From: Mobula hypostoma
Taxonomy: Eukaryota
Direction: 5' to 3'
Assembly: GCF_963921235.1 (NCBI RefSeq)
Contig: NC_086102.1
Coordinates: forward strand, 43,958,001-44,022,000
Length of the DNA: 64,000 nucleotides
Part shown: positions 1 to 64,000 of the stretch, one piece after another
Layout of the letters: every line of letters starts with the position of its first letter
Numbering within the stretch: the first letter of the stretch is position 1
Program-made: the position numbers and the translations under genes
The notes under the pieces: generated by a model
Told to the model about the DNA's origin: nothing
Seen by the model: only the letters and a program-made list of their open reading frames with translations
Database searches by the model: none

Positions 1-1385
1 CCAGCACATCATCCTTCAAATCCGTAATCACACACAGGGGCGTGGTCCCTCTAAGCCTTCAGGAATAGGGTCTTTGGCCCTCAGGGCTGTGGTCTGGTCA
101 ATGACAGTGCACCTGTTCAGAGTCCTATAATCCACACACATGCTGCCTACATCTTCCACGGCTACAGGGTCCAGTCGTTGCGACCTCTCTCTCACCAAGG
201 TGTCTTCAGCAGCCATCTCCCCTCCCTCGTGGTATTTTGGAGCATCTACAAAGAGGGTCTCTTCCTCAGATACTTCTCCCAGGCCGTACCACAATCGGCT
301 CTCGTTTAAATTCGGTACTGGCCCAAGGCTGCTACACACGTCCTCACAGCAGCTCAAAATGCTGGGTGCATGGACAATGCCCCATGCACTCCAGGTTCAC
401 TAACCGATCATCTAGTGCCCTTAATGTTGTCAAGGGTAAATGGTTCAGACACCGGTTGTAAAACGAACTGTACAACAACTTGACCTGTGCCCCGGTGTCG
501 AGGATGAATTTAGCATAACTTCCATCTATCTGTCGATCGGTAGCTGCTGTTTGATTTTCTTCAAACTGAAGCACTTAGCCTGGGCTGCCTCTTCATCCTC
601 CAGCAGTCGAGACGTCAGCTTCTTCTCTAATTCCTCCCTCAACCAAGCACTGCCATTCATCTAACAACTGAGCGATCCGCTCCACCCACGTCTCATACAC
701 CTCCGCCCCTTTAGGGGTGGACAATATCCCAAAAGCCAGGCGGAGCCTGCCATAGCTGGAACATTCATTCGCCGACACTATCTCCAAATCAGACCACTCC
801 TTCCTCTCTCTAACAGTATGGACAGCGCCTGGTCCCACCACTAACTTGTCAGCACTAGTCTGAACTCGAACAAAGACTCTAACCAACACACATGCGGTAA
901 TAACCAGCAATCCTACAGAAACACATATTACTAATTTAAACAGGGCAATCATGTAGCAACCACTGAATTCAATCCCAGACGAGCCCCCAAATATAGCCCC
1001 CTGGTAAGCCTCAGGCTCGCTCAACTCGCTGTTAACTAGGGGAAACAGCCTTCAGCCCTGCCAAATTGGAAAATTCACCACGGTGGTCGACCAGACTCTC
1101 CACACTAGTCTGTCTTCGTCTCCCTTCCTTGCCGAAGACCCTGAACCTCAGACTCTGGCTCAGGGTCCGTCTCGTCGGCCAGCTCACAGCATCGTGTCCA
1201 CTCTCTCTCTCCCCATCGTGCCTTCTGCCCAAAAACCTGCACACCACAATAGCTTACGGACACACAAGAAAGAATAACATCTATCCCAATTGGTTCGTTC
1301 TCTCTATTATCAATAATATAACACAAACAAGCTGCTAGCGAGAGAACTTTCTCAGCAGTTAACATAACAAAGAAGCCATTTTAAT
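1..1385 (-). mobile_element. Decayed Ty3/Gypsy LTR retrotransposon fragment (LTR, PNMA-type gag, protease, start of RT)
   Basis: Broken minus-strand ORFs encode a PNMA-like gag (YGRLRLAFG...[15 protein letters not shown]), an aspartic protease (ILDTGAQV) and an RT motif (MCVDYRTLN). The LTR-like part is approximately 847-1385; boundaries are approximate. Confidence 0.8.
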
Positions 1386-1420
1386 TAGCCTATGCAGTAA
1401 CATAAAAGAAACCCCTTAAA

Positions 1421-1700
1421 TATAGGAAGAGGTACAGTCAACATTTCGGGCCGAGAACCTTCGTCAGGACCAACTGAAAGAAGAGATAGTAAGAGATTTG
1501 AAAGTGGGAAGGGGAGGGCGAGATCCCCCCTCCTTCTCAGTTTCAAATCTCTTACTATCTCTTCTTTCAGTTGGTCCTGACAAAGGGTCTCGGCCCGAAA
1601 TGTCAGCTGTACCTCTTCCTATAGATGCTGCCTGGCCTGCTGCATTCACCAGCAATTCGTGTGTGTTGCTTGAATTTCCAGCATCTGCAGATTTCCTTGT
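1421..1700. repeat. Penelope-like-element (PLE) tail fragments in inverted orientation, forming a ~200-bp palindrome (1421-1623)
   Basis: 1421-1518 is the near reverse complement of ~1527-1623. Each arm carries a ctgac(g/a)aagg...cggcccgaaa motif. Confidence 0.75.
1435..1472 (-). ncRNA. Minimal type I hammerhead-ribozyme-like motif (PLE-associated)
   Basis: The minus strand reads GGTC-CTGACGA-A-GGTTCTCGGCCC-GAAA-TGTT-GACTG. This gives the CUGAnGA and GAAA core with stem I GGUC/GACU; there is an extra A after the core. Confidence 0.55.
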
Positions 1701-2324
1701 GAGTACTATATATCCTGTCAGTTATTCATCATTAACAGATTATTCTTCCCTCCTTAATAAAAGCAACGTACGCATTTAACCTATCTGATAGCCTTCATGC
1801 ACAGAAACATTACCCACGATGTGCTGGAACATTACCAGTGGATAATGGCTTCAACTGGGTGCACTAAACTGATCCAGTTGTGCTGGCGGTGAAGTGCAAA
1901 GAATCAGGTAATCCTGCATCAGTATGCATCTGGCATTGGGATAGACCATGAAAGACACTATCACTGACAGTATATAGTATTCTGAAAGGCTACCTCACTC
2001 TCTGGTATGGGGGGAGGGCTACTGCACAGGACCAAAAGAAGCTACAGAAAGTTGTAAAATTAGTCAGCTCCATCTTGGGTGCTAGCCTCCGTGGTATCCA
2101 AGACATCTTCAAGGAGCAGGGCATCAGAAAGATGGGGTCCATTATTAAGGGCAGTCATCACCCATGACATGCCCGCTGCTCATCGTTACTGTCGGGAAGG
2201 AGGTACCGAAGCCTGAAGGCACACATTTTGCGATTCAGGAACACTGTTATGCAATACTATTCCGAAATGGACATTGAACCCATGAACACCTCACATTTTT
2301 AATGCATTATTTCAGCTTTGCACT

Positions 2325-2468
2325 NNNNNNNNNNNNNNNNNNNNNNNNNNNNNNNNNNNNNNNNNNNNNNNNNNNNNNNNNNNNNNNNNNNNNNNNNNNN
2401 NNNNNNNNNNNNNNNNNNNNNNNNNNNNNNNNNNNNNNNNNNNNNNNNNNNNNNNNNNNNNNNNNNNN
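2325..2468. other. Assembly gap (144 N)
   Basis: Run of N. Confidence 1.
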
Positions 2469-3539
2469 TCTTTATTTTTTTTCTATATGTATTGCATAGA
2501 ACTACTGCTGCTAGGTTAACAAATTTCATGATACATGCCAGTGACAATAAACTTGATTCTGATTCTGACAACATTGCATGTGTGACACTGTACAAATACA
2601 GAATCACCTACAATCACAAGATCCAGTGTCAAATTCTTCCTTCTGTTTCACCTGTTTTAAACACACTGTGAAACTAAGCTCTGACTTCACCAACCCACAT
2701 ACCTGTCTGCCATCAGCAGGAGAATGATGTATTCCAGTAGCAGATCAGGAAGTGTGGAACTTTTAGACTTGGTTTCATCTTCAGTGATATTGTTCAGGCC
2801 ATCTTCACAGGTCCTCAGTGACTTAATCTTCCATTGGTCCTTCAAATGAAAACTGTTTTCCCCTCCGGTCAGAAGGAAACTGGATATTGAGATGACATGG
2901 ATGGAAAAGAACACTGGAGCTGTGGTGAGTAGTGTATTGCAAAATGGAAGCACGATCTTCAGCCCACTGGCAATGCTGAACACAGCAATCTCCCTGATAG
3001 TCCCTTTTGCATGCAATTCCCCCAGAACTCCCCAGACCCCTCACCTCTATATACCTGTTCCAATGCCTCTCAGATACTTTGTACCTGCTTCAACCACTTA
3101 CTCTGGCATTTCATTTCAAGTACTGACTACTTTCTGTGTAAAGAAGTTGCCTTTCAGGTCTCTTTAGTCTCTCCCTTCTTATCTTGTATCTATGCTCTCT
3201 AGTTTTGTGTTCCTCTTTCCGGGGAAAAGACTATAGCCATCCATGTTATCCATACCCCTTATGATTCTATAAAGCTCGATAAACCATGGAGAAGTTCAAA
3301 TATGCAAGAAAACATTGAACTCAAATGGGTCAAGGACAGTGGAAGCAAAACTAAAAAATTGCCTTTGTTCTTGCCATGTAATTGAAGGAATGGAGGCTGT
3401 TATTTGGTGAAGCTGCTCTGTAATCTCCATTTTGTGAACTTTTTGAGAACTGATTCATGCTCTGGGATAATATAATCAGAGCAATTGAACAAGGACACAA
3501 GGAGGTTTTGCTATTAATCTGTTAAATCTGAGATCATTC

Positions 3540-4020
3540 TCAGATAAGCTGCATACTATAGAGAGAGTGCAGAGGAGATTTACAAGGATGTTGCCTGGAT
3601 TGGCTGGCGTACCTTACAAGAATAGGTTGAGTGTACTTGGCTTTTTCTCCTTGGAGCAAGGGAAGATGAGAGAGGTGTATAAGATGAGGGGCATTGATCG
3701 TGTGGATAGCCAGAGGCTTTTCCTCAGGGCTGAAATGGCTAATAAGAAGGGGCATAGTATTAATGTGCTTGGAATTAGGTACCGAGGGGATGCCAGGAGT
3801 AAGTTTTTCCACACAGAGTAGTCGGTGCGTGGAATGCACTGCCAGTGGCAGTGGTGGAGGTGGATACAAAAGGGTCTTTTAAAAGACTCTTAGATAGATA
3901 CATGGAGCTTAGTAAAAAAGATGGCTATGCCCTAGGGAAATTCTAGGCAGTCTGTAGAGTAGGTTACATGGTTGGCACAACATTGTGGGCTGAAGGTCCT
4001 GTAATGTTTGCTGTAAATTT
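3540..4020 (+). mobile_element. CR1-type LINE 3' fragment
   Basis: The ORF remnant QRRFTRMLPGLAG..Y.NRL..LGFFSL is the C-terminus of CR1 ORF2. Confidence 0.8.
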
Positions 4021-4146
4021 TTATGTTTTATAAGCTGTGTATCGTGTACAATGGCAAGTTTGCAGAAGTAATCTCATTATCTTGGCTCAGTGTCCGAGTG
4101 ATCTGGTTTGATTGGTTTGAACCAAAATCGAAGGGAACAAAAGAAG

Positions 4147-4680
4147 TCACTTTAAGGCATGAAGTTGTGTAGCCCTTTGCATACATCCAATGGGAAGGTG
4201 ATTATAGTCAGTCTGATGACCCATGGCCAAAAACACTGAAATGCAATATTTGAACTGGTAAGGTATGAATATAAAACCACAGGCTTCCAATCTTTGTAAA
4301 TCTCTTCTGCACCCTCTCCAGGATGACAATGTCTTTCTGATAACAGGGTGACCAAAACAGTACACGACATTGCAAGTACAGCCTCACCAATGACTTTTAT
4401 AACAGAAATACACTGAAACTCAGCTGACCGGTGAAAGCTATTAAACAGTTTCTTCACAACCCTGTCTAATAGCGCAGCCAATTTCAGCAAATTGTGGATT
4501 TGTTCTCCTAAGTCCCTCTGTTCCATAACACTGGTCAGTGCCCTAAAATTTATTGTATAAATCCTACCTTGTTTTGAAAGTTCAAAATGCATCACCTCAA
4601 TTTTACCTAAGCTGAAATCCACTTGCCATTCCTCAGCCCATCTCCCTAACTGATGGATATCTGTATGCAATTCACCATAA
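4147..4680 (-). mobile_element. CR1-type LINE RT fragment
   Basis: LGRWAEEWQVDFSLGKIEVMHF and FWSPCYQKDIVILERVQKRFT are typical of CR1 RT. Confidence 0.8.
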
Positions 4681-4681
4681 A

Positions 4682-5545
4682 TGTCATAAGGGGGCGCTGG
4701 GAGCAGACTCAAATGCAAGGCACAGACACTGAAGTACTAGGAACAGGACTTGACTAGAGAGCTGAGTTAGGGACATGACAGGATGCAGACTAGGAGCTGG
4801 GACAAGAACACAGACTTGGGCTAGGACATTGGCTAGGCAAGTGGGACCAGGACTAGGAACTGGGAACTAGGAGCCTGGGCTTGGACTCCGAGCCAGAGAC
4901 TGGACAAGGACCCAGAACCTGGGTCTTGACTCGGGCTCAGACCCCAGAACTAGGCAAGGACATGACGTGGCTACAGGATGTGACGAGGCGAGGATGTGAC
5001 CAGGCTTGGGTTCCTCGAGGTGAGGACGTGACAAGGCTTGGGTTCCTCGAGGCGAGGATGTGACGAGGCTGGACAAGGACCCAGAACCTAGGTCTTGACT
5101 CAGGCTCGGACTCCCGAACTAGGCGAAGATATGACGTGGTCTTGGGAGACAAGACTAGGCGAGGCGAGGAACACAGAGCCATGGTTGAGGGAAAGACAGG
5201 AACACAGAGCTTTGGTCAAGGGAGAGACAGGAACACAGAGACATGGAACAGAAAGCCAGGACCCCTCCTTGGGATCAGGACTTGGGGCCGGGGCTCTACA
5301 CAGAGTCAGGACCCCTCCTAGGGAGCAGGGTGTAGGGCCGGGACTCGTACACAAAACTCTGAAACAGTTCTGCACTCAAGGTAGCGGCAAACAGCCAGAC
5401 CTACCTAATGAAGGCGTGGACACAGATAGTTCAAAACAACAATAGACAGTTCCTTATCTTACTCCAGCGATTGAACTTGACAGGAGGCGAGGGGAAGGCA
5501 TTCAGACAGGGGGTATGGACAGGAACAATCTAGCAGCCAGAGGCG
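4682..5545. mobile_element. LTR-like repeat with an internal ~33-bp tandem array (same family as 63330-64000)
   Basis: Starts TGTCATAAG and has TGACA at 5478-5482. It is clearly similar to 63330-64000. No TSD was found. Confidence 0.65.
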
Positions 5546-5643
5546 TCTTCTTCTTCTTCTTCCTCCTCTTCTTCCTCCTCTTCTTCCTCCTCTTCTTGTT
5601 TAGGTGCATGTAGGCGTATTACAGCCCGCCGCAGGATGTATAA

Positions 5644-8600
5644 TTAATTATAGAACTTCAAGGAACTCATTCTCGAATCCAACCTGGTCTCACATATAAA
5701 CTGAATAATAAACTCTTCAATCAGATGTTCATTCTCCTGATGGCCAAACAAAGATTTAATAGAAAACCAAAATAAATTTAAACCAGATAGCCTCTTGAAC
5801 AACATGCTTCTTTCAATTTTGTATCGATTACAGCTCAGCAAAACATGCTGGACTACCACAGTCACATAATCCAGTAGGACATTTTCCTATTATCTTTAAA
5901 TAATAGTTTAACCCACAATGCCCCAGCCCAAGTCTTGTTAATTTCACCACATCTCTACGACTTAAAAGGTAACAGTCTGAGACCTTTTTAACTAGTGGGT
6001 GACTAGAAAAATAATGCCTGCCCCTTAATTCATTTTTCCAATCCTCCTGCCATTTCTTCTCTATACCTTTTTTAATCCTACTTCTCAATTCTGCTCTGCC
6101 TAGGGGAACTCTAATTTCTACTTGCCTGCTCTGTAAGGAAGACTTTGCAATGCCATCCACAATTTCATTTCCCTCCACCCCAGCATGCCCAGGTATCCAT
6201 GAAAATCTAACTGCACAACCCATCTTCCCTACTCTAAACAACACTAAGAGAATCTCAATAACTATGTCAGGATGAGCTTTTGATTTAATTCCTTTTATAC
6301 CCTCTCAGGCAGCAGCAGAATCTGAACAGATGATAACCCTACGTGGTCGAGAGTCTTCTATCCACCATAAGGCCCAGAGGATTGCTAATAATTCTGTTGC
6401 AAAGACAGAAACACCATCTGAAACCCAGTGACCAACCTTAACTCCAAGTTGAGACACATACATCCCAAATCCTGCCCTACTGCTCTCTGGGTCCACTGAG
6501 CTATCAGTAAAAATCTTCAGATAAGATCCCCATTTATTATTTAAATATTCATTTGTGATCAACGCTGAGGAACTTGCACTGCTTCCTTGAAGCTGAAAAA
6601 GGAGAAATAGGTCTACTTCTGGTTCTGGAAAGAGCCAAAAAGGGACGGGTGGCAAGCAAATCTGGTCAACTATGTCTTCCTCAGTCAGTTTCAATTTCAC
6701 AGCCCAGTTATTAACCGAATCTAAAAATGGGTATCTTTTAATTTTACTTTGGCGCTCCAACTTCCCTTGCAAAAGACACTTTGATGGACAGCTGTGATTG
6801 AATCCATTTAGTTTTACCCAATACTGCAGGCCCAACTGAATTCGTCTTAAATGTAGAGGCACTTCTCCCATCTCCACACTTAATGCCAGGACTGATGTTG
6901 TTCTAAAAGCTCCACAACAGAGTCTAAGTGCTTTGGGCTGCACAGTGTCTAGTTTTCCAAGCACTGTTGTAGCAGTGGAACCACAAGCAATACAACCATA
7001 ATCTATAACTGATCTAATCATAGCTAGATATATTAAGTACATAGTTTCCCGCCCTGCTCCCCAGTCACATCCAGCAATACTTCTCATAACATTTAAAACT
7101 TTCTCATACTTTCCAATTGCTTTATCTATATGAACCCTCCAAGTAAGTCTTTCATCAAACCAGACACCTAAAAACTTGAATACCTTGACTCTTTCTAGTG
7201 GAGAATCATATAGACACAATTCACAAGCAGGAATCTTTCTTCTAAAGCCAAAAATCATGTATTTGGACTTAGAAGCAGAAATCCTGAAACCCTATTTACT
7301 AGCCCAGTTTTCAACTGATCTTAAAGCCTTTTGTACCTGCCTCAATATATACTTGATGTTTCTTCCTCTTTTCCAGATTGCACTATTGTCTACAAACAGT
7401 GATCTGCCAAATCCTGTCCCTACCTGATCAAAGATATCATTTATCATGACATTAAAAAGAACTGGACTAACGACACTTCCTTGAGGGGTACCATTACCTA
7501 TTTTAACTGGCTTGGAGCTTGTTCTGCCTATTCTTACTTGAATTGTCCTTCCCTTAAGGAAATCTTTGATCCAATTAAACATTCTACCTCTAATTCCCGC
7601 ATCATGGTTTAATTAATAAGCCATCCCTCCATAGTGAGTCATATGCTCTTTCAATATCTAGAAATACACTTATCATTACTTCTCTATCTTGAAACGCTTT
7701 TTTAATATCATGATCTAAAAGGGCAACAGATTCCATTGTTAATCTTCCAGTTCTAAAACCAGGGGTAGGCAGCAAAATGTCCCTTATTTTCCAAAAAATA
7801 AACAAGTCTGTTGGTGACCATACGTTCCATAATTTTACAAAGCACTGACGTTAAAGCTATAGGCCAATACGAACTAGGACTGGACATGTCCTTACCTGGC
7901 TTTAAAACTGGAGCTACCACCACATGCTTCCATTCTACTGGTAATTTTCCTTCTTTCCACACTGAATTAAACAATGCTAGAATTTCTATTAATACAGAGT
8001 CTTCTAAATGTTTAAGCAATTCATAACACAGTCCATCCCGACCAGGAGAAGTGTTTGAACCCGATTGGACAGCTTCCTGCAATTCCTGAAGGGAGAAAAA
8101 CAAATTTATGGAGCTATTATCATCCAAACTCCTGTCCAATTTCCAACTTTCCTTTAACACAATTTCCTTTCTCAAATCACCTAACTCTCCAGAACTGTGT
8201 AACACTTGGAACACCTCTACAAACATATCAGCCTTTTCTTTATTGGTTACAGCTTCAATATCTCCTTCCAGCAAAGCTACATATCCCTGACATTCTGTGA
8301 ATGATCGTACATAGCTGCTTTATAGGTGTCTCAGGGCTCAGGGTTCCACAAAATCTTCTCCAACTATCCCTCTTTGCATTTTTAATTACTCTCCTTGCTA
8401 CTGATCTTTCCTTTTTATATTCCATGACATTATCTAACACTGGGTACTTTCTTAATTTTCTGTAAGCTCTATTTCTGTTTCTTACTGCTATATCACAATT
8501 TTTATTCCACCACAGAACTAGTGCTCAAGCCTTAGGAACATTCCATAGCAGAATAGTCAACTGAGCAATGTTATGAATTATAGAACAGAGGGATTCATTC

Positions 8601-9344
8601 CAATCATCTATGGAGCCCTTGCTATTAATCTCTTCTATTATATCCACAATTTTTGCCTGGTACTCAACCCAATGGGCCAAAGAAAAATTATACCTAGCAG
8701 CCCTCTCCTCAACTTCTACTATCAAATTTCTACCAAATCTACATAATATAGGATAGTGATCACATCCTAGTGTGTATCAGTCCATAACATCCCATTCCCC
8801 AACCATAGATAAGTCTGTGACTACAAGTATTCTTTACAATATTAAATCTTGTAGGCCTTCCGTTATTTAGCAGTACCATGTTGTATTTATCTAGAAACTC
8901 CTCTACTACCGCTCCATTACTATCTTAATTTTCACTACCCCATATAGGATTATGGGCATTGAAATCTCCAACCCAGATTACTGGGGATTTTACCTTATTC
9001 GTAATTTCATCACAATCTGATAACATCATATTACCTGGATTATAAAAGTTAATCAAAATTATTTGACCATGAGAGCTCCAAAACTCCATAATTTCAAGTT
9101 TAGATTTAAAATCAAGTCTTCTAAACTGGAGTCCTGTTTTTATGAATGTTGCACACCCTCCAGCAGATTTACCCGTTCTGTCAGCTCTCAAACTATCATA
9201 TCCAGGGATCACAAAATCTAGATGAGACTTTAACCATGTCTCCTGTATACAGATCAAATCAGGCTTGTCTTTAAAAGTTCCAAGTAATCTTTTTAATTCT
9301 TGACCATTTGCAGATAAACTTCTTGTAATATTAAAAACATCCAA
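5644..9344 (-). pseudogene. LINE ORF2 (APE-RT-RNase H), broken by stops and frameshifts
   Basis: ORF-track pieces 8925-9344, 7753-8274, 7292-7805, 6305-7258, 5828-6244 and 5644-5865 give the domains in order. Confidence 0.9.
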
Positions 9345-9680
9345 ATACTAATTATTGGCCTCTTCATCCACATAAAGCTCCTCCGTACTCTCTGATCCCG
9401 ACAACTGGGAAGTATTCAGTGTTTGTTTGTCTGTCATATACTCATGTAATTTTTCCGGTGAAATCTGTTTTATATCAAGGAATCTCACTGCAGCTCCAAC
9501 AACTACTTTTATCATATCCGACCTCTTGGCTGTAGTTTTAGCCCCGACCAGTACATCAACAACAAACTCCAAAAAAGACTCTTTAATCATCAGCAACACA
9601 CCTGAAGGAACCATAGTTGGAAAACTCAGAATGAACTGACTCCCCATCATTCCAATCTTTTCTTTACTTATCCTTTGCTC

Positions 9681-10429
9681 TCAATCAACTTTCTTTACTG
9701 CCTCAGCATATGATATTTTTTGTTGGATACTAACATCCTGAATCCGCTTTGCCTTACTAAAATACTCACATCCTCTGAATGCCGCTATATGGTCCCCTCC
9801 ACAGTTACTGCGTTTAGGCACCGCTGCCTTGCATGCTTTAATATCATGATCCTCTCCACATTTCATACATCTTCTTTTACCTCGACATGAACCAGCAACG
9901 TGTCCAAATCTCTGGCAATTATAACAGCATAAGGGAGGTCTAATGTATTCTCTAACTTGATAAGACATGCATAAACTCTAGTTGGAAGAACATCACCTGC
10001 AAAAACCAGAAGAACAGAAGAATCCCAATTACCACCTTCTCTCAATTTTAATCGTTTGGCTTCAATCACTCGACCACCTTTAATATTGTCCAAAATTTCC
10101 TTTTCAGTCATGCCAGACCAAATACCATACACTACCCCCTTAACCCCCTTCCTTTCTTTCGGAGTAATACACTTCACTTTCACAACCAATTTTCCCACCA
10201 TTTTAGCACTGTTATATTGGTCAATATCTTTGCAACAAATTTTCAGCAATCCATTAGACAAAATCTTGGCCTGGGATCCTTTACCTATTTGGTTCTCTAA
10301 TGCTGCTTCCACTTTCAAAGGACTAAGGGCTCTAAATCCTCCTTCCCCTTCCTTCCGACCTTTAATTTTATACAGAACTATAAATTCCTCCAATTCACCT
10401 ATTTTCCTCAATTTGTTGTCTCCCATTAC
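9681..10429 (-). pseudogene. LINE ORF1 (gag-like zinc-knuckle protein), frameshifted
   Basis: ORFs 9863-10636 and 9681-9968 carry CX2CX4HX4C-type motifs. Confidence 0.8.
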
Positions 10430-10699
10430 TTCAGGTCTTTCACTTGATGCACCCTTTTTTTGGCTACCCTTACTTCTGGAGTATTCCACAGTCTCCCACC
10501 CTCCTACTTCAGTCTCAACCACGCCCCCCCACCTCCCTTTTGCAGCCCCCACCCACTCAATCAACAGCCCCAACTGCCAGTCTGGCCCAACCCCAACTTC
10601 CAGCCAGCAGCCCTGCCACAACAAAGAAGCATGCATGCAGCCAGCCCTCCCCAGAAGTGACTCCAGCCCAAGACCTCTTGCTCATCCCCCAGCCCAGGG

Positions 10700-10830
10700 C
10701 TTCTTCTTCTTCTTCTTCTTTTTTTCTTTTATGACGGTTGGCAACCAGTTTTTCGGTGCATTACCGCTACCTGCTAGACTTGTAGTGTTCCAACCAAATA
10801 TGTCCTGGAGTTCTCTACTTTAGACAATCT
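10700..10830 (-). mobile_element. Short 3' end of a related I/Nimb LINE with an (AAG)n tail
   Basis: The minus strand reads ...gcggtaatgcaccgaaaaactggttgccaaccgtcataaag(aag)n, which resembles the 3' end at 5598-5640. Confidence 0.6.
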
Positions 10831-10864
10831 AGCTCAGCCTGCAGTTCTCTATTAGCATCACTCT

Positions 10865-11230
10865 GTAGTTGCAATTCCTTATGAATGCTTAATGCACTCA
10901 CTATACTCCTTGCCCATCCTCTGGGATCCCCCCTCCCCTTTCTTTCTCCTTAGGCCTCCCGTCCCATGGTCCTTTCATATCCCTTTTGCCAATCAACTTT
11001 CCAGCTCTTAGCTTCATCCCTCCCCCCCCGTCTTCACCTATCATTTCAGATCTCTCCCTCACCCTCCCACTTTCAAATCTCTTACTATCTCTTCTTTCAG
11101 TTAGTCCTGACGAAGGGTTTCAGCCCGAAATGTTGACTGTACCTCTTCCTATAGATACTGCCTGGCCTGCTGCATTCACCAGCAATTTTTATGTGTGTTG
11201 CTTCAAATTCCAGCATCTGCAGATTTCCTC
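10865..11230 (+). mobile_element. PLE-derived 3' repeat containing a hammerhead-like motif at 11102-11139
   Basis: TAGTC-CTGACGA-A-GGGT-TTCA-GCCC-GAAA-TGTT-GACTG; same family as 1421-1700. Confidence 0.7.
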
Positions 11231-12107
11231 GTGGCTCACAGGTCATGTTGCTCCTGGGGTGTTAGTGTAGAGGCTGCATGTTCTGTTGTGACAGCATTGA
11301 GTTTGCTGTTCACACAGCTCTGCACTCAAACAAAGACTTTAAACCCTATCGGGTACAGATGGCTAGGGGTACCCTCACTAAAGGGAGGTTATAGCCACCT
11401 ACTCTTCAAAGGTCAGATCACTTTCTGTTTATCCTCCACGGCCAATACCCACTGTGTGAGTGGTTGATCTCCCCTCTCTACCAAAGAGGAGGTACTTCCA
11501 ACTAGCAAAGTAGTTTAAACACACTTCATTTATTTTTATTAATACTTTTTTTTAGGTAATGTTCTTAAAACACATTTAAAGCACACAGAGCATTTATGTC
11601 TTATAATAGATTTCCAAACTGCAAACAATTTTTAAAACACAAAGGATTTCCAAAATACCGGTACAATTCCTATAAGCTAAAAAGACATACCCACGAGATG
11701 CAGATGAATGAGATGTCCATTGCAGAAATCGAAGGCAGGGGAATGAATTCTATTCACCTTTCTGTCATTCTTCTTATCATTCCTGACTGCTCCTAAAAAG
11801 CCTGACTTCTCTCTAACTGTTGCTTTTTCACTACTTGGTGACTTCACATGCATGTAATGTTTTTCAGATACCTTTGTTGGGAAATTCACACAAATGGTCT
11901 AAAAACTTCTGGGAACAGAGTTCCCAGACACAGGGCCAGACTTTAGGCAGGGCTAGGCTGGGCTGCAGCCCAGGGGCCACAGCTACAGAGGGGCCTAAAA
12001 TAGGGAGCTATCATCATGGTGGACAAAAAAAGTACGAGAGTGGAGCGCAGAAAATTAATAAAGAAACGAGAGAAACAGGACTGTGAGAAAGAAGCATTAA
12101 AAAAGAC

Positions 12108-15100
12108 ATGAAATTGACAGAATTTTTTAAACCTGTTCTCAATGATGCAGCAGTACCATCGCTCTTGTCACAGTCTGAGACTGGTGGACAAATGGAGACT
12201 TGTTCAACAGCTAGTGCTAGCACCAGCGTTAACACAGGACCACCGTCCTTGCCACAGTCAGCAGCTAACGTTGAAGAGGCAGAGAGCATGACTTTGGGAT
12301 TCCTGACCACAGAGGCCCCCAAACAACCAGGTTGGGCCGCCATTAATGTTAACGTTACCGCTACTGAGGATCCTTACAGCAGCGGTCCCCAGGTACCGGG
12401 CCGCAGGGCATGCGCTACTGGGCCGCGAGGAAACCATATGGTTTGGCGATATGAGTCAGCTGCACCTTTCCTCATTCCCTGTCACGCCCACTGTTGAGCC
12501 ATCACGCATGCGAGGTCATTACCCGCGCGTCATCCGTGTCAGCGCGGGAAGAAGATCAATTCCTCGAGCTTGCAAATGACGGCGGGCTGAAAAGTATGTT
12601 TGACATAACATCTCTGCCGGCATTCTGGATCAAAGTCAAGGCTAAATATCCAGGAAAGCACTGAAAACGTTGCTTCCATTTCCAACGTATCTCTGCAATG
12701 AACTAAACTGCAGAACAGACTGGACATAAGGAACCTCCTTCGAGTATCACTGTCTCCCATCACCCCTCGATAGGACCGTCTTGTTGCAGGGAAACAAGCC
12801 CAGGGCTCCCACTGATTCAGCGATATTGGTGCGTTGCAATGACTTCATATGTTCATACAGGGAAAATATGTGCTACATGTTTAATATCCAAACGATACTT
12901 AAAATGTTATGATGCCATTGACTTATATAACTAACAATTACAGCACGGAAACAGGCCATCTCTGCCCTTCTAGTCCGTGCTGAACGCTACTCTCACCTAG
13001 TCCCACCGACCTGCACTCAGCCCATAATCCTCCATTGCTTTCCTGTCCATATATCTATCCAATTTTTCTTTAAATGATAATATCGAACCTGCCTCTACCA
13101 CTTTACTGGAAGTTCGTTCAACATTTACTTCAAGCTCCGCTGATAATTGATTTATCACTATATTCATGCGAGGAAAATATGCGCTGTGTGTTTAATATTA
13201 AATTCGTTAGATAAACCCTGTTAGAAACGAAATTGAGTGTATTAGCTAATGATCTATATTCCGGTCGTGATTAACACCCCACCCCCCGAACAGAATCGCC
13301 AAAAACGATTTATAGAAGAAAATCGTACACTCGCCCGCAAAGTTACGCATGCGCACTGGTGTCCGCGCAAGGCTTCATGGTCATTGTAGTTTTTCTCGGG
13401 GAAACCCAGCGTATTGACAAAACTCTTGTCCGTTGACAACCCTTACCCCCGCCCCCCGGGTCGGCCGGTCCGCAAGAATATTGACAATATGAAACCGGTC
13501 CGCAGTGCGAAAAAGGTTGGGGACCCCAAACGTTAGATGATTCAGACCGAGCATACTGGGCCAAGAAAGTGCCAGAGTCCTGCGGGAATAGGGATGTGGA
13601 TATCAAAGCTTCAGAACGAGTATACAAACAGCAGAGAAGTTTTTTCTCCAAATTTCACTTCAAACACAAGCTCATAAAAGGCCACTACATATCAAGTCAA
13701 TGGATCTTATATTCCCCTTCCACCGGCTGTGAGTTTTGTTTTACATGCTGCATCTTCAGTGATGGTAACCGTCAGTCTATCTTGGAAACTGGCTTTAGCA
13801 ACTGGAAACTTGCCGCTGAGCACATAGGAGAGCATGAAAATAGCAAACACCGCAGGAAAACGATACTGACCTACGTTACACTAGCGTCTAACAGCGGGAG
13901 AATAGATACAGAACTGCAAAAACAGTTCGAGTCAAAGTGTATCTACTGGACCGACGTATTGAGAAGAGTGGTGGCGGTTGTGAAGTTTTTGGTCGAGAGG
14001 AGACTGGCTATCCGAGGCTTCAGTGACATATTTGGCAGGCCTGATAACAGCAACCACATGATCGGCATTCTAGAGGTAATAAGTGAGCTTGACCCGTTTT
14101 TGAAGGCGCACATACAGAAATTTGGAAATGCAGGATCAGGCACCCCTCCATATCCTTCACCTAAAACATGTGAGGCGTTTATTGAGCTCAAGAGCGATCG
14201 AGTTCTGTCAGAGATCGTCAAGTGAAGTCAAAATAGCCAAAAACTTTTCTATTAGCATCGATTCAAGCACAGATGTTGCATACGTAGATCAGCTCACATT
14301 CATTTTACGTTATGTGTCAACTGATGGAAACATTCAGGAGCGATTCTTACGATTTCTACTCATTGAGAGTCTCTGCTCAAAGTTTTAGGAGAGATGAATA
14401 TTGACATAAGCAACTGCAGGGGGCTGTGCTATGACAATGCTGCACAGATGTCCGGTGCATACAAAGGCTTACAATCCCGCATCAAGGAAATCAATCCACT
14501 TGCTGAGTGGGTTCCATGTGCAGCACACACACTGAATCTTGTTGGAATCAACAGTGTCAACTGTTGTGTGACAACAGCTGATTTTTTTCAGCTTCATGCA
14601 GAATGTGTTCAACTTCTGCTCCAAGTCAACTTCTCGGTGGGAGGCGGTGACCGCAGGACTTCAGCCCAATGTGAACAAGCGCATTGAAACTCTGAAGTCT
14701 GTCTCTAATACTAGATGGGCAGCACATGCAGAAGCCACACAGGCATTGTGTGGAAATCATGCCAATATTCAAGATTCGTTAAAGAGCATTGCAGATGACA
14801 TTAATCAGAATGAGGCAACTAGAAATGAAGCAAGTTCACTGTACAAAAGAATGGACAAGCTTGAGATAGCTTTTCTGAGCAAACTGGGGCATTGCATTCT
14901 TCAGCGCTTTGAAAGTGCAAGTGTTGCATTGCAAGCTGTAAATCTAGACCTGTGTAATGCTGTGGATTTGGTGAGATCACTACGGGGATACATAGCAAGA
15001 TTGCATGATCAATTTGGTACTTTTGAAACCCAAGCTAAAACTATGTCTCCAACAGTCTCACAAGTGTACAAAGAAGACACCCAACGACAAAGAAAACTTA

Positions 15101-15697
15101 AAATCTTTCTGGATGAATCCACAACACCTGATGTTGGCTTGCCAGCCAGAGAAAAATTCTCAGCTACTTTTTTTTGGTCGTGATGTATAGATTACTTGCA
15201 AAAATTGATTGCAGATTTGCATCATATAATGACCTTAACAATGCATTTGGCATCCTAAACAATATCCCTTCTCTCTCTGTACAACATCTGCACAAGGGAG
15301 CATCTGATCTCCAAAGCAGATATTCAGCTGACCTGGAGTTAGACTTTGTGGAGGAGATTATCCATTTCAGGGAATTTGTAAGTGGCAAAGATATTTCATC
15401 CGCAACAGAGCTTTTATGCTTCTTCAGAGAGAGAAAAAAAACAACTTGCGGGTCATCTTCCCTAATGTAAGCATTGCTTTGAGGCTTTACCTGACTCTCC
15501 CTGTCACAAATGCAAGTGGTGAGCGATCTTTCTCCAAGCTCAAGCTAGTGAAGAATAGGCTCAGATCCACAATGGGACAGGACAGGCTGAATCATCTTAC
15601 TTTGATGTCACTCGAAAGTGATATTGTTCGGAAACTGGATTTTAGTGATCTGATCAAGGACTTTGCCGCGAAGAAATCCAGAAGAACTAGGCTTTAA
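12108..15697 (+). pseudogene. hAT transposase (ZMYM1-like/DUF4371 type), frameshifted and interrupted
   Basis: CFTCCIF zinc finger, FSISIDSSTDVAYVDQL, CYDNAAQMSG, WVPCAAHTLNLV, and the hATC motif LPVTNASGERSFSKLKLVKNRLRSTM. Confidence 0.9.
12380..13527 (+). mobile_element. Nested non-autonomous Charlie/SPIN-like hAT inside the larger hAT, itself holding a CR1 3' fragment (~12935-13120)
   Basis: The ends are CAGCGGTCCCC...GGTTGGGGACCCC. A transposase remnant is present (ELANDGGLKSMFDITSLPAFWIKVK). No clean TSD was found. Confidence 0.65.
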
Positions 15698-18600
15698 TTT
15701 TGAAAAACAAGCATCTGACTTTGTAAGTATCTAGGCTTGTGTGTCAGCGCTGTTCCTGTTTTTGTGGCAATAGGCTAATAGTTGACTGTTTACAAACCTA
15801 GTAAGTAATAAGTGGTCTTTACTTTGCAAGCCACAAAGCACAGCAATAAGTTAGTATGTGCTAGATCTCATTTTTCAAAAAGATTGTTGTATTGTCAAGT
15901 TTCCCAGTTTGCCATAGTGCCATCTCTCTTGGCCTTTTTGTCTCTCATTTCCATTTTACTTTCTCAGGACACACGGTTGAGAAAAATACCGAGATAAAAA
16001 TGTTTTGGCATTGTTTGAGAAATAAGGCCTATGGTATGTGCAGCAATAGCTAAGTAAAGATTTAAGATTGGGTACATCATACTTTGTCTCCCTCATAACT
16101 TTACTAAGCCAACTAAGTCTAGGTCAATTTTTGAGTGCTTTAGATGCTGTCCTTCAAACTAAGAATCTGCATTACTTTCCGTCCTCCCTCTTAAGGCCTG
16201 TAAGTTTACAGCCTACGTATTGTACTAAACCAATGTCTTGGTCCACAGCTTTGATATTTAGACCAGTACGACCTTTGCTCTTGTTCTTGCCTTTTTTTGC
16301 TTGGTACATCGGCATTTTACGGTGTCAGCAGGGGCCCATCAGGGCCTCCAGCCCAGGGGCCCCGACCCCACTAAATCTGGCCCTGCCCAGACACCCAACA
16401 TTAATTACATGGGGGCTGACTCTCTGAGTACACAAAATCTCCCAATTATTGATAGATCAGCTATTTGATGTGCTAAGTGATGGTATCAGTCTTGTCTGCA
16501 AGTTTTCTTGAACTAAATAACTTAGCCAGTGTTGTCTGATTTCAAACAGGCTCAGTTAACATAAACCCATTATCTTACATCTCTTAAGCAGTCAGCCCTG
16601 TGCTGTGGGCCAGCAGTCTGTGCTCTATAGACAATGTTGTTTGTTTGTAAAGCTGTTCTTTTAACTTCAGACTGGTTATTGCTTGCAAGTTACATTAAGA
16701 ACTGAAAACTGGATTTCATTTACAACAAGAAGCTGAAACAAGAAATATTGGTTGGGAAGTTAACTTACCCAAACACAACTCTTTGACTCCTGAAAGAATC
16801 AGCTGCTGTATTAAAAAGTGAGTTTGGCAAAAATGCCCCTCAGGCCATGGGCAGTGAATTTCCATCAAACTCCTTGTTATGATATTGGTTTCCCTGGTGT
16901 TCTACTTTCCGTCCATGTTACCTAGACTTACAGGTGGATTAATTGGCTACTAGAAATTACCTTGGATGGCAGGAGTATGATGGTGTTAGGTTTCCTATCC
17001 ACTGAGCTCTAAACTCAAAAGCAGATTTTAAGTCCTATCCAATATACAGAAAATATCTACACTTGCCCTCACTATAGGGAGGTTATGTTGCGCCTAGCAA
17101 CTCTTCAAGGACTAATTTACTTTCCTATCTAGTCTCTGCGGCAAGGTCTAATTGGCAATACTACTGATTGAGTGCTAGGACTCGCCTTTCTACTATGGAG
17201 GAGATACTTGTAGCTAATGAAATACAAACGTTTGTAGTTTAAACACATCTTATTTATTTGTAATGATATGCCTTTAAACTTAAACAAATAGTTCTTAACA
17301 CACATTTAACATACACAGAGGATTTTTGATTTATAAAAGATTTCTGAATTACAAAAGATTTATAAACTACAAAAAAGTTCCACAATTCATACAAAACTAG
17401 AGAAACAAGTTGTAAACAAGTGAGTCATCCATCACAGAAACTGAAGGTTGTGTAATGTATTTTAGTTCTTCTTTCTGTCACCCTGTGTTTCTGTCATTCT
17501 CCTGGCATTGCTAACTGCTCTTAAGTCTTATGGTCTAATAATTCTGATATGTATACTATTTTTTACAAGCTGACATCTTCTACAAGTGATGTTTTACAGA
17601 TAACTTTGTTGGGACAAAGTAACTCACGCAGATGGTCCTAAAAGTTTCTGGTGACAGAGATTCCAAACGTCCACAATCAATGCTGTGAGGGGCGACCCTC
17701 TGAGTAAACAAACATCCCAACTTGTTATCATGTTTGATGTGCTAACAGACAAAGCCTCATTGACTTGTGTTTGGCCAATGCAGACCGGTTGTTTCCTGCA
17801 CAAAACACTGGAGGTACACAGTCTTGCCAAAGGACCTTGGCCCGAAAAGTCGGCTGTACTTTTTTCCATAGATGCTGACTGGCCTGCTGAGTTCCTCCAG
17901 TATATTTGTGTGTTTTGCTTAGATTTCCAGCATCTGCAGATCTTCTCTTGTTCCTGGTGTTGCCTGGTCACTTCTCTTTGCAAATTAGACCTCGTAGCAG
18001 CCAACCACCTCCAGTGGGACAACAGCCTGTACTTTTAACTTCAAACTGATATCTGCTTGCAATTTACATCAAGAACTGTAGACTGTTTCTTGTTTACAAC
18101 AAAAAGCTGAGCAAAGAACATTTGTTAAAAGTTTAACTTTATCACTAGCAATTCTGACCCTTTGGAAAGGTTATGCAGCTGTGCTGGAAATCTGAGGCTG
18201 CCAATAAGCCCCCCAGGACCCTGGAAAGTGATAGGAGAATCAGGGGAAATTGATAGACATGTGAGAGATTAGGTTACAGGGAAATGGAGGGTGTCAGAGT
18301 AATGGGATTTATGGGATTGCTCTGAGGGCCAGGATAGATCTAACAGTGGCCTCCATCTGCACCGGAAAGACAAATGCAAAACAGGTAACTCACAGTATGG
18401 ACTGATAATCAATTACTTTTCTGGTCTTAGCTATGATGACCACTAAACTATCACATATTCTGGCCCATATGTGACACTTGATCTACACTAACATGGTTGA
18501 CTCTTCAATTCCCCTGAAATAATCTAACAAACCAACAACGAGAGATGGGCAATGACCCTGCTGCGTTCACCAGCAACTTTTATGTGTGTTGCTTTTCATT

Positions 18601-20099
18601 TGAAGTGTATTTTATATGGTAACATACAAACAGCTGCCAAGAATCTTTTATACTCTAGCATTTCAGCAAAGAAGAGCACTGCAATGCCATGGTAGTGCTG
18701 CAGACAACCACCATAACAGAGCAGAATTTAAGGTAGGGTTAGAAGCTGAGCAACTTACATCATCTGCTCGAAGAAAGTTTCAAGTTCCTGGAAATGTGCA
18801 AGGAGAATGTTTGGTATGAGTTAGTAATTGGCAAGGAAGACCTCAAAAGAACATTTCCTGTACTTCTGACCCTTCAGTATATCACTCGCACAGCCTAATA
18901 CTCAGGATGGCCCTTTTCATTTTGCGGTGGGAGTTGCAGCTATCTGAAGTTGGAGGTGAAAGTGTTGAAATGTGCATGCATCAGGATTTTCCAATCAGGA
19001 GAGAACTGTTGGAAGATTCCAGTCTCAGAGATGCCAACAAACTGATGATAATGAAATTCAAAACCTTAAGGCACACCCCCTTGAAGAGCAGGAAGCTGAT
19101 TTAGAGCTTGACACTGCCATTTGATTTTAGAAATAGAATTGGTAGTTGCAGACGAAAACAACAAAATTTGAAAGTAACCCTGCTGCCAGATCCTGCGGAG
19201 CAGACTCGATGGGCCAAATGGCCTAATTCTGCTATCTCCTATGGTCAAATATAAGCTATCACAGCTAAATTCATTGTTAACTATTGCATTCTTTCCTTGC
19301 ATTTAAATCCTCTTCCCAGTTTTTGGACAAAAGATTCAAACATCCAATCATCCGATGATGAATGACATTGTAATATTTCCCATCGGGGCATAGCCCAAAC
19401 CCAGCGTTCGTCAGCTCTCTCTCTGTGTTCTCACTCATACACTTAGTTGGAACTTTATTAGGTACACATGCACGCCGGTCATTAATACAAACAGGCTGGT
19501 TAAAGCTTTACTGGCAGCAAACAAATCTACTAACTACTCTATTAATCACACTTACTCTCCACAAGGATCACTGCAATCACTTCCCTTTCAGAGTAGTGTT
19601 TTTGAATCGCCTTTATGGCCTGTATATTTGTGGTGTTCTGGGGGATTTGGTGAACTGGAGTCTCAAAGGGGCAGTGCAGCGACGTGGTGGGTGCAGGCCA
19701 AATCAAGGCAGTGGGTCCCAGGCCCGAGAGCAAGGAACAAGCCGATGTTTAGCCATTGCTGGAGCAGACTTGGAGTTGAATGTAAGCCTGGGCCCAAAAG
19801 CAAGGAACGAGCTAATGTCTGGCCAATTTAAGTGCAGGGTCAGATTCAAAAGGTCGCACATTGGGTGTTTGACGGTCTTTTTTAACCTCATACTCCTCAC
19901 CCTCTCTTTCCTCACAAACAGACATCAAAAAGTGAGATATAACGGTTATATGAGCACCAAAAGGCAAATATCAACTTGAGCACCACAGGGCTCGGTAATC
20001 TCACTAGTCTTGTTCACACCCAGGGACGCAGTACATCAAATACTCAGATGACACAGTCATCATCGACACCACCAACTCTGATGACTGCATCAGTGAGGT

Positions 20100-20780
20100 T
20101 AACTTGCAGGTTGAGTTGGTGGTGAGGAAGGCAAATGCCATGTTAGCTTTCATTTCAAGAGGTCTAGAATACAAGAGCAAGGATGTGATGGTGAGGCTTT
20201 ATAAGGCACTGGTGAGGCCTCACTTTGAGTATTGTGAACAGTTTTGGGCTCCTCATCTTAGAAGAGATGTCCTGGTATTGGAGAGGGTCCAGAGGAGGTT
20301 CATGAGGATGATTACAGGAATGAAAGGGTTATCATATGACGAACATTTGATGGCTCTGAGTCTGTACTCGCTGGAATTCAGAAGGATGAGAGGGGATCAA
20401 ATTGAAACATTTTGAATATTGAAAGTCCTAGACAGAGTAGATGTGGAAAGAATTTTTCCCATGGTGGGAGGTTCTCGGACAAAAGAGCACAGCCTCAGGA
20501 TAGAGGGGCGCCCTTTCAAAACAGAGATGCAGAGAAACTTATTTAGCCAAAGGGTGGTGAGTTTGTGGAATTTGCTGCCACATACAGCTGTGGAGGCCAG
20601 GTTGTTGGGTGTGTTTAAGGCAGAGATTGATAGGTTCTTGATTGGACGTGGATTCAAAGGTTACGGGAAGAAGGCCGGGAACTGGGGTTGAGAATGAGAA
20701 AGATAAGGATCAGCCATGATTGAATGGCGGAGCAGACTCAATGGGCCAGATGGCCTAATTTGGCTCCTTATGGTCTTATA
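20100..20780 (+). mobile_element. CR1-type LINE 3' fragment
   Basis: KANAMLAFISRGLEYKSKDVM...QFWAPHLRRDVLVLERVQRRF. Confidence 0.85.
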
Positions 20781-21779
20781 GAAATCAATTAATTTGCTGG
20801 ACAGTGCACAAACAACTATCTGGATCTGAACTCCAGTAGAACTAAGGAAATGGTAGTAGACTTTAGAAAAGAACAGTACACTGTCCCAACCCTGAAAATA
20901 AGTGGCCAGTCGATAAAGCATGTTGGAGAATATTAGTACCTCGGCACAACTATAGATAACAAGACCAATGGTGGGTTAATACTCTCCAACTGCCAACAAC
21001 AGCTATTTTTCCTTAGGAAGATGAGGAAACTTCAGGTCCAGCCATTGATTCTCCGGACATTTGATAAATGCTTTGTTGAATCAATATTAACCTACAACAT
21101 CACGGTACGGTTCGGAGTAATGAGCACCATAACCTCGGCCCACTCCACAGAATTATCGGAATAAGTAGTAAAATCATTGGCCAGGAACAAGAATCTCTCA
21201 GCAGCACCCATAAGAGATGGACAATAAAGATGGCTCAACAGATAGCTGAGGACATTACACATACACGTCACACATCCCACACTCTCATGCCATCTGGACG
21301 CCGCTACAGGTTCCAGCCCATCAGCACCAGAAGAGCCTTATCCAGTTTTGTGCCTTCTTCCATTTGCCTTCTCAATGCTCAGTTTTGAATATATAGTATG
21401 CATAGCACCTTCAACAGTAAAAACAGTCAGTTTTAATACATATATTTGCATTTTAAATCACATGCATTAATTCTAAGTAGTCATAACCTATTGTGAGTAT
21501 CTTATATTGTGTTTAACTATATGTAGTGTGGTGTTGTGTGTCTTAAGCTCTGTGATGTTGCCCTTACCACTGCACAAACGAAGTTCCTCACGGAAAATAA
21601 AATGAATTGAATTTGATTTTGTGGCTGTTGTAAGAAGGTTGTAGATAATATACTTTGATAAAAGTTCTTTGAACTTTGAAATATCTTATCAGCAACTCAA
21701 TACATAATAACATGCAGACAGGGTTAAGAGGTTCAGTTGCTGTTCAGACAAGCACCAGAATGTGTATGAAATGTAGTCT

Positions 21780-22150
21780 AAGTGAGTTTGACCGTGAAAT
21801 GACTGTTGGTGCCTGACAGGGTAGTTTGACTATCTCAGAAGCTGCCAATCTCCAGGGATTTTCATGCACAGCAGTCTCTAGAGTTTACAGTGAAATGCGA
21901 AAAAACAAAAAAACATCCGGTTTGTGGCAGTTCTGTAAAAACGCCTTGTTAATCAGCGAGGTCAGAGGAGAATAGCCAGACAGGTTCAAGCTGACAGGAA
22001 GGCAACAGTAACTCAATGTGTTACAACAGGGATGCGAAGAGTATCTCCCAATGCACAACATGTCAAACCTTGAAATAAATGAGCTGCAGCAGGAGAAAGA
22101 TCACAGCCATACCTTCAGTGGCCACTTTATTAGGTACAAGAGATACCTAA
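21780..22150 (+). mobile_element. Tc1-like transposon remnant
   Basis: Decayed HTH-coding sequence (FDREMTVGA..GSLTISEAANLQGF) and the TIR-like cagtggccactttattaggtaca. Confidence 0.6.
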
Positions 22151-23489
22151 TAAAGAGACACAATGTATATCTAAGACTCAAAAAGGCTCCATGAGTATGA
22201 CTTTCACCACCCATGTGCCTTTCTGTCGCAATGTTCAGAGCAATGGAACATTCTTCATACAATTATATTAAGTGGCACCTGGGCCACAATGGCACACTGA
22301 GTGCTGTGTCAAACCTTTTTGCGCCAAGATCAGTTTATGAGGTCTTCTTTCTTCACTTACCACCTTGTAAAACATTTTACAAATCATCCTTTTTGACCAG
22401 GTTTGAAACTCCAAGTCAAGTTTTCTAAGTACTCTAAGCTTTCTGCAGAATTTCTTAATTCTTTCGAGCAACCATATGCTTTCAACTGCAGCCTCAGTTA
22501 GCTGCTACTCTCACCGCAAGTTGAAAAGGAACACGACGAGTATTGAGCTGTTGCTCTCTGGTCCTCAATAGTGTTATAATGGTGGACCAAAAGTTCAGCA
22601 AGTTCTCTTTCTGTGGTCAATCTTGCCAATGACTAATTCATTCCATATTACGCACCATGCTTTCACACTTTTGTAATTTCTTAGTCATAACCAGAATGGA
22701 ATGACTACCATCTTTGCAGTTAGTCTCAACTCTGCTGAAATGTACCATAACACTGAACCACAAGGAATAAGCTAGGAAGGTCATACAAGTTCTTCTTCTT
22801 CTGCAAATTCAATAGATTGGAAATTCTTACATTCTGGGATCAGGTCCAAGGCTATGGAGAGTGAAGTCAGGGGAGGGGCCAGAGTTTGGGTTTAAATAAC
22901 AAATTTCTCCTTTCTTTTACCTCAGCTTAAGCACCAACTGCACTCCATACATATCCCTGGTCATTTTTAATGCACCCATAACTCTGCCCTACTTTCCAAT
23001 GCAACAGAGAACCACATACAATATTGAGAAGAGGAAGGAGACCAGTAAAGAAATGTTCCTTGACAAAACTGCCAGCACTGGGATAGTAATAGGCTCTGAG
23101 GTCCTAAACAGTTTACAGATGAGGCAAAATTCTGTCAAAGGGTTCTGGACTTCTCTTCTTCGAAGTGCAGTGGAAGCAGAGTCTTCAGGCAGGAGGTACA
23201 GAAACCTTACATCCCACACTACTAGGTTTAGGAACAGTTATTACCCTTCAGCCATCAGGCTCTTGAACCAGTGAGGATAACTTCACTCACCTTAACACTG
23301 CGCTGATTCCACTATATATGTACACACTCTCATGAACTTTACAACTTACCTTCTCAGTATTATTTTTTTAATTTTCTTAACTTGCACAATTTTTGATAAG
23401 CAAGTGAATGAAAGCTGACTGAATATGAAGCAAGTCTTTGCAATTTCATTACTGGTGAGCCACAAGGCTGCATCCTCATCCCCCTCCTC

Positions 23490-24240
23490 TACTCCCTATA
23501 ACTTTATGACTGCGCGGCCACGTTCTGCTCTAACTCCATCTACGAATTTGCATATGACATCTCCATACTGAGCTGCATCTCACTTAATGATGAGTCCAAA
23601 TACAGGAAGGAGATAGAGAACCTGGTGACACGGTGTCATGACTGCAACCTTTCCCTCAAGGTCAGCAAAACACTAATTCCTCAAGAGGCTAAAGAAATTT
23701 GGCATGTCTCCTTTGACCCTCACCAATTTTATTGATACACCATAGAAAACTTCCCATCCAGATATTTCACAGCTTGGTATGACAACTGCTCTGCCTGAGA
23801 CTGCAGGAACCGGAAAGAGTGTGAACACAGCTAAACATACCAGAGAAACCAGCCTCCCCTGAATGAACTCTGTCTACCCTTCTTGCTACCTCAGTAAAGC
23901 TCTAGCATAACCAAAGACCCATCCACCTTGGACCTCATCTCTTCTTCCTTCTGTGGACAGAAGATACAAAAACCGGGGAGTACATACCACCAGGCCCAAG
24001 GACAGCTTCTGTCTTCCTGTTATAAGACTATTGAACTGTTCACTTGTACAATAAGATGGATGCTTGACCTTACAATCTACCTTGCCCCTTACTCTCTACC
24101 TGTGCTGTCCTCTTCCGTAACTGCAAAAACTTCATGCTGTACTCAGTTTTGTTTTACCTTGACTAATTCAATGCATCATTGTGTGAATTGGTCTGTATGA
24201 ACAGTGTGCAAGATGTGTTTTTCATTGTACATAAACCAAT
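23490..24240 (+). mobile_element. Rex1/L2-like LINE RT 3' fragment (similar fragments at ~20800-21390 and ~39000-39460)
   Basis: Decayed SNSIYEFAYD / YRKEIENLVTRC motifs. Confidence 0.6.
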
Positions 24241-24362
24241 ATACCAACTAGATCAACAGCGATCTCATTAAAAGAATTTGAGGAGCTAATGGCCTCCTGC
24301 TGCTCCTAATTCTTTCTTACATACATTCATATTGAATTTGGCATCTCTCAAACTGGACGACC

Positions 24363-24948
24363 TGTTAGAGCTACCAGTCTTCTGCCTTTGAACATGTATT
24401 GTGGATTTTATTTGGAGTGTAGGTCTGAACAATGGGTTCCTAAAAGGTGTGAATCTCAGACCAGTTAATGCTGATTAAAATTCACTTGGATGTCTACGGT
24501 GTGTGTGCGAAGAGGGAGCTGTGAAGTTTGCATGTAGTTTCAAAGAAAGCATTGTCTATACTTTGTAAATATGGAATTGTCCTTTATGTTTAGCACATAA
24601 AATACCAAGTAGATGTATTGTGGATTTAATTTGGAGGGCATCTCTGAACAGTGGATTCCTAAAAGCTGTGAATCCCAGTCCAGACAATACTGATGTCTGT
24701 GGTATGAATGTGAATCAGGAGGTGTGAAGATTGTATGTAGTTTCAAAGAAAGCATTGTCCATACATTGTAAATATGGAGTTGTCCTTTGACGTTTGGCAC
24801 ATAAAATATCGAGCCCCACATTGGGACAGCTGACCTTTCCATCAAAAGCGTCTCCATATGATGCCTGCTGTACCTTGTTTTGTCGAATAAAGAAGCTGCT
24901 TTGTATCTACCGGTAATTTTCTCTGGCAATTTCATTCACGCAGCAACA
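24363..24948 (+). mobile_element. Solo LTR related to the LTRs of the 25502-31071 element
   Basis: TGTTAG...CAACA termini, 4-bp TSD GACC on both sides, AATAAA at ~24886, and clear similarity to 30527-31071. Confidence 0.85.
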
Positions 24949-25501
24949 GACCTGATAATAGATTGTGCCTCCCCGTGTATCTCCACATTACAGGAACCTA
25001 CAGTTCTGTCCAGCCAGCCATTGTCTTATTAATTCTTCTTCCATCTGTCTCTCCATCAAGGCTCCATCATCAGCAAGAATCATATGAAAAGGAACCCTTG
25101 GTAGATGGCAAGAGAATATGTTTTCAAGAAATTGTGGCAGGCTGACTATTGATGAGGCACTGTTCCTGAGACTTGCTATCTGCCTCTAAGCAGATGTTCT
25201 GCACACAAAGCCACTGCTTCTGCCGGTTCAAGTTATTTCATGAATACCATAAGTTTGTGGGCTTTTTAAACTTAGAGATGCTGAGACATAACCCTTCAGC
25301 AGTGATATTGTCTCATGTTCCAAACTGGATATGGGCACTGAGAGCGCATGAAAGATTGAGTATGAGATTGCAACACACAGTGAACCCACAGCCTGAGTGA
25401 CTGGTTCCTACGGGGCAGAAGCCTTGCAATCAAACTTGCTTGTATCAAGTTATTGAAAAGACATCACAGCAATGCAGAATACAGTTATCCATTCTAAGCG
25501 T

Positions 25502-26064
25502 TGTTAGAGTGAGTTTTTGTGTAGGTGATTCATTTACACTTAAATGGCTTGGCCACCAGTCTCCTGTTTGACAAAGTACTGTGGATTGAGTTCATTTGTA
25601 ACAATGCATTTCCTAAAAGCTGTGAATACCAATCACTGCTGACGCCTCTGGGGTGAAGTTTACAGGGAGTTTTGAAGACAGCATTACCTATACTTCATAG
25701 ATATTAATTGTCTTCTATGTTAGGACGTAAAACACCAAATAAATGATTTATCTTGCATTCCTAAAGGCTGTGGGTACCAACCCAGACATGACGTCGAAAG
25801 GAAAGGTTGAAGTCAGAAGATGTGATGTTTTGTATGTAGCTTCAAAAGGAGGCATCATCTATGCATTATCTATAACTTTTTAAATAGCGATTGCCCTTTG
25901 TGTTTAGCACATAAATATCGAGCCCACATTGGGCTAGCAGACCTTTCCACCGAAAGCGTCTCCGTCCGTATGATGCCTGCTGTACCTTGTTGTGTTGAAT
26001 AAAGAAGCTCCTTGGTATCTACCAGTAACTCTGTCTCTCCAGTGATTTCATCCATGCTGCAACA
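25502..26064 (+). repeat. 5' LTR
   Basis: Aligns with 30527-31071, ends in CA just before the PBS, and has AATAAA at ~25998. Confidence 0.9.
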
Positions 26065-26066
26065 TT

Positions 26067-26084
26067 TGGTGTCAGGAGTGGGAT
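26067..26084 (+). promoter_or_regulatory. Primer binding site complementary to the 3' end of tRNA-Leu(CAG)
   Basis: TGGTGTCAGGAGTGGGAT is the reverse complement of ATCCCACTCCTGACACCA and sits 2 nt after the 5' LTR. Confidence 0.85.
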
Positions 26085-26588
26085 ATCTTCGTGACCCGCC
26101 GTGTGGCCAGCATTCCTAGCAGTCTAAGTTGGTGAGTATTTTTCTAAAATAACACTCACACTTGGATCTGTTCGGTCAGTGGTGCATGGGTCACGAGGTA
26201 TCACGAACGTAGAGAGCTGAGCGGGTGGATATAAAAGTAGTGTGTGAACGTGCATGACTGTTTATGTTAGTGAGGAATCTTGGCATGTTAATTTGGACCA
26301 ACAGTTGCGAAAGGTTGTAACTAATGGTACGATTTGGGACGCCAGAGTAGGGGCGTGTATACTCGGTCAGGGAGCTGCATTTTAGTGTATGCATTTGCAA
26401 GTGTGATGCAAGGGAATACAGCAGGCATCATGAGTTCAGGTACCCATAAGTGGCAGATTGTGGAATACATACTCTGCAGTTTTAAGTATGTACTGTTTAA
26501 CTGCTACCTGTCTTTCATATTTTGCGTAGTGTGGGAATTAGTGTGGGGAATTCTCAGGAAGAGGTTTCACCCAGAGATATCTACCAGA

Positions 26589-27857
26589 ATGGCACCTATC
26601 GAGGTCAGGTAACATCAGGCTGAGAACCCTGATGATCCGAGCCAGCCTTTGACCTTGATTACGACTATAAACCCTTCACCCCGCGGGGAGAAACAGAGCA
26701 TCTTGTCTGAGTTGGCCTCACTTAAAGTCGCCTGTGGGAATTCAGGATTCTGGCGCAAGCTCGAGGAAATGGTTGGAATTCACCAGATGCACCCCAAAGA
26801 TATACACACGTTGGTAAAAGCGAAGTGCCCGAGGAATATGTGGGACAGGATGGCTCAGGGGGTATGAGATGGTACATGGGCAACTACTAGGAGCGCCAGT
26901 AATGAAGAAAGGTATCACTCTTTTAAAGGGGAAGTGAGGCAGGGGCTGGGGAACAATAATGGCAGTGACAGAGAGGGCTGACAGGACAACTATGGATTAT
27001 GCAGAATGTAAATATCGAGCATATGAGGAGGATTCAGGCTTGGATAATCCAGGGAGGGATGATCAAGTCTTTCTAAAAATGCTGAAGGAAGGCCTGAGCT
27101 CAGCCCACCAGGAAGTTTTAGATTTAGGCATAACAAGGGTCCAACTACTCTGTGATAGTTCGTGGGCCAGTGAGATAGACCAAAGAAAAGGCAAGAGAAA
27201 TCATGAAGTGAGTATAGTGGATGCAGCTGCTGTGATGTCCCCGAGAGTTTGGTTTGCTTGCCAGTAGCCAGGGCACCTAGCAAAAGGACTGTTGGGCCAG
27301 GTATAAGACAGTGAAGGAGTTGATATGCTACAGCTGTGGCCTATCGGGCCATGGCTGGAGACAGCGTCCAAAAGGGAGGGGGAAATCCCAGGCAAAGGTC
27401 ACGGCAGACACCCAGTCACTCACCCCATCAGCAACCAGTCTGACTGTCGATCAGATCAAAGAGCTAGTAATGGTGCCTCTCAGGGCAGGAAAAGGTGTGG
27501 CAGCAGGCTCCAATGCCAGTGCTGGTGACCCGCGGATGTACACAACGGCATTGTTGGGGGGACAGCAATGCAATATGTTAGTGGACACAGGAGCGTCAGT
27601 ATCGATAACAGACTTACCCTTACCAACAACCGGATAGGCCAGTTATATCAGGGGTGTAGGAGGGAAAATGGTAAAAGCAGAAAGAAGCGAGTCACAAATA
27701 CTAGAAATCAGGGGAGTGCAGCTTCCAGTGTATTTCTGGGTATGTCCAAATAATGAGGGCACGATCCTTGGAATTTACATCCTAAGGGAAGCAGGAGCTG
27801 TTATTGATTCGGGAAAGGGAGAAATAATATGGACGAGTCAGGGGCAGCGAACGCATA
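26589..27857 (+). pseudogene. gag-protease remnant
   Basis: Knuckle remnants WFACQ*PGHLAK and ICYSCGLSGHGWRQ, and protease MLVDTGASVSI, with multiple stops and frameshifts. Confidence 0.8.
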
Positions 27858-28146
27858 TGTAGCCCCCCTGTTATTTGGGCGGGGTGGGGTACATCACACA
27901 GCATCCACACAAACTGATTCCCCAGTTTGGTGGGGCCGCGGGCTTTTTCCCTAGGCAACAGCGAGCAGAGCGACCCTGAGGCTGGCCAGGGGGGCTACAT
28001 TGTGGGGGCTCGTCCGGGATTGGATCTACTGGTATGCTGTGTGATGGCCCTGTTTAAATCTGTAATGTGTGTCTCTGTGGGTTATTTGCTGGTTATTGCT
28101 GCATGCATGGTGGGTGAGGTCTTTGTTTGAGTTCAGACCCCTTACA
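27858..28146 (+). mobile_element. Nested 289-bp Gypsy solo LTR
   Basis: TGTAG...TTACA termini and a 4-bp TSD CATA. It is similar to the reverse complement of 857-1077. Removing it restores the protease frame. Confidence 0.85.
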
Positions 28147-28510
28147 CATACAACCAACAGAATACACAACCTGCTTAGCATAGCCACAGCCGCCCCGATC
28201 ACCAGAGACTGTGGCCCGGATGAGGTCCATGGGTTACCTTGTCAGCCGTTCCCAGCAGTGTTGTGGTCGAGTAAAGATAAACTCAGTTGAAATAGAGGAG
28301 GGTCTGTATAAACCCCCTAAGCAGGACCCTATAAAAAACTGACACACTGACCACTGTTCAGGGTATTGCGAAGGAACAAAAACACCAGGGGATACTCAGA
28401 GAGACTACGGCCACTCCAGAACATAAAGTTTTCCCAGTTCCTCCAAGGACAGACATTACAGTGCTGTGAATAAGGAAGCAGGGGATCAAGAGGCAATTTA
28501 AATTGCAAGT

Positions 28511-29650
28511 GTGCAGGAGGAAACGATAGAAGCCCGCTTAGTAAAATTATATGAAGAGGTGGAGGCAGAAGAGAGGGAAAAATGGAGGAGAAAAGGAGCA
28601 AAGGAGGGACCAGATGGGTGCTGGACACACGGGGAGGAAAGAGTCACGGTGGCCCCACCCTGTGTTAGACAGATACTACTAAAGTTATATCATGGGGCGA
28701 TGCATCAGGGAAGGCAGAGCATGATCACAACCCTCCGGCAGGACTGGTGGTGGCCAGAGATGGGCGGAGATGTTGAGAAATTCTGCCACCATTGTATCAC
28801 TGGTGCCCAGCATAACCCTGGTAAGGGCAGAAAGCTACAGCTGGCAAATCAGCCTTAGCCGAGAGGACCCTGGGAAAACATCCAGATAGACTTCACAGGG
28901 CCCCTGCCAAAAAGCAGGGGGAAAAGCTACTGTCTAGCAATTATGGACCACTTCACCCGGTGGGTAGAGGCTTTCCCAACAAGGGACTGTACAGCCAGCA
29001 ACGCTGCATGGATCCTAGTTCAGGAAATCCTCCCCAGGTGGGGAACCCCATTTCAGATGGATTCAGATTAGGGAGCACATTTCATGGGGAAAGTGATGAA
29101 GAAAAGGGATTCGACAATAGTTCCACGTACCCTACCACCCCCAGAGTTCAGGGATGGTAGAAAGGATGAACCGAACAATCAAGAATGCGTTAGCCAAAGC
29201 TATAGCTGAGACAGGAAAGACATGGGTTGATGTATTACCAGGAATCCTGATGAGATTGTGCACAACCCCAAACTGCACGTTGGGTTTCAGCCCCTACGAA
29301 TTATTGATGGGGCGAGCAATGCGACTCCTTTATGGGGTAATTATGGTTTGCAGGGAGCCTGAGGCTTACAGGGATAGATTGACACAATATGTGAAAGACC
29401 TTTGTAACCAACTTAAAGTGTTGAAGGACCGAGTGAAACAACAGCAGCGAACCACTGATCAGAGAGAGCCAGAGGGAAAGGGGATAGTCCTTCCACAGGC
29501 CGGCGACCAAGTTATGGTGAGGGTGCTGCTAGAAAGGCCAATGTTTTCCCCCAGGTGGATAGGACCACAGACGGTACTCTTAGCCAGTGATATGTGTGTC
29601 TGTGTACAGATTCGGCGAGGCAGCCAGTGACAACACTGGACCCAGATTAA
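28511..29650 (+). pseudogene. Retroviral-type integrase remnant
   Basis: HHCC region (LYHGAMHQG...FCHHCITG), IQIDFTG, QMDSD and YHPQSSGMVERMNRTIK, plus C-terminal GDQVMVR...PRWIGP. Confidence 0.9.
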
Positions 29651-30526
29651 AGCACATGGCTCACCCTCTTGTTGCTCCCACAGACAGAGTGGGGAACCAA
29701 GTGTACCCAGTAACCATGTAATTACAGAGAACCTAAGAGAGGAACACCAGCCGGCCATGCCAGACCTGACCACAGCTGATAAAAACAAACCCGGAGGAAA
29801 AGCAAAGACAGACAACGCCAAGAACGTGGCAGAAGACACTGAGAACATGTTGGAAAACCATGAATAGCCTGCTAAAGTGTGATGATGATGGTACTCTGTA
29901 AAGAAGGCTGGTTGCTAAAGGTGGATGATTCATTTTATAGCATAGTATAGAAATTTATTGTGAAATAGACGGGGAGGGATTTTTGAGTTAAAGCAGCGAC
30001 GGCAAGTTCCACCACTTCGATGGCATTTCAGACTGCACACGGCATCTGGAAGCAGTCACCCCGAGTCTGAGGAGCTGGGCCCTTTTCAGCAGTTGGGCCA
30101 GTGATCGATCGGACAGTTTGGAAGGGGGTGCCACCCGAGAGAGGTCCTTGCAGACGTTTACGTAGAGGCCACCCCAACCCCTTCCTGTACATCAATGAGA
30201 AGGCCTGTGGGTGCTCCTGGAAGGAGAGTTTCATTGACCAGAGGACAAAGGAATGTGATTAAGCTGCAGTCAGCCTTCAGGGAAAGAGCCAAAAGCCACA
30301 CAAAAGGAGCCGCATTTCTAAAGGCTTGGAACAGCCTCTCTGCTTAACATTTGGTAGGTAGTGATTAGGGAATGCTAGGATAGATATCCAGGTACCTAAA
30401 ACGGGGGGGGGGGGGGGAGGAATTTCGAGACAGAGCATTTTTGCTGCCCTATTTGAGCAGATCCTCCTAGGTTGGCCTTTTCTGGTACAAATTTAATTTT
30501 TGTCCAGGAGGGCCAAGAGGAGGGAC

Positions 30527-31071
30527 TGTTAGATGATTCATTTACATTTAAATGGCTTGGCCACCAGTCTCCTCTTTGACAAGTCTTGTGGATTGAGTTC
30601 ATTCGTAACAATGCATTTCCTAAAAGCTGTGAATACCAGACACTGCTGATGCCTCTGGGATGAAGTTTACAGGGAGTTTCGAAAACAGCATTATCTATAC
30701 TTCATAGATATGAATTGTCTTCTATGTTAGCATGTAAAATGCCAAGTAAATGTATTGTGGATTTAACTTGCATTCCTAAAGGCTGTGGATACCAACCCAG
30801 ACATGCTGGCGTTGGAACGAAAGGATGAAGTCAGAAGGTGTGATGTTTTGTATGTAGCTTCAAAAGGAAGCATTGTCTACCACTTTTTAAATAGCGATTG
30901 CCCTTTGTGTTTAGCGTATAAATATCGAGCCCACATTGGGCTAGCAGACCTTTCCACCGAAAGCGTCTCCGTCCGTATGATGCCTGCTGTACCTTGTTGT
31001 GTCGAATAAAGAAGCTGCTTTGTATCTACCAGTAACTCTGTCTCTCCAGTGATTTCATCCACGCCACAACA
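30527..31071 (+). repeat. 3' LTR preceded by a polypurine tract (~30515-30526)
   Basis: AAGAGGAGGGAC followed by TGTTAG...CAACA. Confidence 0.9.
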
Positions 31072-34000
31072 GCATGAATTCCATCTTGTCTACATACCAT
31101 GAACACTCAATTCCCTTTCAGGGATGCGGAGGTCTATCTTAAAATATGGTGTTTATAATGGGAAATTTAAAAAAAGGAAGATTAGCTTTATTTGTCAAAT
31201 GTACTGTACATCAAACCATCAAAATATACACTGGACACTGGTTTTTTTTGGTTTACATCAATGACCAACACATTCCAAGAACCACAGTCCAACATAATCC
31301 AGTCCTGAGGAAGGGTTTCATCCCAAAATTCATTCATTTCCATCGATGCTGCCTGACTGGCTGAGTTCCTACAGCATTTTGTGTGTGTTGCCGAGGATCG
31401 TGGTAGGGCAGCAGCAAGTGTCACCAAGCTTCTGATGCCAACATAGCATGCCCACAACTTACTACACATCTTTCCAATGTGAGAGCAAAGCAGGTCACCT
31501 GGAGGAAGCCCATGTGATCACAAGGAGAACATACACACTCCTTACAGTGAAAGGAATTGACCTTGATTGCTACTGCTGTTATAGCGTTCTGCTAACTGCT
31601 ATGCTACCTTGCCACTCTCACCAGCCAATGTACTATAGCTTTGATAGTGGTCCAAATGGTTCATTGTCAAAGCCTGATTTGGTGATGTCACTTGCTTCAT
31701 TGACTTTGCTGCCCTATGGATCAGGGAATTGATGACCCACAACTCTAGTGCCCCAATTTACATTCATGGTGGCGTTACATCAATCTTCGCCACGTACAGT
31801 CCTCGCCAGTTAGGTCAGAGTGACCAAGTAGCAGTTGAAGAACTTCTGTCTGCGTCCAAGCCACAATTATTTCCAGAAACCCCACATCAACAGCAGCCTT
31901 TGATCTCCTGCCCTGAAGCCACTGAGGAAGCACGTAGTTTGAAGAGAAGAGCTTGCGGATAAGACATAAATAAATATTGGTTTCTGTCTACCAGAAATTT
32001 GGGATACACATCATATGGTGAATCTTAATAAGAGCATGGTTCAGGCATGCAAGGAGCTCAAGCTGCAGAAATTCACTGGGAATTTGGCTGGTAGTTGAAG
32101 ACATCAAAATGCAGAAGGCTTCAAACAGCTAGGATGCTTTTGTTTAAAAAGGATGTTTGCAGGCCGTTTAAGGGTAAAAGCACTGATGAATCTATAGTAA
32201 AAGGTGGATGTTAGAACATAAGACAGGGAAAACATCTTTACCCTGACGTTTGTGAGGCTGTGAAATTCATGATCAGATCTAATAATTGAGGAAGAGTCAC
32301 ATTGCCATTCAAAGGCTGTTAAAGGTAATTGAGGAAAGTGCAGTAAGAAATATGGATGCATTGTGGGACTTGGGATTAATACCATACAGGTGTCCCAGAG
32401 ATTTTTATTTATTTAGAGATACAGTGTAGAGCAAGCCCTTCAGGCACAACAAGCTGTACCACCCAGAAATGCACCTGTTTAACACTAGCTTAATCACAGG
32501 ACATCTTATAATGACCGATTAACCTACTATCTAGTACATCTTTGGACTGTGGGAGGAAACTGGAGCACCTGGAGAAAACCAAACCGCTATGGGGAACCAA
32601 ACTCCTTACAGACAGCACTGATGCCAAAATTGAACTCTGAACTCCAGAATGCACTGTGCTGTAATAGCGTTGCGCTAACCCCTACACTACTGTGGGGTCC
32701 TATAGATTAGTTGTTCTGAAGAGCCGATTTCCATAATGTAATTTCAACATTCTCAAACACTAGCAGTAACTCCTGCTCTAGATGATGAATGTTGGGAGAG
32801 AAGTTTCAGGTACAGATAGACCTTAACTTCCACAAGGGGTGGTCTTTGTATAGATTGGTGTCCATTAGTTCCTAACATCAGTTTAAGATAGAGAAAGCGA
32901 ATAAACACATTAACATATACACTGTGAGTTACTCACAATCTCTTCACTTCCTTATCTACCCGTATCATCTTACAGAGCAATGTTCTGCACTATTTATCAG
33001 TTCTTGGGTTTGAGGAAGCAGCATCAAATCCTTCAAAATTGCTTTCAAAATTGATACACAGGAGGAGGATGTTGTGGCAGTCATAGAGATTGCAAAATAT
33101 CATTTGACTTTTGCGTAAATTTACTGAAATGGCCATCGCCTGCTTCAAGGTAATGGTCTAACCATTAGAGCTAATCTGACCTCAGATCTGATCAACAATA
33201 GATACAATTGTAAACAGTACTAGGTTTTTTCTTGTTATTTTCCATGCACTTTTGTTCGAGTTTTTTTATGCATGACAAAAATAAAGTGAAAACCTCACCC
33301 ACAGTCTGATTGCAGCATCAAGCTGACAGGAAAACTCAATTAAGAAAAGGAAACAGCTGTCATTTTTGATTTTACATAACCTATGAAAATACACAATCAT
33401 CCTAACAACAGTGAATCCTTGAAATTCACTGACCAAGAGGCTTGCGGATGCTCTGTCACGAAGTGCATCTGAGAAGATGGTGCTGAGGTAAACAGTCATC
33501 CATGATCTTGACCCACAAGGATCTGTCCTGCTTCTGTCCAAGATCATTGAACAGTTCCCTATGATAAGATCATCCCTTGACCTCACAATCTACCTCGCTA
33601 TGACCTTGCATCTTACTGTCTACCTGCACTGCAATTTCTCTGTAACACTCCATTCTTCATTCTATTACGGTTTATAGGCTGGTCCTGGACATTTCCTGGC
33701 ATAATTTACATATTACTATTTAATTATTTATGGTTTTATTACTATTTATTATTTACGGTGCAACTGTAACGAAAACCAATTTCCCCCGGGATCAATAAAG
33801 TATGACTATGACTATGACTTACCTTGTACAACCTCAATGCACTGCTGTAATGAAATAATCTGCATGAACACACAAGACAAAGTTTTCACTGCACCACAGT
33901 ACATGTGGCCAATAATAAACCTATTTACCTATTTTATTGAATGGTGGAGCAGGCACAAAGGAGTAATGTCTCTAATATTTCCTATTCTTTGTTCCTTCTT

Positions 34001-34261
34001 ATCAAAAATGAACTATAACAAATATGATTAAATCTAAAATATATTGTATTTATTAATAAGATTAATTTTAAATGCATATGAAAATATAATGGATTAATTT
34101 AGCATTGTGTTGTATCTTAAGCATTTAAAGTATTAATAATCAGTTGGACTTCACATTGAATAAACAATGATTGACTGTTTTGAAATATTGGAGTCATGCA
34201 GTGAGATACAGAATAACCAAGTCACTAAACACAAAATAATCTGCAGATGCTGGGGTCAAAG

Positions 34262-34440
34262 TAACACACAAAACATGCTGGAAGAACTCAGCAGGTCGGG
34301 CAGCATCCGTGGAAACGAACAGTCAATGTTTTAGGCTGAGACCCTTCGTCAGGACTGAAGGGTCTCGGCCCGAAACGTTGACTGTTCATTTCCACGGATG
34401 CTGCCCGACCTGCTGAGTTCCTTCAGCGTGTTGTGCGATA
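34262..34440. repeat. PLE-derived ~180-bp palindrome with two half-broken hammerhead-like motifs
   Basis: The arms are near-perfect reverse complements centred near 34350. Confidence 0.75.
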
Positions 34441-35375
34441 AACAAGTCACTGTCTGCCTGGAAAGTTGGCACGAGTGACTGCCTCTGGAAGCAGTAGGAG
34501 GTTCCTGCTTTCAAATCTATTAGTGGCTTAGGTGAAAAGCTGAGTAATGGCAATCCAGATCCAAGTGGGAAGCTGAGCTTTGAAGAAGAAATAAAGGATC
34601 TGCAAATAGTTGTGGACTTGTCAAACAAGTTGGCAGGAAAGTGGCAGATGGAGTATAATCTTGAAAATACTTGGTCTGAAGAATGAAGAAACAGGTTTTC
34701 CTAAGAAATGCTCTTCCGTCTATAGGTGTCAGGATGTTGCAGGCCCCAGTGCCATCATGTGTAAATGCAGAAGTCCAAAACATTCTTGTTGCTGATTAAT
34801 TCCCTGTTGCTCCCTGACAATGGACTCGTTGTGATACCGCACCAACTTCTTGCAGGTTCCTAAAAATATTATTGGAATATTTGTTCACTGCACTACCAGA
34901 TTCTGCAACTCAATTCTTTCTGTTGACAATAATGACTCTGATGGAGAGAGGCTGTTTTCAGCTCATTTGAAACTTCCTGAATTAATTGGGGGTTCTTAAT
35001 TTTAATTGAATTAAAAGTTTGTTGGTGGTTCAAAAGTTTGAAAACAGCTGATTAATATCACACTTGGGTGGTTGTCAAGGCAGTTCTGCAGTCAGAGCTA
35101 ATTTAAGCCTGGCCCCATGACACCTGTATTTGCTGAAGACTTTATGTTGTGTCGGCCTTCACCAAGCATTAAGCCAACATGCTGGATGAAGTTGCTAGCT
35201 GAAGGTCCATGCTGGTGTGGATGGTGATAGAAGGGGAAGGGTGGTGAGAGGCATGGTGATGGGGGCTGCCTTAATTTCATTGATCACAAGAAATTGCCAG
35301 TCCTTTTTTTAAGTGAGAAGGTAAAATCATTGGTGTGTTAAAGTCTTAAGGTATTAGTTCCTGAGATGTGAAAAA

Positions 35376-36680
35376 GAAACATAGAAACATAGAAAATAGG
35401 TGCAGGAGTAGGCCATTCGGCCCTTCGAGCCTGCACCACCATTCAGTATGATCATGGCTGGATATCCAACTCAGAACCCTGTACCTGCCTTCTCTCCATA
35501 CCCCCTGATCCCTTTAGCCACAAGGGGCATATCTAACTCCCTCTTAAATATAGCCAATGAACTGGCCTCAATTGTTTCCTGTGGCAGAGAATTCCACAGA
35601 TTCACCACTCTCTGTGTGAAGAAATTTTTCCTCATCTCAGTCCTAAAAGGCTTCCCCTTTATCCTTAAACTGTGACCCCTCGTTCTGGACTTCCCTAACA
35701 TCGAGAACAATCTTCCTGCATCTAGCCTGTCCAATCCCTTTAGGATTTTATACGTTTCAATAAGATCCCCCCTCAATCTTCTAAATTCCAGTGAGTATAA
35801 GCCTAGTCGATCCACTCTTTCTTCATATGGAAGTCCTGCCTTCCCAGGAATCAATCTGATGAACCTTCTTTGCACTCCCTCTATGGCAAGAATGCCCTTC
35901 CTCAGATTAGGGGACCAAATCTGCACACAATACTCCAGGTGTGGTCTCACCAAGGCCTTGTACAACTGCAGTAGTACCTCCCTGCTCCTGTACTCGTATC
36001 CTCTTGCTACGAATGCCAACATACCATTTGCCTTTTTCACCGCCTGCTGTACCTGCATGCCCACTTTCAATGACTGGTGTACAATGACACCCAGGACTCG
36101 TTGCACCTCCCCTTTTCCTAATTGGCCACCATTCTGATAATAATCTGTTTTCCTGTTCTTGCCACCAAAGTGGATAAGCTCACATTTATCCACATTAAAT
36201 TGCATCTGCCATGAATTTTCCCACTCACCTAACCTATCCAAGTCACCCTGCATCCTCTTAGCATCCTCCTCACAGCTAACACTACCGCCCAGCTTCATGT
36301 CATCCACAAACTTGGAGATGCTGCATTTAATTCCCTTGTCTAAATCATTAATATTGTAAACAACTGGGGTCCCAGCAGTGGAGCCTTGTGGTACCCCACT
36401 AGTCAAAGTCTGCCATTCTGAAAAGGTCCTGTTTATTCCCACTCTTTGCTTCCTGTCTGCCAACTAATTCTCTATCCACGTCAATACCATACCCCCAATA
36501 CCGTGTGCTTTAAGTTTGCACACTAATCTCCTGTGTGGGACCTTGTCAAAAGCCTATTGAAAATCCAAATATACCACATCCACTGGTTCTCCCCTATCCA
36601 CTCTACTAGTCACATCCTCAAAAAATTCTATAAGATTCATCAGACATGATTTTCCTTTTACAAATCCATGCTGACTTTGT
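35376..36680 (-). mobile_element. CR1-type LINE 3' part with a 330-aa RT C-terminal ORF and a short-repeat tail
   Basis: ORF 35471-36463 (SGVPQGS, ISKFVDDMKLGG) and a gaaacata tail repeat at 35376-35397. Confidence 0.9.
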
Positions 36681-37209
36681 CCGATGATACAAGTATAGCA
36701 AGCAAGTAGAAAAGTAGATAAGAAATGGGTGTTCATTGCAAAGAATTTGGAATTCAAAATCAAGCTAGTCTTTCTGATATAATGAAAACAGGTTTGGAGC
36801 ACATGCCTCCTTATTAAAGAAAGCATAAATCTACCTTTGATTCAGTCAAGGACAGAGTCCCTGGATTGACTCTTGAGATGAAAGAGTGGTCCTGTGAAGA
36901 GAGATTGAGCAGATTTCTTCACGAAACATAGGATTCAAAGAGGAACCAACAGGAGACTGTTCGCTTACAAGAGAATCCACCACTAGCTTCAGTCATTCAA
37001 AGTTGCAATGGAAAGAAAGATATTGACCTAGTTTGGAATTCTCTGGCTCAATGGACACACACAATGCTCAGCTATTGAGATCAATAGGATTATGAGCCCC
37101 AAGGAATCGGGAATGAGTCACAGACGTGCTACCAGTCATGAGCTCATTGAAAGAAGGCGTCAATTTCAGGAGCTGTGCCACCTTCTCTAGTTTCTGTTTC
37201 TTATAACAA

Positions 37210-37476
37210 TTATGCAAATTGTTGTAGAGAAAAACTTGTGGTTGTATGGCAATTAGCATTCTGGGCTCTCTTTGACGTGGGACAAACGCTGACTGTGAAG
37301 TTACATACGGGTTCTTCATAGATAAGATTATTTTTATCTTTGACCTTTAAAGCAGCATATTCTGTTTCATGGGCCTGTGCTGGACTTCTCAATTCTTGCC
37401 TTTGCTTCCCCGTGGGAGGATTGCTAAAATAAACAGATGCATATTGCAGAGTTTCATCACTTAAAGAAACGTTAAC
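37210..37476 (-). CDS. Terminal cytoplasmic exon with tyrosine motifs (ITIM LQYASV, ITSM-like TEYAAL, YEEP)
   Basis: A strong acceptor tttttgtgttgcag|GTT (phase 0) is followed by 88 open codons to TAA, in non-repetitive sequence. Confidence 0.8.
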   Translation of the reverse strand, partial: VNVSLSDETLQYASVYFSNPPTGKQRQELRSPAQAHETEYAALKVKDKNNLIYEEPVCNFTVSVCPTSKRAQNANCHTTTSFSLQQFA

Positions 37477-40400
37477 CTGCAACACAAAAATAAAAAAGTA
37501 TCATTATATTTTATTCCTCATTACATTTTTAGATGACCCTATTTTGGCATAAATGCTGTACACAGCAAAACCATGTGGAAATGTTGGTATTAAACTTAAG
37601 CAGCAAATACCAATGGGCTGTGGATTTGTGTGTTCGTGACCATGAGTCTGACCACTAGCACTGTTGGCCAATTTTTATTTTCAGTAAAATCATGACTAAT
37701 GAGACAGCAACTTCCTCCTTTATAATCAGTTTCATTTCCAAGTCCGTGTTGGAGATTCTTGAACTCCTGGCCAATGTCACATTACCATAGTTGTAGACAG
37801 ATCACAAAAGTTCATTGGAAAAGAAGGGAATCTTGCCTGGAAGACAGTAGGCTATCTTTAAGCAATAGCCAGCTATTGCATTCAGTCCTTTCAAGTTCAA
37901 GTTTATTGTCATTCAATCATATACATGTATACCACCAAACAAAACAACGTTCCCCCAGATCAAGGAGCATAACACGTACATATACAGTAACTCACACACA
38001 ACACATAAAAAGATATTACCACACATATTAAAATATATTCCAGAAGTTTACCATACCCATGGTCTGCTCTTTATCAAATTACAGTATTGCTTTGCACTGT
38101 TGTAACTATATGTTATAATTATGTGGTTTTGTCAGTTTTAGTCTCGGTCTATCCTGTGTTTCTGTGATATCATGCTGGAGGAATATTGTATCATTTCTTA
38201 ATGCATGCATTTCTAAATGACAATAAACGAGGACTGAGTGTCCTCATAATCTAAAAAAGTTTGACATTTAGCATAAGGTGCAATTATGACACTAGTTAAA
38301 AGGTAAACAATATAACACTACTGGCACTTCATAAGTGATGAGACCTGGGTGGTGGCAGGAAGTTCAGTTATCTCACGGCCTGGAAGAACAAGCTGTTTCC
38401 TGTCCAAACACTACTTGTTCTAAAGCTGGAACACCCGCTGCCTGATGCTAGGGGGGGGTCAAAGAGATTGTGGGTCAAACAGGAGGGATGTTTGACAATG
38501 CTAAGGGCCTTGCAAATGCAGCGTTCCAGATAAATATATCAGATGGGTGGAAGAGAGACCTTGATGCAAGACCAGCAAGCTTGTTGGAATCAGAGAGTTT
38601 AGTGCCGGCAATTCACATTTCACTGTTCATCCAACTGTTAAACCAGTCAGATCCCTAGATAAACTGCCTTAGAGTTCACCCCATTCACTTTCTGCTGTTA
38701 CGTACTCAGTAATGAACTCCAAGTAAATTATCAGCCAGAATTTATTAATCCATGCAGATTCCAGGTTTTCTTCCTTGACCTACATCAGGCAGCAGCTGAG
38801 ACGATGCAATTTACTTGAGAGCTTGGATTCTACAAGTAGAAGCAGGCTTGTTCTTCTGAATGTTTCCTAAAAACTTGAAAAATATTGTAACATAAAGCAT
38901 GAACCTACTAAACAGCCTTTGCACCATAAACATTTCTGCTTGTTTTGGGTGTCTGTCTAACAAGCAAAAAATTAATGTTCCTCATCAGTAGACCTCAATC
39001 AGTGAGGATGGCAGGGCACCTCCCTAATGATCTTTAACGCTGCCGCACCTCAATGCTGCATGCGTAGCCCCCTGCTCTAGTCTTTCTACACAGCTGACTG
39101 TGTGCCTAAGCACAGCTCCAACGCCATTGTCAAATTCGCCAGTGAGACTACTGTTTCTGGATGAATCACAGATGTTGATAATACTGCCATTACTGTTATT
39201 GGACAAGTCACAGCTTACCAGAGTGAAATATGTCACCTGGTTGACTGGTGCTGCAAAAACAACCTTGCACTCAATATCAGTAAAACTAAAGAGCTGATTG
39301 TTGACGTCAAGAAGGGGAAGGGGGGAGCACATACACCTATCTACATTGGGAGGATCAATGGTGAAGAGACTCAGCAGCTTTAAACCCCTGGGTGTTAACA
39401 TATCAGATAATCTGTCCTCGCGACAGCACAAAGATCCAATCGTAAGGAAAGCAACTGAGTAACAACATCTTCCTTCAGGCTGTGGGACTAATGAATACCC
39501 TGTCACCACCAAGTATGCATCACTAGGATAGTGAGCTGTTTACTGTGCTGTGCATTATGTGAACTTTAAGTTATATTTTAATAACCTACTTGTGGTTTTA
39601 TTTTATTTGCTGTGTGTATGTTTTGTGGGTGCAATATGGTCTAGAGGAACATTGTTTCATTTGGTTGTAGATGTGTAGAGCCAGGTGACAATAAACTTGA
39701 ACTTTCTTAGGTGGTTGAGGAGCTTCAACTTGCCAGTGAACATGAACAAACTTTTACAGATGTAGTGCTGAACATATCCTGAATGGTTGCACCACAGCAA
39801 ACTGAACGTGCAGGAACATAAGCAGCTAAAGAGAGTAGTGGACTCTACCCAATATATTATAACCGTATCCATCCCTACCATTGGTAGGATCTACAGGAGG
39901 CACTGGCTGAAGAAGACCTCCACCATCAAAGATCCCCACCATCCAAGCTATGCCACCTTTGTGCAGCCGCCATCAGACAGGAGGTACAGAAGCCTGAACT
40001 CCCACACCATCAGGTTCAACAACAATGACTTTCCTTAAATGCTGCCTGGCCTGCTGAGTTCCCCCAGCATTTTGTGTGTGTTGCTTGGATTTACAGCATC
40101 TGTAGATTTTCTCTTGTTTGTGATTTGATTACTACACTGTGAAGTCTCTTCCAGAAATGCTTACCCTGAAGAAGTTTAAACCTCCCCTTCGATGGGAGTT
40201 CAGTGAAACCCTCCCTCACTGCTCCCCCTCTGTGATCCCTGCTGCTCTCCAACTCTGTGGCCACGTGCTTATCCAGACCCGCGACTACAACCATGTATCC
40301 TTTCTGGGAACATGTCTTCGCTGCTAGCTTGCACCACATGGCTTCGAGATTCATTTAGGTGCTGCCTGGCCTGCTGAGTTCCTCCAGCATTTTGTGTGTG

Positions 40401-42807
40401 TTGCTCTGATTTTCAGCATCTGCAGATTTTCTCCCTCAACCATTCAGTTCCTGAACCAGTCAGCAAAACCTTAACTCTACATCTTCAAAGATTCAAGATT
40501 CAAAGTACATTTATTATCAAAGAATGTATAAATGATACACCTTGAGATTGGTTTAATTACAGGCAGGCACAAAGCAAGAAACACAAAGAACTCAATTAAA
40601 ATAAAGAAAGACCATAACCACTGCACAGAGAAAGAGGAAAAAACACACATCATGCAGACAATAGAAGCAAGCGACAGCAACGCTATGACTAATTTGATGG
40701 TTTTACATTAAAATGGACTTGTTTTGTTCTAATTGTTTTCATTCTTGTAACAATTGTGAATAATTTATGTTTTTCTTGTGAATATTGCTTATGTAATTCT
40801 GTGTGCCTGTGATGCTGCTGCAAGTTAAGTTTTTCACTGCACCTGTACATAACATGTATTTGTACGTACATGTGACAATAAAATTGGGGTTGACTTTATA
40901 TCTGTCCAGCTGTAAAAACGTGTGATGAACAGCACTTTAGTTTCTCACCCACTGAACCACAGCCTCACACGTGGAGTGAAAACTGCATTCTCGGTCTGAT
41001 GTGCACGAGTAAATTTATATGCAAAAAATTGCGGCCAAGATGTTTCACTTGACTACTATACAGCCCCTGGACTGGTCTAACACCTGAAGAAACCATCTGG
41101 GCACCGTAATGTGAAAACCACTGAGAGGGCGAATTTTTACTCTTAACTTTTACAAGTCTTAAGGAGTAGAAGGGTGAAGGATGTTTAAAATTGCAGACTG
41201 TACTTCCTTAAAAGTTAAGTTTCAAGTACATTAACCCGTTAAATGTTAATGCAAACTACATGTCGCATAATGCAAACATTCTCATTTACTGGATGCATTT
41301 TTCAGGTCATTTTACATACTTAGTTAGAAACTGAAATACAATGCAAAGTGAAAGTGACATCACTTGTGCAATTGATTATTAACAATGAAATTGAATTTAA
41401 GGGCAAATATAAAGAAACAGCACTCTGTACCAAAGAAAAGCCTCCTTGATTGATTTGTATATTTATTTATTTATTTATTGAGTTACAGGCTTTCCTGGCC
41501 TTTTGAGCAGTAACGCCCAGCAACTCCCGATTTAACCATAGCCTAATCATGGGACAATTGACAATGACCAATTAACCTACCGACCAGTTTGCCTTTGGAC
41601 TGTGGGAGGAAACCACAGCACCTGGAGGAAACCCACATGGTCACTCATTATAGCTCTGTGACATGGATTTCACTTTGTTGGCAATTTCATTCTAGCTAAA
41701 AGAACCAAACAGGCATGAAACTAAATAGAGTACATTAAAAAATACTCATAATCAGCAAACCACAAAGTGATAAAAACACCTTTTATAATGTACAGAAAGC
41801 ATTATAAAGAATAAGATATACTATAGACATGAGACTATGGTAGGAACCATAATATCAACATACTTTTCACAAAAAGTATTTTTGATTATTTTAAAAGCGA
41901 TAGATTTTTTTTACTTTGGAAAGGAGAATGTTTATGTTCTACAAAAAATATACAGCAAAAGAAAAGTTTAGTAATATTTCTGGCATACTATGCTTTTAAA
42001 ACTGTTATGCCTTGATTTGATTTTCTGAAGGGTATTTACAGTGAGAAGAAAATACAAAATGTAAATTCATCTCACTTTCCAAATTTGTAAAAATTTTACC
42101 TTTTGGAATTTTAGCTATGTAGTCCGAGGGGACATAGGACATCATTGTCAGTAACTTATGCATTTCCAGTTTTTACTACAGATATAGGCTCCACAGGTTG
42201 TTGGCAACTTCAAAATGTATCAATAGTAGCTACCACCCGCTTAGCTATCAACACGTCAGGTAATATACCTCAAAGGGCGATAACTCAACAAAATTAATGT
42301 GTAACCAAAAGCCAAAAAATTGGAATTAAATAGTTGGCCAAGGAAAACAAGCAACCCTGTTCCCACCTCCAATACTTCGCTAGGTTATGGAAACACATTG
42401 GTCTAGAGAGTTTCATTGCAGCATTCACAAAAATAAACAAAATAAATATTTCCAACTCTGACCTACCTCTATCAATAGGCCTTACCCTCAAATGCTTCAA
42501 CTTTAAGAGGAATGATTTATCTCTCACCAATCTGCAGCCACATTTGGAAATTAGCATGCTGCTCACTATGGAGCAGGCATTTTCCTTACCCACGTAGTTA
42601 TTCATTGATGTCAGTGTGGAAAGAATATAACGATGGGAATGTTGTAATGGTGCAGAATGCTATATCTGCGGGGTAGTAAGACATAAGGTGTCGCTAATGT
42701 TCTTCACATTAGGCAGAGGTTAATTCTGATATATGTAATTTGTTAAAATTGAATCAAAAATTTACTGAGAAAGAAACTAGAGCTAGCAGAAAAGGCAACT
42801 ACATTAC

Positions 42808-42831
42808 TTGACTCTGTTTTTGAAAGTTTTT
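42808..42831 (-). CDS. Candidate 24-nt cytoplasmic micro-exon (KNFQKQSQ, phase 0-0)
   Basis: ctctttcctccag|...|gtaatg; the frame is compatible between exons 47793-47863 and 37210-37476. Confidence 0.4.
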
Positions 42832-43199
42832 CTGGAGGAAAGAGGTGTACATACATAGCTTTTGGTTTTCTAGATGAAGGCCACAATAATTTAATGTGCA
42901 TAGGTAGATGCATGGAAATAAAATCCACCTTGAAGAACATCAAGGAAAAATCTGCACCAAGGGGATGGGCATGGCATTCTGACCAGCTATATCTGGGACA
43001 TGAAACCAGGGTAACCTTCAGTCTCCGTCACAGCTCAATATTTTGGAGCTGCTAACAATGAAGATAATAATCGTGCAGTCATGGTAAATGGAGTAGGTTA
43101 AAATGAATATTAAATTCTTAGACTCAGGGATTCATACAACATGGAAACAGGACACTTGACTCTACTACAGTTGGCCCAACTCGTCCCCAAGGCTACAGG

Positions 43200-46100
43200 A
43201 CACAGATAAACTGCCAAGAGAGGGAAGGGAAAACATTAGACAGTGGGGAGTACCCCTGTGGCCATCTCCCTCAACAATAAGTACTGTTGGGGGGGGGGCA
43301 ACGACATAGCTGGGTGAAGCAACACCAGTCGTGCCTCTGGCACTGATTTTGGCCTGTGGCTCAGAAGGCTAGGGAACTAAAGGGGATGGTAGCAGTAATA
43401 GGGGACTCTATACAAGGGGACAGATACGTGATTCTGTAGCCGCAAAAAAGAAACACGGATGGTAGTTTGCCTCCCAGGTACCAGGGTCTGTGATCTTTCT
43501 AAACGCATCCACAATATCCTGAAAAGGGAGGGTGAGCAGCCAGAAGCCGTGGTACATATTGGTAGAAAAAGGTAGGAGGTCCTGAAAACAGAATACAAGG
43601 CGTTACGAAGGAAGTAGAGAAGTAGGACCTGAAAGGTAGGTATCTTGGGATTGCTGCCTGTGCCACACGACTGTGAGGATAGGAAATAAATGAGGTGGCA
43701 GATAAATGTGTGGCTGAAGAATTGGAGCAGAGGGCAAGGATTCAGATTTCTGGATCATCGGGACCTCTTCTGGGGTAGGGGTGGCCTGTACAAAAGGAAC
43801 GGGTTGCACTTGAATCTGAGGAGGACCAATATACTTGCAGCCAGATATACTAAAGCTGTTGGGAGTGGTTTAAACTAATATGGCAGGGCGAAGGGAACCA
43901 GTATGATAGAACTGAGGATGAGCCTGCAAGTACATGATGGGTGTAATACGAATGTAAGGAACGACAAACCAATGATGTGTACAACTCCAGACAGTGCAAA
44001 GAGTTAAATTGTACCACAGAGGCAAAATTCAAAAGGGAGAAGAATGCAGGACTGAAGGTGCTGTATTTAAATGTGCGTAGCCTTCAGAATAAGATAGACA
44101 AACTCGTGGTGCAATTAGAGATTGGGCATTATGACATTGTAGGCATCACTGAGTCATGGTTGAAAGATGGTGATAGTTGGGAGCTTAATATCAAAGGATA
44201 TACTTTGTATCAAAAGGACAGGCAGATAGGCTTAAGTGGTGGTTTGACCCTATTGGCAAGAGATGCAATTACTTCTTCAGAAAGAGGTGACATTGGGTCG
44301 GAGAATGTCAAACCTTTGTGGAGTTAAGAAACTGCAAGGGTGAAAAAAACATTATGGAAATCATATAGAGGCCTCCATATAGTAGCCAAGATGTGGGGTT
44401 GAGTTTGCAAAGGGAGCTGAAAAAGGAATGTAATAAGGGTTATGACACAATTGCAAAGGGGGACTTCAGTTTGCAAAAGGATTGGGAAAATCAGGTTGGT
44501 GTCAGATCGCAAGAGAGGGGATTTGTTGAATGCCTATGAGAAGGCTTTCTAGAGCAGCTTGTGCTTGAGCCTACATGGGGAAAGGCTATTTTAGATTGGG
44601 TGTTGTGCAATAACACAGAATCTTATTAGGGAGCTTAAGGTTAGAAAAACACCTTTAGGAGGCAGGGATTATAATATGATTGAATTCATACTGCAGTTTG
44701 AGAGGGAAAAGCATATGTCAGATGTATCAGTATCACAATGGAATAAAGGGAATTACAGAGGCATGAGTGAGGAGCTTGCCCAGTTGTGCTGGAGAGGGAT
44801 ACTGGTGGGGATGACGGCAGAGCAGAGGTGGCTGAAGTTTCTGGGAATAGTTGTCAAGGCACAGGATAGATACATTCCACAAAAGAAGTTCTCAAATGTC
44901 AGGGGTAGGCATCTGTGGCTGACAAGAGAAGTTAAGGCATGTATAAAAGTCAAGGAAAGGGCATATAATGCAGTAAAAGTGAATGGGAAGTTGGATGATT
45001 GGGACGTTTTTAAAATCCAACAAACGGCAACTAAAAAAGCTTTAAGAAGGGAAAAGGTGAAATATGAGGGCAAACTAGCCAATAGTATGGCGGGATACTA
45101 AAAGTTTTTTCAATTATACAAAAAGTAAAAGGAGGGTGAGAGTTGATATTCGAACATAGAAACATAGAAATCTACAGCACATTACAGGTCCTTCAGCCCA
45201 CAATGTTTTGCCAACCATGTAACCTACTCTCAAGTTCCTACGGTTGTCACAGCCCGGGGGTGGTAGTGGGGATAAGCTCCCACTATCTATAAAATGCTCT
45301 AAATGGCATGCGACTCTAACAGCCTCTGACAACCTAGTCCAACTCTTGGTCTTCACCTGTGCCTTAGCTACTAGGCCTAGCAGAACTGTTTCTACTGACA
45401 AGAGAAGGGGCAAAGGCAGACCCACTTTGGAGTCGATTAGTAAGGATGAAGTTTCGGGGAACTTGGAGATTGATGATAAAATAAGTCAAAGTCAGCATGA
45501 TTTCTGTAAAAGGAAATCTTGCCTGGAAAATCTGATGGAGTCCTTTGAGGAAGTAACAAGCAGGGTGGACAAAGGAGAGGCAGTGGATGTCATTTACTTG
45601 GATTTCCAGAAGGCATTTGATAAGGTGCCTCTCACTGAGACTGCTTATAGATAAAATCCCATGGCATTACAGGACAGATACTGCCATAGTTAGAGGAATG
45701 GCTGACAGGCAGGAAACACAAGGTTAATTTACAGGTTCAGTCTGTGGTAAAGAAGGCAAATGCAATGTTGGCATTTATTTCAAGGGGAATAGAATATAAA
45801 AGTCAGGAGATAATGTTGAGCCTTTATAAGACACTAGTCAGGCTGCACCTGGAGTATGGTCAACAGTTTTGGGCCCCTTATCTCAGAAAGGAAGTGTTGT
45901 CTTTGAAAAGAGTGCAGAGGAGGTTCACGAGGATGATAGCCAGAACAAAGGGGTTAGTATATGAGGAGTGTTTGGCATTTTTAGGTCTGTATTCACTGGA
46001 ATTTAGAAGAATGCAGGGTGGATCTCATTGAAACCTACTGAGTGTTGAAAGGACTAGATAAGGTGGATGTGGAGAGGATGTTTCCTATGGTGGAGTATCC

Positions 46101-46400
46101 AGAACTAGAGGGCATAGCCTCAAAATTGAGGGGCAACCCTTTAAAACAAAGGAAATGAGAAGTTTTTTAGCCAGAAAGTGGTGAATCTGTGGAATGCTGT
46201 GCCACAGGCAGCTGTGGAGGCCAAGACCATGGGTATATTTAAAGTGAAAATTGATAGTTTCCTGATTGGTCAGGCATCAAATGTTATAGCGAGAAGGCAG
46301 GTGCATGGTGTTGAGTGGGATCCAGGATCAGCTATGATGGAATGGTGGAGCAGACTCGATGGGCTGAATGGCCTAATTCTGCTCCTATGTCTTATGGTCT
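43200..46400 (+). mobile_element. Long degenerate CR1 LINE (esterase-type ORF1, APE, RT fragments)
   Basis: SGNH-like ORF1 remnant (GDSI.., GLHLNLRRT), APE (VLYLNVRSLQNK, VGITESWL) and RT (YLDFQKAFDKVP). Confidence 0.85.
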
Positions 46401-47792
46401 TAGCTCATCCATGCCATCCAGTGGGCACTCGTCTGTATTATGCCCTTTCCCAACACTTGGTCTATTGCCCTCCCTGCCTAAGCGATTCAGGTGCTCATCT
46501 ATTGCTGTTCCTTTTCGCACTTTGTGGCACATCAGACAGCATTTTTTACTGTTTTCTTAGCATTTGACTGTTTTTATGGGGTCAATTTGCTAGCTCAACA
46601 CACAGATGTAAAGCATGATAGCAGCTGGCCAGATTCAAACCCGAGACCAATCGCCTCGAAGTCTGATGCTGATGTCACTATACCACTGGCTAGTTTAGGT
46701 GCTTATCTATACACTTCGTAAATACTTTCAGTTAACCAGCTGCTACTAAACTCTCAGAAGTGTGTTCCAAGAGAAGAAGGTCCCCCTCAGATCCCCCTGA
46801 AATCTCTCCCACTTAACCTATACCTATGTCATCTAATTTTAACTGCCTCTGATTTGGAAGACAGCTCCTACTGTCTATCCTATCTATACTAATAATTTCT
46901 TATACCTTACCATGTCCCCTCTTAATGTCCTCCACTCTTCAGAGAACAGATAAGACTTCAACAGTCTCCTCAGGAGTGAACCATTTCATCCCAGGCAAAT
47001 CTCCTCTCTATCCCAGCTCTATCATATCCTTCCTGTATATTGGGGTTCAGGCTGCACACAGTACTTCAGCTGAGGTATGACCTATATTTTATAAATTAGT
47101 AGCATAACCTCTCTACCTCTGCATTTCCTTCCCCAGCTAATTAAAGCCACAATCGAACGTGCCTTTCTAACCAATTATCTTCCTGTGCTATCACCTTCAA
47201 GGACCTTTGAATGTCCTCCAAAATCCATCTGGCTGTCAGAACTCCCCGGAACTCTACCATGCATGGTCATTTGGCACTCAAACTGCACCACCTCATGTTT
47301 GTCTGGATAAAATTCCATATACCATGTTTCATCAGCACAGTCTCTCACTGCAGCCTAAAACAATCTTCCACACTATCAACTTCATGCCAGCCGTGAACTT
47401 ACTCATCAAACGTCCCACACCCATACACATTTATAATGTATTGTTTATCTTACAAATATATATGAAGGTTGAAATACGTATCTTACAGCTATATTATAAA
47501 AGCAGCAAGGTTCCCAGTACCAGCCTTTGTGGGACACCGCTTGTCAAAGTCATTCAATTGTAGAAACCTTCAATCTGGCATTAACTTAATATGCAGGCAG
47601 TTAAAATATATTCCACTCAACAGACTCCATGTATTCCCCACTTTGCCTTCTTGGTGCCTCCCATCTAATGGCACTGGTAAATTAATTTAAATAAGCTGGC
47701 AATACTTTACTGAACTTTCAGTACATCAGAGATCATGTGCATACGGTATGGGGTGGGGGTGCGAGTTGTTTGATATCAAAGTGTATACTTAC

Positions 47793-47863
47793 TCTGTTTA
47801 CTGAATCTTTCTTCCATTTTCTCTTTGTTTGATTATCAACATTTTTGTCATGGGCTGATGAAT
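47793..47863 (-). CDS. Juxtamembrane cytoplasmic exon (DSSAHDKNVDNQTKRKWKKDSVNR, phase 1-0)
   Basis: tttttatag|...|gtaagt; the frame is open and converts the phase 1 end of the TM exon to the phase 0 start of the terminal exon. Confidence 0.7.
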
Positions 47864-49127
47864 CTATAAAAATACCATGAATATCATAAGCATCTCAGGT
47901 TAGTGGGACATATATTTTTACATAGAAGCAACAGTCTTTTTTGACTGTTTTGCATTTTTAAATCTTTTTATTAATTATTATTGAAAATCAACAAAAAAAG
48001 TAACAGTCTTGATACTGTAAGTAACAATTGGATACTAATCAGTATCAACATTTCAATTTCTAATTCTTCAAATAATAATTGGCAAGTCAGCTTTTTTAAA
48101 CTACATTCCTAAACTGTGGGACTGAATACCTAAAACTGTAAGGGATGCAGACTCAGTTGACAATTTTAAACACCAGTTCAAAACCTATTTACTTAACCTT
48201 GTTTTTAACTAACATCTATTTGTCTTTTATTTTCATGTTTGAACTTTATCTAATTGTAAAGGACTTTGAACTACATCGTTTGTATGAAGAGTATTCTATA
48301 AATAAATTATTATTATTAATAATTATATTTGAAAGCTATGTTGGCTTAATTGGATGCAGAACTATTTATATTTAGCTGCACTCATTTTCTGATATAAGCT
48401 TATTTCGAAAGGAGCAAAAAACAAGCAGCTCGTAGGATGGGGGAAGAGGCAGAACAAGCCTCTTGTTGGAGTTGGAGTAGGCGAGAGGAGGGAAGCTGGA
48501 AGCCAGGAGCAGATGGGCAGTGATTTGGCCACCACTGCCGGCCCACCAACTGGAGAGTGTCGTGGTTAAGGGTCGAAACACTCGGTGAAGGTTGGGAACC
48601 ACCTGATGACATCTGATCCTGGCTGAAGGCTACAGTTACCTTATAAGGTAACTGGAGAATGCACCCTAACAGGTGTATGTAACAACTGCTTTTTTTTAGA
48701 TGAACTATTGTAATTTTGTAGGCTACATTATTATCTTTGTTGTGCATTTAATATATCAGTAATATTTGAGTAATATTGTAAATATATTGTTTGATTAAGC
48801 ATTTTTTGTTCATATAAGTAATTCATTATATGTAAAAGTACATGAATGCCATACATCATTACGCCACCACATCATAAATACGCACCTCACTGAAAATAAA
48901 TACGAAGAGTACACATTTGTCCTGGTCTCCCCGCGTTTTTCTTTTGATTAGTTTTATGTTTTGGAGTTACGAAACATAACAGTACTCTCTCCAGAAAATG
49001 TTATTTGAGTAGAATTTAAAACAGATTTTCACTTTTCTAATTACTTTTGCTTGAGAACTAAATGGGATGTTCACATTGATATACTCAGTTCCGTTACCAA
49101 GTAAAAATAAACAATGTATCTGATTAC

Positions 49128-49229
49128 CTTTTCCATTCTTGTGTTTACAGCATCGATTATTAATGATCCAGAAGCATAATGGTACAATGAGGATAAGAGT
49201 CAGCAGAGCAAAATAATACTTGGGGAATC
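49128..49229 (-). CDS. Transmembrane exon (GFPKYYFALLTLILIVPLCFWIINNRCCKHKNGK, phase 1-1)
   Basis: ttttgaag|...|gtaatc; a 19-aa uncharged hydrophobic stretch followed by CC and basic residues. Confidence 0.8.
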
Positions 49230-49669
49230 CTTCAAAATTACAATTGAAACATAAATTAAAACAATGTCACAATGAAAAGCAAATAGATCTCTAACTGATG
49301 CATGTTACTTTACATAAAATATTTCAAATAGACTCATACATATAACATAAATCATACATTAAGACAGAACTACATTTAAATCTACCATTTCTCAGAGGTT
49401 GTCCTCATGAAATATGCCAATAGATTCCCTTCTTAGGATCTTCACACAGAATATCAACAATACTTCTGCTTATGTACAATCTAATTCTATTTCTACAAAA
49501 ATCCTTAAATGCACAAAATAGCCTTTCAGTGGACAAAACCCACACTGTCATGGAAGATGATATCCAGAGTAATGATCTAATTATTCATGCCAAGGAACTG
49601 TCATACTTCATTGATTACCAATACAGTGAATTGCCACGATATAGTATTTTGTAAATTACCACAGCATAA

Positions 49670-51425
49670 TCCGCTATGAAAGTGGAGCTGACCAAAGTTG
49701 ATTGGAAGGGAACACTAACTGGGATGACAGCAGAACAGCAAAGGCTGGAGTCTCTGTGGGCAATTCGGAAGGTGCAGGTTAGAAACATCGCAAAGATGGA
49801 GGGGTATTCAAAAGGGAAGACAAGGCAACCGTGGGTGACTGGCGAAGTTAAAGGCAGCATGAAAGCCAAAGAGAGGTCATATCATATAGCAAAAATTAGT
49901 GGGAAGTTAGAGGAAGTTAGGAACTTTTTAAAAACTAACAGAAGACAAAGTTAAAAACACAAGGAGTGAAAGATGAAATATGGAGATAAGGTAGACAAAA
50001 ATATCAAAGACACCAAAAGTTTTTTTTCAGTTATAAAGAGTAAAAGAGAGGTGAGAGTGGATATTGGAATGCTGGAAATGACACTGGAGATGTAGTAACG
50101 GGAGCAAGCTTAATACGTATTTTGCGTCAGTCTTCATTATATCAGAAATTCGAGCATGTCAGGGGGCAGAAGTGAGTGCAGTTACTATTACTAAGGAGAA
50201 GGTGCTTGGGAAGCTGAAAGGTCTAGAACTAGGTAAGTCACCTGGACCAGACAAACTATAACACAAAATAATCTGCAGATGCTGGGGTCAAAGCAACACT
50301 TTCAGTACGCTGGATGAACTCAGCAGGTTGGGCAACATCAGTCAGAAATGATGAGTCTACTTTTCGGGCCGGAACCCTTTGTCAGGATGAAGAATGAAAG
50401 ATGGGGAAGGATTTGAAGAATGCTTGTAGCTTCAGTTGAAAGATCCCTCTGCAACCCATGATAGCCTTCGTCACTGTCCACAACACCCCAAATCTTGGTG
50501 TCATTCACAAATTTGCTGATCCAGTTAAGTATATTATCATCCAGATCATTGATATAGGTGACAGAGAACAATGGGCTCAGCACCGATCCCTGTGGCACAC
50601 CACTAAGCACAGGCCTCCAGTCAGAGAGGTAACCATCTACTACCACTCCCTGGCCTCTTAAAGCTAATGTCTAATCCAATTTACTACCTTATCTTGAATG
50701 CTGAGTGACTGAACCTTCTTTTCCAACCTCCTACACGGGGACCTAGTCAAATGCCTTGCTGAAGTCCATGTCGACAACACCCACTGCCTTGCCTTCATCC
50801 ACTTTCCTGGTAACTTCCTCAAAAAAGCTCTGTAAGACTGGTTAGACATAACCTATCACACACAAAGCCTTGCTGACTATCCTTAATCAGTCCATGTCTA
50901 TCCAAATACTCATATATCTGGCCACTTAGAATACCTTCCAATAACCTTACCACAACTAATCTCAGACTCAGCAGCCCGTAATTTCCTGGTTTATGTATGG
51001 GGGTGTTTGATGGCTTTGGGCCTGTACTCACTGGAGTTTAGAAGGATGAGTGAGGATCTTATTGAAACCTATCAAATACTGAAAAGCCTAGACAGAGTGG
51101 ATGCGGAGAGGATGTTTCCTATAGTGGGTGAATCTTGGACCAAAGTTCACAGCCTCCAAATAGAGGGACGTCCATTTAGAAAAGTGATGAGGAGGAATTT
51201 CTTGAGACAGAGGGTAGTGAATCTGTGGAATTCATTGCCACAGGAGGCTGTGGAGGCCAAGACATTGAGTATATTTAAAGCAGAGGTAGGTAGGTTCTTG
51301 ATTAGTTAGTGTGTCAAAGGTTACAGGGAGAAGGCAAGAGAATGGAGTTGAGAGGAATAATCAATCAGCCATGATGAAATGGTGGAGCAAACTGGAAGAG
51401 CCAAGTTGCCTAATTCTGCTCGTAT
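49670..51425. mobile_element. CR1 fragments in mixed orientation (+ 49670-50270, - 50430-50990, + 50995-51425) with a PLE fragment inserted
   Basis: CR1 ORF2 motifs on both strands (SGVPQGSVL; FLRQRVVNLWNSLP). Confidence 0.7.
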
Positions 51426-51427
51426 GC

Positions 51428-52866
51428 CTTATAAATGATAAATTACCACAGTACAGTGTCTTATAAATTACCACAGTATGGTCTTATAAATTACCACAGC
51501 ACAGTGTATTATAAATTATAAATTACCACAGTACGGTGTATTATAAATTATAAATCACCACAGTACAGTGTCTTATAAATTACCACAGTACGGTGTATTA
51601 TAAATTATAAATCACTACAGTACGGTGTCTTATAATTTATAAATGACCACAGTATGGTATATTATAAATTACCACAGTGCGGTGTATTATAAATTACCAC
51701 ATTATGGTGTATTATAAATTACCACAGTACAGTGTCTTATAAATTACCACAATACAGTGTATTATAAATTATAATTTACCACAGTAGGGTGTCTTGTAAA
51801 TTATCACAGTACAGTGTATTATAAATTATAAATTACCACAGTACGGTGTCTTATAAATTAACACAGTAGTGTATTATAAATTATAAGTTACCACAGTACG
51901 GTGTATTGTAAATTACAAATTACCACAGTACGATGTCTTATAAATTACCACAATACGGTGTCTTATAAATTATAAATTACCACAGTACGGTGTCTTAGAA
52001 ATTACCATAGCACAGTATTATATATGACTACAGTACAGTGTATTATAAATTATAAATTACCACAGTACGGTGTCTTAGAAATTACCATAGCACAGTATTA
52101 TATATGACTACAGTACAGTGTATTATAAATTATAAATTACCACAATACGGTGTCTTATAAATTACCACAGTACGGTGTATTATAAATAATAAATTACCAC
52201 AGCACAGTGTATTATAAATAATAAATTATCACAGTACAGTGTATTATAAATTACCACAGTACGGTGTATTATAAATAATAAATTATCACAGTACAGTGTA
52301 TTATAAATTATAAATTACCACAGTACGGTGTATTATAAATTACCACAGCACAGTATTATAAATTACCACAGTACAATGTATTATAAATAATAAATTATCA
52401 CAGTACAGTGTATTATAAATTACCACAGTACAGTGTATTATAAATTATAAATTACCACAGTAGTGTATTATAAATTATAAATTACCACAGTACGGTGTAT
52501 TATAAATTACCACATTTTTTGTAGGCATCCGTTAGTCTCATGAGACCATGGATTTGCGCCTTGGAAGGTTTCCAGGGCACAGGCCTGGTGGCACGTTTGT
52601 ATGGAAGACCAGCAGCTGCCCATGCTGCAAGTCTCCCCTCTCCATGCCACCGATGTTGTCCAAAGGAAGGGCATTAGGACCCATACAGCTTGGCACCAGT
52701 GTCACCGCAGAGCGATGTGTGGTTAAGTGCCTTGCTCAAGGACACATACGCTGCCTCAGCCAAGACTCAAACTAGCAACCTTCAAATCACTAGACAAACG
52801 CCTTAACCACTTGGCCAGGCATCAACAAATTACCACAGTACGGTGTATTATAAATTACCACAGTAT
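51428..52866. repeat. AT-rich minisatellite with ~25/32-bp units (ATAAATT)1-2ACCACAGTACGGTGTATT
   Basis: Directly visible tandem array of roughly 40 units. Confidence 0.95.
52515..52826 (-). mobile_element. tRNA-derived SINE inserted in the minisatellite
   Basis: The minus-strand 5' end has an A box (TGGCCAAGTGG) and a B-box-like AGTTTGAGTC, and the 3' end is A6. It is flanked by AAATTACCACA (52504-52514 and 52827-52837). Confidence 0.8.
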
Positions 52867-53131
52867 GCATGTTATAAATCGTCAAGCTGTTAATGAAAAA
52901 TAAACAATACACAAACATTTGGAAACGAGGATAAGGCTAATGCATGCCTGCTTCCTAATTCACAGACTGGATGTGGCAACTGACCAACTTTTGCGTAATC
53001 AGTCTGTTGATTTTGTATTCAATGATATTAGTGGAAGCTGGTGCCATGATCAGATAATAACGTACAGAACTGTTGGTACACACTTGAAAGCATGAAATAT
53101 GTATCCTTTAATGAGCTCTCTATCCCCATAC

Positions 53132-53173
53132 CTGCTGCATTTCTTGAAGTAACCAGCATAACTTCAACTTCCT
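53132..53173 (-). CDS. Short stalk (or first coding) exon, EEVEVMLVTSRNAA, phase 1-1
   Basis: ctgttgtttgtag|...|gtatgg; open and frame-compatible with both C1b and the TM exon. Confidence 0.6.
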
Positions 53174-55050
53174 CTACAAACAACAGTGGTTAATTGCAGA
53201 ATGTTTATGTGTTCTTTCTCTTTCTTCTCCTTTCCTCCGTGTATTAATCTATATGCAGGTTTAAGGCAGAGGTTTGCCAACCAAGGGCAGAATCTGCTTC
53301 TGCTATTTTTGATTTGGATCAAGGCACAAATGACAATTATTTGTTTTTCAGGTTGACGGGTAATATTTCAATCTGACAGTGTGTAGAGGTTAAAATGAAG
53401 TGTTTTCTTGACTCACATTGGAGATTGCCACTATAATCAATCAAACCATTTATAAATTGCTACTGGAACCTATCATAACCAAAGGAGTTAAAAATTTAAT
53501 CTATCTGATGTTACTTTTGTTCATACTTCTCATTTACAAGAATGGGATGGACAACTGAAAATGAGCTGAAGGTTTCTAAATCACATTTGTAGGGGCACTT
53601 ACTTAATCTTTCCTTTCAAAGTCATACTAGAGAATAAATAATATATTAAAGTACCACTTTTACTTATTCTCATATTCTTCAAATTAACTATCTGGAGTAA
53701 ATCTAACTCTTGTTTTGTATGAAACGTTCATATCTTAAAGAGTGGTTGTAGCTTTTGGAGACAGTGCAGCTGTTTCCTGGAAGTACTGCATCAGCTATCT
53801 TTACTTAGGGACACTGATGTCTTCATTTATGGATTGTCTCACCATGAAAGATATGGAAGGATTTGTAAAGATGATGCATTTCATTCAATGGTTGCAGTTG
53901 CTTTAAAATAAAGGTGTTTTATAAAATGTAATTCGTTGAAGTAAATCTTGTGCCTTTAACACACAGTTGTATCTTTGATCATTTCTAAATCATCAGCTAT
54001 TGTTCATTCATGTCCTGATGTTTATGGCAAAAGTGGAATGGCCAGACCAGTTTTTGGCTTCTTATGTGCAGAGGCTGATAATCAGAGTTATTATTAATTT
54101 CTTAGTTTTCCTGGGCAGAGTGAGCTTTTCTGAAATTGTCCAACTGTGTTTAATTTTCTAGCTTTGGAGAGATGCTAATTGAATGATAGACACCAAATCT
54201 GAAAATTAATATTAGATTTACTGTTTGTATGACTGTTGTCAAGGGAAAATCCAATAATCCAGAACTGCAACCTGAAGTCTTGAGTTACAATGTCACTTCT
54301 ATTCTGATTCGGATCCACAAACCTGCTTTGCAGCCACTAAACAGAGTTACTAAGGCCATGTCTTACAGTCTTACCTAAGGTATAGGTCCTTTCACCATCA
54401 TTGACTATCTTCACATTATTATTTCAATATAGCACAGGACTTTAGGGCAAAGTTTCCTATAGTCTCCGTAGATTAGCCCCAACCATCTTATATTAATACT
54501 TATGTACAAATTCAAATCTAGGACAGAGACATCATTCATGCCTGCTCCGTTATTTAGTAAGATCGTGGCTTTTTTGATTATAACCTCAACTCCACATTTT
54601 CATCTCCTTAATAACATCTAAACCCTTTACTTATCAATCCATGTAGCTCAACCTTAAAAAAATTCAAAGCTTCTGTCTTCACTACCCTTTGAGGGAGAGA
54701 GGTTCAAAGACTCAAGACAATCTGAAAGAAAAAAAAATCACCATAACAGTCTAAAATGGGCAATGACAATTTTTTTAAGATGATCATTAGTTCTAGATTC
54801 TGCCACAAAGAGGGAACATTCTCTCCATAATCACCCTATAAAGGATCTTCCACACGTTAATCAAATCCCCTCTAATTCCTCTAACCTCCAGAAGATGCAA
54901 ACCTAGCCTATCCAACTTTTCCTCAAAAGGAAACATAACAGTAAACATTCTCTGGACACTTCCAAAGCACTCTTTCTTAAGAAAGGCTCCTGATCCTCTA
55001 CACAGAACCCTGGATGTGATCTCATAAAACTACTTTATAGCTGAGGCATA

Positions 55051-55960
55051 CAGTGGCATGCAAAAGTTTGGGCACCCCAGTCAAAATTTCTGTTACTGTG
55101 AATAGCTAAGCAAGTAAAAGATGACCAGATTTCCAAAAGGCATAAAGTTAAAGATGACACATTTCTTTAATATTTTAAGCAAGATTACTTTATTATTTCC
55201 ATCTGTTACAGTTTCAAAATAACAAAAAAGGAAAAGGGCCCGAAGCAAATGTTTGGGCACCTGCATGGTCAGTACATAGTAACACCCCCTTTGGCAAGTA
55301 TCACAGCTTGTAAATGCTTTCTGTAGCCAGCTAAGAGTCTTTCAATTCTTGTCTGGGGATTTTCGCCCATTCTTCCTTGCAAAGGGCTTCTAGCTCTGTG
55401 AGATTCTTGGGCCGTCTTGCATGCACTGTTCTTTTGAGGTCTATCCACAGATTTTCGATGGATGTTTAGGTCGGGTGACTGTAAGGGCAAAACCTTCAGC
55501 TTGAGCCTCTTGAGGTAGTCCATTGTGGATTTTGAGGTGTGTTTAGGATCATTATCCTGTTGTAGAAGCCATCCTCTTTTCAGCTTCAGCTTTTTTTTTC
55601 ACAGACGGTGTGATGTTTACTTCCAGAATTTGCTGGTATTTAATTGAATTCATTCTTCCCTCTACCAGTGAAATGTTCCCCATGCCACTGGCTGCAACAC
55701 AAGTCCAAAGCATGATCGATCTGCCCCCATGTTTAACAGTTGGAGAGGGGTTCCTTTCATGAAATTCTGCACCCTTTTTTCTCCAAACAGACCATTGCGG
55801 CCAAAAAGTTGTATTTTAACTTCATCAGTCCACAGGACTTGTTTCCAAAATGCACCAGGCTTGTTCAGATGTTCCTTTGCAAACTTCTGATGCTGAATTT
55901 TGTGGTGAGAGTGCAGGAAAGGTTTTCTTCTGATGACTCTTCCATGAAGGTCACTGTAAT
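55051..55960 (-). mobile_element. Tc1/mariner transposon remnant (C-terminal transposase plus one TIR)
   Basis: TA|CAGTGGCATGCAAAAGTTTGGGCACCC terminus, and transposase motifs WKQVLWTDEVKI and [19 protein letters not shown]. Confidence 0.85.
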
Positions 55961-58900
55961 CTCCCTCCACTTGTATTCTTTTCTCCTCACAATGACCAAT
56001 AACATAAATAATGCTCAGCTTTCATAATTACTTGCCATCTCTGGGTTACTGGCTGCAGCAAAACACCAGGATCTCTGAATCACAGAGCTCTGTGGTCCCT
56101 TACCTTTTATATGTATCTATACAGTATCTTACATAAAATATATACATTGGATTTCAGTTAATTGGGCCAGAAGTTATTTGGGACAACATTTAAAAAACAA
56201 AAACTAATGGAGAAAACAACCAGGATTCCCTTGGCTTATTTAGGGCAGAAGACTGCTGCTGAACAGTTTCTAACCAGCGTCAGAGGCATGTGCCTGCGTG
56301 GCTGCGTGGCACACTACACTGTGCTTAGAGTGAACAGTTTTTAAACAGTGACAGTTGAGTGTGTTTATGTTCAAGAAGCAATGACTTTTGTCACTGATTT
56401 CTGATGAGAAAAAAGCAGTAAGACAATTCAGAACTGTTTTGTCACTGTGGTTTCAAGCATTCTGGCTTGGAGATTGACGAATCGGCCGGGAGTGAAACTT
56501 GAAATTATTTCACTACTTCAACAAGTTAGGAACTATGAAGAATTTGAGGGTATCAACAATCATCTTGAATGTTAACTTTGCTCCCCACCAGAGTCACATC
56601 TCCCCTGTGGCTCAAAGTAGCTGTTTGCATGCGACAGCAGCCATGCCCTGATACCCTGCTTTGACAGGCAGGCTAAAGCAGGCGAGGGTAGCCAGGGAAG
56701 GGTTTCATACCACAGTGAGATAGGGACATGCCTGCTCTAGCATACAAAGTCATGTCAGGCGGACTGGGTGAATGAAATCTAAAGTGAGATCCAACAGCCA
56801 GGAAGGCAGTTCTGCAACAGTCCATGAACAGCAAAGGATATGATGAGGCAGGGAAGAAGCCATAGTCATCCACTGCAACCAAGGAGACCCCTGTTGTGCT
56901 GTCTGCCCGTATCACTGGATCCGGACTTATGAGGAGACAATGGGACTGTCCTTGGGCAGTGGATTTTCCACTTTAGAAACTTCCCCGCACATCGCTGGAT
57001 AAGACAGCAACCATCAGTAGTTTTGGTAGCATTCCAATTTGTTCTGTATTTCATTTAAATGCATACTTTGTTACTCAGTTAAATGGTAGTTTGTTCTTTT
57101 TATATAATATTTTAACTATTTCTATTAAAGGTTGGCTAATTGGGCCAGGCACTAAAATATACTGGATGGGCCCAATTAACTGTATTAACTATGTATAGAG
57201 GGGGAGAGGGGGAGAGATTATATTTTATATATATATATATTACACAAGAGGGAAAAAACAGAAAATACTGGAAAGACTTGTTAGATCAGACAGCATCTGT
57301 GGAAAGAGAAGCACGGTTAATGTTTCAAGTTAAGGACCTCGTAAGAACACAGTGCAAAACAGGCAGATAGAAATGCCAATGGAGAGAGCAACAGAAATAA
57401 TTTCAGGTGGACATTCCTGGTGGGGAAGTGGTAATGAATTCAGCAATGAATTCATCATCTTTGCTGATGCTGCAAATCTGAATAACAACAGAAAGTGCTG
57501 GAATCACTCATCAGTTCAAGCAGCAGCTGTAGAAAGAACCAGAATGTCAATATTTCAGGATAAAGATCCTACCACATCTTTGTTATTTTTAATTTAGTAC
57601 TTCCTAATTTTTCCCACCAAAGTGTACAATATCCTATTTTTCAATATTATGCTCCAGATGGTGGAACTTCCCAGCTCACTTAAATTTCATTTTGTAATCA
57701 TTTTGTAGCCTGCTTCTATCCTACTTTCCTTCCTGTCCCTGTGTCATCAACAAATTTAGCAATCATTCAGTCAACATCTTCATACAAATCATATATAGCA
57801 TAATAAGAACTCAGAATCAATCTATTTAGCATACCATTTGTTTCATCTTGCCAACTATTTCTGTGTGCTCTCTGCTTTCTGTTCGACTCTCTGGTCTTTT
57901 ATCCCTCCCAACATTAACTTCTACCGTGAGCTTTTAATTTTTGCAAAGACATTTGATGTGCCACCTTATCCAATACCTCTGGAAATCTATATATAGAACA
58001 TCAATAGGGGCCCCTTTAAATAACTCCAATGCATTGGTCAAACATTTCCTCTTGAGAAAACCACGCTGACTTTTCTTTTGATCTTTCTGCACACTATAAT
58101 ATTTTTGACATGCTATAATATTTTAATTACAGCTTCTACTATTTTACCTTTTAACAGATATTAAACTAATTGGCCTGTAGTTTTCTTGGGTTCTATTCCC
58201 CTCCCTTCTTCAATAAAGGGGTTAAAATGCCATTTTCCAGACAAATCGGATTTTCGGGTATTCTGGAAATTGAAAACTGGTGCATCAGCTCTCCCAGGAG
58301 CAGTTTCCTTTAAGACCCTAAGGTGAGGTCCACGAGGATTCAGGGACTTGTCCACGTACAGCTCCGATAATTTGCCCAGTAGTACTACCACGGCGATTGC
58401 AATTCCCCCAATTTCCTCCCTCTCTTCCAATTCCCGATTTACAACTTCTTTTCCATTAATTCCCCAAACTCGCTTTTTGTGGGAGCAGCTCCTGCTGCAG
58501 TCGTTCATTTATGGCTGGCTTTGTCCCACTCTGATTCTTTTTCTTTTATTGGTTGTTCAACCTGCTTGGGAAGTCAGCCTTGTTGGCGGTTCAACTGGAA
58601 CCCTTTAAACATTAATTCTGTTTCCTCTCCGTTTAATTTTTCGCACAGCGCCATGCAATCGTGATTTAGAGCAGGGAAATCTGGAATGATGATGAATTCA
58701 ATTTCAGTGAGAGGCGATTGAAAGGGACACCCCGTCGCAGCCTAAAACTGCAATTTAGCAAGTCATCGTGACCTGGGATTTGATCTTGCAGCGCCCGCCG
58801 AGTGGGCAAGGCACTTGTTCACTGAACACAGAAACTTCGATTTCCTGCGCACTATAGCGATTGGAATTGGCTACAATTTGGCGGGGAGAAAGTGAATTTT

Positions 58901-59169
58901 GCCCTGATAACAATCAATTCCGCTGAATGTTGTTATTTTCTCTATTCACGACCACCCATGAATTGAAAATTCTCTCGGCGGCAAATGATCACAATAAATA
59001 CAATTCGGACGTTGTTTCTTTCCATTGCTATCCTTCCCCGAGCACCGCAACTTTCGGGGTATAAATTCTATGACCCAGCTGAAAGTGTTGCAATTGGCCA
59101 CCTAGTGCAGTTTATAAACCGTGGAATTTCAACTGTCAATTGATGAAGACAGTATAAATTAGATTAATT

Positions 59170-59213
59170 TTACAATATGAACTTTGCGTTGCCAAGTAGT
59201 ATCGGCCAGGGAC
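59170..59213 (-). other. Candidate alternative or degenerate terminal exon (GPWPILLGNAKFIL*)
   Basis: The acceptor gtgcccttccccag|GT lies 587 nt after C1b in phase 1. A hydrophobic continuation, INLIYTVFIN, is in a shifted frame. Confidence 0.35.
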
Positions 59214-59800
59214 CTGGGGAAGGGCACTAACCCAGACAGGACGATGGACGAAGTCCGGTAAAATTCTACTTTTTTTTCGCCATTTATATTTTACAGTATT
59301 GAGTTTTGTTTGATTGGATTTATATGAATTGGTTCATTAGATAATATCTGTAGCCTATTGCCATAATTCGTGAATGTGTTTTGCAGTAACGCTGTTCCGA
59401 AAAAGAATACTTCGTTGGTGCAAGCGCACGAAGAAACAAAATGTTGGAGATATTAGCAGATCACGCGGGTTGTGTAGAAAGTAAACGACAGTGTATGCTT
59501 CAGGTCCAGGGACCAAGGTCATGGTAGCCTCAGCTCTTGTCTCTATCCAATTCCTTTCATAAACCTTCACAAGTAGCAAATTATTTGAAACATTCACGAT
59601 AACACACAGCGCAAGTTTTCTATCAATTCAATAAATTGGAATAAATTATTTCGCAATAAAAGACTGTAGATATTGTAGGCGTTACCCGAACGAATTGCGT
59701 TCAACATATGGTTTTATAAATTTACAAATTTTATCTCCAAATTTCACCCGTAATTGGGAGAAGCAGGTTGTGAGATTTTCTCCCCGTGTAAACCACCTAC

Positions 59801-60094
59801 CTCGGTTGAAAGTGAAACTTGTGCTCACACTCCCTGTAACGTGTCGAACCAGGCAGGTGGCGACCTGAACTGACTCCCGCCGAGCGTCGTTCACCCGCAG
59901 CCGGGAGCTCAGGCTGTAGGTAAGGTCCTCGTTTACCCTCAGCGGATCCGCCTCTGTTTCATACGAGACATCTCCCGTTACAGTCCAAGAAATATTCAGA
60001 TCTTTCGGGAAAAATCCCGCAGCTACACAAATCAGGGTCTGAACCCCAGTGGCTTCGTTGTTGGGATCCAGAGAGAGGGAGACGTCAGGCTTCG
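59801..60094 (-). CDS. Ig C1-set exon 2 (C1b), phase 1-1
   Basis: tgtgcag|CG...CGA G|gtaggt; motifs LICVAAGFFPKDLNISW, DLTYSLSSRL and TCLVRH. Confidence 0.93.
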
Positions 60095-60673
60095 CTGCAC
60101 AGAACGGGAGAATTAACACATTGTGAATTTTACTGTAACCCAGACTGATACAGACAGCAAGAGTGGACACAACTGAAGACGGTGCATGATATAAAGGTAA
60201 CACTGAACTGAATTGATTATTTTGTGTCTCAAAATTCGCACCGGCAGGAAGAGAAACAAAATACAGCCCGAGAACGGAATGAATTTGGAATGTTACAGCG
60301 AGTGTAAATAAAAAAAGATGCTGGAGATTTAGAATGTTAAAAAAACAGAACCGCCGGAAGTATCCAGCTGGTCTGGTCGAAGAGACGCAGAGTTCTGACG
60401 AAAGGTCTTCAATACCAAATTTTAACTCTGTTTCTCTCTCCACATTTGCGACCTGACCTGCTGAGTGTTTCCAGCACGTTCTAGTTTTATTTTTCAGTTC
60501 TTTTCGACCAGGCACATGTTGGTCACAAGATGCAAGTTACGCTGGTAGGATGTTCCAACAAGGATGTTTCACGGTTCCGATTCCCCATTAAAAATCCCTA
60601 ATTTTACTTCCAAATTTCACCCGTAGTTGAGAGAAGCAGGTTGTGAGATTTACTCCGTGTGTAAACCACCTAC

Positions 60674-60967
60674 CTCGGTTGAAAGTGAAATTTGTCCTCA
60701 CACTCCCTGTAACGTGTCGAACCAGGCAGGTGGCGACGGGAACTGACTCCCGCCGAGCGTCGTTCACCCGCAGCCGGGAGCTCAGGTTGTAGGTAAGGTC
60801 CTCGTTTACCCTCAGCGGATCCGCCTTTGTTTCATACGAGACATCTCCCGTTACAGTCCAAGAAATATTCAGATCTTTCGGGAAAAATCCCGCCGCCACA
60901 CAAATCAGGGTCTGAACCCCAGCGGCTTCGTTCTTGGGATTCAGAGAGAGGGAGACATCAGGCTTCG
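60674..60967 (-). CDS. Ig C1-set exon 1 (C1a), phase 1-1
   Basis: Same splice signals and motifs as C1b, with 12 nt differences in 294. Confidence 0.93.
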
Positions 60968-61832
60968 CTGCACATAACGGGAAAATTAACACATTGTGAA
61001 TTTTACTGTAACCCAGATGGATACAGACAGCAAGAGTGGACACAGCTGAAGACGGTGCATGATACAAAGGTAACACTCTGAACCGAGTTGATTATTTTGT
61101 GCCTTAAAATTTCACACCGGCAAGAAGAGAAACAAAATACAGCCCGGGAACGGAATGAATTTGAAATGTTACTGCGCGTGAAAATAAAAAAAAAGATGCC
61201 GGAGATCAAAAATAATTTTTTTGAAAAACAGAACCCGTTGGAAATATCCAGCAGGTCAGGTCGGAGAGTCGAACATGTCCAACGAAAGTTCTTCAATACC
61301 AACCGTTAACTCTGCTTCTCTCTCCGCATCTGTGACCTGACCTGCTGAGTGTTTCCAGCACTTTCTAGTTTTATTGTTCAGCTCCTTTCGACCAGACATA
61401 CATTGGTCAGAAGATGCAAATTACACTGGCAGTGTGTCCCAACAAGGACGTTTCGCGGTTCCGATTCCCCATTACCAATTCCTCCGGTGTTTAACCGATT
61501 TCTGATCGGCTATTTTACCCGCCTCTCTACCACTGAATTTTTGGGATGTGGCGCTGATGTATTCAGCGACAAGTCTTCTCTTCCCCATGCGGGAGATTGT
61601 TTCGGTGTTGCTTAATCTGGTTACTTTGGGTCAGAAGCAAAACACAAACCAAACGCGGCGAAGACAGGATTCCTTCAGCAAGTCAGAGGGCGTTTGGAGA
61701 AAGGGACCTAAAGACTCGTTTTCCAGCTCGGCCATTGGTCTGAGACTTTGGCCCCAGTTCCCTCGCTTCACACTTTGCCCGGTGTGCTGAGTATTTCCAG
61801 TGTTTACTGGTTTCGTTTCATACGTACTGTAC

Positions 61833-62165
61833 CTCGGATGGTTACTTCTGTTCCGTTTCCAAAATATGTTTCCCAGGGTCTCGAATCCATTATCAGCGCT
61901 GAGCAATGGTAGGTGTCAGAGTCATCCACAGTCACTTCCCGAATGACCAGCCCGCCTTCCTTCACAGATACAGAGAACCGAGTGCCATTTTTCAGGAAAT
62001 TATTGGACCCGTTTACAGAATGGTCTCTAATCCGAGTCCAATAATATCTCGCCGAATCCACCCGCTCGTCCCCGGATAACAGGGAACAGCCGATCCGAGC
62101 TGTCTGTCCTCGGAGAAGGGTCAGAGCTGAAGGTGTCTGATTCACTTTCAGAGCAACAATTGGCC
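61833..62165 (-). CDS. Single-exon germline VJ-type Ig V domain, phase 1-1
   Basis: ttttctgttctag|GG...CGA G|gtacag; IGC, YYW and DSDTYHC motifs, and a J-like YFGNGTEVTI in the same exon. Confidence 0.93.
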
Positions 62166-62258
62166 CTAGAACAGAAAATCACCACAATTAGCAAAAAGAT
62201 TCAAAATTATGAGAAGGCAACGAGAATAAATGTCAAACGGAGAGAACGCGTGAATTAC

Positions 62259-62307
62259 CGGGGAGAAACAGCCAGAGCGTGTACAGTAAGATTCCGAGTA
62301 GTGACAT
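62259..62307 (-). CDS. Signal-peptide exon MSLLGILLYTLWLFLP(G)
   Basis: ATG at 62307, 16 hydrophobic codons, G|gtaatt donor, and a 93-nt intron in frame with the V exon. Confidence 0.9.
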
Positions 62308-62356
62308 GTTGGGTGAAGGAAGAGTCGGGGCAGGAATCACCCAGCTCTGATGGTCA

Positions 62357-62416
62357 TTTTATAAAGTGTAAAATCGCTGCAGAATTTGTGGCGGTTTCAC
62401 TTCAGTGCGTCACGTG
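62357..62416 (-). promoter_or_regulatory. Putative proximal promoter of the VJ-C1-C1 gene
   Basis: TATAAAA 50 nt upstream of the ATG (62357-62363), IRF/Ets-like GAAGTGAAAC (62394-62403) and an E-box CACGTG (62411-62416). Motif matches only. Confidence 0.4.
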
Positions 62417-63329
62417 TGGCAGACTGGCGGAAAGTTTAATTAAACAACTCTTCAATCGTTCCAAGCATTGGCCGTCTTGCACTGACAACTGATGAAATAG
62501 GCAAACGAGAAGCTGGAATTTGTAAATAACCACTGAAAATATTTTCTGAAAAGCTAGCAGATGCACTTAAGTAAAAACGAAAACATTTTGGCAACGTTCA
62601 GCAGGTCAGAGAGCATCCAGAGAAAAATATGAGAAAAAATTTTTATCATTTCTGAGAGAAAGTGTGATTCAAGAGACTCAGGGGTAATGCTGTGCTGGAA
62701 GAACAAGGTGAATGAGCAGCATCTGTGGGAGGGAAGTTCGCATGGAGACGCTGCATCGGTACTGAGTTATCGTTTCATTGAGACATGAAACAGAAAAGCA
62801 GAAAATATGTCGCTGCCGGACTTGCTGAGAGGAGCATCTTAAGTTCTCATTTCAGCAAATGATCACCTGCTTTAAGAGATCGATCACTCAAGCGAGGTGA
62901 GGACTTGTCCGCTGTGAATGGTTGGTATCGAGAAATACCGGCTGAGTCTTAGAGTCACGGAACAATAGGGCCCGAACGCAGCGCCGTCGGTTCAACCAGC
63001 CCACGCAGACCACGTTATCCATCTCTAGCCAGTTCCAATTTCCTGCATTCAGCCCATATCCCTCCAGGCCCCTTCCCTCAAGTGGTTCTTATATAATACT
63101 ATTGCACATGATTTTTGCACTATTTAGAAATTTTATGTCTTATCACTGTACCGCTGCCACGAATTCTGCGACATATTTCAATATTAATAAACCTGATTCT
63201 CATTCTGATACTGGTTTTTCCTCAACCACTTCTTCTGGCAGCTTGTTCCCTATACTCATCACCCTCTGCGTGGGAAAAGTTGTCCCTGGGATCCCTTTTA
63301 AATTTCCCCCCTCATCCTAAATTTATGCC

Positions 63330-64000
63330 TGTCATAAGTGGGGTGCTGGGAGCGGACCCAAATGCAAGACACAGACACTGAAGTACTAGGAACCGGACTA
63401 GAGTTAGGGACGGGACTGGATGCAGACTAGGAGCTGGGACAAGAACACAGACTTGGGCTAGGACTTGACTAGGAAAGCGGGACCTGGACGAGGAACTAGG
63501 AACTTGGAACCTGGACAAGGACTCCGAGCCAGAGACTGGACAAGGACCCGAAACCTGGGTCTTGACTCGGGCTCGGACCCCGGATCCAAGCAAGGAGATG
63601 ACGTGGCTACAGGACTGGACGACGCACATGGACAGGACGAGAACACAAAGCCTGACTTGGACAGGACTTGGACTAGACGAGGTTCTTGGACGTGGCCAGG
63701 ACTAGACGAGGTTCTTGGACAGGACGAGAGACTCCAGCACAGGACGAAGGAACTCCAGCACCGGGCTGGACGAGAACACGAAACCCTGATTTGGTCGACG
63801 GAAAGACAGGAACGCAGAGCCTTGGTCGAGGGAGAGAGGAACATGGAACACAGAGCCGGGACCCCTCCTTGGGAACAGGACGTAGGGCCAGGACTCATAC
63901 ACAGAATGCAGAACACAACGAGATGTTTCTCAACACTAGGTAGCAGCAAACGGCCAGACCTACCTAGCGAAGGTGTGGACACAGAGACAGTTCAAAACAA
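63330..64000. mobile_element. LTR-like repeat with internal tandem arrays, truncated by the window end
   Basis: Similar to 4682-5480 from TGTCATAAG onward. Confidence 0.65.

Follow-up and report, generated by a model that had tools for sequence, protein, structure and literature searches.

The minus strand of the 64-kb stretch of Mobula hypostoma DNA analysed here (the window) carries an intact, transcribed gene, which RefSeq already predicts minus one small exon. A first-pass annotation had joined eight minus-strand exons (1452 nt) into a 483-aa receptor. Translation of these exons yields a single stop, at the terminus, and all eight show AG acceptors, GT donors and compatible phases. Without a 42-nt 'stalk' exon, the other seven encode a protein of 469 aa that is 100% identical to RefSeq XP_062908587.1 (P0182) of Mobula hypostoma. 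The coding sequence of that entry spans 25,098 nt, from 62307 to 37210, and its automatic name amounts to 'SIRPα-like'. The exon borders, the frame and seven exons of the eight-exon model therefore stand, and the stalk exon is not supported.

Exon 1 (62259..62307), identical to the start of the RefSeq protein, supplies the start codon and most of a split leader, MSLLGILLYTLWLFLP-, before a GT donor in phase 1; this leader is kept in Mobula, Hypanus and Hemitrygon. The end of the leader and a V(J) domain share exon 2 (61833..62165, AG/GT borders), where Pfam finds a V-set domain at 61833-62163 (E 2.8e-9). C1-set domains are encoded by exon 3 (60674..60967; Pfam match 60674-60965, E 1.5e-12), which is present in the RefSeq protein, and by its duplicate, exon 4 (59801..60094; match 59801-60092, E 5e-13). 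Beyond the proposed stalk exon (53132..53173), which lies outside the main transcript, comes the transmembrane (TM) exon (49128..49229), with GFPK, the uncharged span YYFALLTLILIVPLCFWII at 49162-49218 and the basic NNRCCKHKNGK; it is kept in all orthologues. Cytoplasmic exon 1 (DSSAHDKNVDNQTKRKWKKDSVNR, 47793..47863) and the last coding exon (37210..37476), which ends at the stop, complete the gene. Pfam, translation and RefSeq identity thus bear out the leader, VJ domain, two C1 domains and uncharged TM that had been claimed. The coding exons are spread over 25.1 kb, with transposon-rich introns of 10.6 and 10.3 kb. We found no further copy of the gene within the window and no neighbour gene in its 10-kb flanks. 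An AlphaFold2 model of the 469-aa protein, built from a 14-row alignment, had a mean pLDDT of 42.6, too poor for use.

RNA reads were mapped over one stretch of at most 6 kb; the C1b exon (exon 4) and the TM exon lie 10.6 kb apart. Contigs from two runs, X1 and X3, contain the splice between the TM exon and cytoplasmic exon 1 (47863->49128, GT..AG on the minus strand). In both, the TM match ends at the acceptor, with a 2-nt ambiguity, and the contig then runs into non-adjacent sequence, for 69 nt in X3 and 102 nt in X1. At the other end, the X3 contig extends 87 nt past the donor of cytoplasmic exon 1 into an exon beyond the mapped stretch. Expression of the gene was low in the RNA runs examined. 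It is conceivable that the TM and tail exons form a separate transcription unit, or that the gene is a decaying pseudogene, given two long introns packed with transposons and the low expression. We consider this very improbable. The open reading frame is intact and identical to RefSeq, the domain order is equal in 11 other species, and in the RNA contigs the TM exon and cytoplasmic exon 1 behave as internal exons, spliced on both sides. In 11 other elasmobranch species, orthologues likewise join the Ig domains to the TM and ITIM exons, which confirms this connection. The proposed join from C1b through the stalk to the TM is thus real in its end points, which RefSeq and the orthologues share, but it skips the stalk exon, so the main product has 469 rather than 483 residues. 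A 141-aa piece of the Hypanus orthologue covering C1b, TM and tail found no match in a collection of 5.8 billion proteins.

The stalk exon is at best a minor in-frame cassette exon. That the 483-aa form, with its 14-residue stalk (EEVEVMLVTSRNAA), is a genuine and regularly made isoform seems doubtful to us. In its favour, the exon keeps the reading frame and has passable splice sites. Run X1 shows a mean depth of 0.7 across the bin 53123-53300, in which the exon falls, and zero in other unique intron bins; with the gene's contigs covered to a depth of 3.3, this would amount to ~38 nt. The X1 overhang past the TM acceptor also leaves room for the stalk and C1b. Counter to this, the exon is missing from RefSeq and from the models of all 11 other species, and the 10.6-kb intron that holds it contains 333 equally phase-compatible AG...GT open cassettes by chance. 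In X3 the stalk has zero depth, although the contig continues past the TM acceptor, and no splice joint to 53132 occurs among the RNA contig joints. The Narcine locus has no match to the stalk region, Narcine being too distant for this to count.

Orthologues with the order V-C1(-C1)-TM-tail occur in Mobula birostris, Hypanus, Pristis, Narcine, Scyliorhinus, Mustelus, Stegostoma, Hemiscyllium, Heterodontus and Heptranchias; the V exon is 82% identical to that of Hypanus. Our searches found one or two genes of the family per genome. RefSeq automatically names eight of the orthologues SIRPβ1-like or PTPNS1-like and others Ig kappa-like, IgH-like or TCRβ-like. Sharks, Pristis (sawfish) and Narcine (electric ray) have one C1 domain only. 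In Mobula hypostoma, exons 3 and 4 are identical at 282 of 294 nt, the C1a and C1b domains are 92% identical, and the duplicated block (~59727-60384 against 60600-61268) has 91% nucleotide identity. In a tree, C1a and C1b cluster by lineage and not by position. We interpret these comparisons to indicate that the ancestral form of the family is V-C1, and that the second C1 is a duplicate of the myliobatiforms (stingrays and mantas), homogenised by gene conversion. The first-pass annotation had equated V-C1-C1 with the architecture of SIRPα. As a statement of ancestry this fails, since the second C1 appears to be specific to myliobatiforms; judged from these sequences, the arrangement was not inherited from SIRPα and is convergent.

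Translation confirms the three tail motifs that had been reported beside the uncharged TM: LQYASV (37432-37449), TEYAAL (37348-37365), 28 residues downstream of it, and YEEP (37309-37320), all on the minus strand. These motifs are kept across the elasmobranch orthologues. The first appears as [LQ]xYA[SPF][VI] in all full-length orthologues, and the second as [T/S/K]EYAxL in almost all of them, Pristis having TVYAAL. An earlier reading of the two as ITIM plus ITSM holds for LQYASV, a conserved ITIM. TEYAAL has L at +3 and does not fit the canonical ITSM, TxYxx[V/I], so we call it ITIM/ITSM-like. Shark tails have four or five tyrosines, and ray tails two plus YEEP, the two distal tyrosine motifs kept by sharks having been lost in rays; the strength of signalling may differ as a result. 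As a type I protein with an uncharged TM and a conserved [SIVL]xYxx[IVL] in its tail, the product falls among the ITIM-bearing inhibitory members of the Ig superfamily. Pfam returned only sub-threshold matches to the orthologue tails (DUF4578 at 26.3 bits in Hemiscyllium; HGAL; SIT), and an Atlas feature search with the tail gave scores below 0.9.

Near-identical relatives of activating type accompany the inhibitory gene. On the same Mobula hypostoma chromosome, next to a SNF2/GRF-finger helicase gene, lies one encoding a 270-aa protein (P0055) with V-C1 ~85% identical to that of the inhibitory receptor, a TM with the sequence ...IPFILRAVII... and a short tail. The TM of this twin and those of two others (P0053 and P0049) carry Arg, and in Pristis the V-C1 regions of the inhibitory and activating members are ~99% identical. 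The existence of such short-tailed, Arg-TM twins makes this a paired-receptor family. We also considered the activating TM as an alternative exon of the inhibitory gene, and rejected this when no match to it was found within the 64-kb window.

Looking across these results, we think it probable that the locus is an intact, expressed gene for an inhibitory member of a small, elasmobranch-wide family of paired receptors. Its mechanism may be as follows. The main product of 469 aa runs from the split leader through a V domain of germline VJ type and two C1 domains of near-identical sequence to the uncharged TM and the ITIM tail. It would bind a ligand through the V domain, which would bring the tail close to Src-family kinases. 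Two phosphotyrosines, whose spacing resembles that of other tandem-SH2 docking sites, may then recruit phosphatases of the SHP-1/SHP-2 type, and these would damp activation. The 270-aa sister would pair with an ITAM adaptor and deliver the opposite signal, and the two genes may work like SIRPα and SIRPβ in function as in architecture. The earlier proposal of an elasmobranch inhibitory receptor built on a germline VJ domain survives in its VJ and C1 domains, uncharged TM, conserved ITIM and TxYxxL motif; the 483-aa form is not the main product, and the V-C1-C1 order is no argument for SIRPα ancestry.

The family to which the receptor belongs can be approached from each domain separately. The V exon contains, at 61834-61863, a J-like FGNGTEVTIR, the FGxGT G strand that is also a mark of the SIRP family. 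Against the PDB, however, the V exon and a V-only profile match VNAR, TCR Vα, Ig VL and CD4/CD8, with shark IgNAR V and TCR Vα ranking best; neither the matches at E<=1e-3 nor the best 60 of these V-alone searches include SIRP d1. For the C1 domain the best PDB match is UrIg2 (E 8e-18 with a single sequence, 1.6e-32 with a profile), Ig constant domains also lead, and SIRP lies outside the best 60 of the C1-only profile. SIRP orthology is unproven, because the V alone best matches IgNAR and TCR Vα, and the C1 best matches UrIg2 and Ig constant domains.

Could the gene nevertheless share a common ancestral gene with tetrapod SIRPα as its true orthologue, in which case cartilaginous fish already had a SIRP/CD47 system? 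The eight SIRPβ1-like or PTPNS1-like names point that way, and the best match outside elasmobranchs is a bird SIRPβ1-like protein. When the whole V-C1 unit is compared with the PDB, SIRPα and SIRPγ rank near the top, and the match takes in the ...GTELxV(R/Q)AKP hinge; of the solved chains that align to V and C1 in one stretch, SIRPα (2wng) comes first. Paired ITIM-type tyrosines of sharks reach the C-terminus (TTYASLKK), as they do in SIRPα (SEYASVQITRK), and the inhibitory/activating pairing is akin to that of SIRPα/β. Besides the single-domain searches, other evidence tells against this descent: the ancestral form had one C1 rather than two, and other orthologues bear Ig or TCR names. Similarity of the tail to bird SIRPα tails is not significant (Smith-Waterman z 0.9-3.0 by shuffling; hhalign probability 5%, P 0.008). 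Orthology with SIRPα is therefore possible, in our judgement, but unlikely.

UrIg and UrIg2 are non-rearranging, antigen-receptor-like genes of elasmobranchs (PMC12227049). The devil-ray receptor may belong to a separate lineage of such VJ-C1 genes, kin to UrIg/UrIg2, IgL or the NAR/TCR V clan, that acquired an ITIM tail and came to resemble SIRP by convergence. We hold this reading tentatively, at somewhat less than even chances. A split leader followed by a single VJ exon, with V and J uninterrupted, and then by C1-type exons is the exon order of genes of the UrIg/UrIg2 kind (PMC12227049). In the PDB searches the C1 has its best match in UrIg2, although the V does not; the V has its best solved matches in IgNAR V and TCR Vα. 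An Atlas feature search lands on 'antigen receptor' V clusters, and duplication and homogenisation of C domains mirror UrIg2. Arguing against such kinship, both rankings are biased: E-values computed over whole chains reward those with several C1 domains, and the elasmobranch V domains in the PDB are nearly all VNARs. The scores are also modest, at ~37 bits for the V. Moreover, UrIg, with three C domains, is secreted as a homodimer, and UrIg2 has 9-11 C domains and is not reported to carry an ITIM (PMC12227049).

A bolder form of this reading adds the family to UrIg and UrIg2 as the third lineage in cartilaginous fish of VJ-C1 genes that do not rearrange and resemble antigen receptors. It would not be a SIRP orthologue; its V would be nearest to the IgNAR/TCRα clan and its C1 to UrIg2/IgL, and its inhibitory and activating members would have ectodomains kept alike by gene conversion. 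We put this forward as speculation that is rather less likely to be right than wrong. If true, living elasmobranchs would still show the form that a signalling VJ-C1 receptor took alongside the ancestors of rearranging receptors.

The search for relics of the antigen-receptor ancestor is directed at genes in which a single-exon VJ precedes C1 domains (PMC12227049). A literature search on SIRP-like, ITIM, C1-set and paired receptors in elasmobranchs and cartilaginous fish found no description of the present family. Given that the locus is already predicted by RefSeq under a SIRPα-like name, our analysis is a work of curation and adds no new gene; it defines the main isoform, casts doubt on one cassette exon, documents the conservation of the motifs and cautions that V-C1-C1 is convergent in this receptor. 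More broadly, the sequences show that elasmobranchs carry a conserved VJ-C1 family with an ITIM tail and activating twins, and thus suggest that a SIRP-like checkpoint logic may be found in the oldest jawed vertebrates.

Comparison with known systems places the receptor among several partial counterparts. It resembles UrIg and UrIg2 in its split leader, single-exon VJ and C1-type exons, in duplicated C exons homogenised by gene conversion, and in being misnamed by automatic annotation (PMC12227049). Its C1 has UrIg2 as best solved match; descriptions of UrIg and UrIg2, however, mention neither ITIM tail nor activating twin, and their V domains are not specifically similar to that of the devil ray.

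The NITRs of bony fish are also TM receptors whose V domain is of germline VJ type, some of them inhibitory, with an ITIM, and others activating, with a charged TM. They differ in having an I-type second domain, where the devil-ray receptor has C1, and in forming very large gene clusters instead of one or two genes per genome. The tail recalls that of PD-1, in which a membrane-proximal ITIM is followed ~25-30 residues on by a TEYAxx motif; the PD-1 ITSM, however, is TEYATI, with V/I at +3, where the devil ray has TEYAAL, and its ectodomain is a lone V domain.

SIRPα (SHPS-1/PTPNS1) is likewise a type I protein. Its N-terminal V domain has a J-like G strand, C1-set domains come next, and beyond an uncharged TM the tail bears ITIM-type tyrosines. 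Unlike d2 and d3 of SIRP, which are old and distinct, the second C1 of the devil-ray receptor is a recent, lineage-specific duplicate. Shark orthologues are V-C1 only, and in the PDB searches the V is closer to the V domains of IgNAR and TCR than to SIRP d1. SIRPα has four tyrosines in two ITIM pairs, in contrast to the two tyrosine motifs kept by rays, and the likeness between the tails is not significant. As with SIRPα and SIRPβ1, the inhibitory receptor has a near-identical activating twin with a short tail and a basic residue in the TM, which is Lys in SIRPβ1 and Arg in the devil ray.

The eight minus-strand exons of the first-pass annotation (62307-37210: leader, V(J), C1a, C1b, stalk, transmembrane (TM), cyt1 and last coding exon) were rebuilt from the window. 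All carry AG acceptors and GT donors, and together they form a coding sequence of 1452 nt (483 aa) with a single terminal stop. Exon phases are compatible, with the Ig-type exons in phase 1. Pfam recognizes a V-set domain at 61833-62163 (E 2.8e-9) and two C1-set domains at 60674-60965 and 59801-60092 (E about 1e-12); no Pfam family matched the last coding exon (37476-37210), and no further copies of any exon were found in the window. An HMMER search with the V exon against 1.84 billion representative proteins recovered only four close clusters, all elasmobranch RefSeq predictions, and the Hypanus orthologue as query added Mobula birostris, Heptranchias, Stegostoma, Hemitrygon, Mustelus, Hemiscyllium and Heterodontus. 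XP_062908587.1, a 469-aa protein of M. hypostoma with an automatic RefSeq name meaning "SIRPα-like", falls into the same 90% cluster as the M. birostris protein. The eight-exon model without its 14-residue stalk matches this protein at every residue, and the chromosomal CDS span of the latter, 25,098 nt, is exactly 62307-37210. Thus, the window derives from the lesser devil ray, and the gene has already been machine-annotated in RefSeq. The receptor gene is real and the first-pass model is largely correct, with a sensible functional reading, but one of its exons, the stalk (53173-53132, 42 nt), is spurious or minor.

The link from C1b to the TM and tail exons, originally drawn through this stalk, holds in every orthologue, but by a direct route. 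There, the last C1 finishes with ...F.F[NS]R and runs straight into G[FV]xKYYF... of the TM exon (49229-49128), and orthologues map to all of the proposed exons save 53173-53132. Phase compatibility, the original basis for the stalk link, is worthless because the 10.6-kb intron between C1b and TM holds 333 chance AG...GT cassettes, 30-150 nt long, in which phase and frame are preserved equally well. Among Logan contigs of four sequencing runs (labelled "RNA?") placed on 47700-53300, the minus-strand GT..AG splice joint 47863->49128, which connects the TM exon to cyt1 (47863-47793), occurs in run X1 (256-nt contig) and run X3 (333-nt contig). The X3 contig extends 87 nt beyond the cyt1 donor and 69 nt beyond the TM acceptor, in both cases into sequence matching nowhere in the 5.6-kb stretch examined. 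Extension past both outer borders indicates that TM and cyt1 are internal exons of a spliced transcript, and a separate transcription start at the TM exon, raised earlier as grounds for refutation, is not borne out. Stalk depth in X3 is zero, and the transcript molecule behind its contig skips the stalk. X3, despite this spliced contig, is flagged "probably DNA"; either the flag is mistaken or the run includes sequence derived from RNA. X1 shows a mean depth of 0.7 in the stalk-containing bin, equivalent to about 38 nt covered at 3.3, the contig depth of this gene, and zero in the remaining unique intron bins; so the stalk may occasionally be included in transcripts.

Repeats in three intronic stretches (48400-48820, 50130-51440 and 52375-52935) have very high summed contig depth in all four runs, up to about 54,000, and show numerous rearranged joints. 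They represent abundant transposon families, transcribed or multi-copy, and they account for the four runs' "share of words". The remainder of the window is largely long open frames that are transposon-like by eye (4155-9977 (-), 13485-15694 (+), 26613-29627 (+), 35474-36463 (-), 43947-46564 (+) and 55096-56021 (-)), resembling remnants of reverse-transcriptase/endonuclease, hAT-like, gag-pol-integrase and Tc1/mariner-type transposase sequences, plus one assembly gap (2325-2468, 144 N). Downstream of the receptor gene, no second host gene was recognized over 37 kb.

The predicted 469-aa product has a split leader, a V domain with J-like FGNGTEVTIR, two C1 domains differing at 8 amino acids, GFPK, an uncharged TM segment (YYFALLTLILIVPLCFWII), a basic Cys-rich NNRCCKHKNGK and a tail with LQYASV (Tyr393), TEYAAL (Tyr421) and IYEEP (Tyr434). 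All three tail motifs of the first-pass annotation are present; TEYAAL, with L at +3, is not a textbook ITSM and is better regarded as an ITIM/ITSM-like motif. The first two motifs are near-invariant family-wide ([LQ]xYA[SPF][VI] and [TSK]EYAxL), the Pristis counterpart of the second being TVYAAL. Shark tails (P0004, P0051, P0052, P0054 and P0056) have two additional motifs, xYS[TA]V and, at the C-terminus, T[TI]Y[AV]SL. Rays, including the M. hypostoma gene, have lost both (NFTV and TSFSL; compared with window 37210-37320), which leaves their receptor with half as many ITIM-type sites. In two RefSeq isoforms, P0001 (Hypanus isoform X2) and P0002 (Pristis isoform X2), a short alternative end replaces the last ITIM exon; this type would be a TM receptor lacking inhibitory motifs. 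No exon matching that end was found in the window.

M. hypostoma (on the same chromosome), Hemitrygon and Pristis also encode a companion protein of 260-270 aa with the same leader, V and C1, followed by DDYLIPFILRAVII..., an Arg-containing TM and a short tail. The ectodomains of the activating and inhibitory forms are about 85% identical in M. hypostoma and about 99% identical in Pristis; no Arg-type TM exon was found in the window. The gene and its Arg-TM twin show the classical inhibitory/activating pair arrangement, and we infer opposing signalling from their motifs and from established ITIM and charged-TM biology. The twin's locus in M. hypostoma (P0055), outside the window, spans 23.6 kb and adjoins a gene that could be used as a synteny anchor; it encodes an SNF2-family helicase with a GRF zinc ribbon and a length of at least 1182 aa.

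The two copies of the duplicated C1 block (59727-60384 versus 60600-61268) share 91% identity across about 669 nt; exons C1a (60967-60674) and C1b (60094-59801) alone share 282 of 294 nt, the 12 differences producing the 8 amino-acid changes. Among the orthologues compared, two C1 domains occur only in Mobula and Hypanus (Myliobatiformes), whereas sawfish, electric ray and all sharks have one. The duplication is not very recent, since M. birostris and Hypanus share the two-C1 state. In the C1 tree, the a copies, the b copies and the C1 of the activating gene cluster by lineage, not position. This points to duplication then gene conversion, or to repeated duplication, and suggests that conversion also involves the activating paralogue. 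Given this distribution and tree, the V-C1-C1 likeness to SIRPα, read in the first-pass annotation as the SIRPα architecture, fails as evidence of ancestry and is convergent.

It seems doubtful that the elasmobranch family is a true orthologue of tetrapod SIRPα. The SIRP-type names given by RefSeq speak for it, the restricted second C1 against it. The best non-elasmobranch match is a bird SIRPβ1-like protein (E 1.9e-17), yet similarity between the tail and bird SIRPα tails is not significant. Among solved chains, SIRPα 2wng aligns best with V and C1 as one stretch, but PDB searches with just the V exon or a profile restricted to V match IgNAR V, TCR Vα and Ig VL, with SIRP d1 absent (an Atlas feature search agrees), and the C1 exon or profile ranks UrIg2 first, Ig constant domains next and SIRP behind. 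These PDB rankings are biased, because chains with several C1 domains gain higher scores and almost all solved shark V domains are VNARs; we take them as a failure to support SIRP membership, not proof of other ancestry.

Elasmobranchs carry non-rearranging VJ-C1 genes with split leaders, whose C exons are duplicated and homogenized by gene conversion and whose automatic names are wrong (PMC12227049). SIRP and ITIMs go unmentioned in that account of UrIg2 (PMC12227049), and our literature search found no paper describing the family of the M. hypostoma gene. Its significance would be greater if the family is truly an independent antigen-receptor-like lineage. The gene is an undescribed, machine-annotated addition to a known class, the paired IgSF receptors with ITIMs.

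Follow-up and report, generated by a model that had tools for sequence, protein, structure and literature searches.

The receptor gene studied here, from the lesser devil ray, Mobula hypostoma, carries two closely similar C1 exons in tandem. How old is this pair, and what keeps its members so alike? The original prediction, made from the letters of the window (the whole stretch of DNA that was analysed, 64,000 nucleotides, positions 43,958,001 to 44,022,000 of NC_086102.1), was that the two-C1 architecture came from a very recent exon duplication. Our analysis confirmed that the feature is a real tandem duplication, with a unit of approximately 0.87 kb, inside a SIRP-alpha-like receptor gene. 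The age proposed for it is examined below.

The exons were mapped by tblastn of homologues onto the window, and an exact splice model was then built. The seven-exon model, on the minus strand, translates to 469 amino acids and a stop codon, and the product is identical to RefSeq XP_062908587.1 (P0016). The span of the model also agrees with the 25,098 bp on record for the gene in GCA_963921235.1. In window positions, the exons are:

62259..62307, minus strand: exon 1, start codon and leader peptide, ending in phase 1
61833..62165, minus strand: exon 2, germline-joined VJ domain with the J-like motif FGNGTEVTI; Pfam V-set match
60674..60967, minus strand: exon 3 (C1a), 294 nt, phase 1-1, with the sequons YNLS and TNFT; Pfam C1-set match
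59801..60094, minus strand: exon 4 (C1b), 294 nt, phase 1-1; Pfam C1-set match
49128..49229, minus strand: exon 5, transmembrane segment (GFPKYYFALLTLILIVPLCFWII...), from tblastn and the splice model
47793..47863, minus strand: exon 6, cytoplasmic segment, from tblastn and the splice model
37210..37476, minus strand: exon 7, cytoplasmic tail with LQYASV (ITIM-like) and TEYAAL (ITSM-like), and the stop codon

Exon 2 ends in ...YFGNGTEVTIR, which places an FGxGT-type J-like motif in the same exon as the V-set domain. Pfam marks one V-set and two C1-set stretches on XP_062908587.1. The layout of the product is L-VJ-C1-C1-TM-ITIM, and it is SIRP-alpha-like in the RefSeq annotation. The two-C1 protein is already predicted by RefSeq, and the annotation is therefore unchanged. 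With its LQYASV and TEYAAL tail motifs, the gene is predicted to encode an inhibitory receptor. The AlphaFold model of the protein is weak (pLDDT 61 overall, below 50 in the V domain); both C1 domains are modelled as beta-sandwiches (pLDDT approximately 70–87). With this query model of pLDDT 61, Foldseek did not tell V-C1-C1 chains apart (TM 0.2–0.36).

Three other features of the window were recorded. Just upstream of exon 1, at 63468-63761, there are three short minisatellite-like tandem arrays with periods of 27, 29, and 21 nt and 2–2.7 copies. Just downstream of exon 7, a 330-aa open reading frame (35474-36463, minus strand) gives a weak RVT_1 match (E 1.5e-4, below the gathering score) and is probably what remains of a retroelement. 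A run of 144 N at 2325-2468 is an assembly gap or a masked stretch.

Both a repeat search and local alignment show that the C1 exon is duplicated head-to-tail on the minus strand, and that the two units abut without a gap. The repeat search of the window places the direct repeats at a spacing of 873–884 bp. The units are:

60600..61483, minus strand: duplication unit a, 884 bp, in which the C1a exon is preceded by 516 bp of intron and followed by 74 bp
59727..60599, minus strand: duplication unit b, 873 bp, abutting unit a exactly

The 873-bp head-to-tail duplication that had been proposed at 59725-61473 is thus borne out, to within approximately 10 bp of the span 59727-61483. In the local alignment, unit a differs from unit b by 84 substitutions and 11 indel columns over 884 columns. 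The splice sites are conserved. The acceptors of C1a and C1b are near-identical (...TGTGCAG followed by exonic CG), and the donors are identical (exonic CGAG followed by GTAGGT). The canonical Cys-Trp-Cys core is present in both exons. Exon comparison gave the same counts as had been noted earlier: 12 of the 294 nucleotides differ (4.1%), with 8 amino-acid changes, one of which (P77Q) involves two nucleotides, together with 3 synonymous changes. Also as noted, the YNLS and TNFT sequons occur only in C1a, and their counterparts in C1b are YSLS and TSFT. Comparison across species shows that these two differences have opposite histories: N61 (in YNLS) is ancestral and was lost from C1b, whereas N93 (in TNFT) is the derived state in C1a.

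Two exons in the genome need not mean two domains in the receptor. C1a and C1b might be mutually exclusive, or the second copy might be a copy-number polymorphism or an assembly artefact, in which case the mature receptor would have one C1 domain. Both exons are of phase 1-1 and 294 nt long, so that skipping either preserves the frame. However, the RefSeq models of M. hypostoma, M. birostris, and Hypanus include both exons. The intron between C1a and C1b is 579 nt long and double inclusion stays in frame, which leaves neither a steric nor a nonsense-mediated-decay mechanism for exclusivity. As for an artefact, the pair, at 11% unit divergence with indels, is far above chance; it is unlike a haplotype-duplication assembly artefact, and this argues against a collapsed or duplicated haplotype. 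The layout is also the same in related species that were assembled independently. We consider a one-C1 receptor improbable on these grounds. Judged from the predicted RefSeq models, C1a and C1b are most likely spliced in together, giving a stalk longer by one Ig domain. A search with the 162-aa open reading frame around C1a for exon-level fragments returned only known RefSeq proteins.

The number of C1 domains in related proteins shows which state came first. One C1 domain is present in the sharks Heterodontus, Heptranchias, Hemiscyllium, and Scyliorhinus (P0007-P0011, P0013), in Narcine bancroftii (P0012), and in both proteins of Pristis pectinata (P0019, with an inhibitory tail, and P0020, with an activating-type transmembrane segment). 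For Narcine this was also observed in DNA: at the genomic locus, both M. hypostoma C1 domains match one exon (11493-11795), which lies between the VJ and TM exons. Two C1 domains are present at the protein level in the M. birostris orthologue (P0001), in both isoforms of the orthologue of the dasyatid Hypanus sabinus (P0002, P0017), and in a Hemitrygon akajei paralogue with an activating-type transmembrane segment (P0018). Single-C1 activating paralogues are also present (P0003, P0004). The representative search found no closer relatives beyond the elasmobranch clusters. The suggestion that the ancestor was VJ-C1 therefore holds, with one C1 in four sharks, Pristis, and Narcine. From this one-C1 ancestral state it follows that the V-C1-C1 layout seen here is secondary and independent of that of mammalian SIRP, again as had been proposed.

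Two further observations concern individual proteins. In the M. birostris paralogue XP_072116485.1 (P0006, 221 aa), the last approximately 38 residues (PELPAAGERLP...KFHFQAR) match an out-of-frame translation of the C1 exon (compared with 60674-60967), which points to a frameshift in the C1 exon of this gene; it may be either a pseudogene or an assembly indel. In Pristis pectinata, P0019 and P0020 have C1 domains that are 100% identical and VJ domains that are near-identical, with an ITIM tail in one and a charged transmembrane segment in the other. From their sequences, this would be a textbook paired-receptor pattern in a sawfish.

The divergence between the two units is not uniform. A change-point scan delimited a tract in which the copies are much more alike:

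60663..61160, minus strand: low-divergence tract in unit a, a candidate gene-conversion tract from the change-point scan
59790..60284, minus strand: low-divergence tract in unit b, the partner of 60663-61160

Within this 495-bp tract the units differ at 25/495 positions (5.05%), and outside it at 59/378 (15.6%). The likelihood ratio of the scan was reached in 0/300 permutations. The contrast is not confined to the exon. The 190 bp of intron within the tract differ at 13 positions (6.8%), compared with 52/315 (16.5%) in the outer 5' intron (p = 0.0015). The dS of the exon is 0.047, which is like the tract and unlike the outer intron (p about 0.003–0.01). The outer part of the unit on the 3' side comprises just 74 bp, with 7 differences.

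We considered what could lower the divergence of the tract. Purifying selection on the protein can be discarded as the cause of the low exon divergence: dN/dS is 0.86, and the low divergence is common to silent and non-coding sites, with the synonymous sites and the 190 bp of intron low as well. Nor can CpG hypermutability of the outer intron be the whole explanation, since the contrast between the tract and the outside remains when CpG contexts are excluded. Most of the outer 5' part of the unit derives from transposons, and a higher mutation rate or poorer alignment there could by itself account for its greater divergence. The simplest reading of the tract is a conversion event over an older duplication. 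Conversion is read here from one genome together with protein comparisons, and the uneven divergence was observed directly.

The dN/dS of 0.86 between C1a and C1b comes from few differences (Sd 3.5, Nd 8.5) and has low power. An omega below 0.3 is rejected (p about 0.04), and an omega of 1–3 is not rejected, again at low power. These values are compatible with near-neutral or weakly diversifying evolution of the C1 copies, and hence with the near-neutral substitution pattern described in the original prediction.

How old, then, is the duplication? The lineages of M. hypostoma and the manta (M. birostris) are thought to have split approximately 20 Mya (bioRxiv 10.64898/2026.10.27.761883). The common ancestor of the pelagic stingrays dates to the Late Cretaceous (PMC7614867), and the split from Dasyatidae is therefore at least that old. 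Had the exon been duplicated very recently, in the M. hypostoma lineage alone, with the copies now drifting neutrally, this would account for exons that are just 4.1% diverged and for their dN/dS. Such an origin does not account for the two-C1 layout of the M. birostris orthologue and of Hypanus, or for an outer intron that is 15–16% diverged in a lineage documented as slow-evolving (PMC10587355). The protein distances also speak against it. C1a and C1b of M. hypostoma differ at 8/98 residues, and any C1 of M. hypostoma differs from any C1 of M. birostris at 8–10. The distance between the copies equals that between the two Mobula species; being at least as large, it implies that the copies arose no later than about the time of the species split. 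A very recent origin is thus very improbable, and this part of the original prediction was not borne out: two C1 domains are found in M. birostris, in Hypanus, and in the Hemitrygon paralogue, and the outer unit is too diverged. By rough calibration only, if about 5% corresponds to roughly the age of the Mobula split (approximately 20 My), then approximately 17% (Jukes–Cantor corrected) would correspond to 60–80 My. We infer from this no more than an age compatible with a Late Cretaceous origin.

If the duplication is old, the copies should bear traces of what has kept them similar. A maximum-likelihood tree of the C1 domains puts those of all the stingrays together in a single clade (99/93), whatever their position or gene type. 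The five dasyatid C1 domains also form a clade (98/98), regardless of a or b position and of gene type, and the Mobula domains are unresolved in this tree. Individual sites are mosaic. A71 is present in C1b of the inhibitory gene of M. birostris, Hypanus, and M. hypostoma, and elsewhere only in C1a of M. hypostoma. N69 is a species-specific state in all three M. hypostoma C1 exons, which belong to two genes. The activating paralogue shares K48 with C1a and S61 with C1b. Together with the 100% C1 identity in Pristis, the lineage-wise clustering and the mosaic site patterns have the marks of concerted evolution, as far as protein sequences can tell. An old pair homogenised by gene conversion and shared with distant elasmobranchs is the outcome that the original prediction had set against its own reading, and it is essentially what was found: other stingrays have two C1 domains, and these cluster by lineage.

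Clustering by lineage is equally expected if the exon was duplicated independently in several lineages. In such a history there would have been recurrent duplications of moderate age and without conversion, one on the Mobula stem and one each in the inhibitory and the activating gene of dasyatids. The C1 domains do cluster by lineage and not by position, C1a and C1b of the Hemitrygon activating paralogue differ at just 3 residues, one-C1 and two-C1 paralogues coexist, and a tandem repeat by its nature allows copies to be gained and lost. Yet at least three hits on the same exon are required, and A71 is common to C1b of Mobula and Hypanus. Nor do recurrent duplications explain why divergence changes threefold along the unit, intron and synonymous sites included. 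Finally, the near-identical ectodomains on different tails in Pristis indicate that homogenisation operates in the SIRP-like family. We regard recurrent duplication as unlikely, although it keeps appreciable weight. A related proposal, that C1 number is labile and that V-C1-C1 was made repeatedly in stingrays, perhaps under selection to match the stalk lengths of inhibitory and activating receptors, seems to us doubtful. If it were true, the repeated V-C1-C1 origins would be a natural replicate experiment in the convergent re-invention of the SIRP ectodomain.

The intron in each unit contains a repeat, which bears on how the duplication arose:

61230..61420, minus strand: dispersed-repeat fragment in unit a, with its partner in unit b at approximately 60350-60515

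This repeat includes an imperfect long hairpin at 61246-61350 on the plus strand (arms CAGCAGGTCAGGTC... / ...GACCTGACCTGCTG; partner at approximately 60365-60470). The hairpin gives a sub-threshold Rfam match to mir-2329 (23 bits, compared with a gathering score of 90). It is probably the palindromic core of a decayed transposon tail. The repeat as a whole may be the decayed tail of a Penelope-like element (PLE); an Rfam search of 59000-62500 gave no hammerhead match at E <= 1. A third copy, inverted and weak (75%, approximately 65 bp), lies at 57481-57543 in the 10.5-kb intron between C1b and the TM exon. The original prediction had described a PLE-derived repeat in each copy as a possible substrate for unequal crossover. 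A repeat is indeed present in each unit, but its PLE identity was not confirmed by Rfam, and crossover between flanking copies is not supported as the origin. We looked around the pair for a flanking third copy of the repeat and for microhomology at the junctions, and found neither. With one copy inside each unit and none flanking the pair, an origin by crossover between flanking repeats is excluded. The repeat pair is instead a product of the duplication, and it is the tandem pair as a whole that is now a substrate for unequal exchange.

Taken together, we favour an old duplication of the C1 exon in the stingray lineage, the copies of which were kept similar by gene conversion and have since evolved under weak constraint. 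We give this reading a probability of about 0.65. In this old duplication, an ancestral L-VJ-C1-TM-ITIM receptor would have become L-VJ-C1-C1-TM-ITIM by duplication of approximately 0.87 kb, made up of the C1 exon with approximately 505 bp of the intron before it and 74 bp of the intron after it. The event would predate the split of M. hypostoma and M. birostris (approximately 20 Mya). By parsimony and one diagnostic residue (A71), with layouts compared at the protein level, it would have had a single origin, most likely on the stem of the stingrays (Myliobatiformes) once Pristis had branched off, no later than the Late Cretaceous. From time to time, gene conversion would then have homogenised C1a and C1b, with the two tandem copies as partners and with short patches contributed by paralogous activating genes. 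The latest conversion would have left the tract of approximately 0.5 kb at approximately 5% inside a unit otherwise 15–16% diverged, and the C1 exons would have been evolving under weak constraint since.

If this is correct, the locus shows how the duplication of one exon can turn a V-C1 ancestor into a receptor with a V-C1-C1 ectodomain, the layout of mammalian SIRP. The gain of C1 would fall on the stingray branch of a family of elasmobranch receptors that has otherwise gone unstudied. The locus also carries a caution for dating. The similarity of the exons would have underestimated the age of the duplication about threefold, conversion having reset the clock.

Several known systems resemble the ray gene in part. 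UrIg and UrIg2 are non-rearranging, germline-joined VJ-C1 genes of elasmobranchs (PMC12227049; PMC10751288), and the ray gene likewise is an elasmobranch gene with a germline-joined VJ and C1. UrIg2 is a V-C1-C2-C3 antibody-like dimer, whereas the product of the ray gene is a transmembrane receptor with an ITIM tail and with only C1-type constant domains. Identity with UrIg is thus excluded on architecture. Neither of the two UrIg papers (PMC12227049 and PMC10751288) mentions SIRP or ITIM.

The resemblance to mammalian SIRP is closer in layout. From its N-terminus, the product of the ray gene runs from a V domain with a J-like motif through C1-set domains and one transmembrane segment to an inhibitory tail with tyrosine motifs. 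As in the SIRP family, there are paralogues with a charged residue in the transmembrane segment (P0003, P0018, P0020). By Pfam, the two membrane-proximal C1-set domains also match SIRP, but the orthologues in sharks, Narcine, and Pristis have one, and the match is secondary: the elasmobranch ancestral gene had one C1, and the second comes from a separate, stingray-specific exon duplication. Among solved structures in the PDB, the sequence matches were a Fab (2e-21), SIRP-alpha (PDB ID: 2wng; 9e-21, the best non-antibody match), IgA (3e-19), and UrIg2 (PDB ID: 9dmx; 1.6e-17), and SIRP-gamma and TCR-beta were also among the closest. Matches to bird SIRP-like proteins have 26–30% identity. The term SIRP-like is therefore fair for the layout and the tail, and membership of the SIRP family is not proven by these sequences.

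Concerted evolution of Ig-domain exons occurs in the paired receptors KIR, LILR, and SIRP-alpha/beta. The elasmobranch genes share several of its features. Within a species, inhibitory and activating genes have near-identical ectodomain exons but different tails, substitutions are mosaic, and a short tract of low divergence lies amid more diverged flanks. They differ from KIR, LILR, and SIRP in one respect: here the conversion partners would include two tandem exons of one gene.

Follow-up and report, generated by a model that had tools for sequence, protein, structure and literature searches.

The window analysed here is a 64,000-nucleotide stretch of the Mobula hypostoma genome (NCBI RefSeq assembly GCF_963921235.1, contig NC_086102.1, positions 43,958,001 to 44,022,000; coordinates below are those of the window), and it carries on its minus strand a gene for a SIRP-like inhibitory membrane receptor rather than for a novel kind of antigen receptor. 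The gene extends over 25 kb, encodes an inhibitory tail and has a product that RefSeq already labels SIRP-alpha-like, and we therefore assign it to a known receptor type. Translation of a seven-exon model, in which every exon is open and flanked by canonical splice sites, is an exact match to the M. hypostoma RefSeq protein of that label, XP_062908587.1, and predicts 469 residues with a single membrane crossing. It is probably the inhibitory partner in a pair of genes for SIRP-like cell-surface receptors that occurs in sharks and rays.

The initial annotation recognised four exons, and these are confirmed on the minus strand at the stated coordinates. Exon 1 (62259..62307, 49 nt) contains the start codon, with the ATG at 62307, and most of the signal peptide of a split leader; in the gene model it ends in phase 1 at the donor GTAATT. 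Exon 2 (61833..62165, 333 nt), which lies between the acceptor TTCTAG and the donor GTACAG, completes the leader and encodes a V-set domain with a YxC motif and a germline J-like G strand, FGNGTEVTIR. Exon 3 (60674..60967, 294 nt) encodes the first C1-set domain (C1a) and exon 4 (59801..60094, 294 nt), a tandem duplicate of exon 3, encodes the second (C1b). The introns between the leader, V, C1a and C1b exons are all phase 1 with AG/GT splice sites. These four exons are the 5′ part of the gene only: the 3′ end of the C1b exon is a live donor site, which the initial annotation missed, and three further coding exons lie downstream on the same strand. Exon 5 (49128..49229), located by tblastn with family proteins, the gene model and hydropathy, encodes a short stalk, the transmembrane helix FALLTLILIVPLCFWII and a juxtamembrane CC motif. 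Exon 6 (47793..47863), a membrane-proximal cytoplasmic segment, was identified by tblastn and the model and is joined to exon 5 in a transcript contig, while exon 7 (37210..37476), found by tblastn and a motif scan, encodes the cytoplasmic tail with two ITIM-like tyrosines, followed by the stop codon. When the window was searched by tblastn with the V and C domains and with six proteins of the family, no exons other than these seven were detected, and there were neither further copies nor an alternative activating transmembrane exon. No Ig-type octamer is present upstream of the leader exon. Two introns, of 10.6 kb and 10.3 kb, are very long and rich in transposon remnants.

Pfam analysis assigned exon 2 to the V-set (E 2.8e-9) and C1a and C1b to the C1-set (E 1.5e-12 and 5e-13, respectively), all above the gathering scores; for PF07654 the two C1 exons score 48.1 and 49.6 bits, compared with a cut-off of 21. 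The domain order first proposed, a leader, a V exon that includes its own J-like strand and two C1-set domains, is thereby upheld. Domains of the C1-set are recognised by (F/Y)(F/Y/H)P where the BC loop begins, by a spacing of exactly 13 residues from the B-strand Cys to the C-strand Trp, and by xVxH past the F-strand Cys (Hatherley et al., 2009; PMC2785349). All three are present in both C1 exons, in which the stretch C-VAAGFFPKDLNIS-W has 13 residues between Cys and Trp with FFP inside, and LVRH follows the second Cys. The gene is also non-rearranging, as suggested at the outset: V and J share an exon, and no RSS was detected on either strand between 59000 and 63000 in a scan for heptamers starting CAC with at most one mismatch, spacers of 12 or 23 (+/-1) and nonamers with at most two mismatches. 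Ig light chains and TCR chains, rearranged or germline-joined, have the same leader-VJ-C1 order and phase-1 exons. However, the Mobula gene has neither an RSS nor a V/J split, its V framework differs, it encodes a transmembrane segment and a long ITIM tail instead of a secreted end or a TCR-type transmembrane segment, and it is paired with an activating gene. The absence of an RSS, together with the transmembrane exon, the ITIM-bearing tail and the paired partner, therefore rules out a rearranging or germline-joined Ig or TCR gene, in agreement with the initial annotation, which had excluded an Ig light chain or TCR.

The exon joins were compared with transcript contigs, which derive from runs listed as RNA, although that status is a guess, and have a low depth of about 3-8. 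One contig of 256 nt (X1) shows C1b spliced to the transmembrane exon (59801|49229) and the latter to exon 6 (49128|47863), with no mismatches. A second, of 329 nt (X2), matches 60674-60967 exactly, that is, to both edges of exon C1a, and a third, of 185 nt (X3), is an exact match to 61835-62019 in the V exon. The join of C1a to C1b was in none of the contigs examined; that both C1 exons reside in one mRNA is deduced from the RefSeq model and from two-C1 models in three other species. These data bear on the reading that this gene copy is decaying or has lost its function, or that the model wrongly joins unrelated exons. The two long introns with their transposon remnants, the low RNA depth and the codon differences between C1a and C1b, which are mostly non-synonymous (8 non-synonymous versus 3 synonymous), could be taken in its favour. 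We regard it as highly improbable and already largely refuted by the seven open exons with canonical splice sites, the exact joining of three exons in one contig, the 98% identity of the exon 7 tail to that of a relative in Mobula birostris and the conservation of the exon layout across sharks and rays.

The tail of 123 residues contains two ITIM-like motifs, LQYASV (Tyr393) and TEYAAL (Tyr421), with the tyrosines 28 residues apart. This pair and its spacing are kept in every tail-bearing model examined (5/5 batoid and 6/6 shark), and shark tails have up to four ITIM-like tyrosines. Motifs of the ITIM type are widespread in many unrelated receptor families, and a look-alike search with the tail only gave a best score of 0.79, which is under the chance-match level. 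We propose that the V domain with its germline J-like strand forms the presumed ligand-binding end, carried on a stalk of two near-identical C1-set domains. Binding of a ligand would lead to phosphorylation of the two tail tyrosines by Src-family kinases, and phosphatases of the SHP-1/SHP-2 type would then dock through their tandem SH2 domains and damp activation of the cell, as the motifs suggest. The product of the partner gene, which combines a very similar ectodomain with an Arg-containing transmembrane segment and a very short tail, presumably signals via a DAP12-like or FcR-gamma-like ITAM adaptor. Gene conversion keeps the ectodomains of the paired genes alike.

Close relatives are present in sharks (seven species) and batoids (six species), contrary to the suggestion in the initial annotation of a lineage-specific gene. 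They form a single conserved family in which inhibitory genes are paired with activating ones and the ancestral form has one C1; the inhibitory genes carry an ITIM tail and the partner genes a basic transmembrane residue and a short tail. Partner genes in M. hypostoma, Hemitrygon and Pristis encode tails of 4-18 residues, and their basic residue is Arg, or His in one Hemitrygon model. Only two genes were seen per species. The labels of family members are automatic and inconsistent, among them "SIRP-beta-like", "TCR-beta-like", "Ig kappa-like" and "Ig heavy chain Mem5-like".

The two C domains noted initially are indeed present in Mobula, but this layout is not ancestral: there is one C1 in sharks, sawfish and electric ray, and two only in the four myliobatiform models. 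The ancestral ectodomain consists of V and one C1, and the second C1 is the result of an exon duplication seen in myliobatiform models only. It is only because of this duplication that the V-C1-C1 count is like that of SIRP. In Mobula, repeat searches and blastn delimit two tandem units of about 875 bp on the minus strand (59718..61483), each containing one C1 exon and flanking intron, with a start-to-start spacing of 873-884 bp and 89.3% identity over 884 columns in blastn; the C1a and C1b exons themselves are 95.9% identical in nucleotide and 92% in amino-acid sequence. C1 copies cluster by lineage. In Pristis, the paired genes, which are about 88 kb apart, share at 99.8% identity a block of 1,756 bp that spans the V exon, its intron and the C1 exon. 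Gene conversion is active between the paired genes and homogenises their ectodomains. The two Mobula models share 88-91% identity in the ectodomain and 98% in the tail.

Amongst reviewed proteins, the best structural matches to the whole ectodomain are human SIRP-alpha and SIRP-beta-1 (E 6.5e-18, 24% identity). SIRP-alpha (2wng) ranks second in the structure search of the PDB with 25% identity, the SIRPs having the highest identity among the top matches, and a language-model look-alike search places SIRP-alpha clusters first (0.97 and 0.96). The family resembles the SIRPs (SIRP-alpha inhibitory, SIRP-beta activating; PDB 2wng, 4i2x) in having a J-like strand in the V domain, C1-set domains after it and a single transmembrane segment, and in pairing an inhibitory ITIM gene with an activating gene that has a basic transmembrane residue and a short tail. 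It is unlike them in that the ancestral elasmobranch form has one C1, in its locus, and in the partner gene, where Arg is located near the outer end of the transmembrane segment; the corresponding residue of SIRP-beta-1 is Lys. With respect to the locus, a family member adjoins a TTF2-like gene in the rays Mobula, Hemitrygon and Pristis and in the shark Hemiscyllium, and in the sawfish Pristis it is situated between the TTF2-like gene and TRIM45. In humans these two genes lie side by side on chromosome 1 (PMC11565109). We called the neighbour TTF2-like on the basis of its GRF zinc ribbon, SNF2 and Helicase_C domains and its length of about 1,180-1,220 residues; a PDB search with its last exon gave no match. 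Human SIRPA, in contrast, is located at 20p13.

It is conceivable that the gene is a true one-to-one orthologue of mammalian SIRPA, with CD47 as its ligand, and that the locus moved later in one lineage. The RefSeq name, the lead of the SIRPs in the structural and look-alike searches and the shared pairing of activating and inhibitory genes with similar tyrosine motifs would fit this explanation, as would amphibian V-C1-TM-ITIM proteins that bear the same SIRP-alpha-like label and are about 30% identical to the Mobula protein. A wider protein search from a caecilian relative (P0046) returned itself as the sole match. We nevertheless consider direct orthology unlikely, given the position of the elasmobranch locus next to a human chromosome 1 gene pair, the single C1 of the ancestral ectodomain and the absence of any SIRP V from the top 60 V-domain matches. 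One-to-one orthology to an annotated SIRP/tapasin-like gene was one of the outcomes that the initial annotation had set against its own interpretation: the RefSeq label and the SIRP matches are found, but the gene neighbourhood differs from that of SIRPA and speaks against one-to-one orthology.

When domains are considered individually, the picture is less specific to SIRP. The best PDB matches to the V domain are shark VNAR, TCR V-alpha and V-kappa, the segment across the V-J-C junction matches Fab and TCR-beta chains best (25-32 bits), and in single-domain profile searches Ig, TCR, VNAR and UrIg2 score as well as or better than SIRP. UrIg2 is the top PDB match for the C1 domain by summed score, but this lead arises from summing over three domains of about 11-26 bits each, equal to IgG CH3; its identity in the structure search is 16%, compared with 25% for SIRP-alpha, and its V domain, like that of SIRP, does not appear among the 60 best V matches. 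UrIg is secreted and contains three C domains, shark UrIg2 contains 9-11, and both form disulfide-linked homodimers; UrIg is linked to the MHC class III region and UrIg2, which also has hinge exons, lies within the Ig/TCR complex (Flajnik et al., 2025; PMC12227049). The Mobula gene is similar to UrIg and UrIg2 (PDB 9dmx) in its non-rearranging VJ exon, its split leader, the C1-type domains that follow, and the duplication of C-domain exons homogenised by gene conversion. It differs in that the C1 domains of the family number one or two and are all of one type, and in its ITIM tail and TTF2-TRIM45 locus; moreover, the model contains no extracellular cysteines besides those of the domain disulfides, and hence no membrane-proximal Cys for a disulfide-linked dimer. 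A batoid UrIg2 is ruled out by the lack of hinge exons, of many C domains and of an Ig/TCR-complex locus, and by the 16% identity.

A broader version of this kinship would make the gene a relative of the pre-RAG V-J-C1 receptor that has survived within the UrIg/UrIg2 group, nearer to the antigen-receptor stem than to SIRP, with inhibitory signalling gained later. The ancestral layout of split leader, VJ exon, single C1 and transmembrane segment is that of one TCR or Ig light chain, which accords with the V and junction matches to rearranged antibody, TCR and VNAR chains and with the summed C1 score of UrIg2. NOTCH2, which marks the chromosome 1 MHC paralogon, is close to human TTF2-TRIM45 at 1p13; the supplements of the MHC paper make no mention of TTF2, TRIM45, VTCN1 or NOTCH2. 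This origin appears doubtful to us in view of the composite nature of the UrIg2 score, its low identity and V-domain rank, the missing stalk Cys and a locus with no known link to the MHC or to the Ig/TCR complex, in which UrIg and UrIg2 are found (PMC12227049). The kinship with the UrIg group and the gene invaded by RAG that was initially put forward is not supported, as nothing in these data ties the Mobula gene more closely to either than to SIRP, Ig and TCR generally.

C1-set domains are nearly confined to antigen-recognition molecules, and SIRP has long been discussed as kin of the antigen-receptor precursor (PMC2785349). Our literature search found no published account of SIRP-like genes in cartilaginous fish, and for PRARP it returned unrelated acronyms only. 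The paired SIRP-like family gives comparative immunologists a defined set of genes for V and C1 phylogenies and for paralogon maps, and by itself leaves the picture of antigen-receptor origin unchanged. As a speculative extension, to which we attach little likelihood, the family might retain an ancestral non-rearranging VJ-C1-TM receptor in a chromosome-1-type MHC paralogon next to TTF2 and TRIM45, with tetrapod SIRPs derived from it, or be a relic of the genes from which the target of RAG came, the third after UrIg and UrIg2. In either case, SIRP-like paired receptors would date to the base of the jawed vertebrates, and the model of antigen-receptor origin would acquire a new paralogon anchor.

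The family also recalls the teleost NITRs, which are likewise non-rearranging, have a V domain with a J-like motif and occur in ITIM-inhibitory and charged-TM activating forms. However, the second domain of NITRs is I-type and their clusters are very large and diverse, whereas the second domain of the ray protein is a true C1.

The gene in the window comprises seven exons on the minus strand, with compatible phases and canonical splice sites. The leader exon (62307-62259) carries the ATG start and a GT donor in phase 1, and the V exon (62165-61833) encodes the rest of the signal peptide and a complete V domain, whose Trp, DSDTYHC motif and J-like FGNGTEVTIR strand all lie within this one exon. 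Two constant-type exons of 294 nt each, C1a (60967-60674) and C1b (60094-59801), follow. These four exons, the ones first noted, are only part of the gene: C1b terminates in a live donor site, and tblastn with related proteins identified three further exons downstream, namely a transmembrane (TM) exon (49229-49128), a short cytoplasmic exon (exon 6, 47863-47793) and a final exon (37476-37210). The seven-exon translation shows zero differences from RefSeq XP_062908587.1 of Mobula hypostoma (P0007), which is labelled SIRP-alpha-like, and in RefSeq the gene spans 25,098 bp, as it does inside the window. The gene is already present in the RefSeq annotation.

Pfam assigns a V-set domain (E 2.8e-9) and two C1-set domains (E 1.5e-12 and 5e-13), all exceeding the curated thresholds. 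Both C1 exons show every C1-set hallmark given by Hatherley et al. (2009, PMC2785349): an FFP motif at the BC loop, a Cys and a Trp with 13 residues in between, and xVxH following the second Cys. A tolerant scan of 59000-63000 detected no recombination signal sequence. The initial annotation's observation of a leader, a VJ exon and two C1 exons is correct because the exon read-out, the Pfam assignments, the C1-set hallmarks and the negative scan all bear it out; the exons are real and belong to a non-rearranging VJ-C1 receptor gene.

Six public sequencing runs listed as probable RNA, a label that is itself a guess, contain parts of the window at low depth. In run X1, a 256-nt contig matches 59800-59904, 49128-49231 and 47814-47863 with zero mismatches, and therefore the junctions between C1b and the TM exon and between the TM exon and exon 6 are exactly as modelled. 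A 329-nt contig from X2 covers C1a edge to edge and then continues into other sequence, and a 185-nt contig from X3 falls inside the V exon. Among the contigs of the probable-RNA runs, none was seen to span the C1a-C1b junction; both C1 exons are predicted to reside in one mRNA on the basis of the RefSeq model and two-C1 models in three other species. Low-depth, exact-match X1 contigs were also observed at 61576-61779 in the V-to-C1a intron, and could represent unspliced pre-mRNA, DNA carry-over or a separate transcript. Two intronic stretches, 56500-57100 and 48400-48840, have a summed contig depth of hundreds to thousands across all runs, with many mismatches, and look like expressed high-copy repeats that are not part of the gene. 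Contigs of X4, a run of a second organism that is flagged as probably DNA, diverge from the window by ~6-10% in the V exon (61833-62108) but only by ~3-6% in C1a, which hints that the V domain diverges faster.

Beyond one V and two C1 domains, the mature protein has a short cysteine-free stalk, a single TM helix, a juxtamembrane CC motif and a tail of 123 residues. The tail contains LQYASV (Tyr393) and TEYAAL (Tyr421), with tyrosines 28 residues apart, both of which match the ITIM/ITSM pattern; judged from its sequence, the protein has the build of an inhibitory immune receptor. Relatives are found in batoids (Mobula birostris, M. hypostoma, Hypanus, Hemitrygon, Pristis and Narcine) and in sharks (Scyliorhinus, Mustelus, Stegostoma, Hemiscyllium, Heterodontus, Heptranchias and Cetorhinus), so the gene is not lineage-specific, contrary to the initial proposal; it belongs to a paired receptor family that is conserved among elasmobranchs and is one of its ITIM-bearing members. 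Automatic names conflict (SIRP-beta-1-like, PTPNS1-like, TCR beta chain-like, Ig heavy chain Mem5-like, Ig kappa-like and uncharacterized), and our literature searches returned no paper on a SIRP-like VJ-C1 family in cartilaginous fish.

The family contains two kinds of gene, which would constitute a classic inhibitory/activating pair. Members of the first kind have a TM segment and an ITIM tail as in the window gene, with up to four tyrosine motifs in sharks. Those of the second, seen in M. hypostoma, Hemitrygon and Pristis, have the same ectodomain, a TM arginine near the outer end, replaced by histidine in one Hemitrygon model, and a tail of only 4-18 residues. The paired genes of Pristis lie ~88 kb apart and share a 1,756-bp block (V exon, its intron and C1 exon) that is 99.8% identical, with flanking sequence that does not align, which demonstrates that gene conversion or duplication of the block took place very recently. 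The Pristis activating gene has a second V-like stretch (16918-17109 of locus L002) upstream of its V exon. This stretch shares 60% identity with residues 34-98 and may be a relic or an alternative V exon. Between M. hypostoma and M. birostris models, which are perhaps not one-to-one orthologues, identity is 88% in V, 91% in the C1 domains and 98% in the tail, and therefore the outside evolves faster than the signalling end. Isoform X2 models from Heterodontus (P0062) and Heptranchias (P0063) skip the in-frame TM exon and would yield a soluble form that retains the tail sequence.

A single C1 domain is present in all shark proteins and in Pristis and Narcine, and two occur only in myliobatiform models (Mobula, Hypanus and Hemitrygon), being common to four species from two ray lineages; the two-C1 layout is secondary. 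In the window each C1 exon is embedded in a repeat unit of ~875 bp, the units being 89% and the exons 95.9% identical, with ~11% divergence in the intron parts; C1a and C1b differ by 3 synonymous and 8 non-synonymous codon changes. In a C1-domain tree the a copies, b copies and partner-gene C1 domains cluster by lineage rather than position, a pattern that fits concerted evolution or repeated duplication. Given the spread of the two-C1 state over four species and the intron divergence, describing the duplication as very recent is only partly right.

An AlphaFold model of the ectodomain (mean pLDDT 80) was used for structure searches. Among reviewed UniProt entries, human SIRP-alpha and SIRP-beta-1 were the best structural matches (E 6.5e-18, 24% identity), and Ig heavy chains came lower, at 14-19% identity; against the PDB, SIRP-alpha (2wng) ranked second with 25% identity, the highest among the top matches, and UrIg2 ranked 17th with 16%. 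SIRP-alpha clusters also ranked first in a language-model look-alike search. Domain by domain the picture differs. For the C1 domain, UrIg2 C1, IgG CH3 and other Ig constant domains scored ~25 bits apiece, and SIRP-alpha reached 51.5 bits in total over two stretches; SIRP was not among the best 60 matches of the C1 family profile. The V domain best matched shark VNAR, TCR V-alpha and V-kappa, with the SIRP and UrIg2 V domains both outside the best 60, and for the V-J-C junction segment Fab and TCR-beta chains scored highest, closely followed by SIRP-alpha. The cytoplasmic tail, searched alone, gave no significant look-alike. Taken as a whole molecule, the gene product is closest to SIRP, and it would function like one; its individual domains are roughly equally distant from SIRP, Ig and TCR. 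The gene may be either a true member of the SIRP family or a separate, old VJ-C1 lineage. The initial annotation had proposed kinship with the UrIg group and the gene that RAG invaded, but no result places the gene nearer to UrIg/UrIg2 or the RAG target than to SIRP.

Apart from this gene, the window yielded no cellular gene, and none is called within 10 kb on either side of it. Positions 1-37000 hold only transposon remnants, including a LINE-type endonuclease (8928-9344), an integrase zinc-binding domain (28511-28855) and a reverse transcriptase fragment (35474-36463), and there is an assembly gap at 2325-2468. Upstream of the gene, 63380-63900 is low-complexity sequence with GGAC/GGACT-like repeats, skewed repetitive composition and long open frames on both strands. 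The M. hypostoma partner gene, the activating family member, adjoins a 1,182-residue protein with GRF zinc ribbon, SNF2 and helicase C domains, the TTF2 domain set, and in Hemitrygon, Pristis and the shark Hemiscyllium, too, this apparently TTF2-like neighbour flanks a member of the family. Along the Pristis locus, the TTF2-like gene is followed by the activating gene and then by one with RING, B-box and filamin domains (best PDB match TRIM45), with the inhibitory gene on the far side. Human SIRPA is at 20p13. Human CD101, TTF2, TRIM45 and VTCN1 occupy one 200-kb stretch of chromosome 1 (PMC11565109). The position of the locus therefore lends no support to one-to-one orthology with SIRPA. Matches of the V domain also include PTGFRN-like multi-V proteins, among them P0026 of Heterodontus (annotated as 'prostaglandin F2 receptor negative regulator-like'), with 48.6 bits in total from three stretches. 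TTF2 has PTGFRN and CD101 as neighbours in humans, and, speculatively, the family may have local ancestry in common with this PTGFRN/CD101 IgSF cluster.
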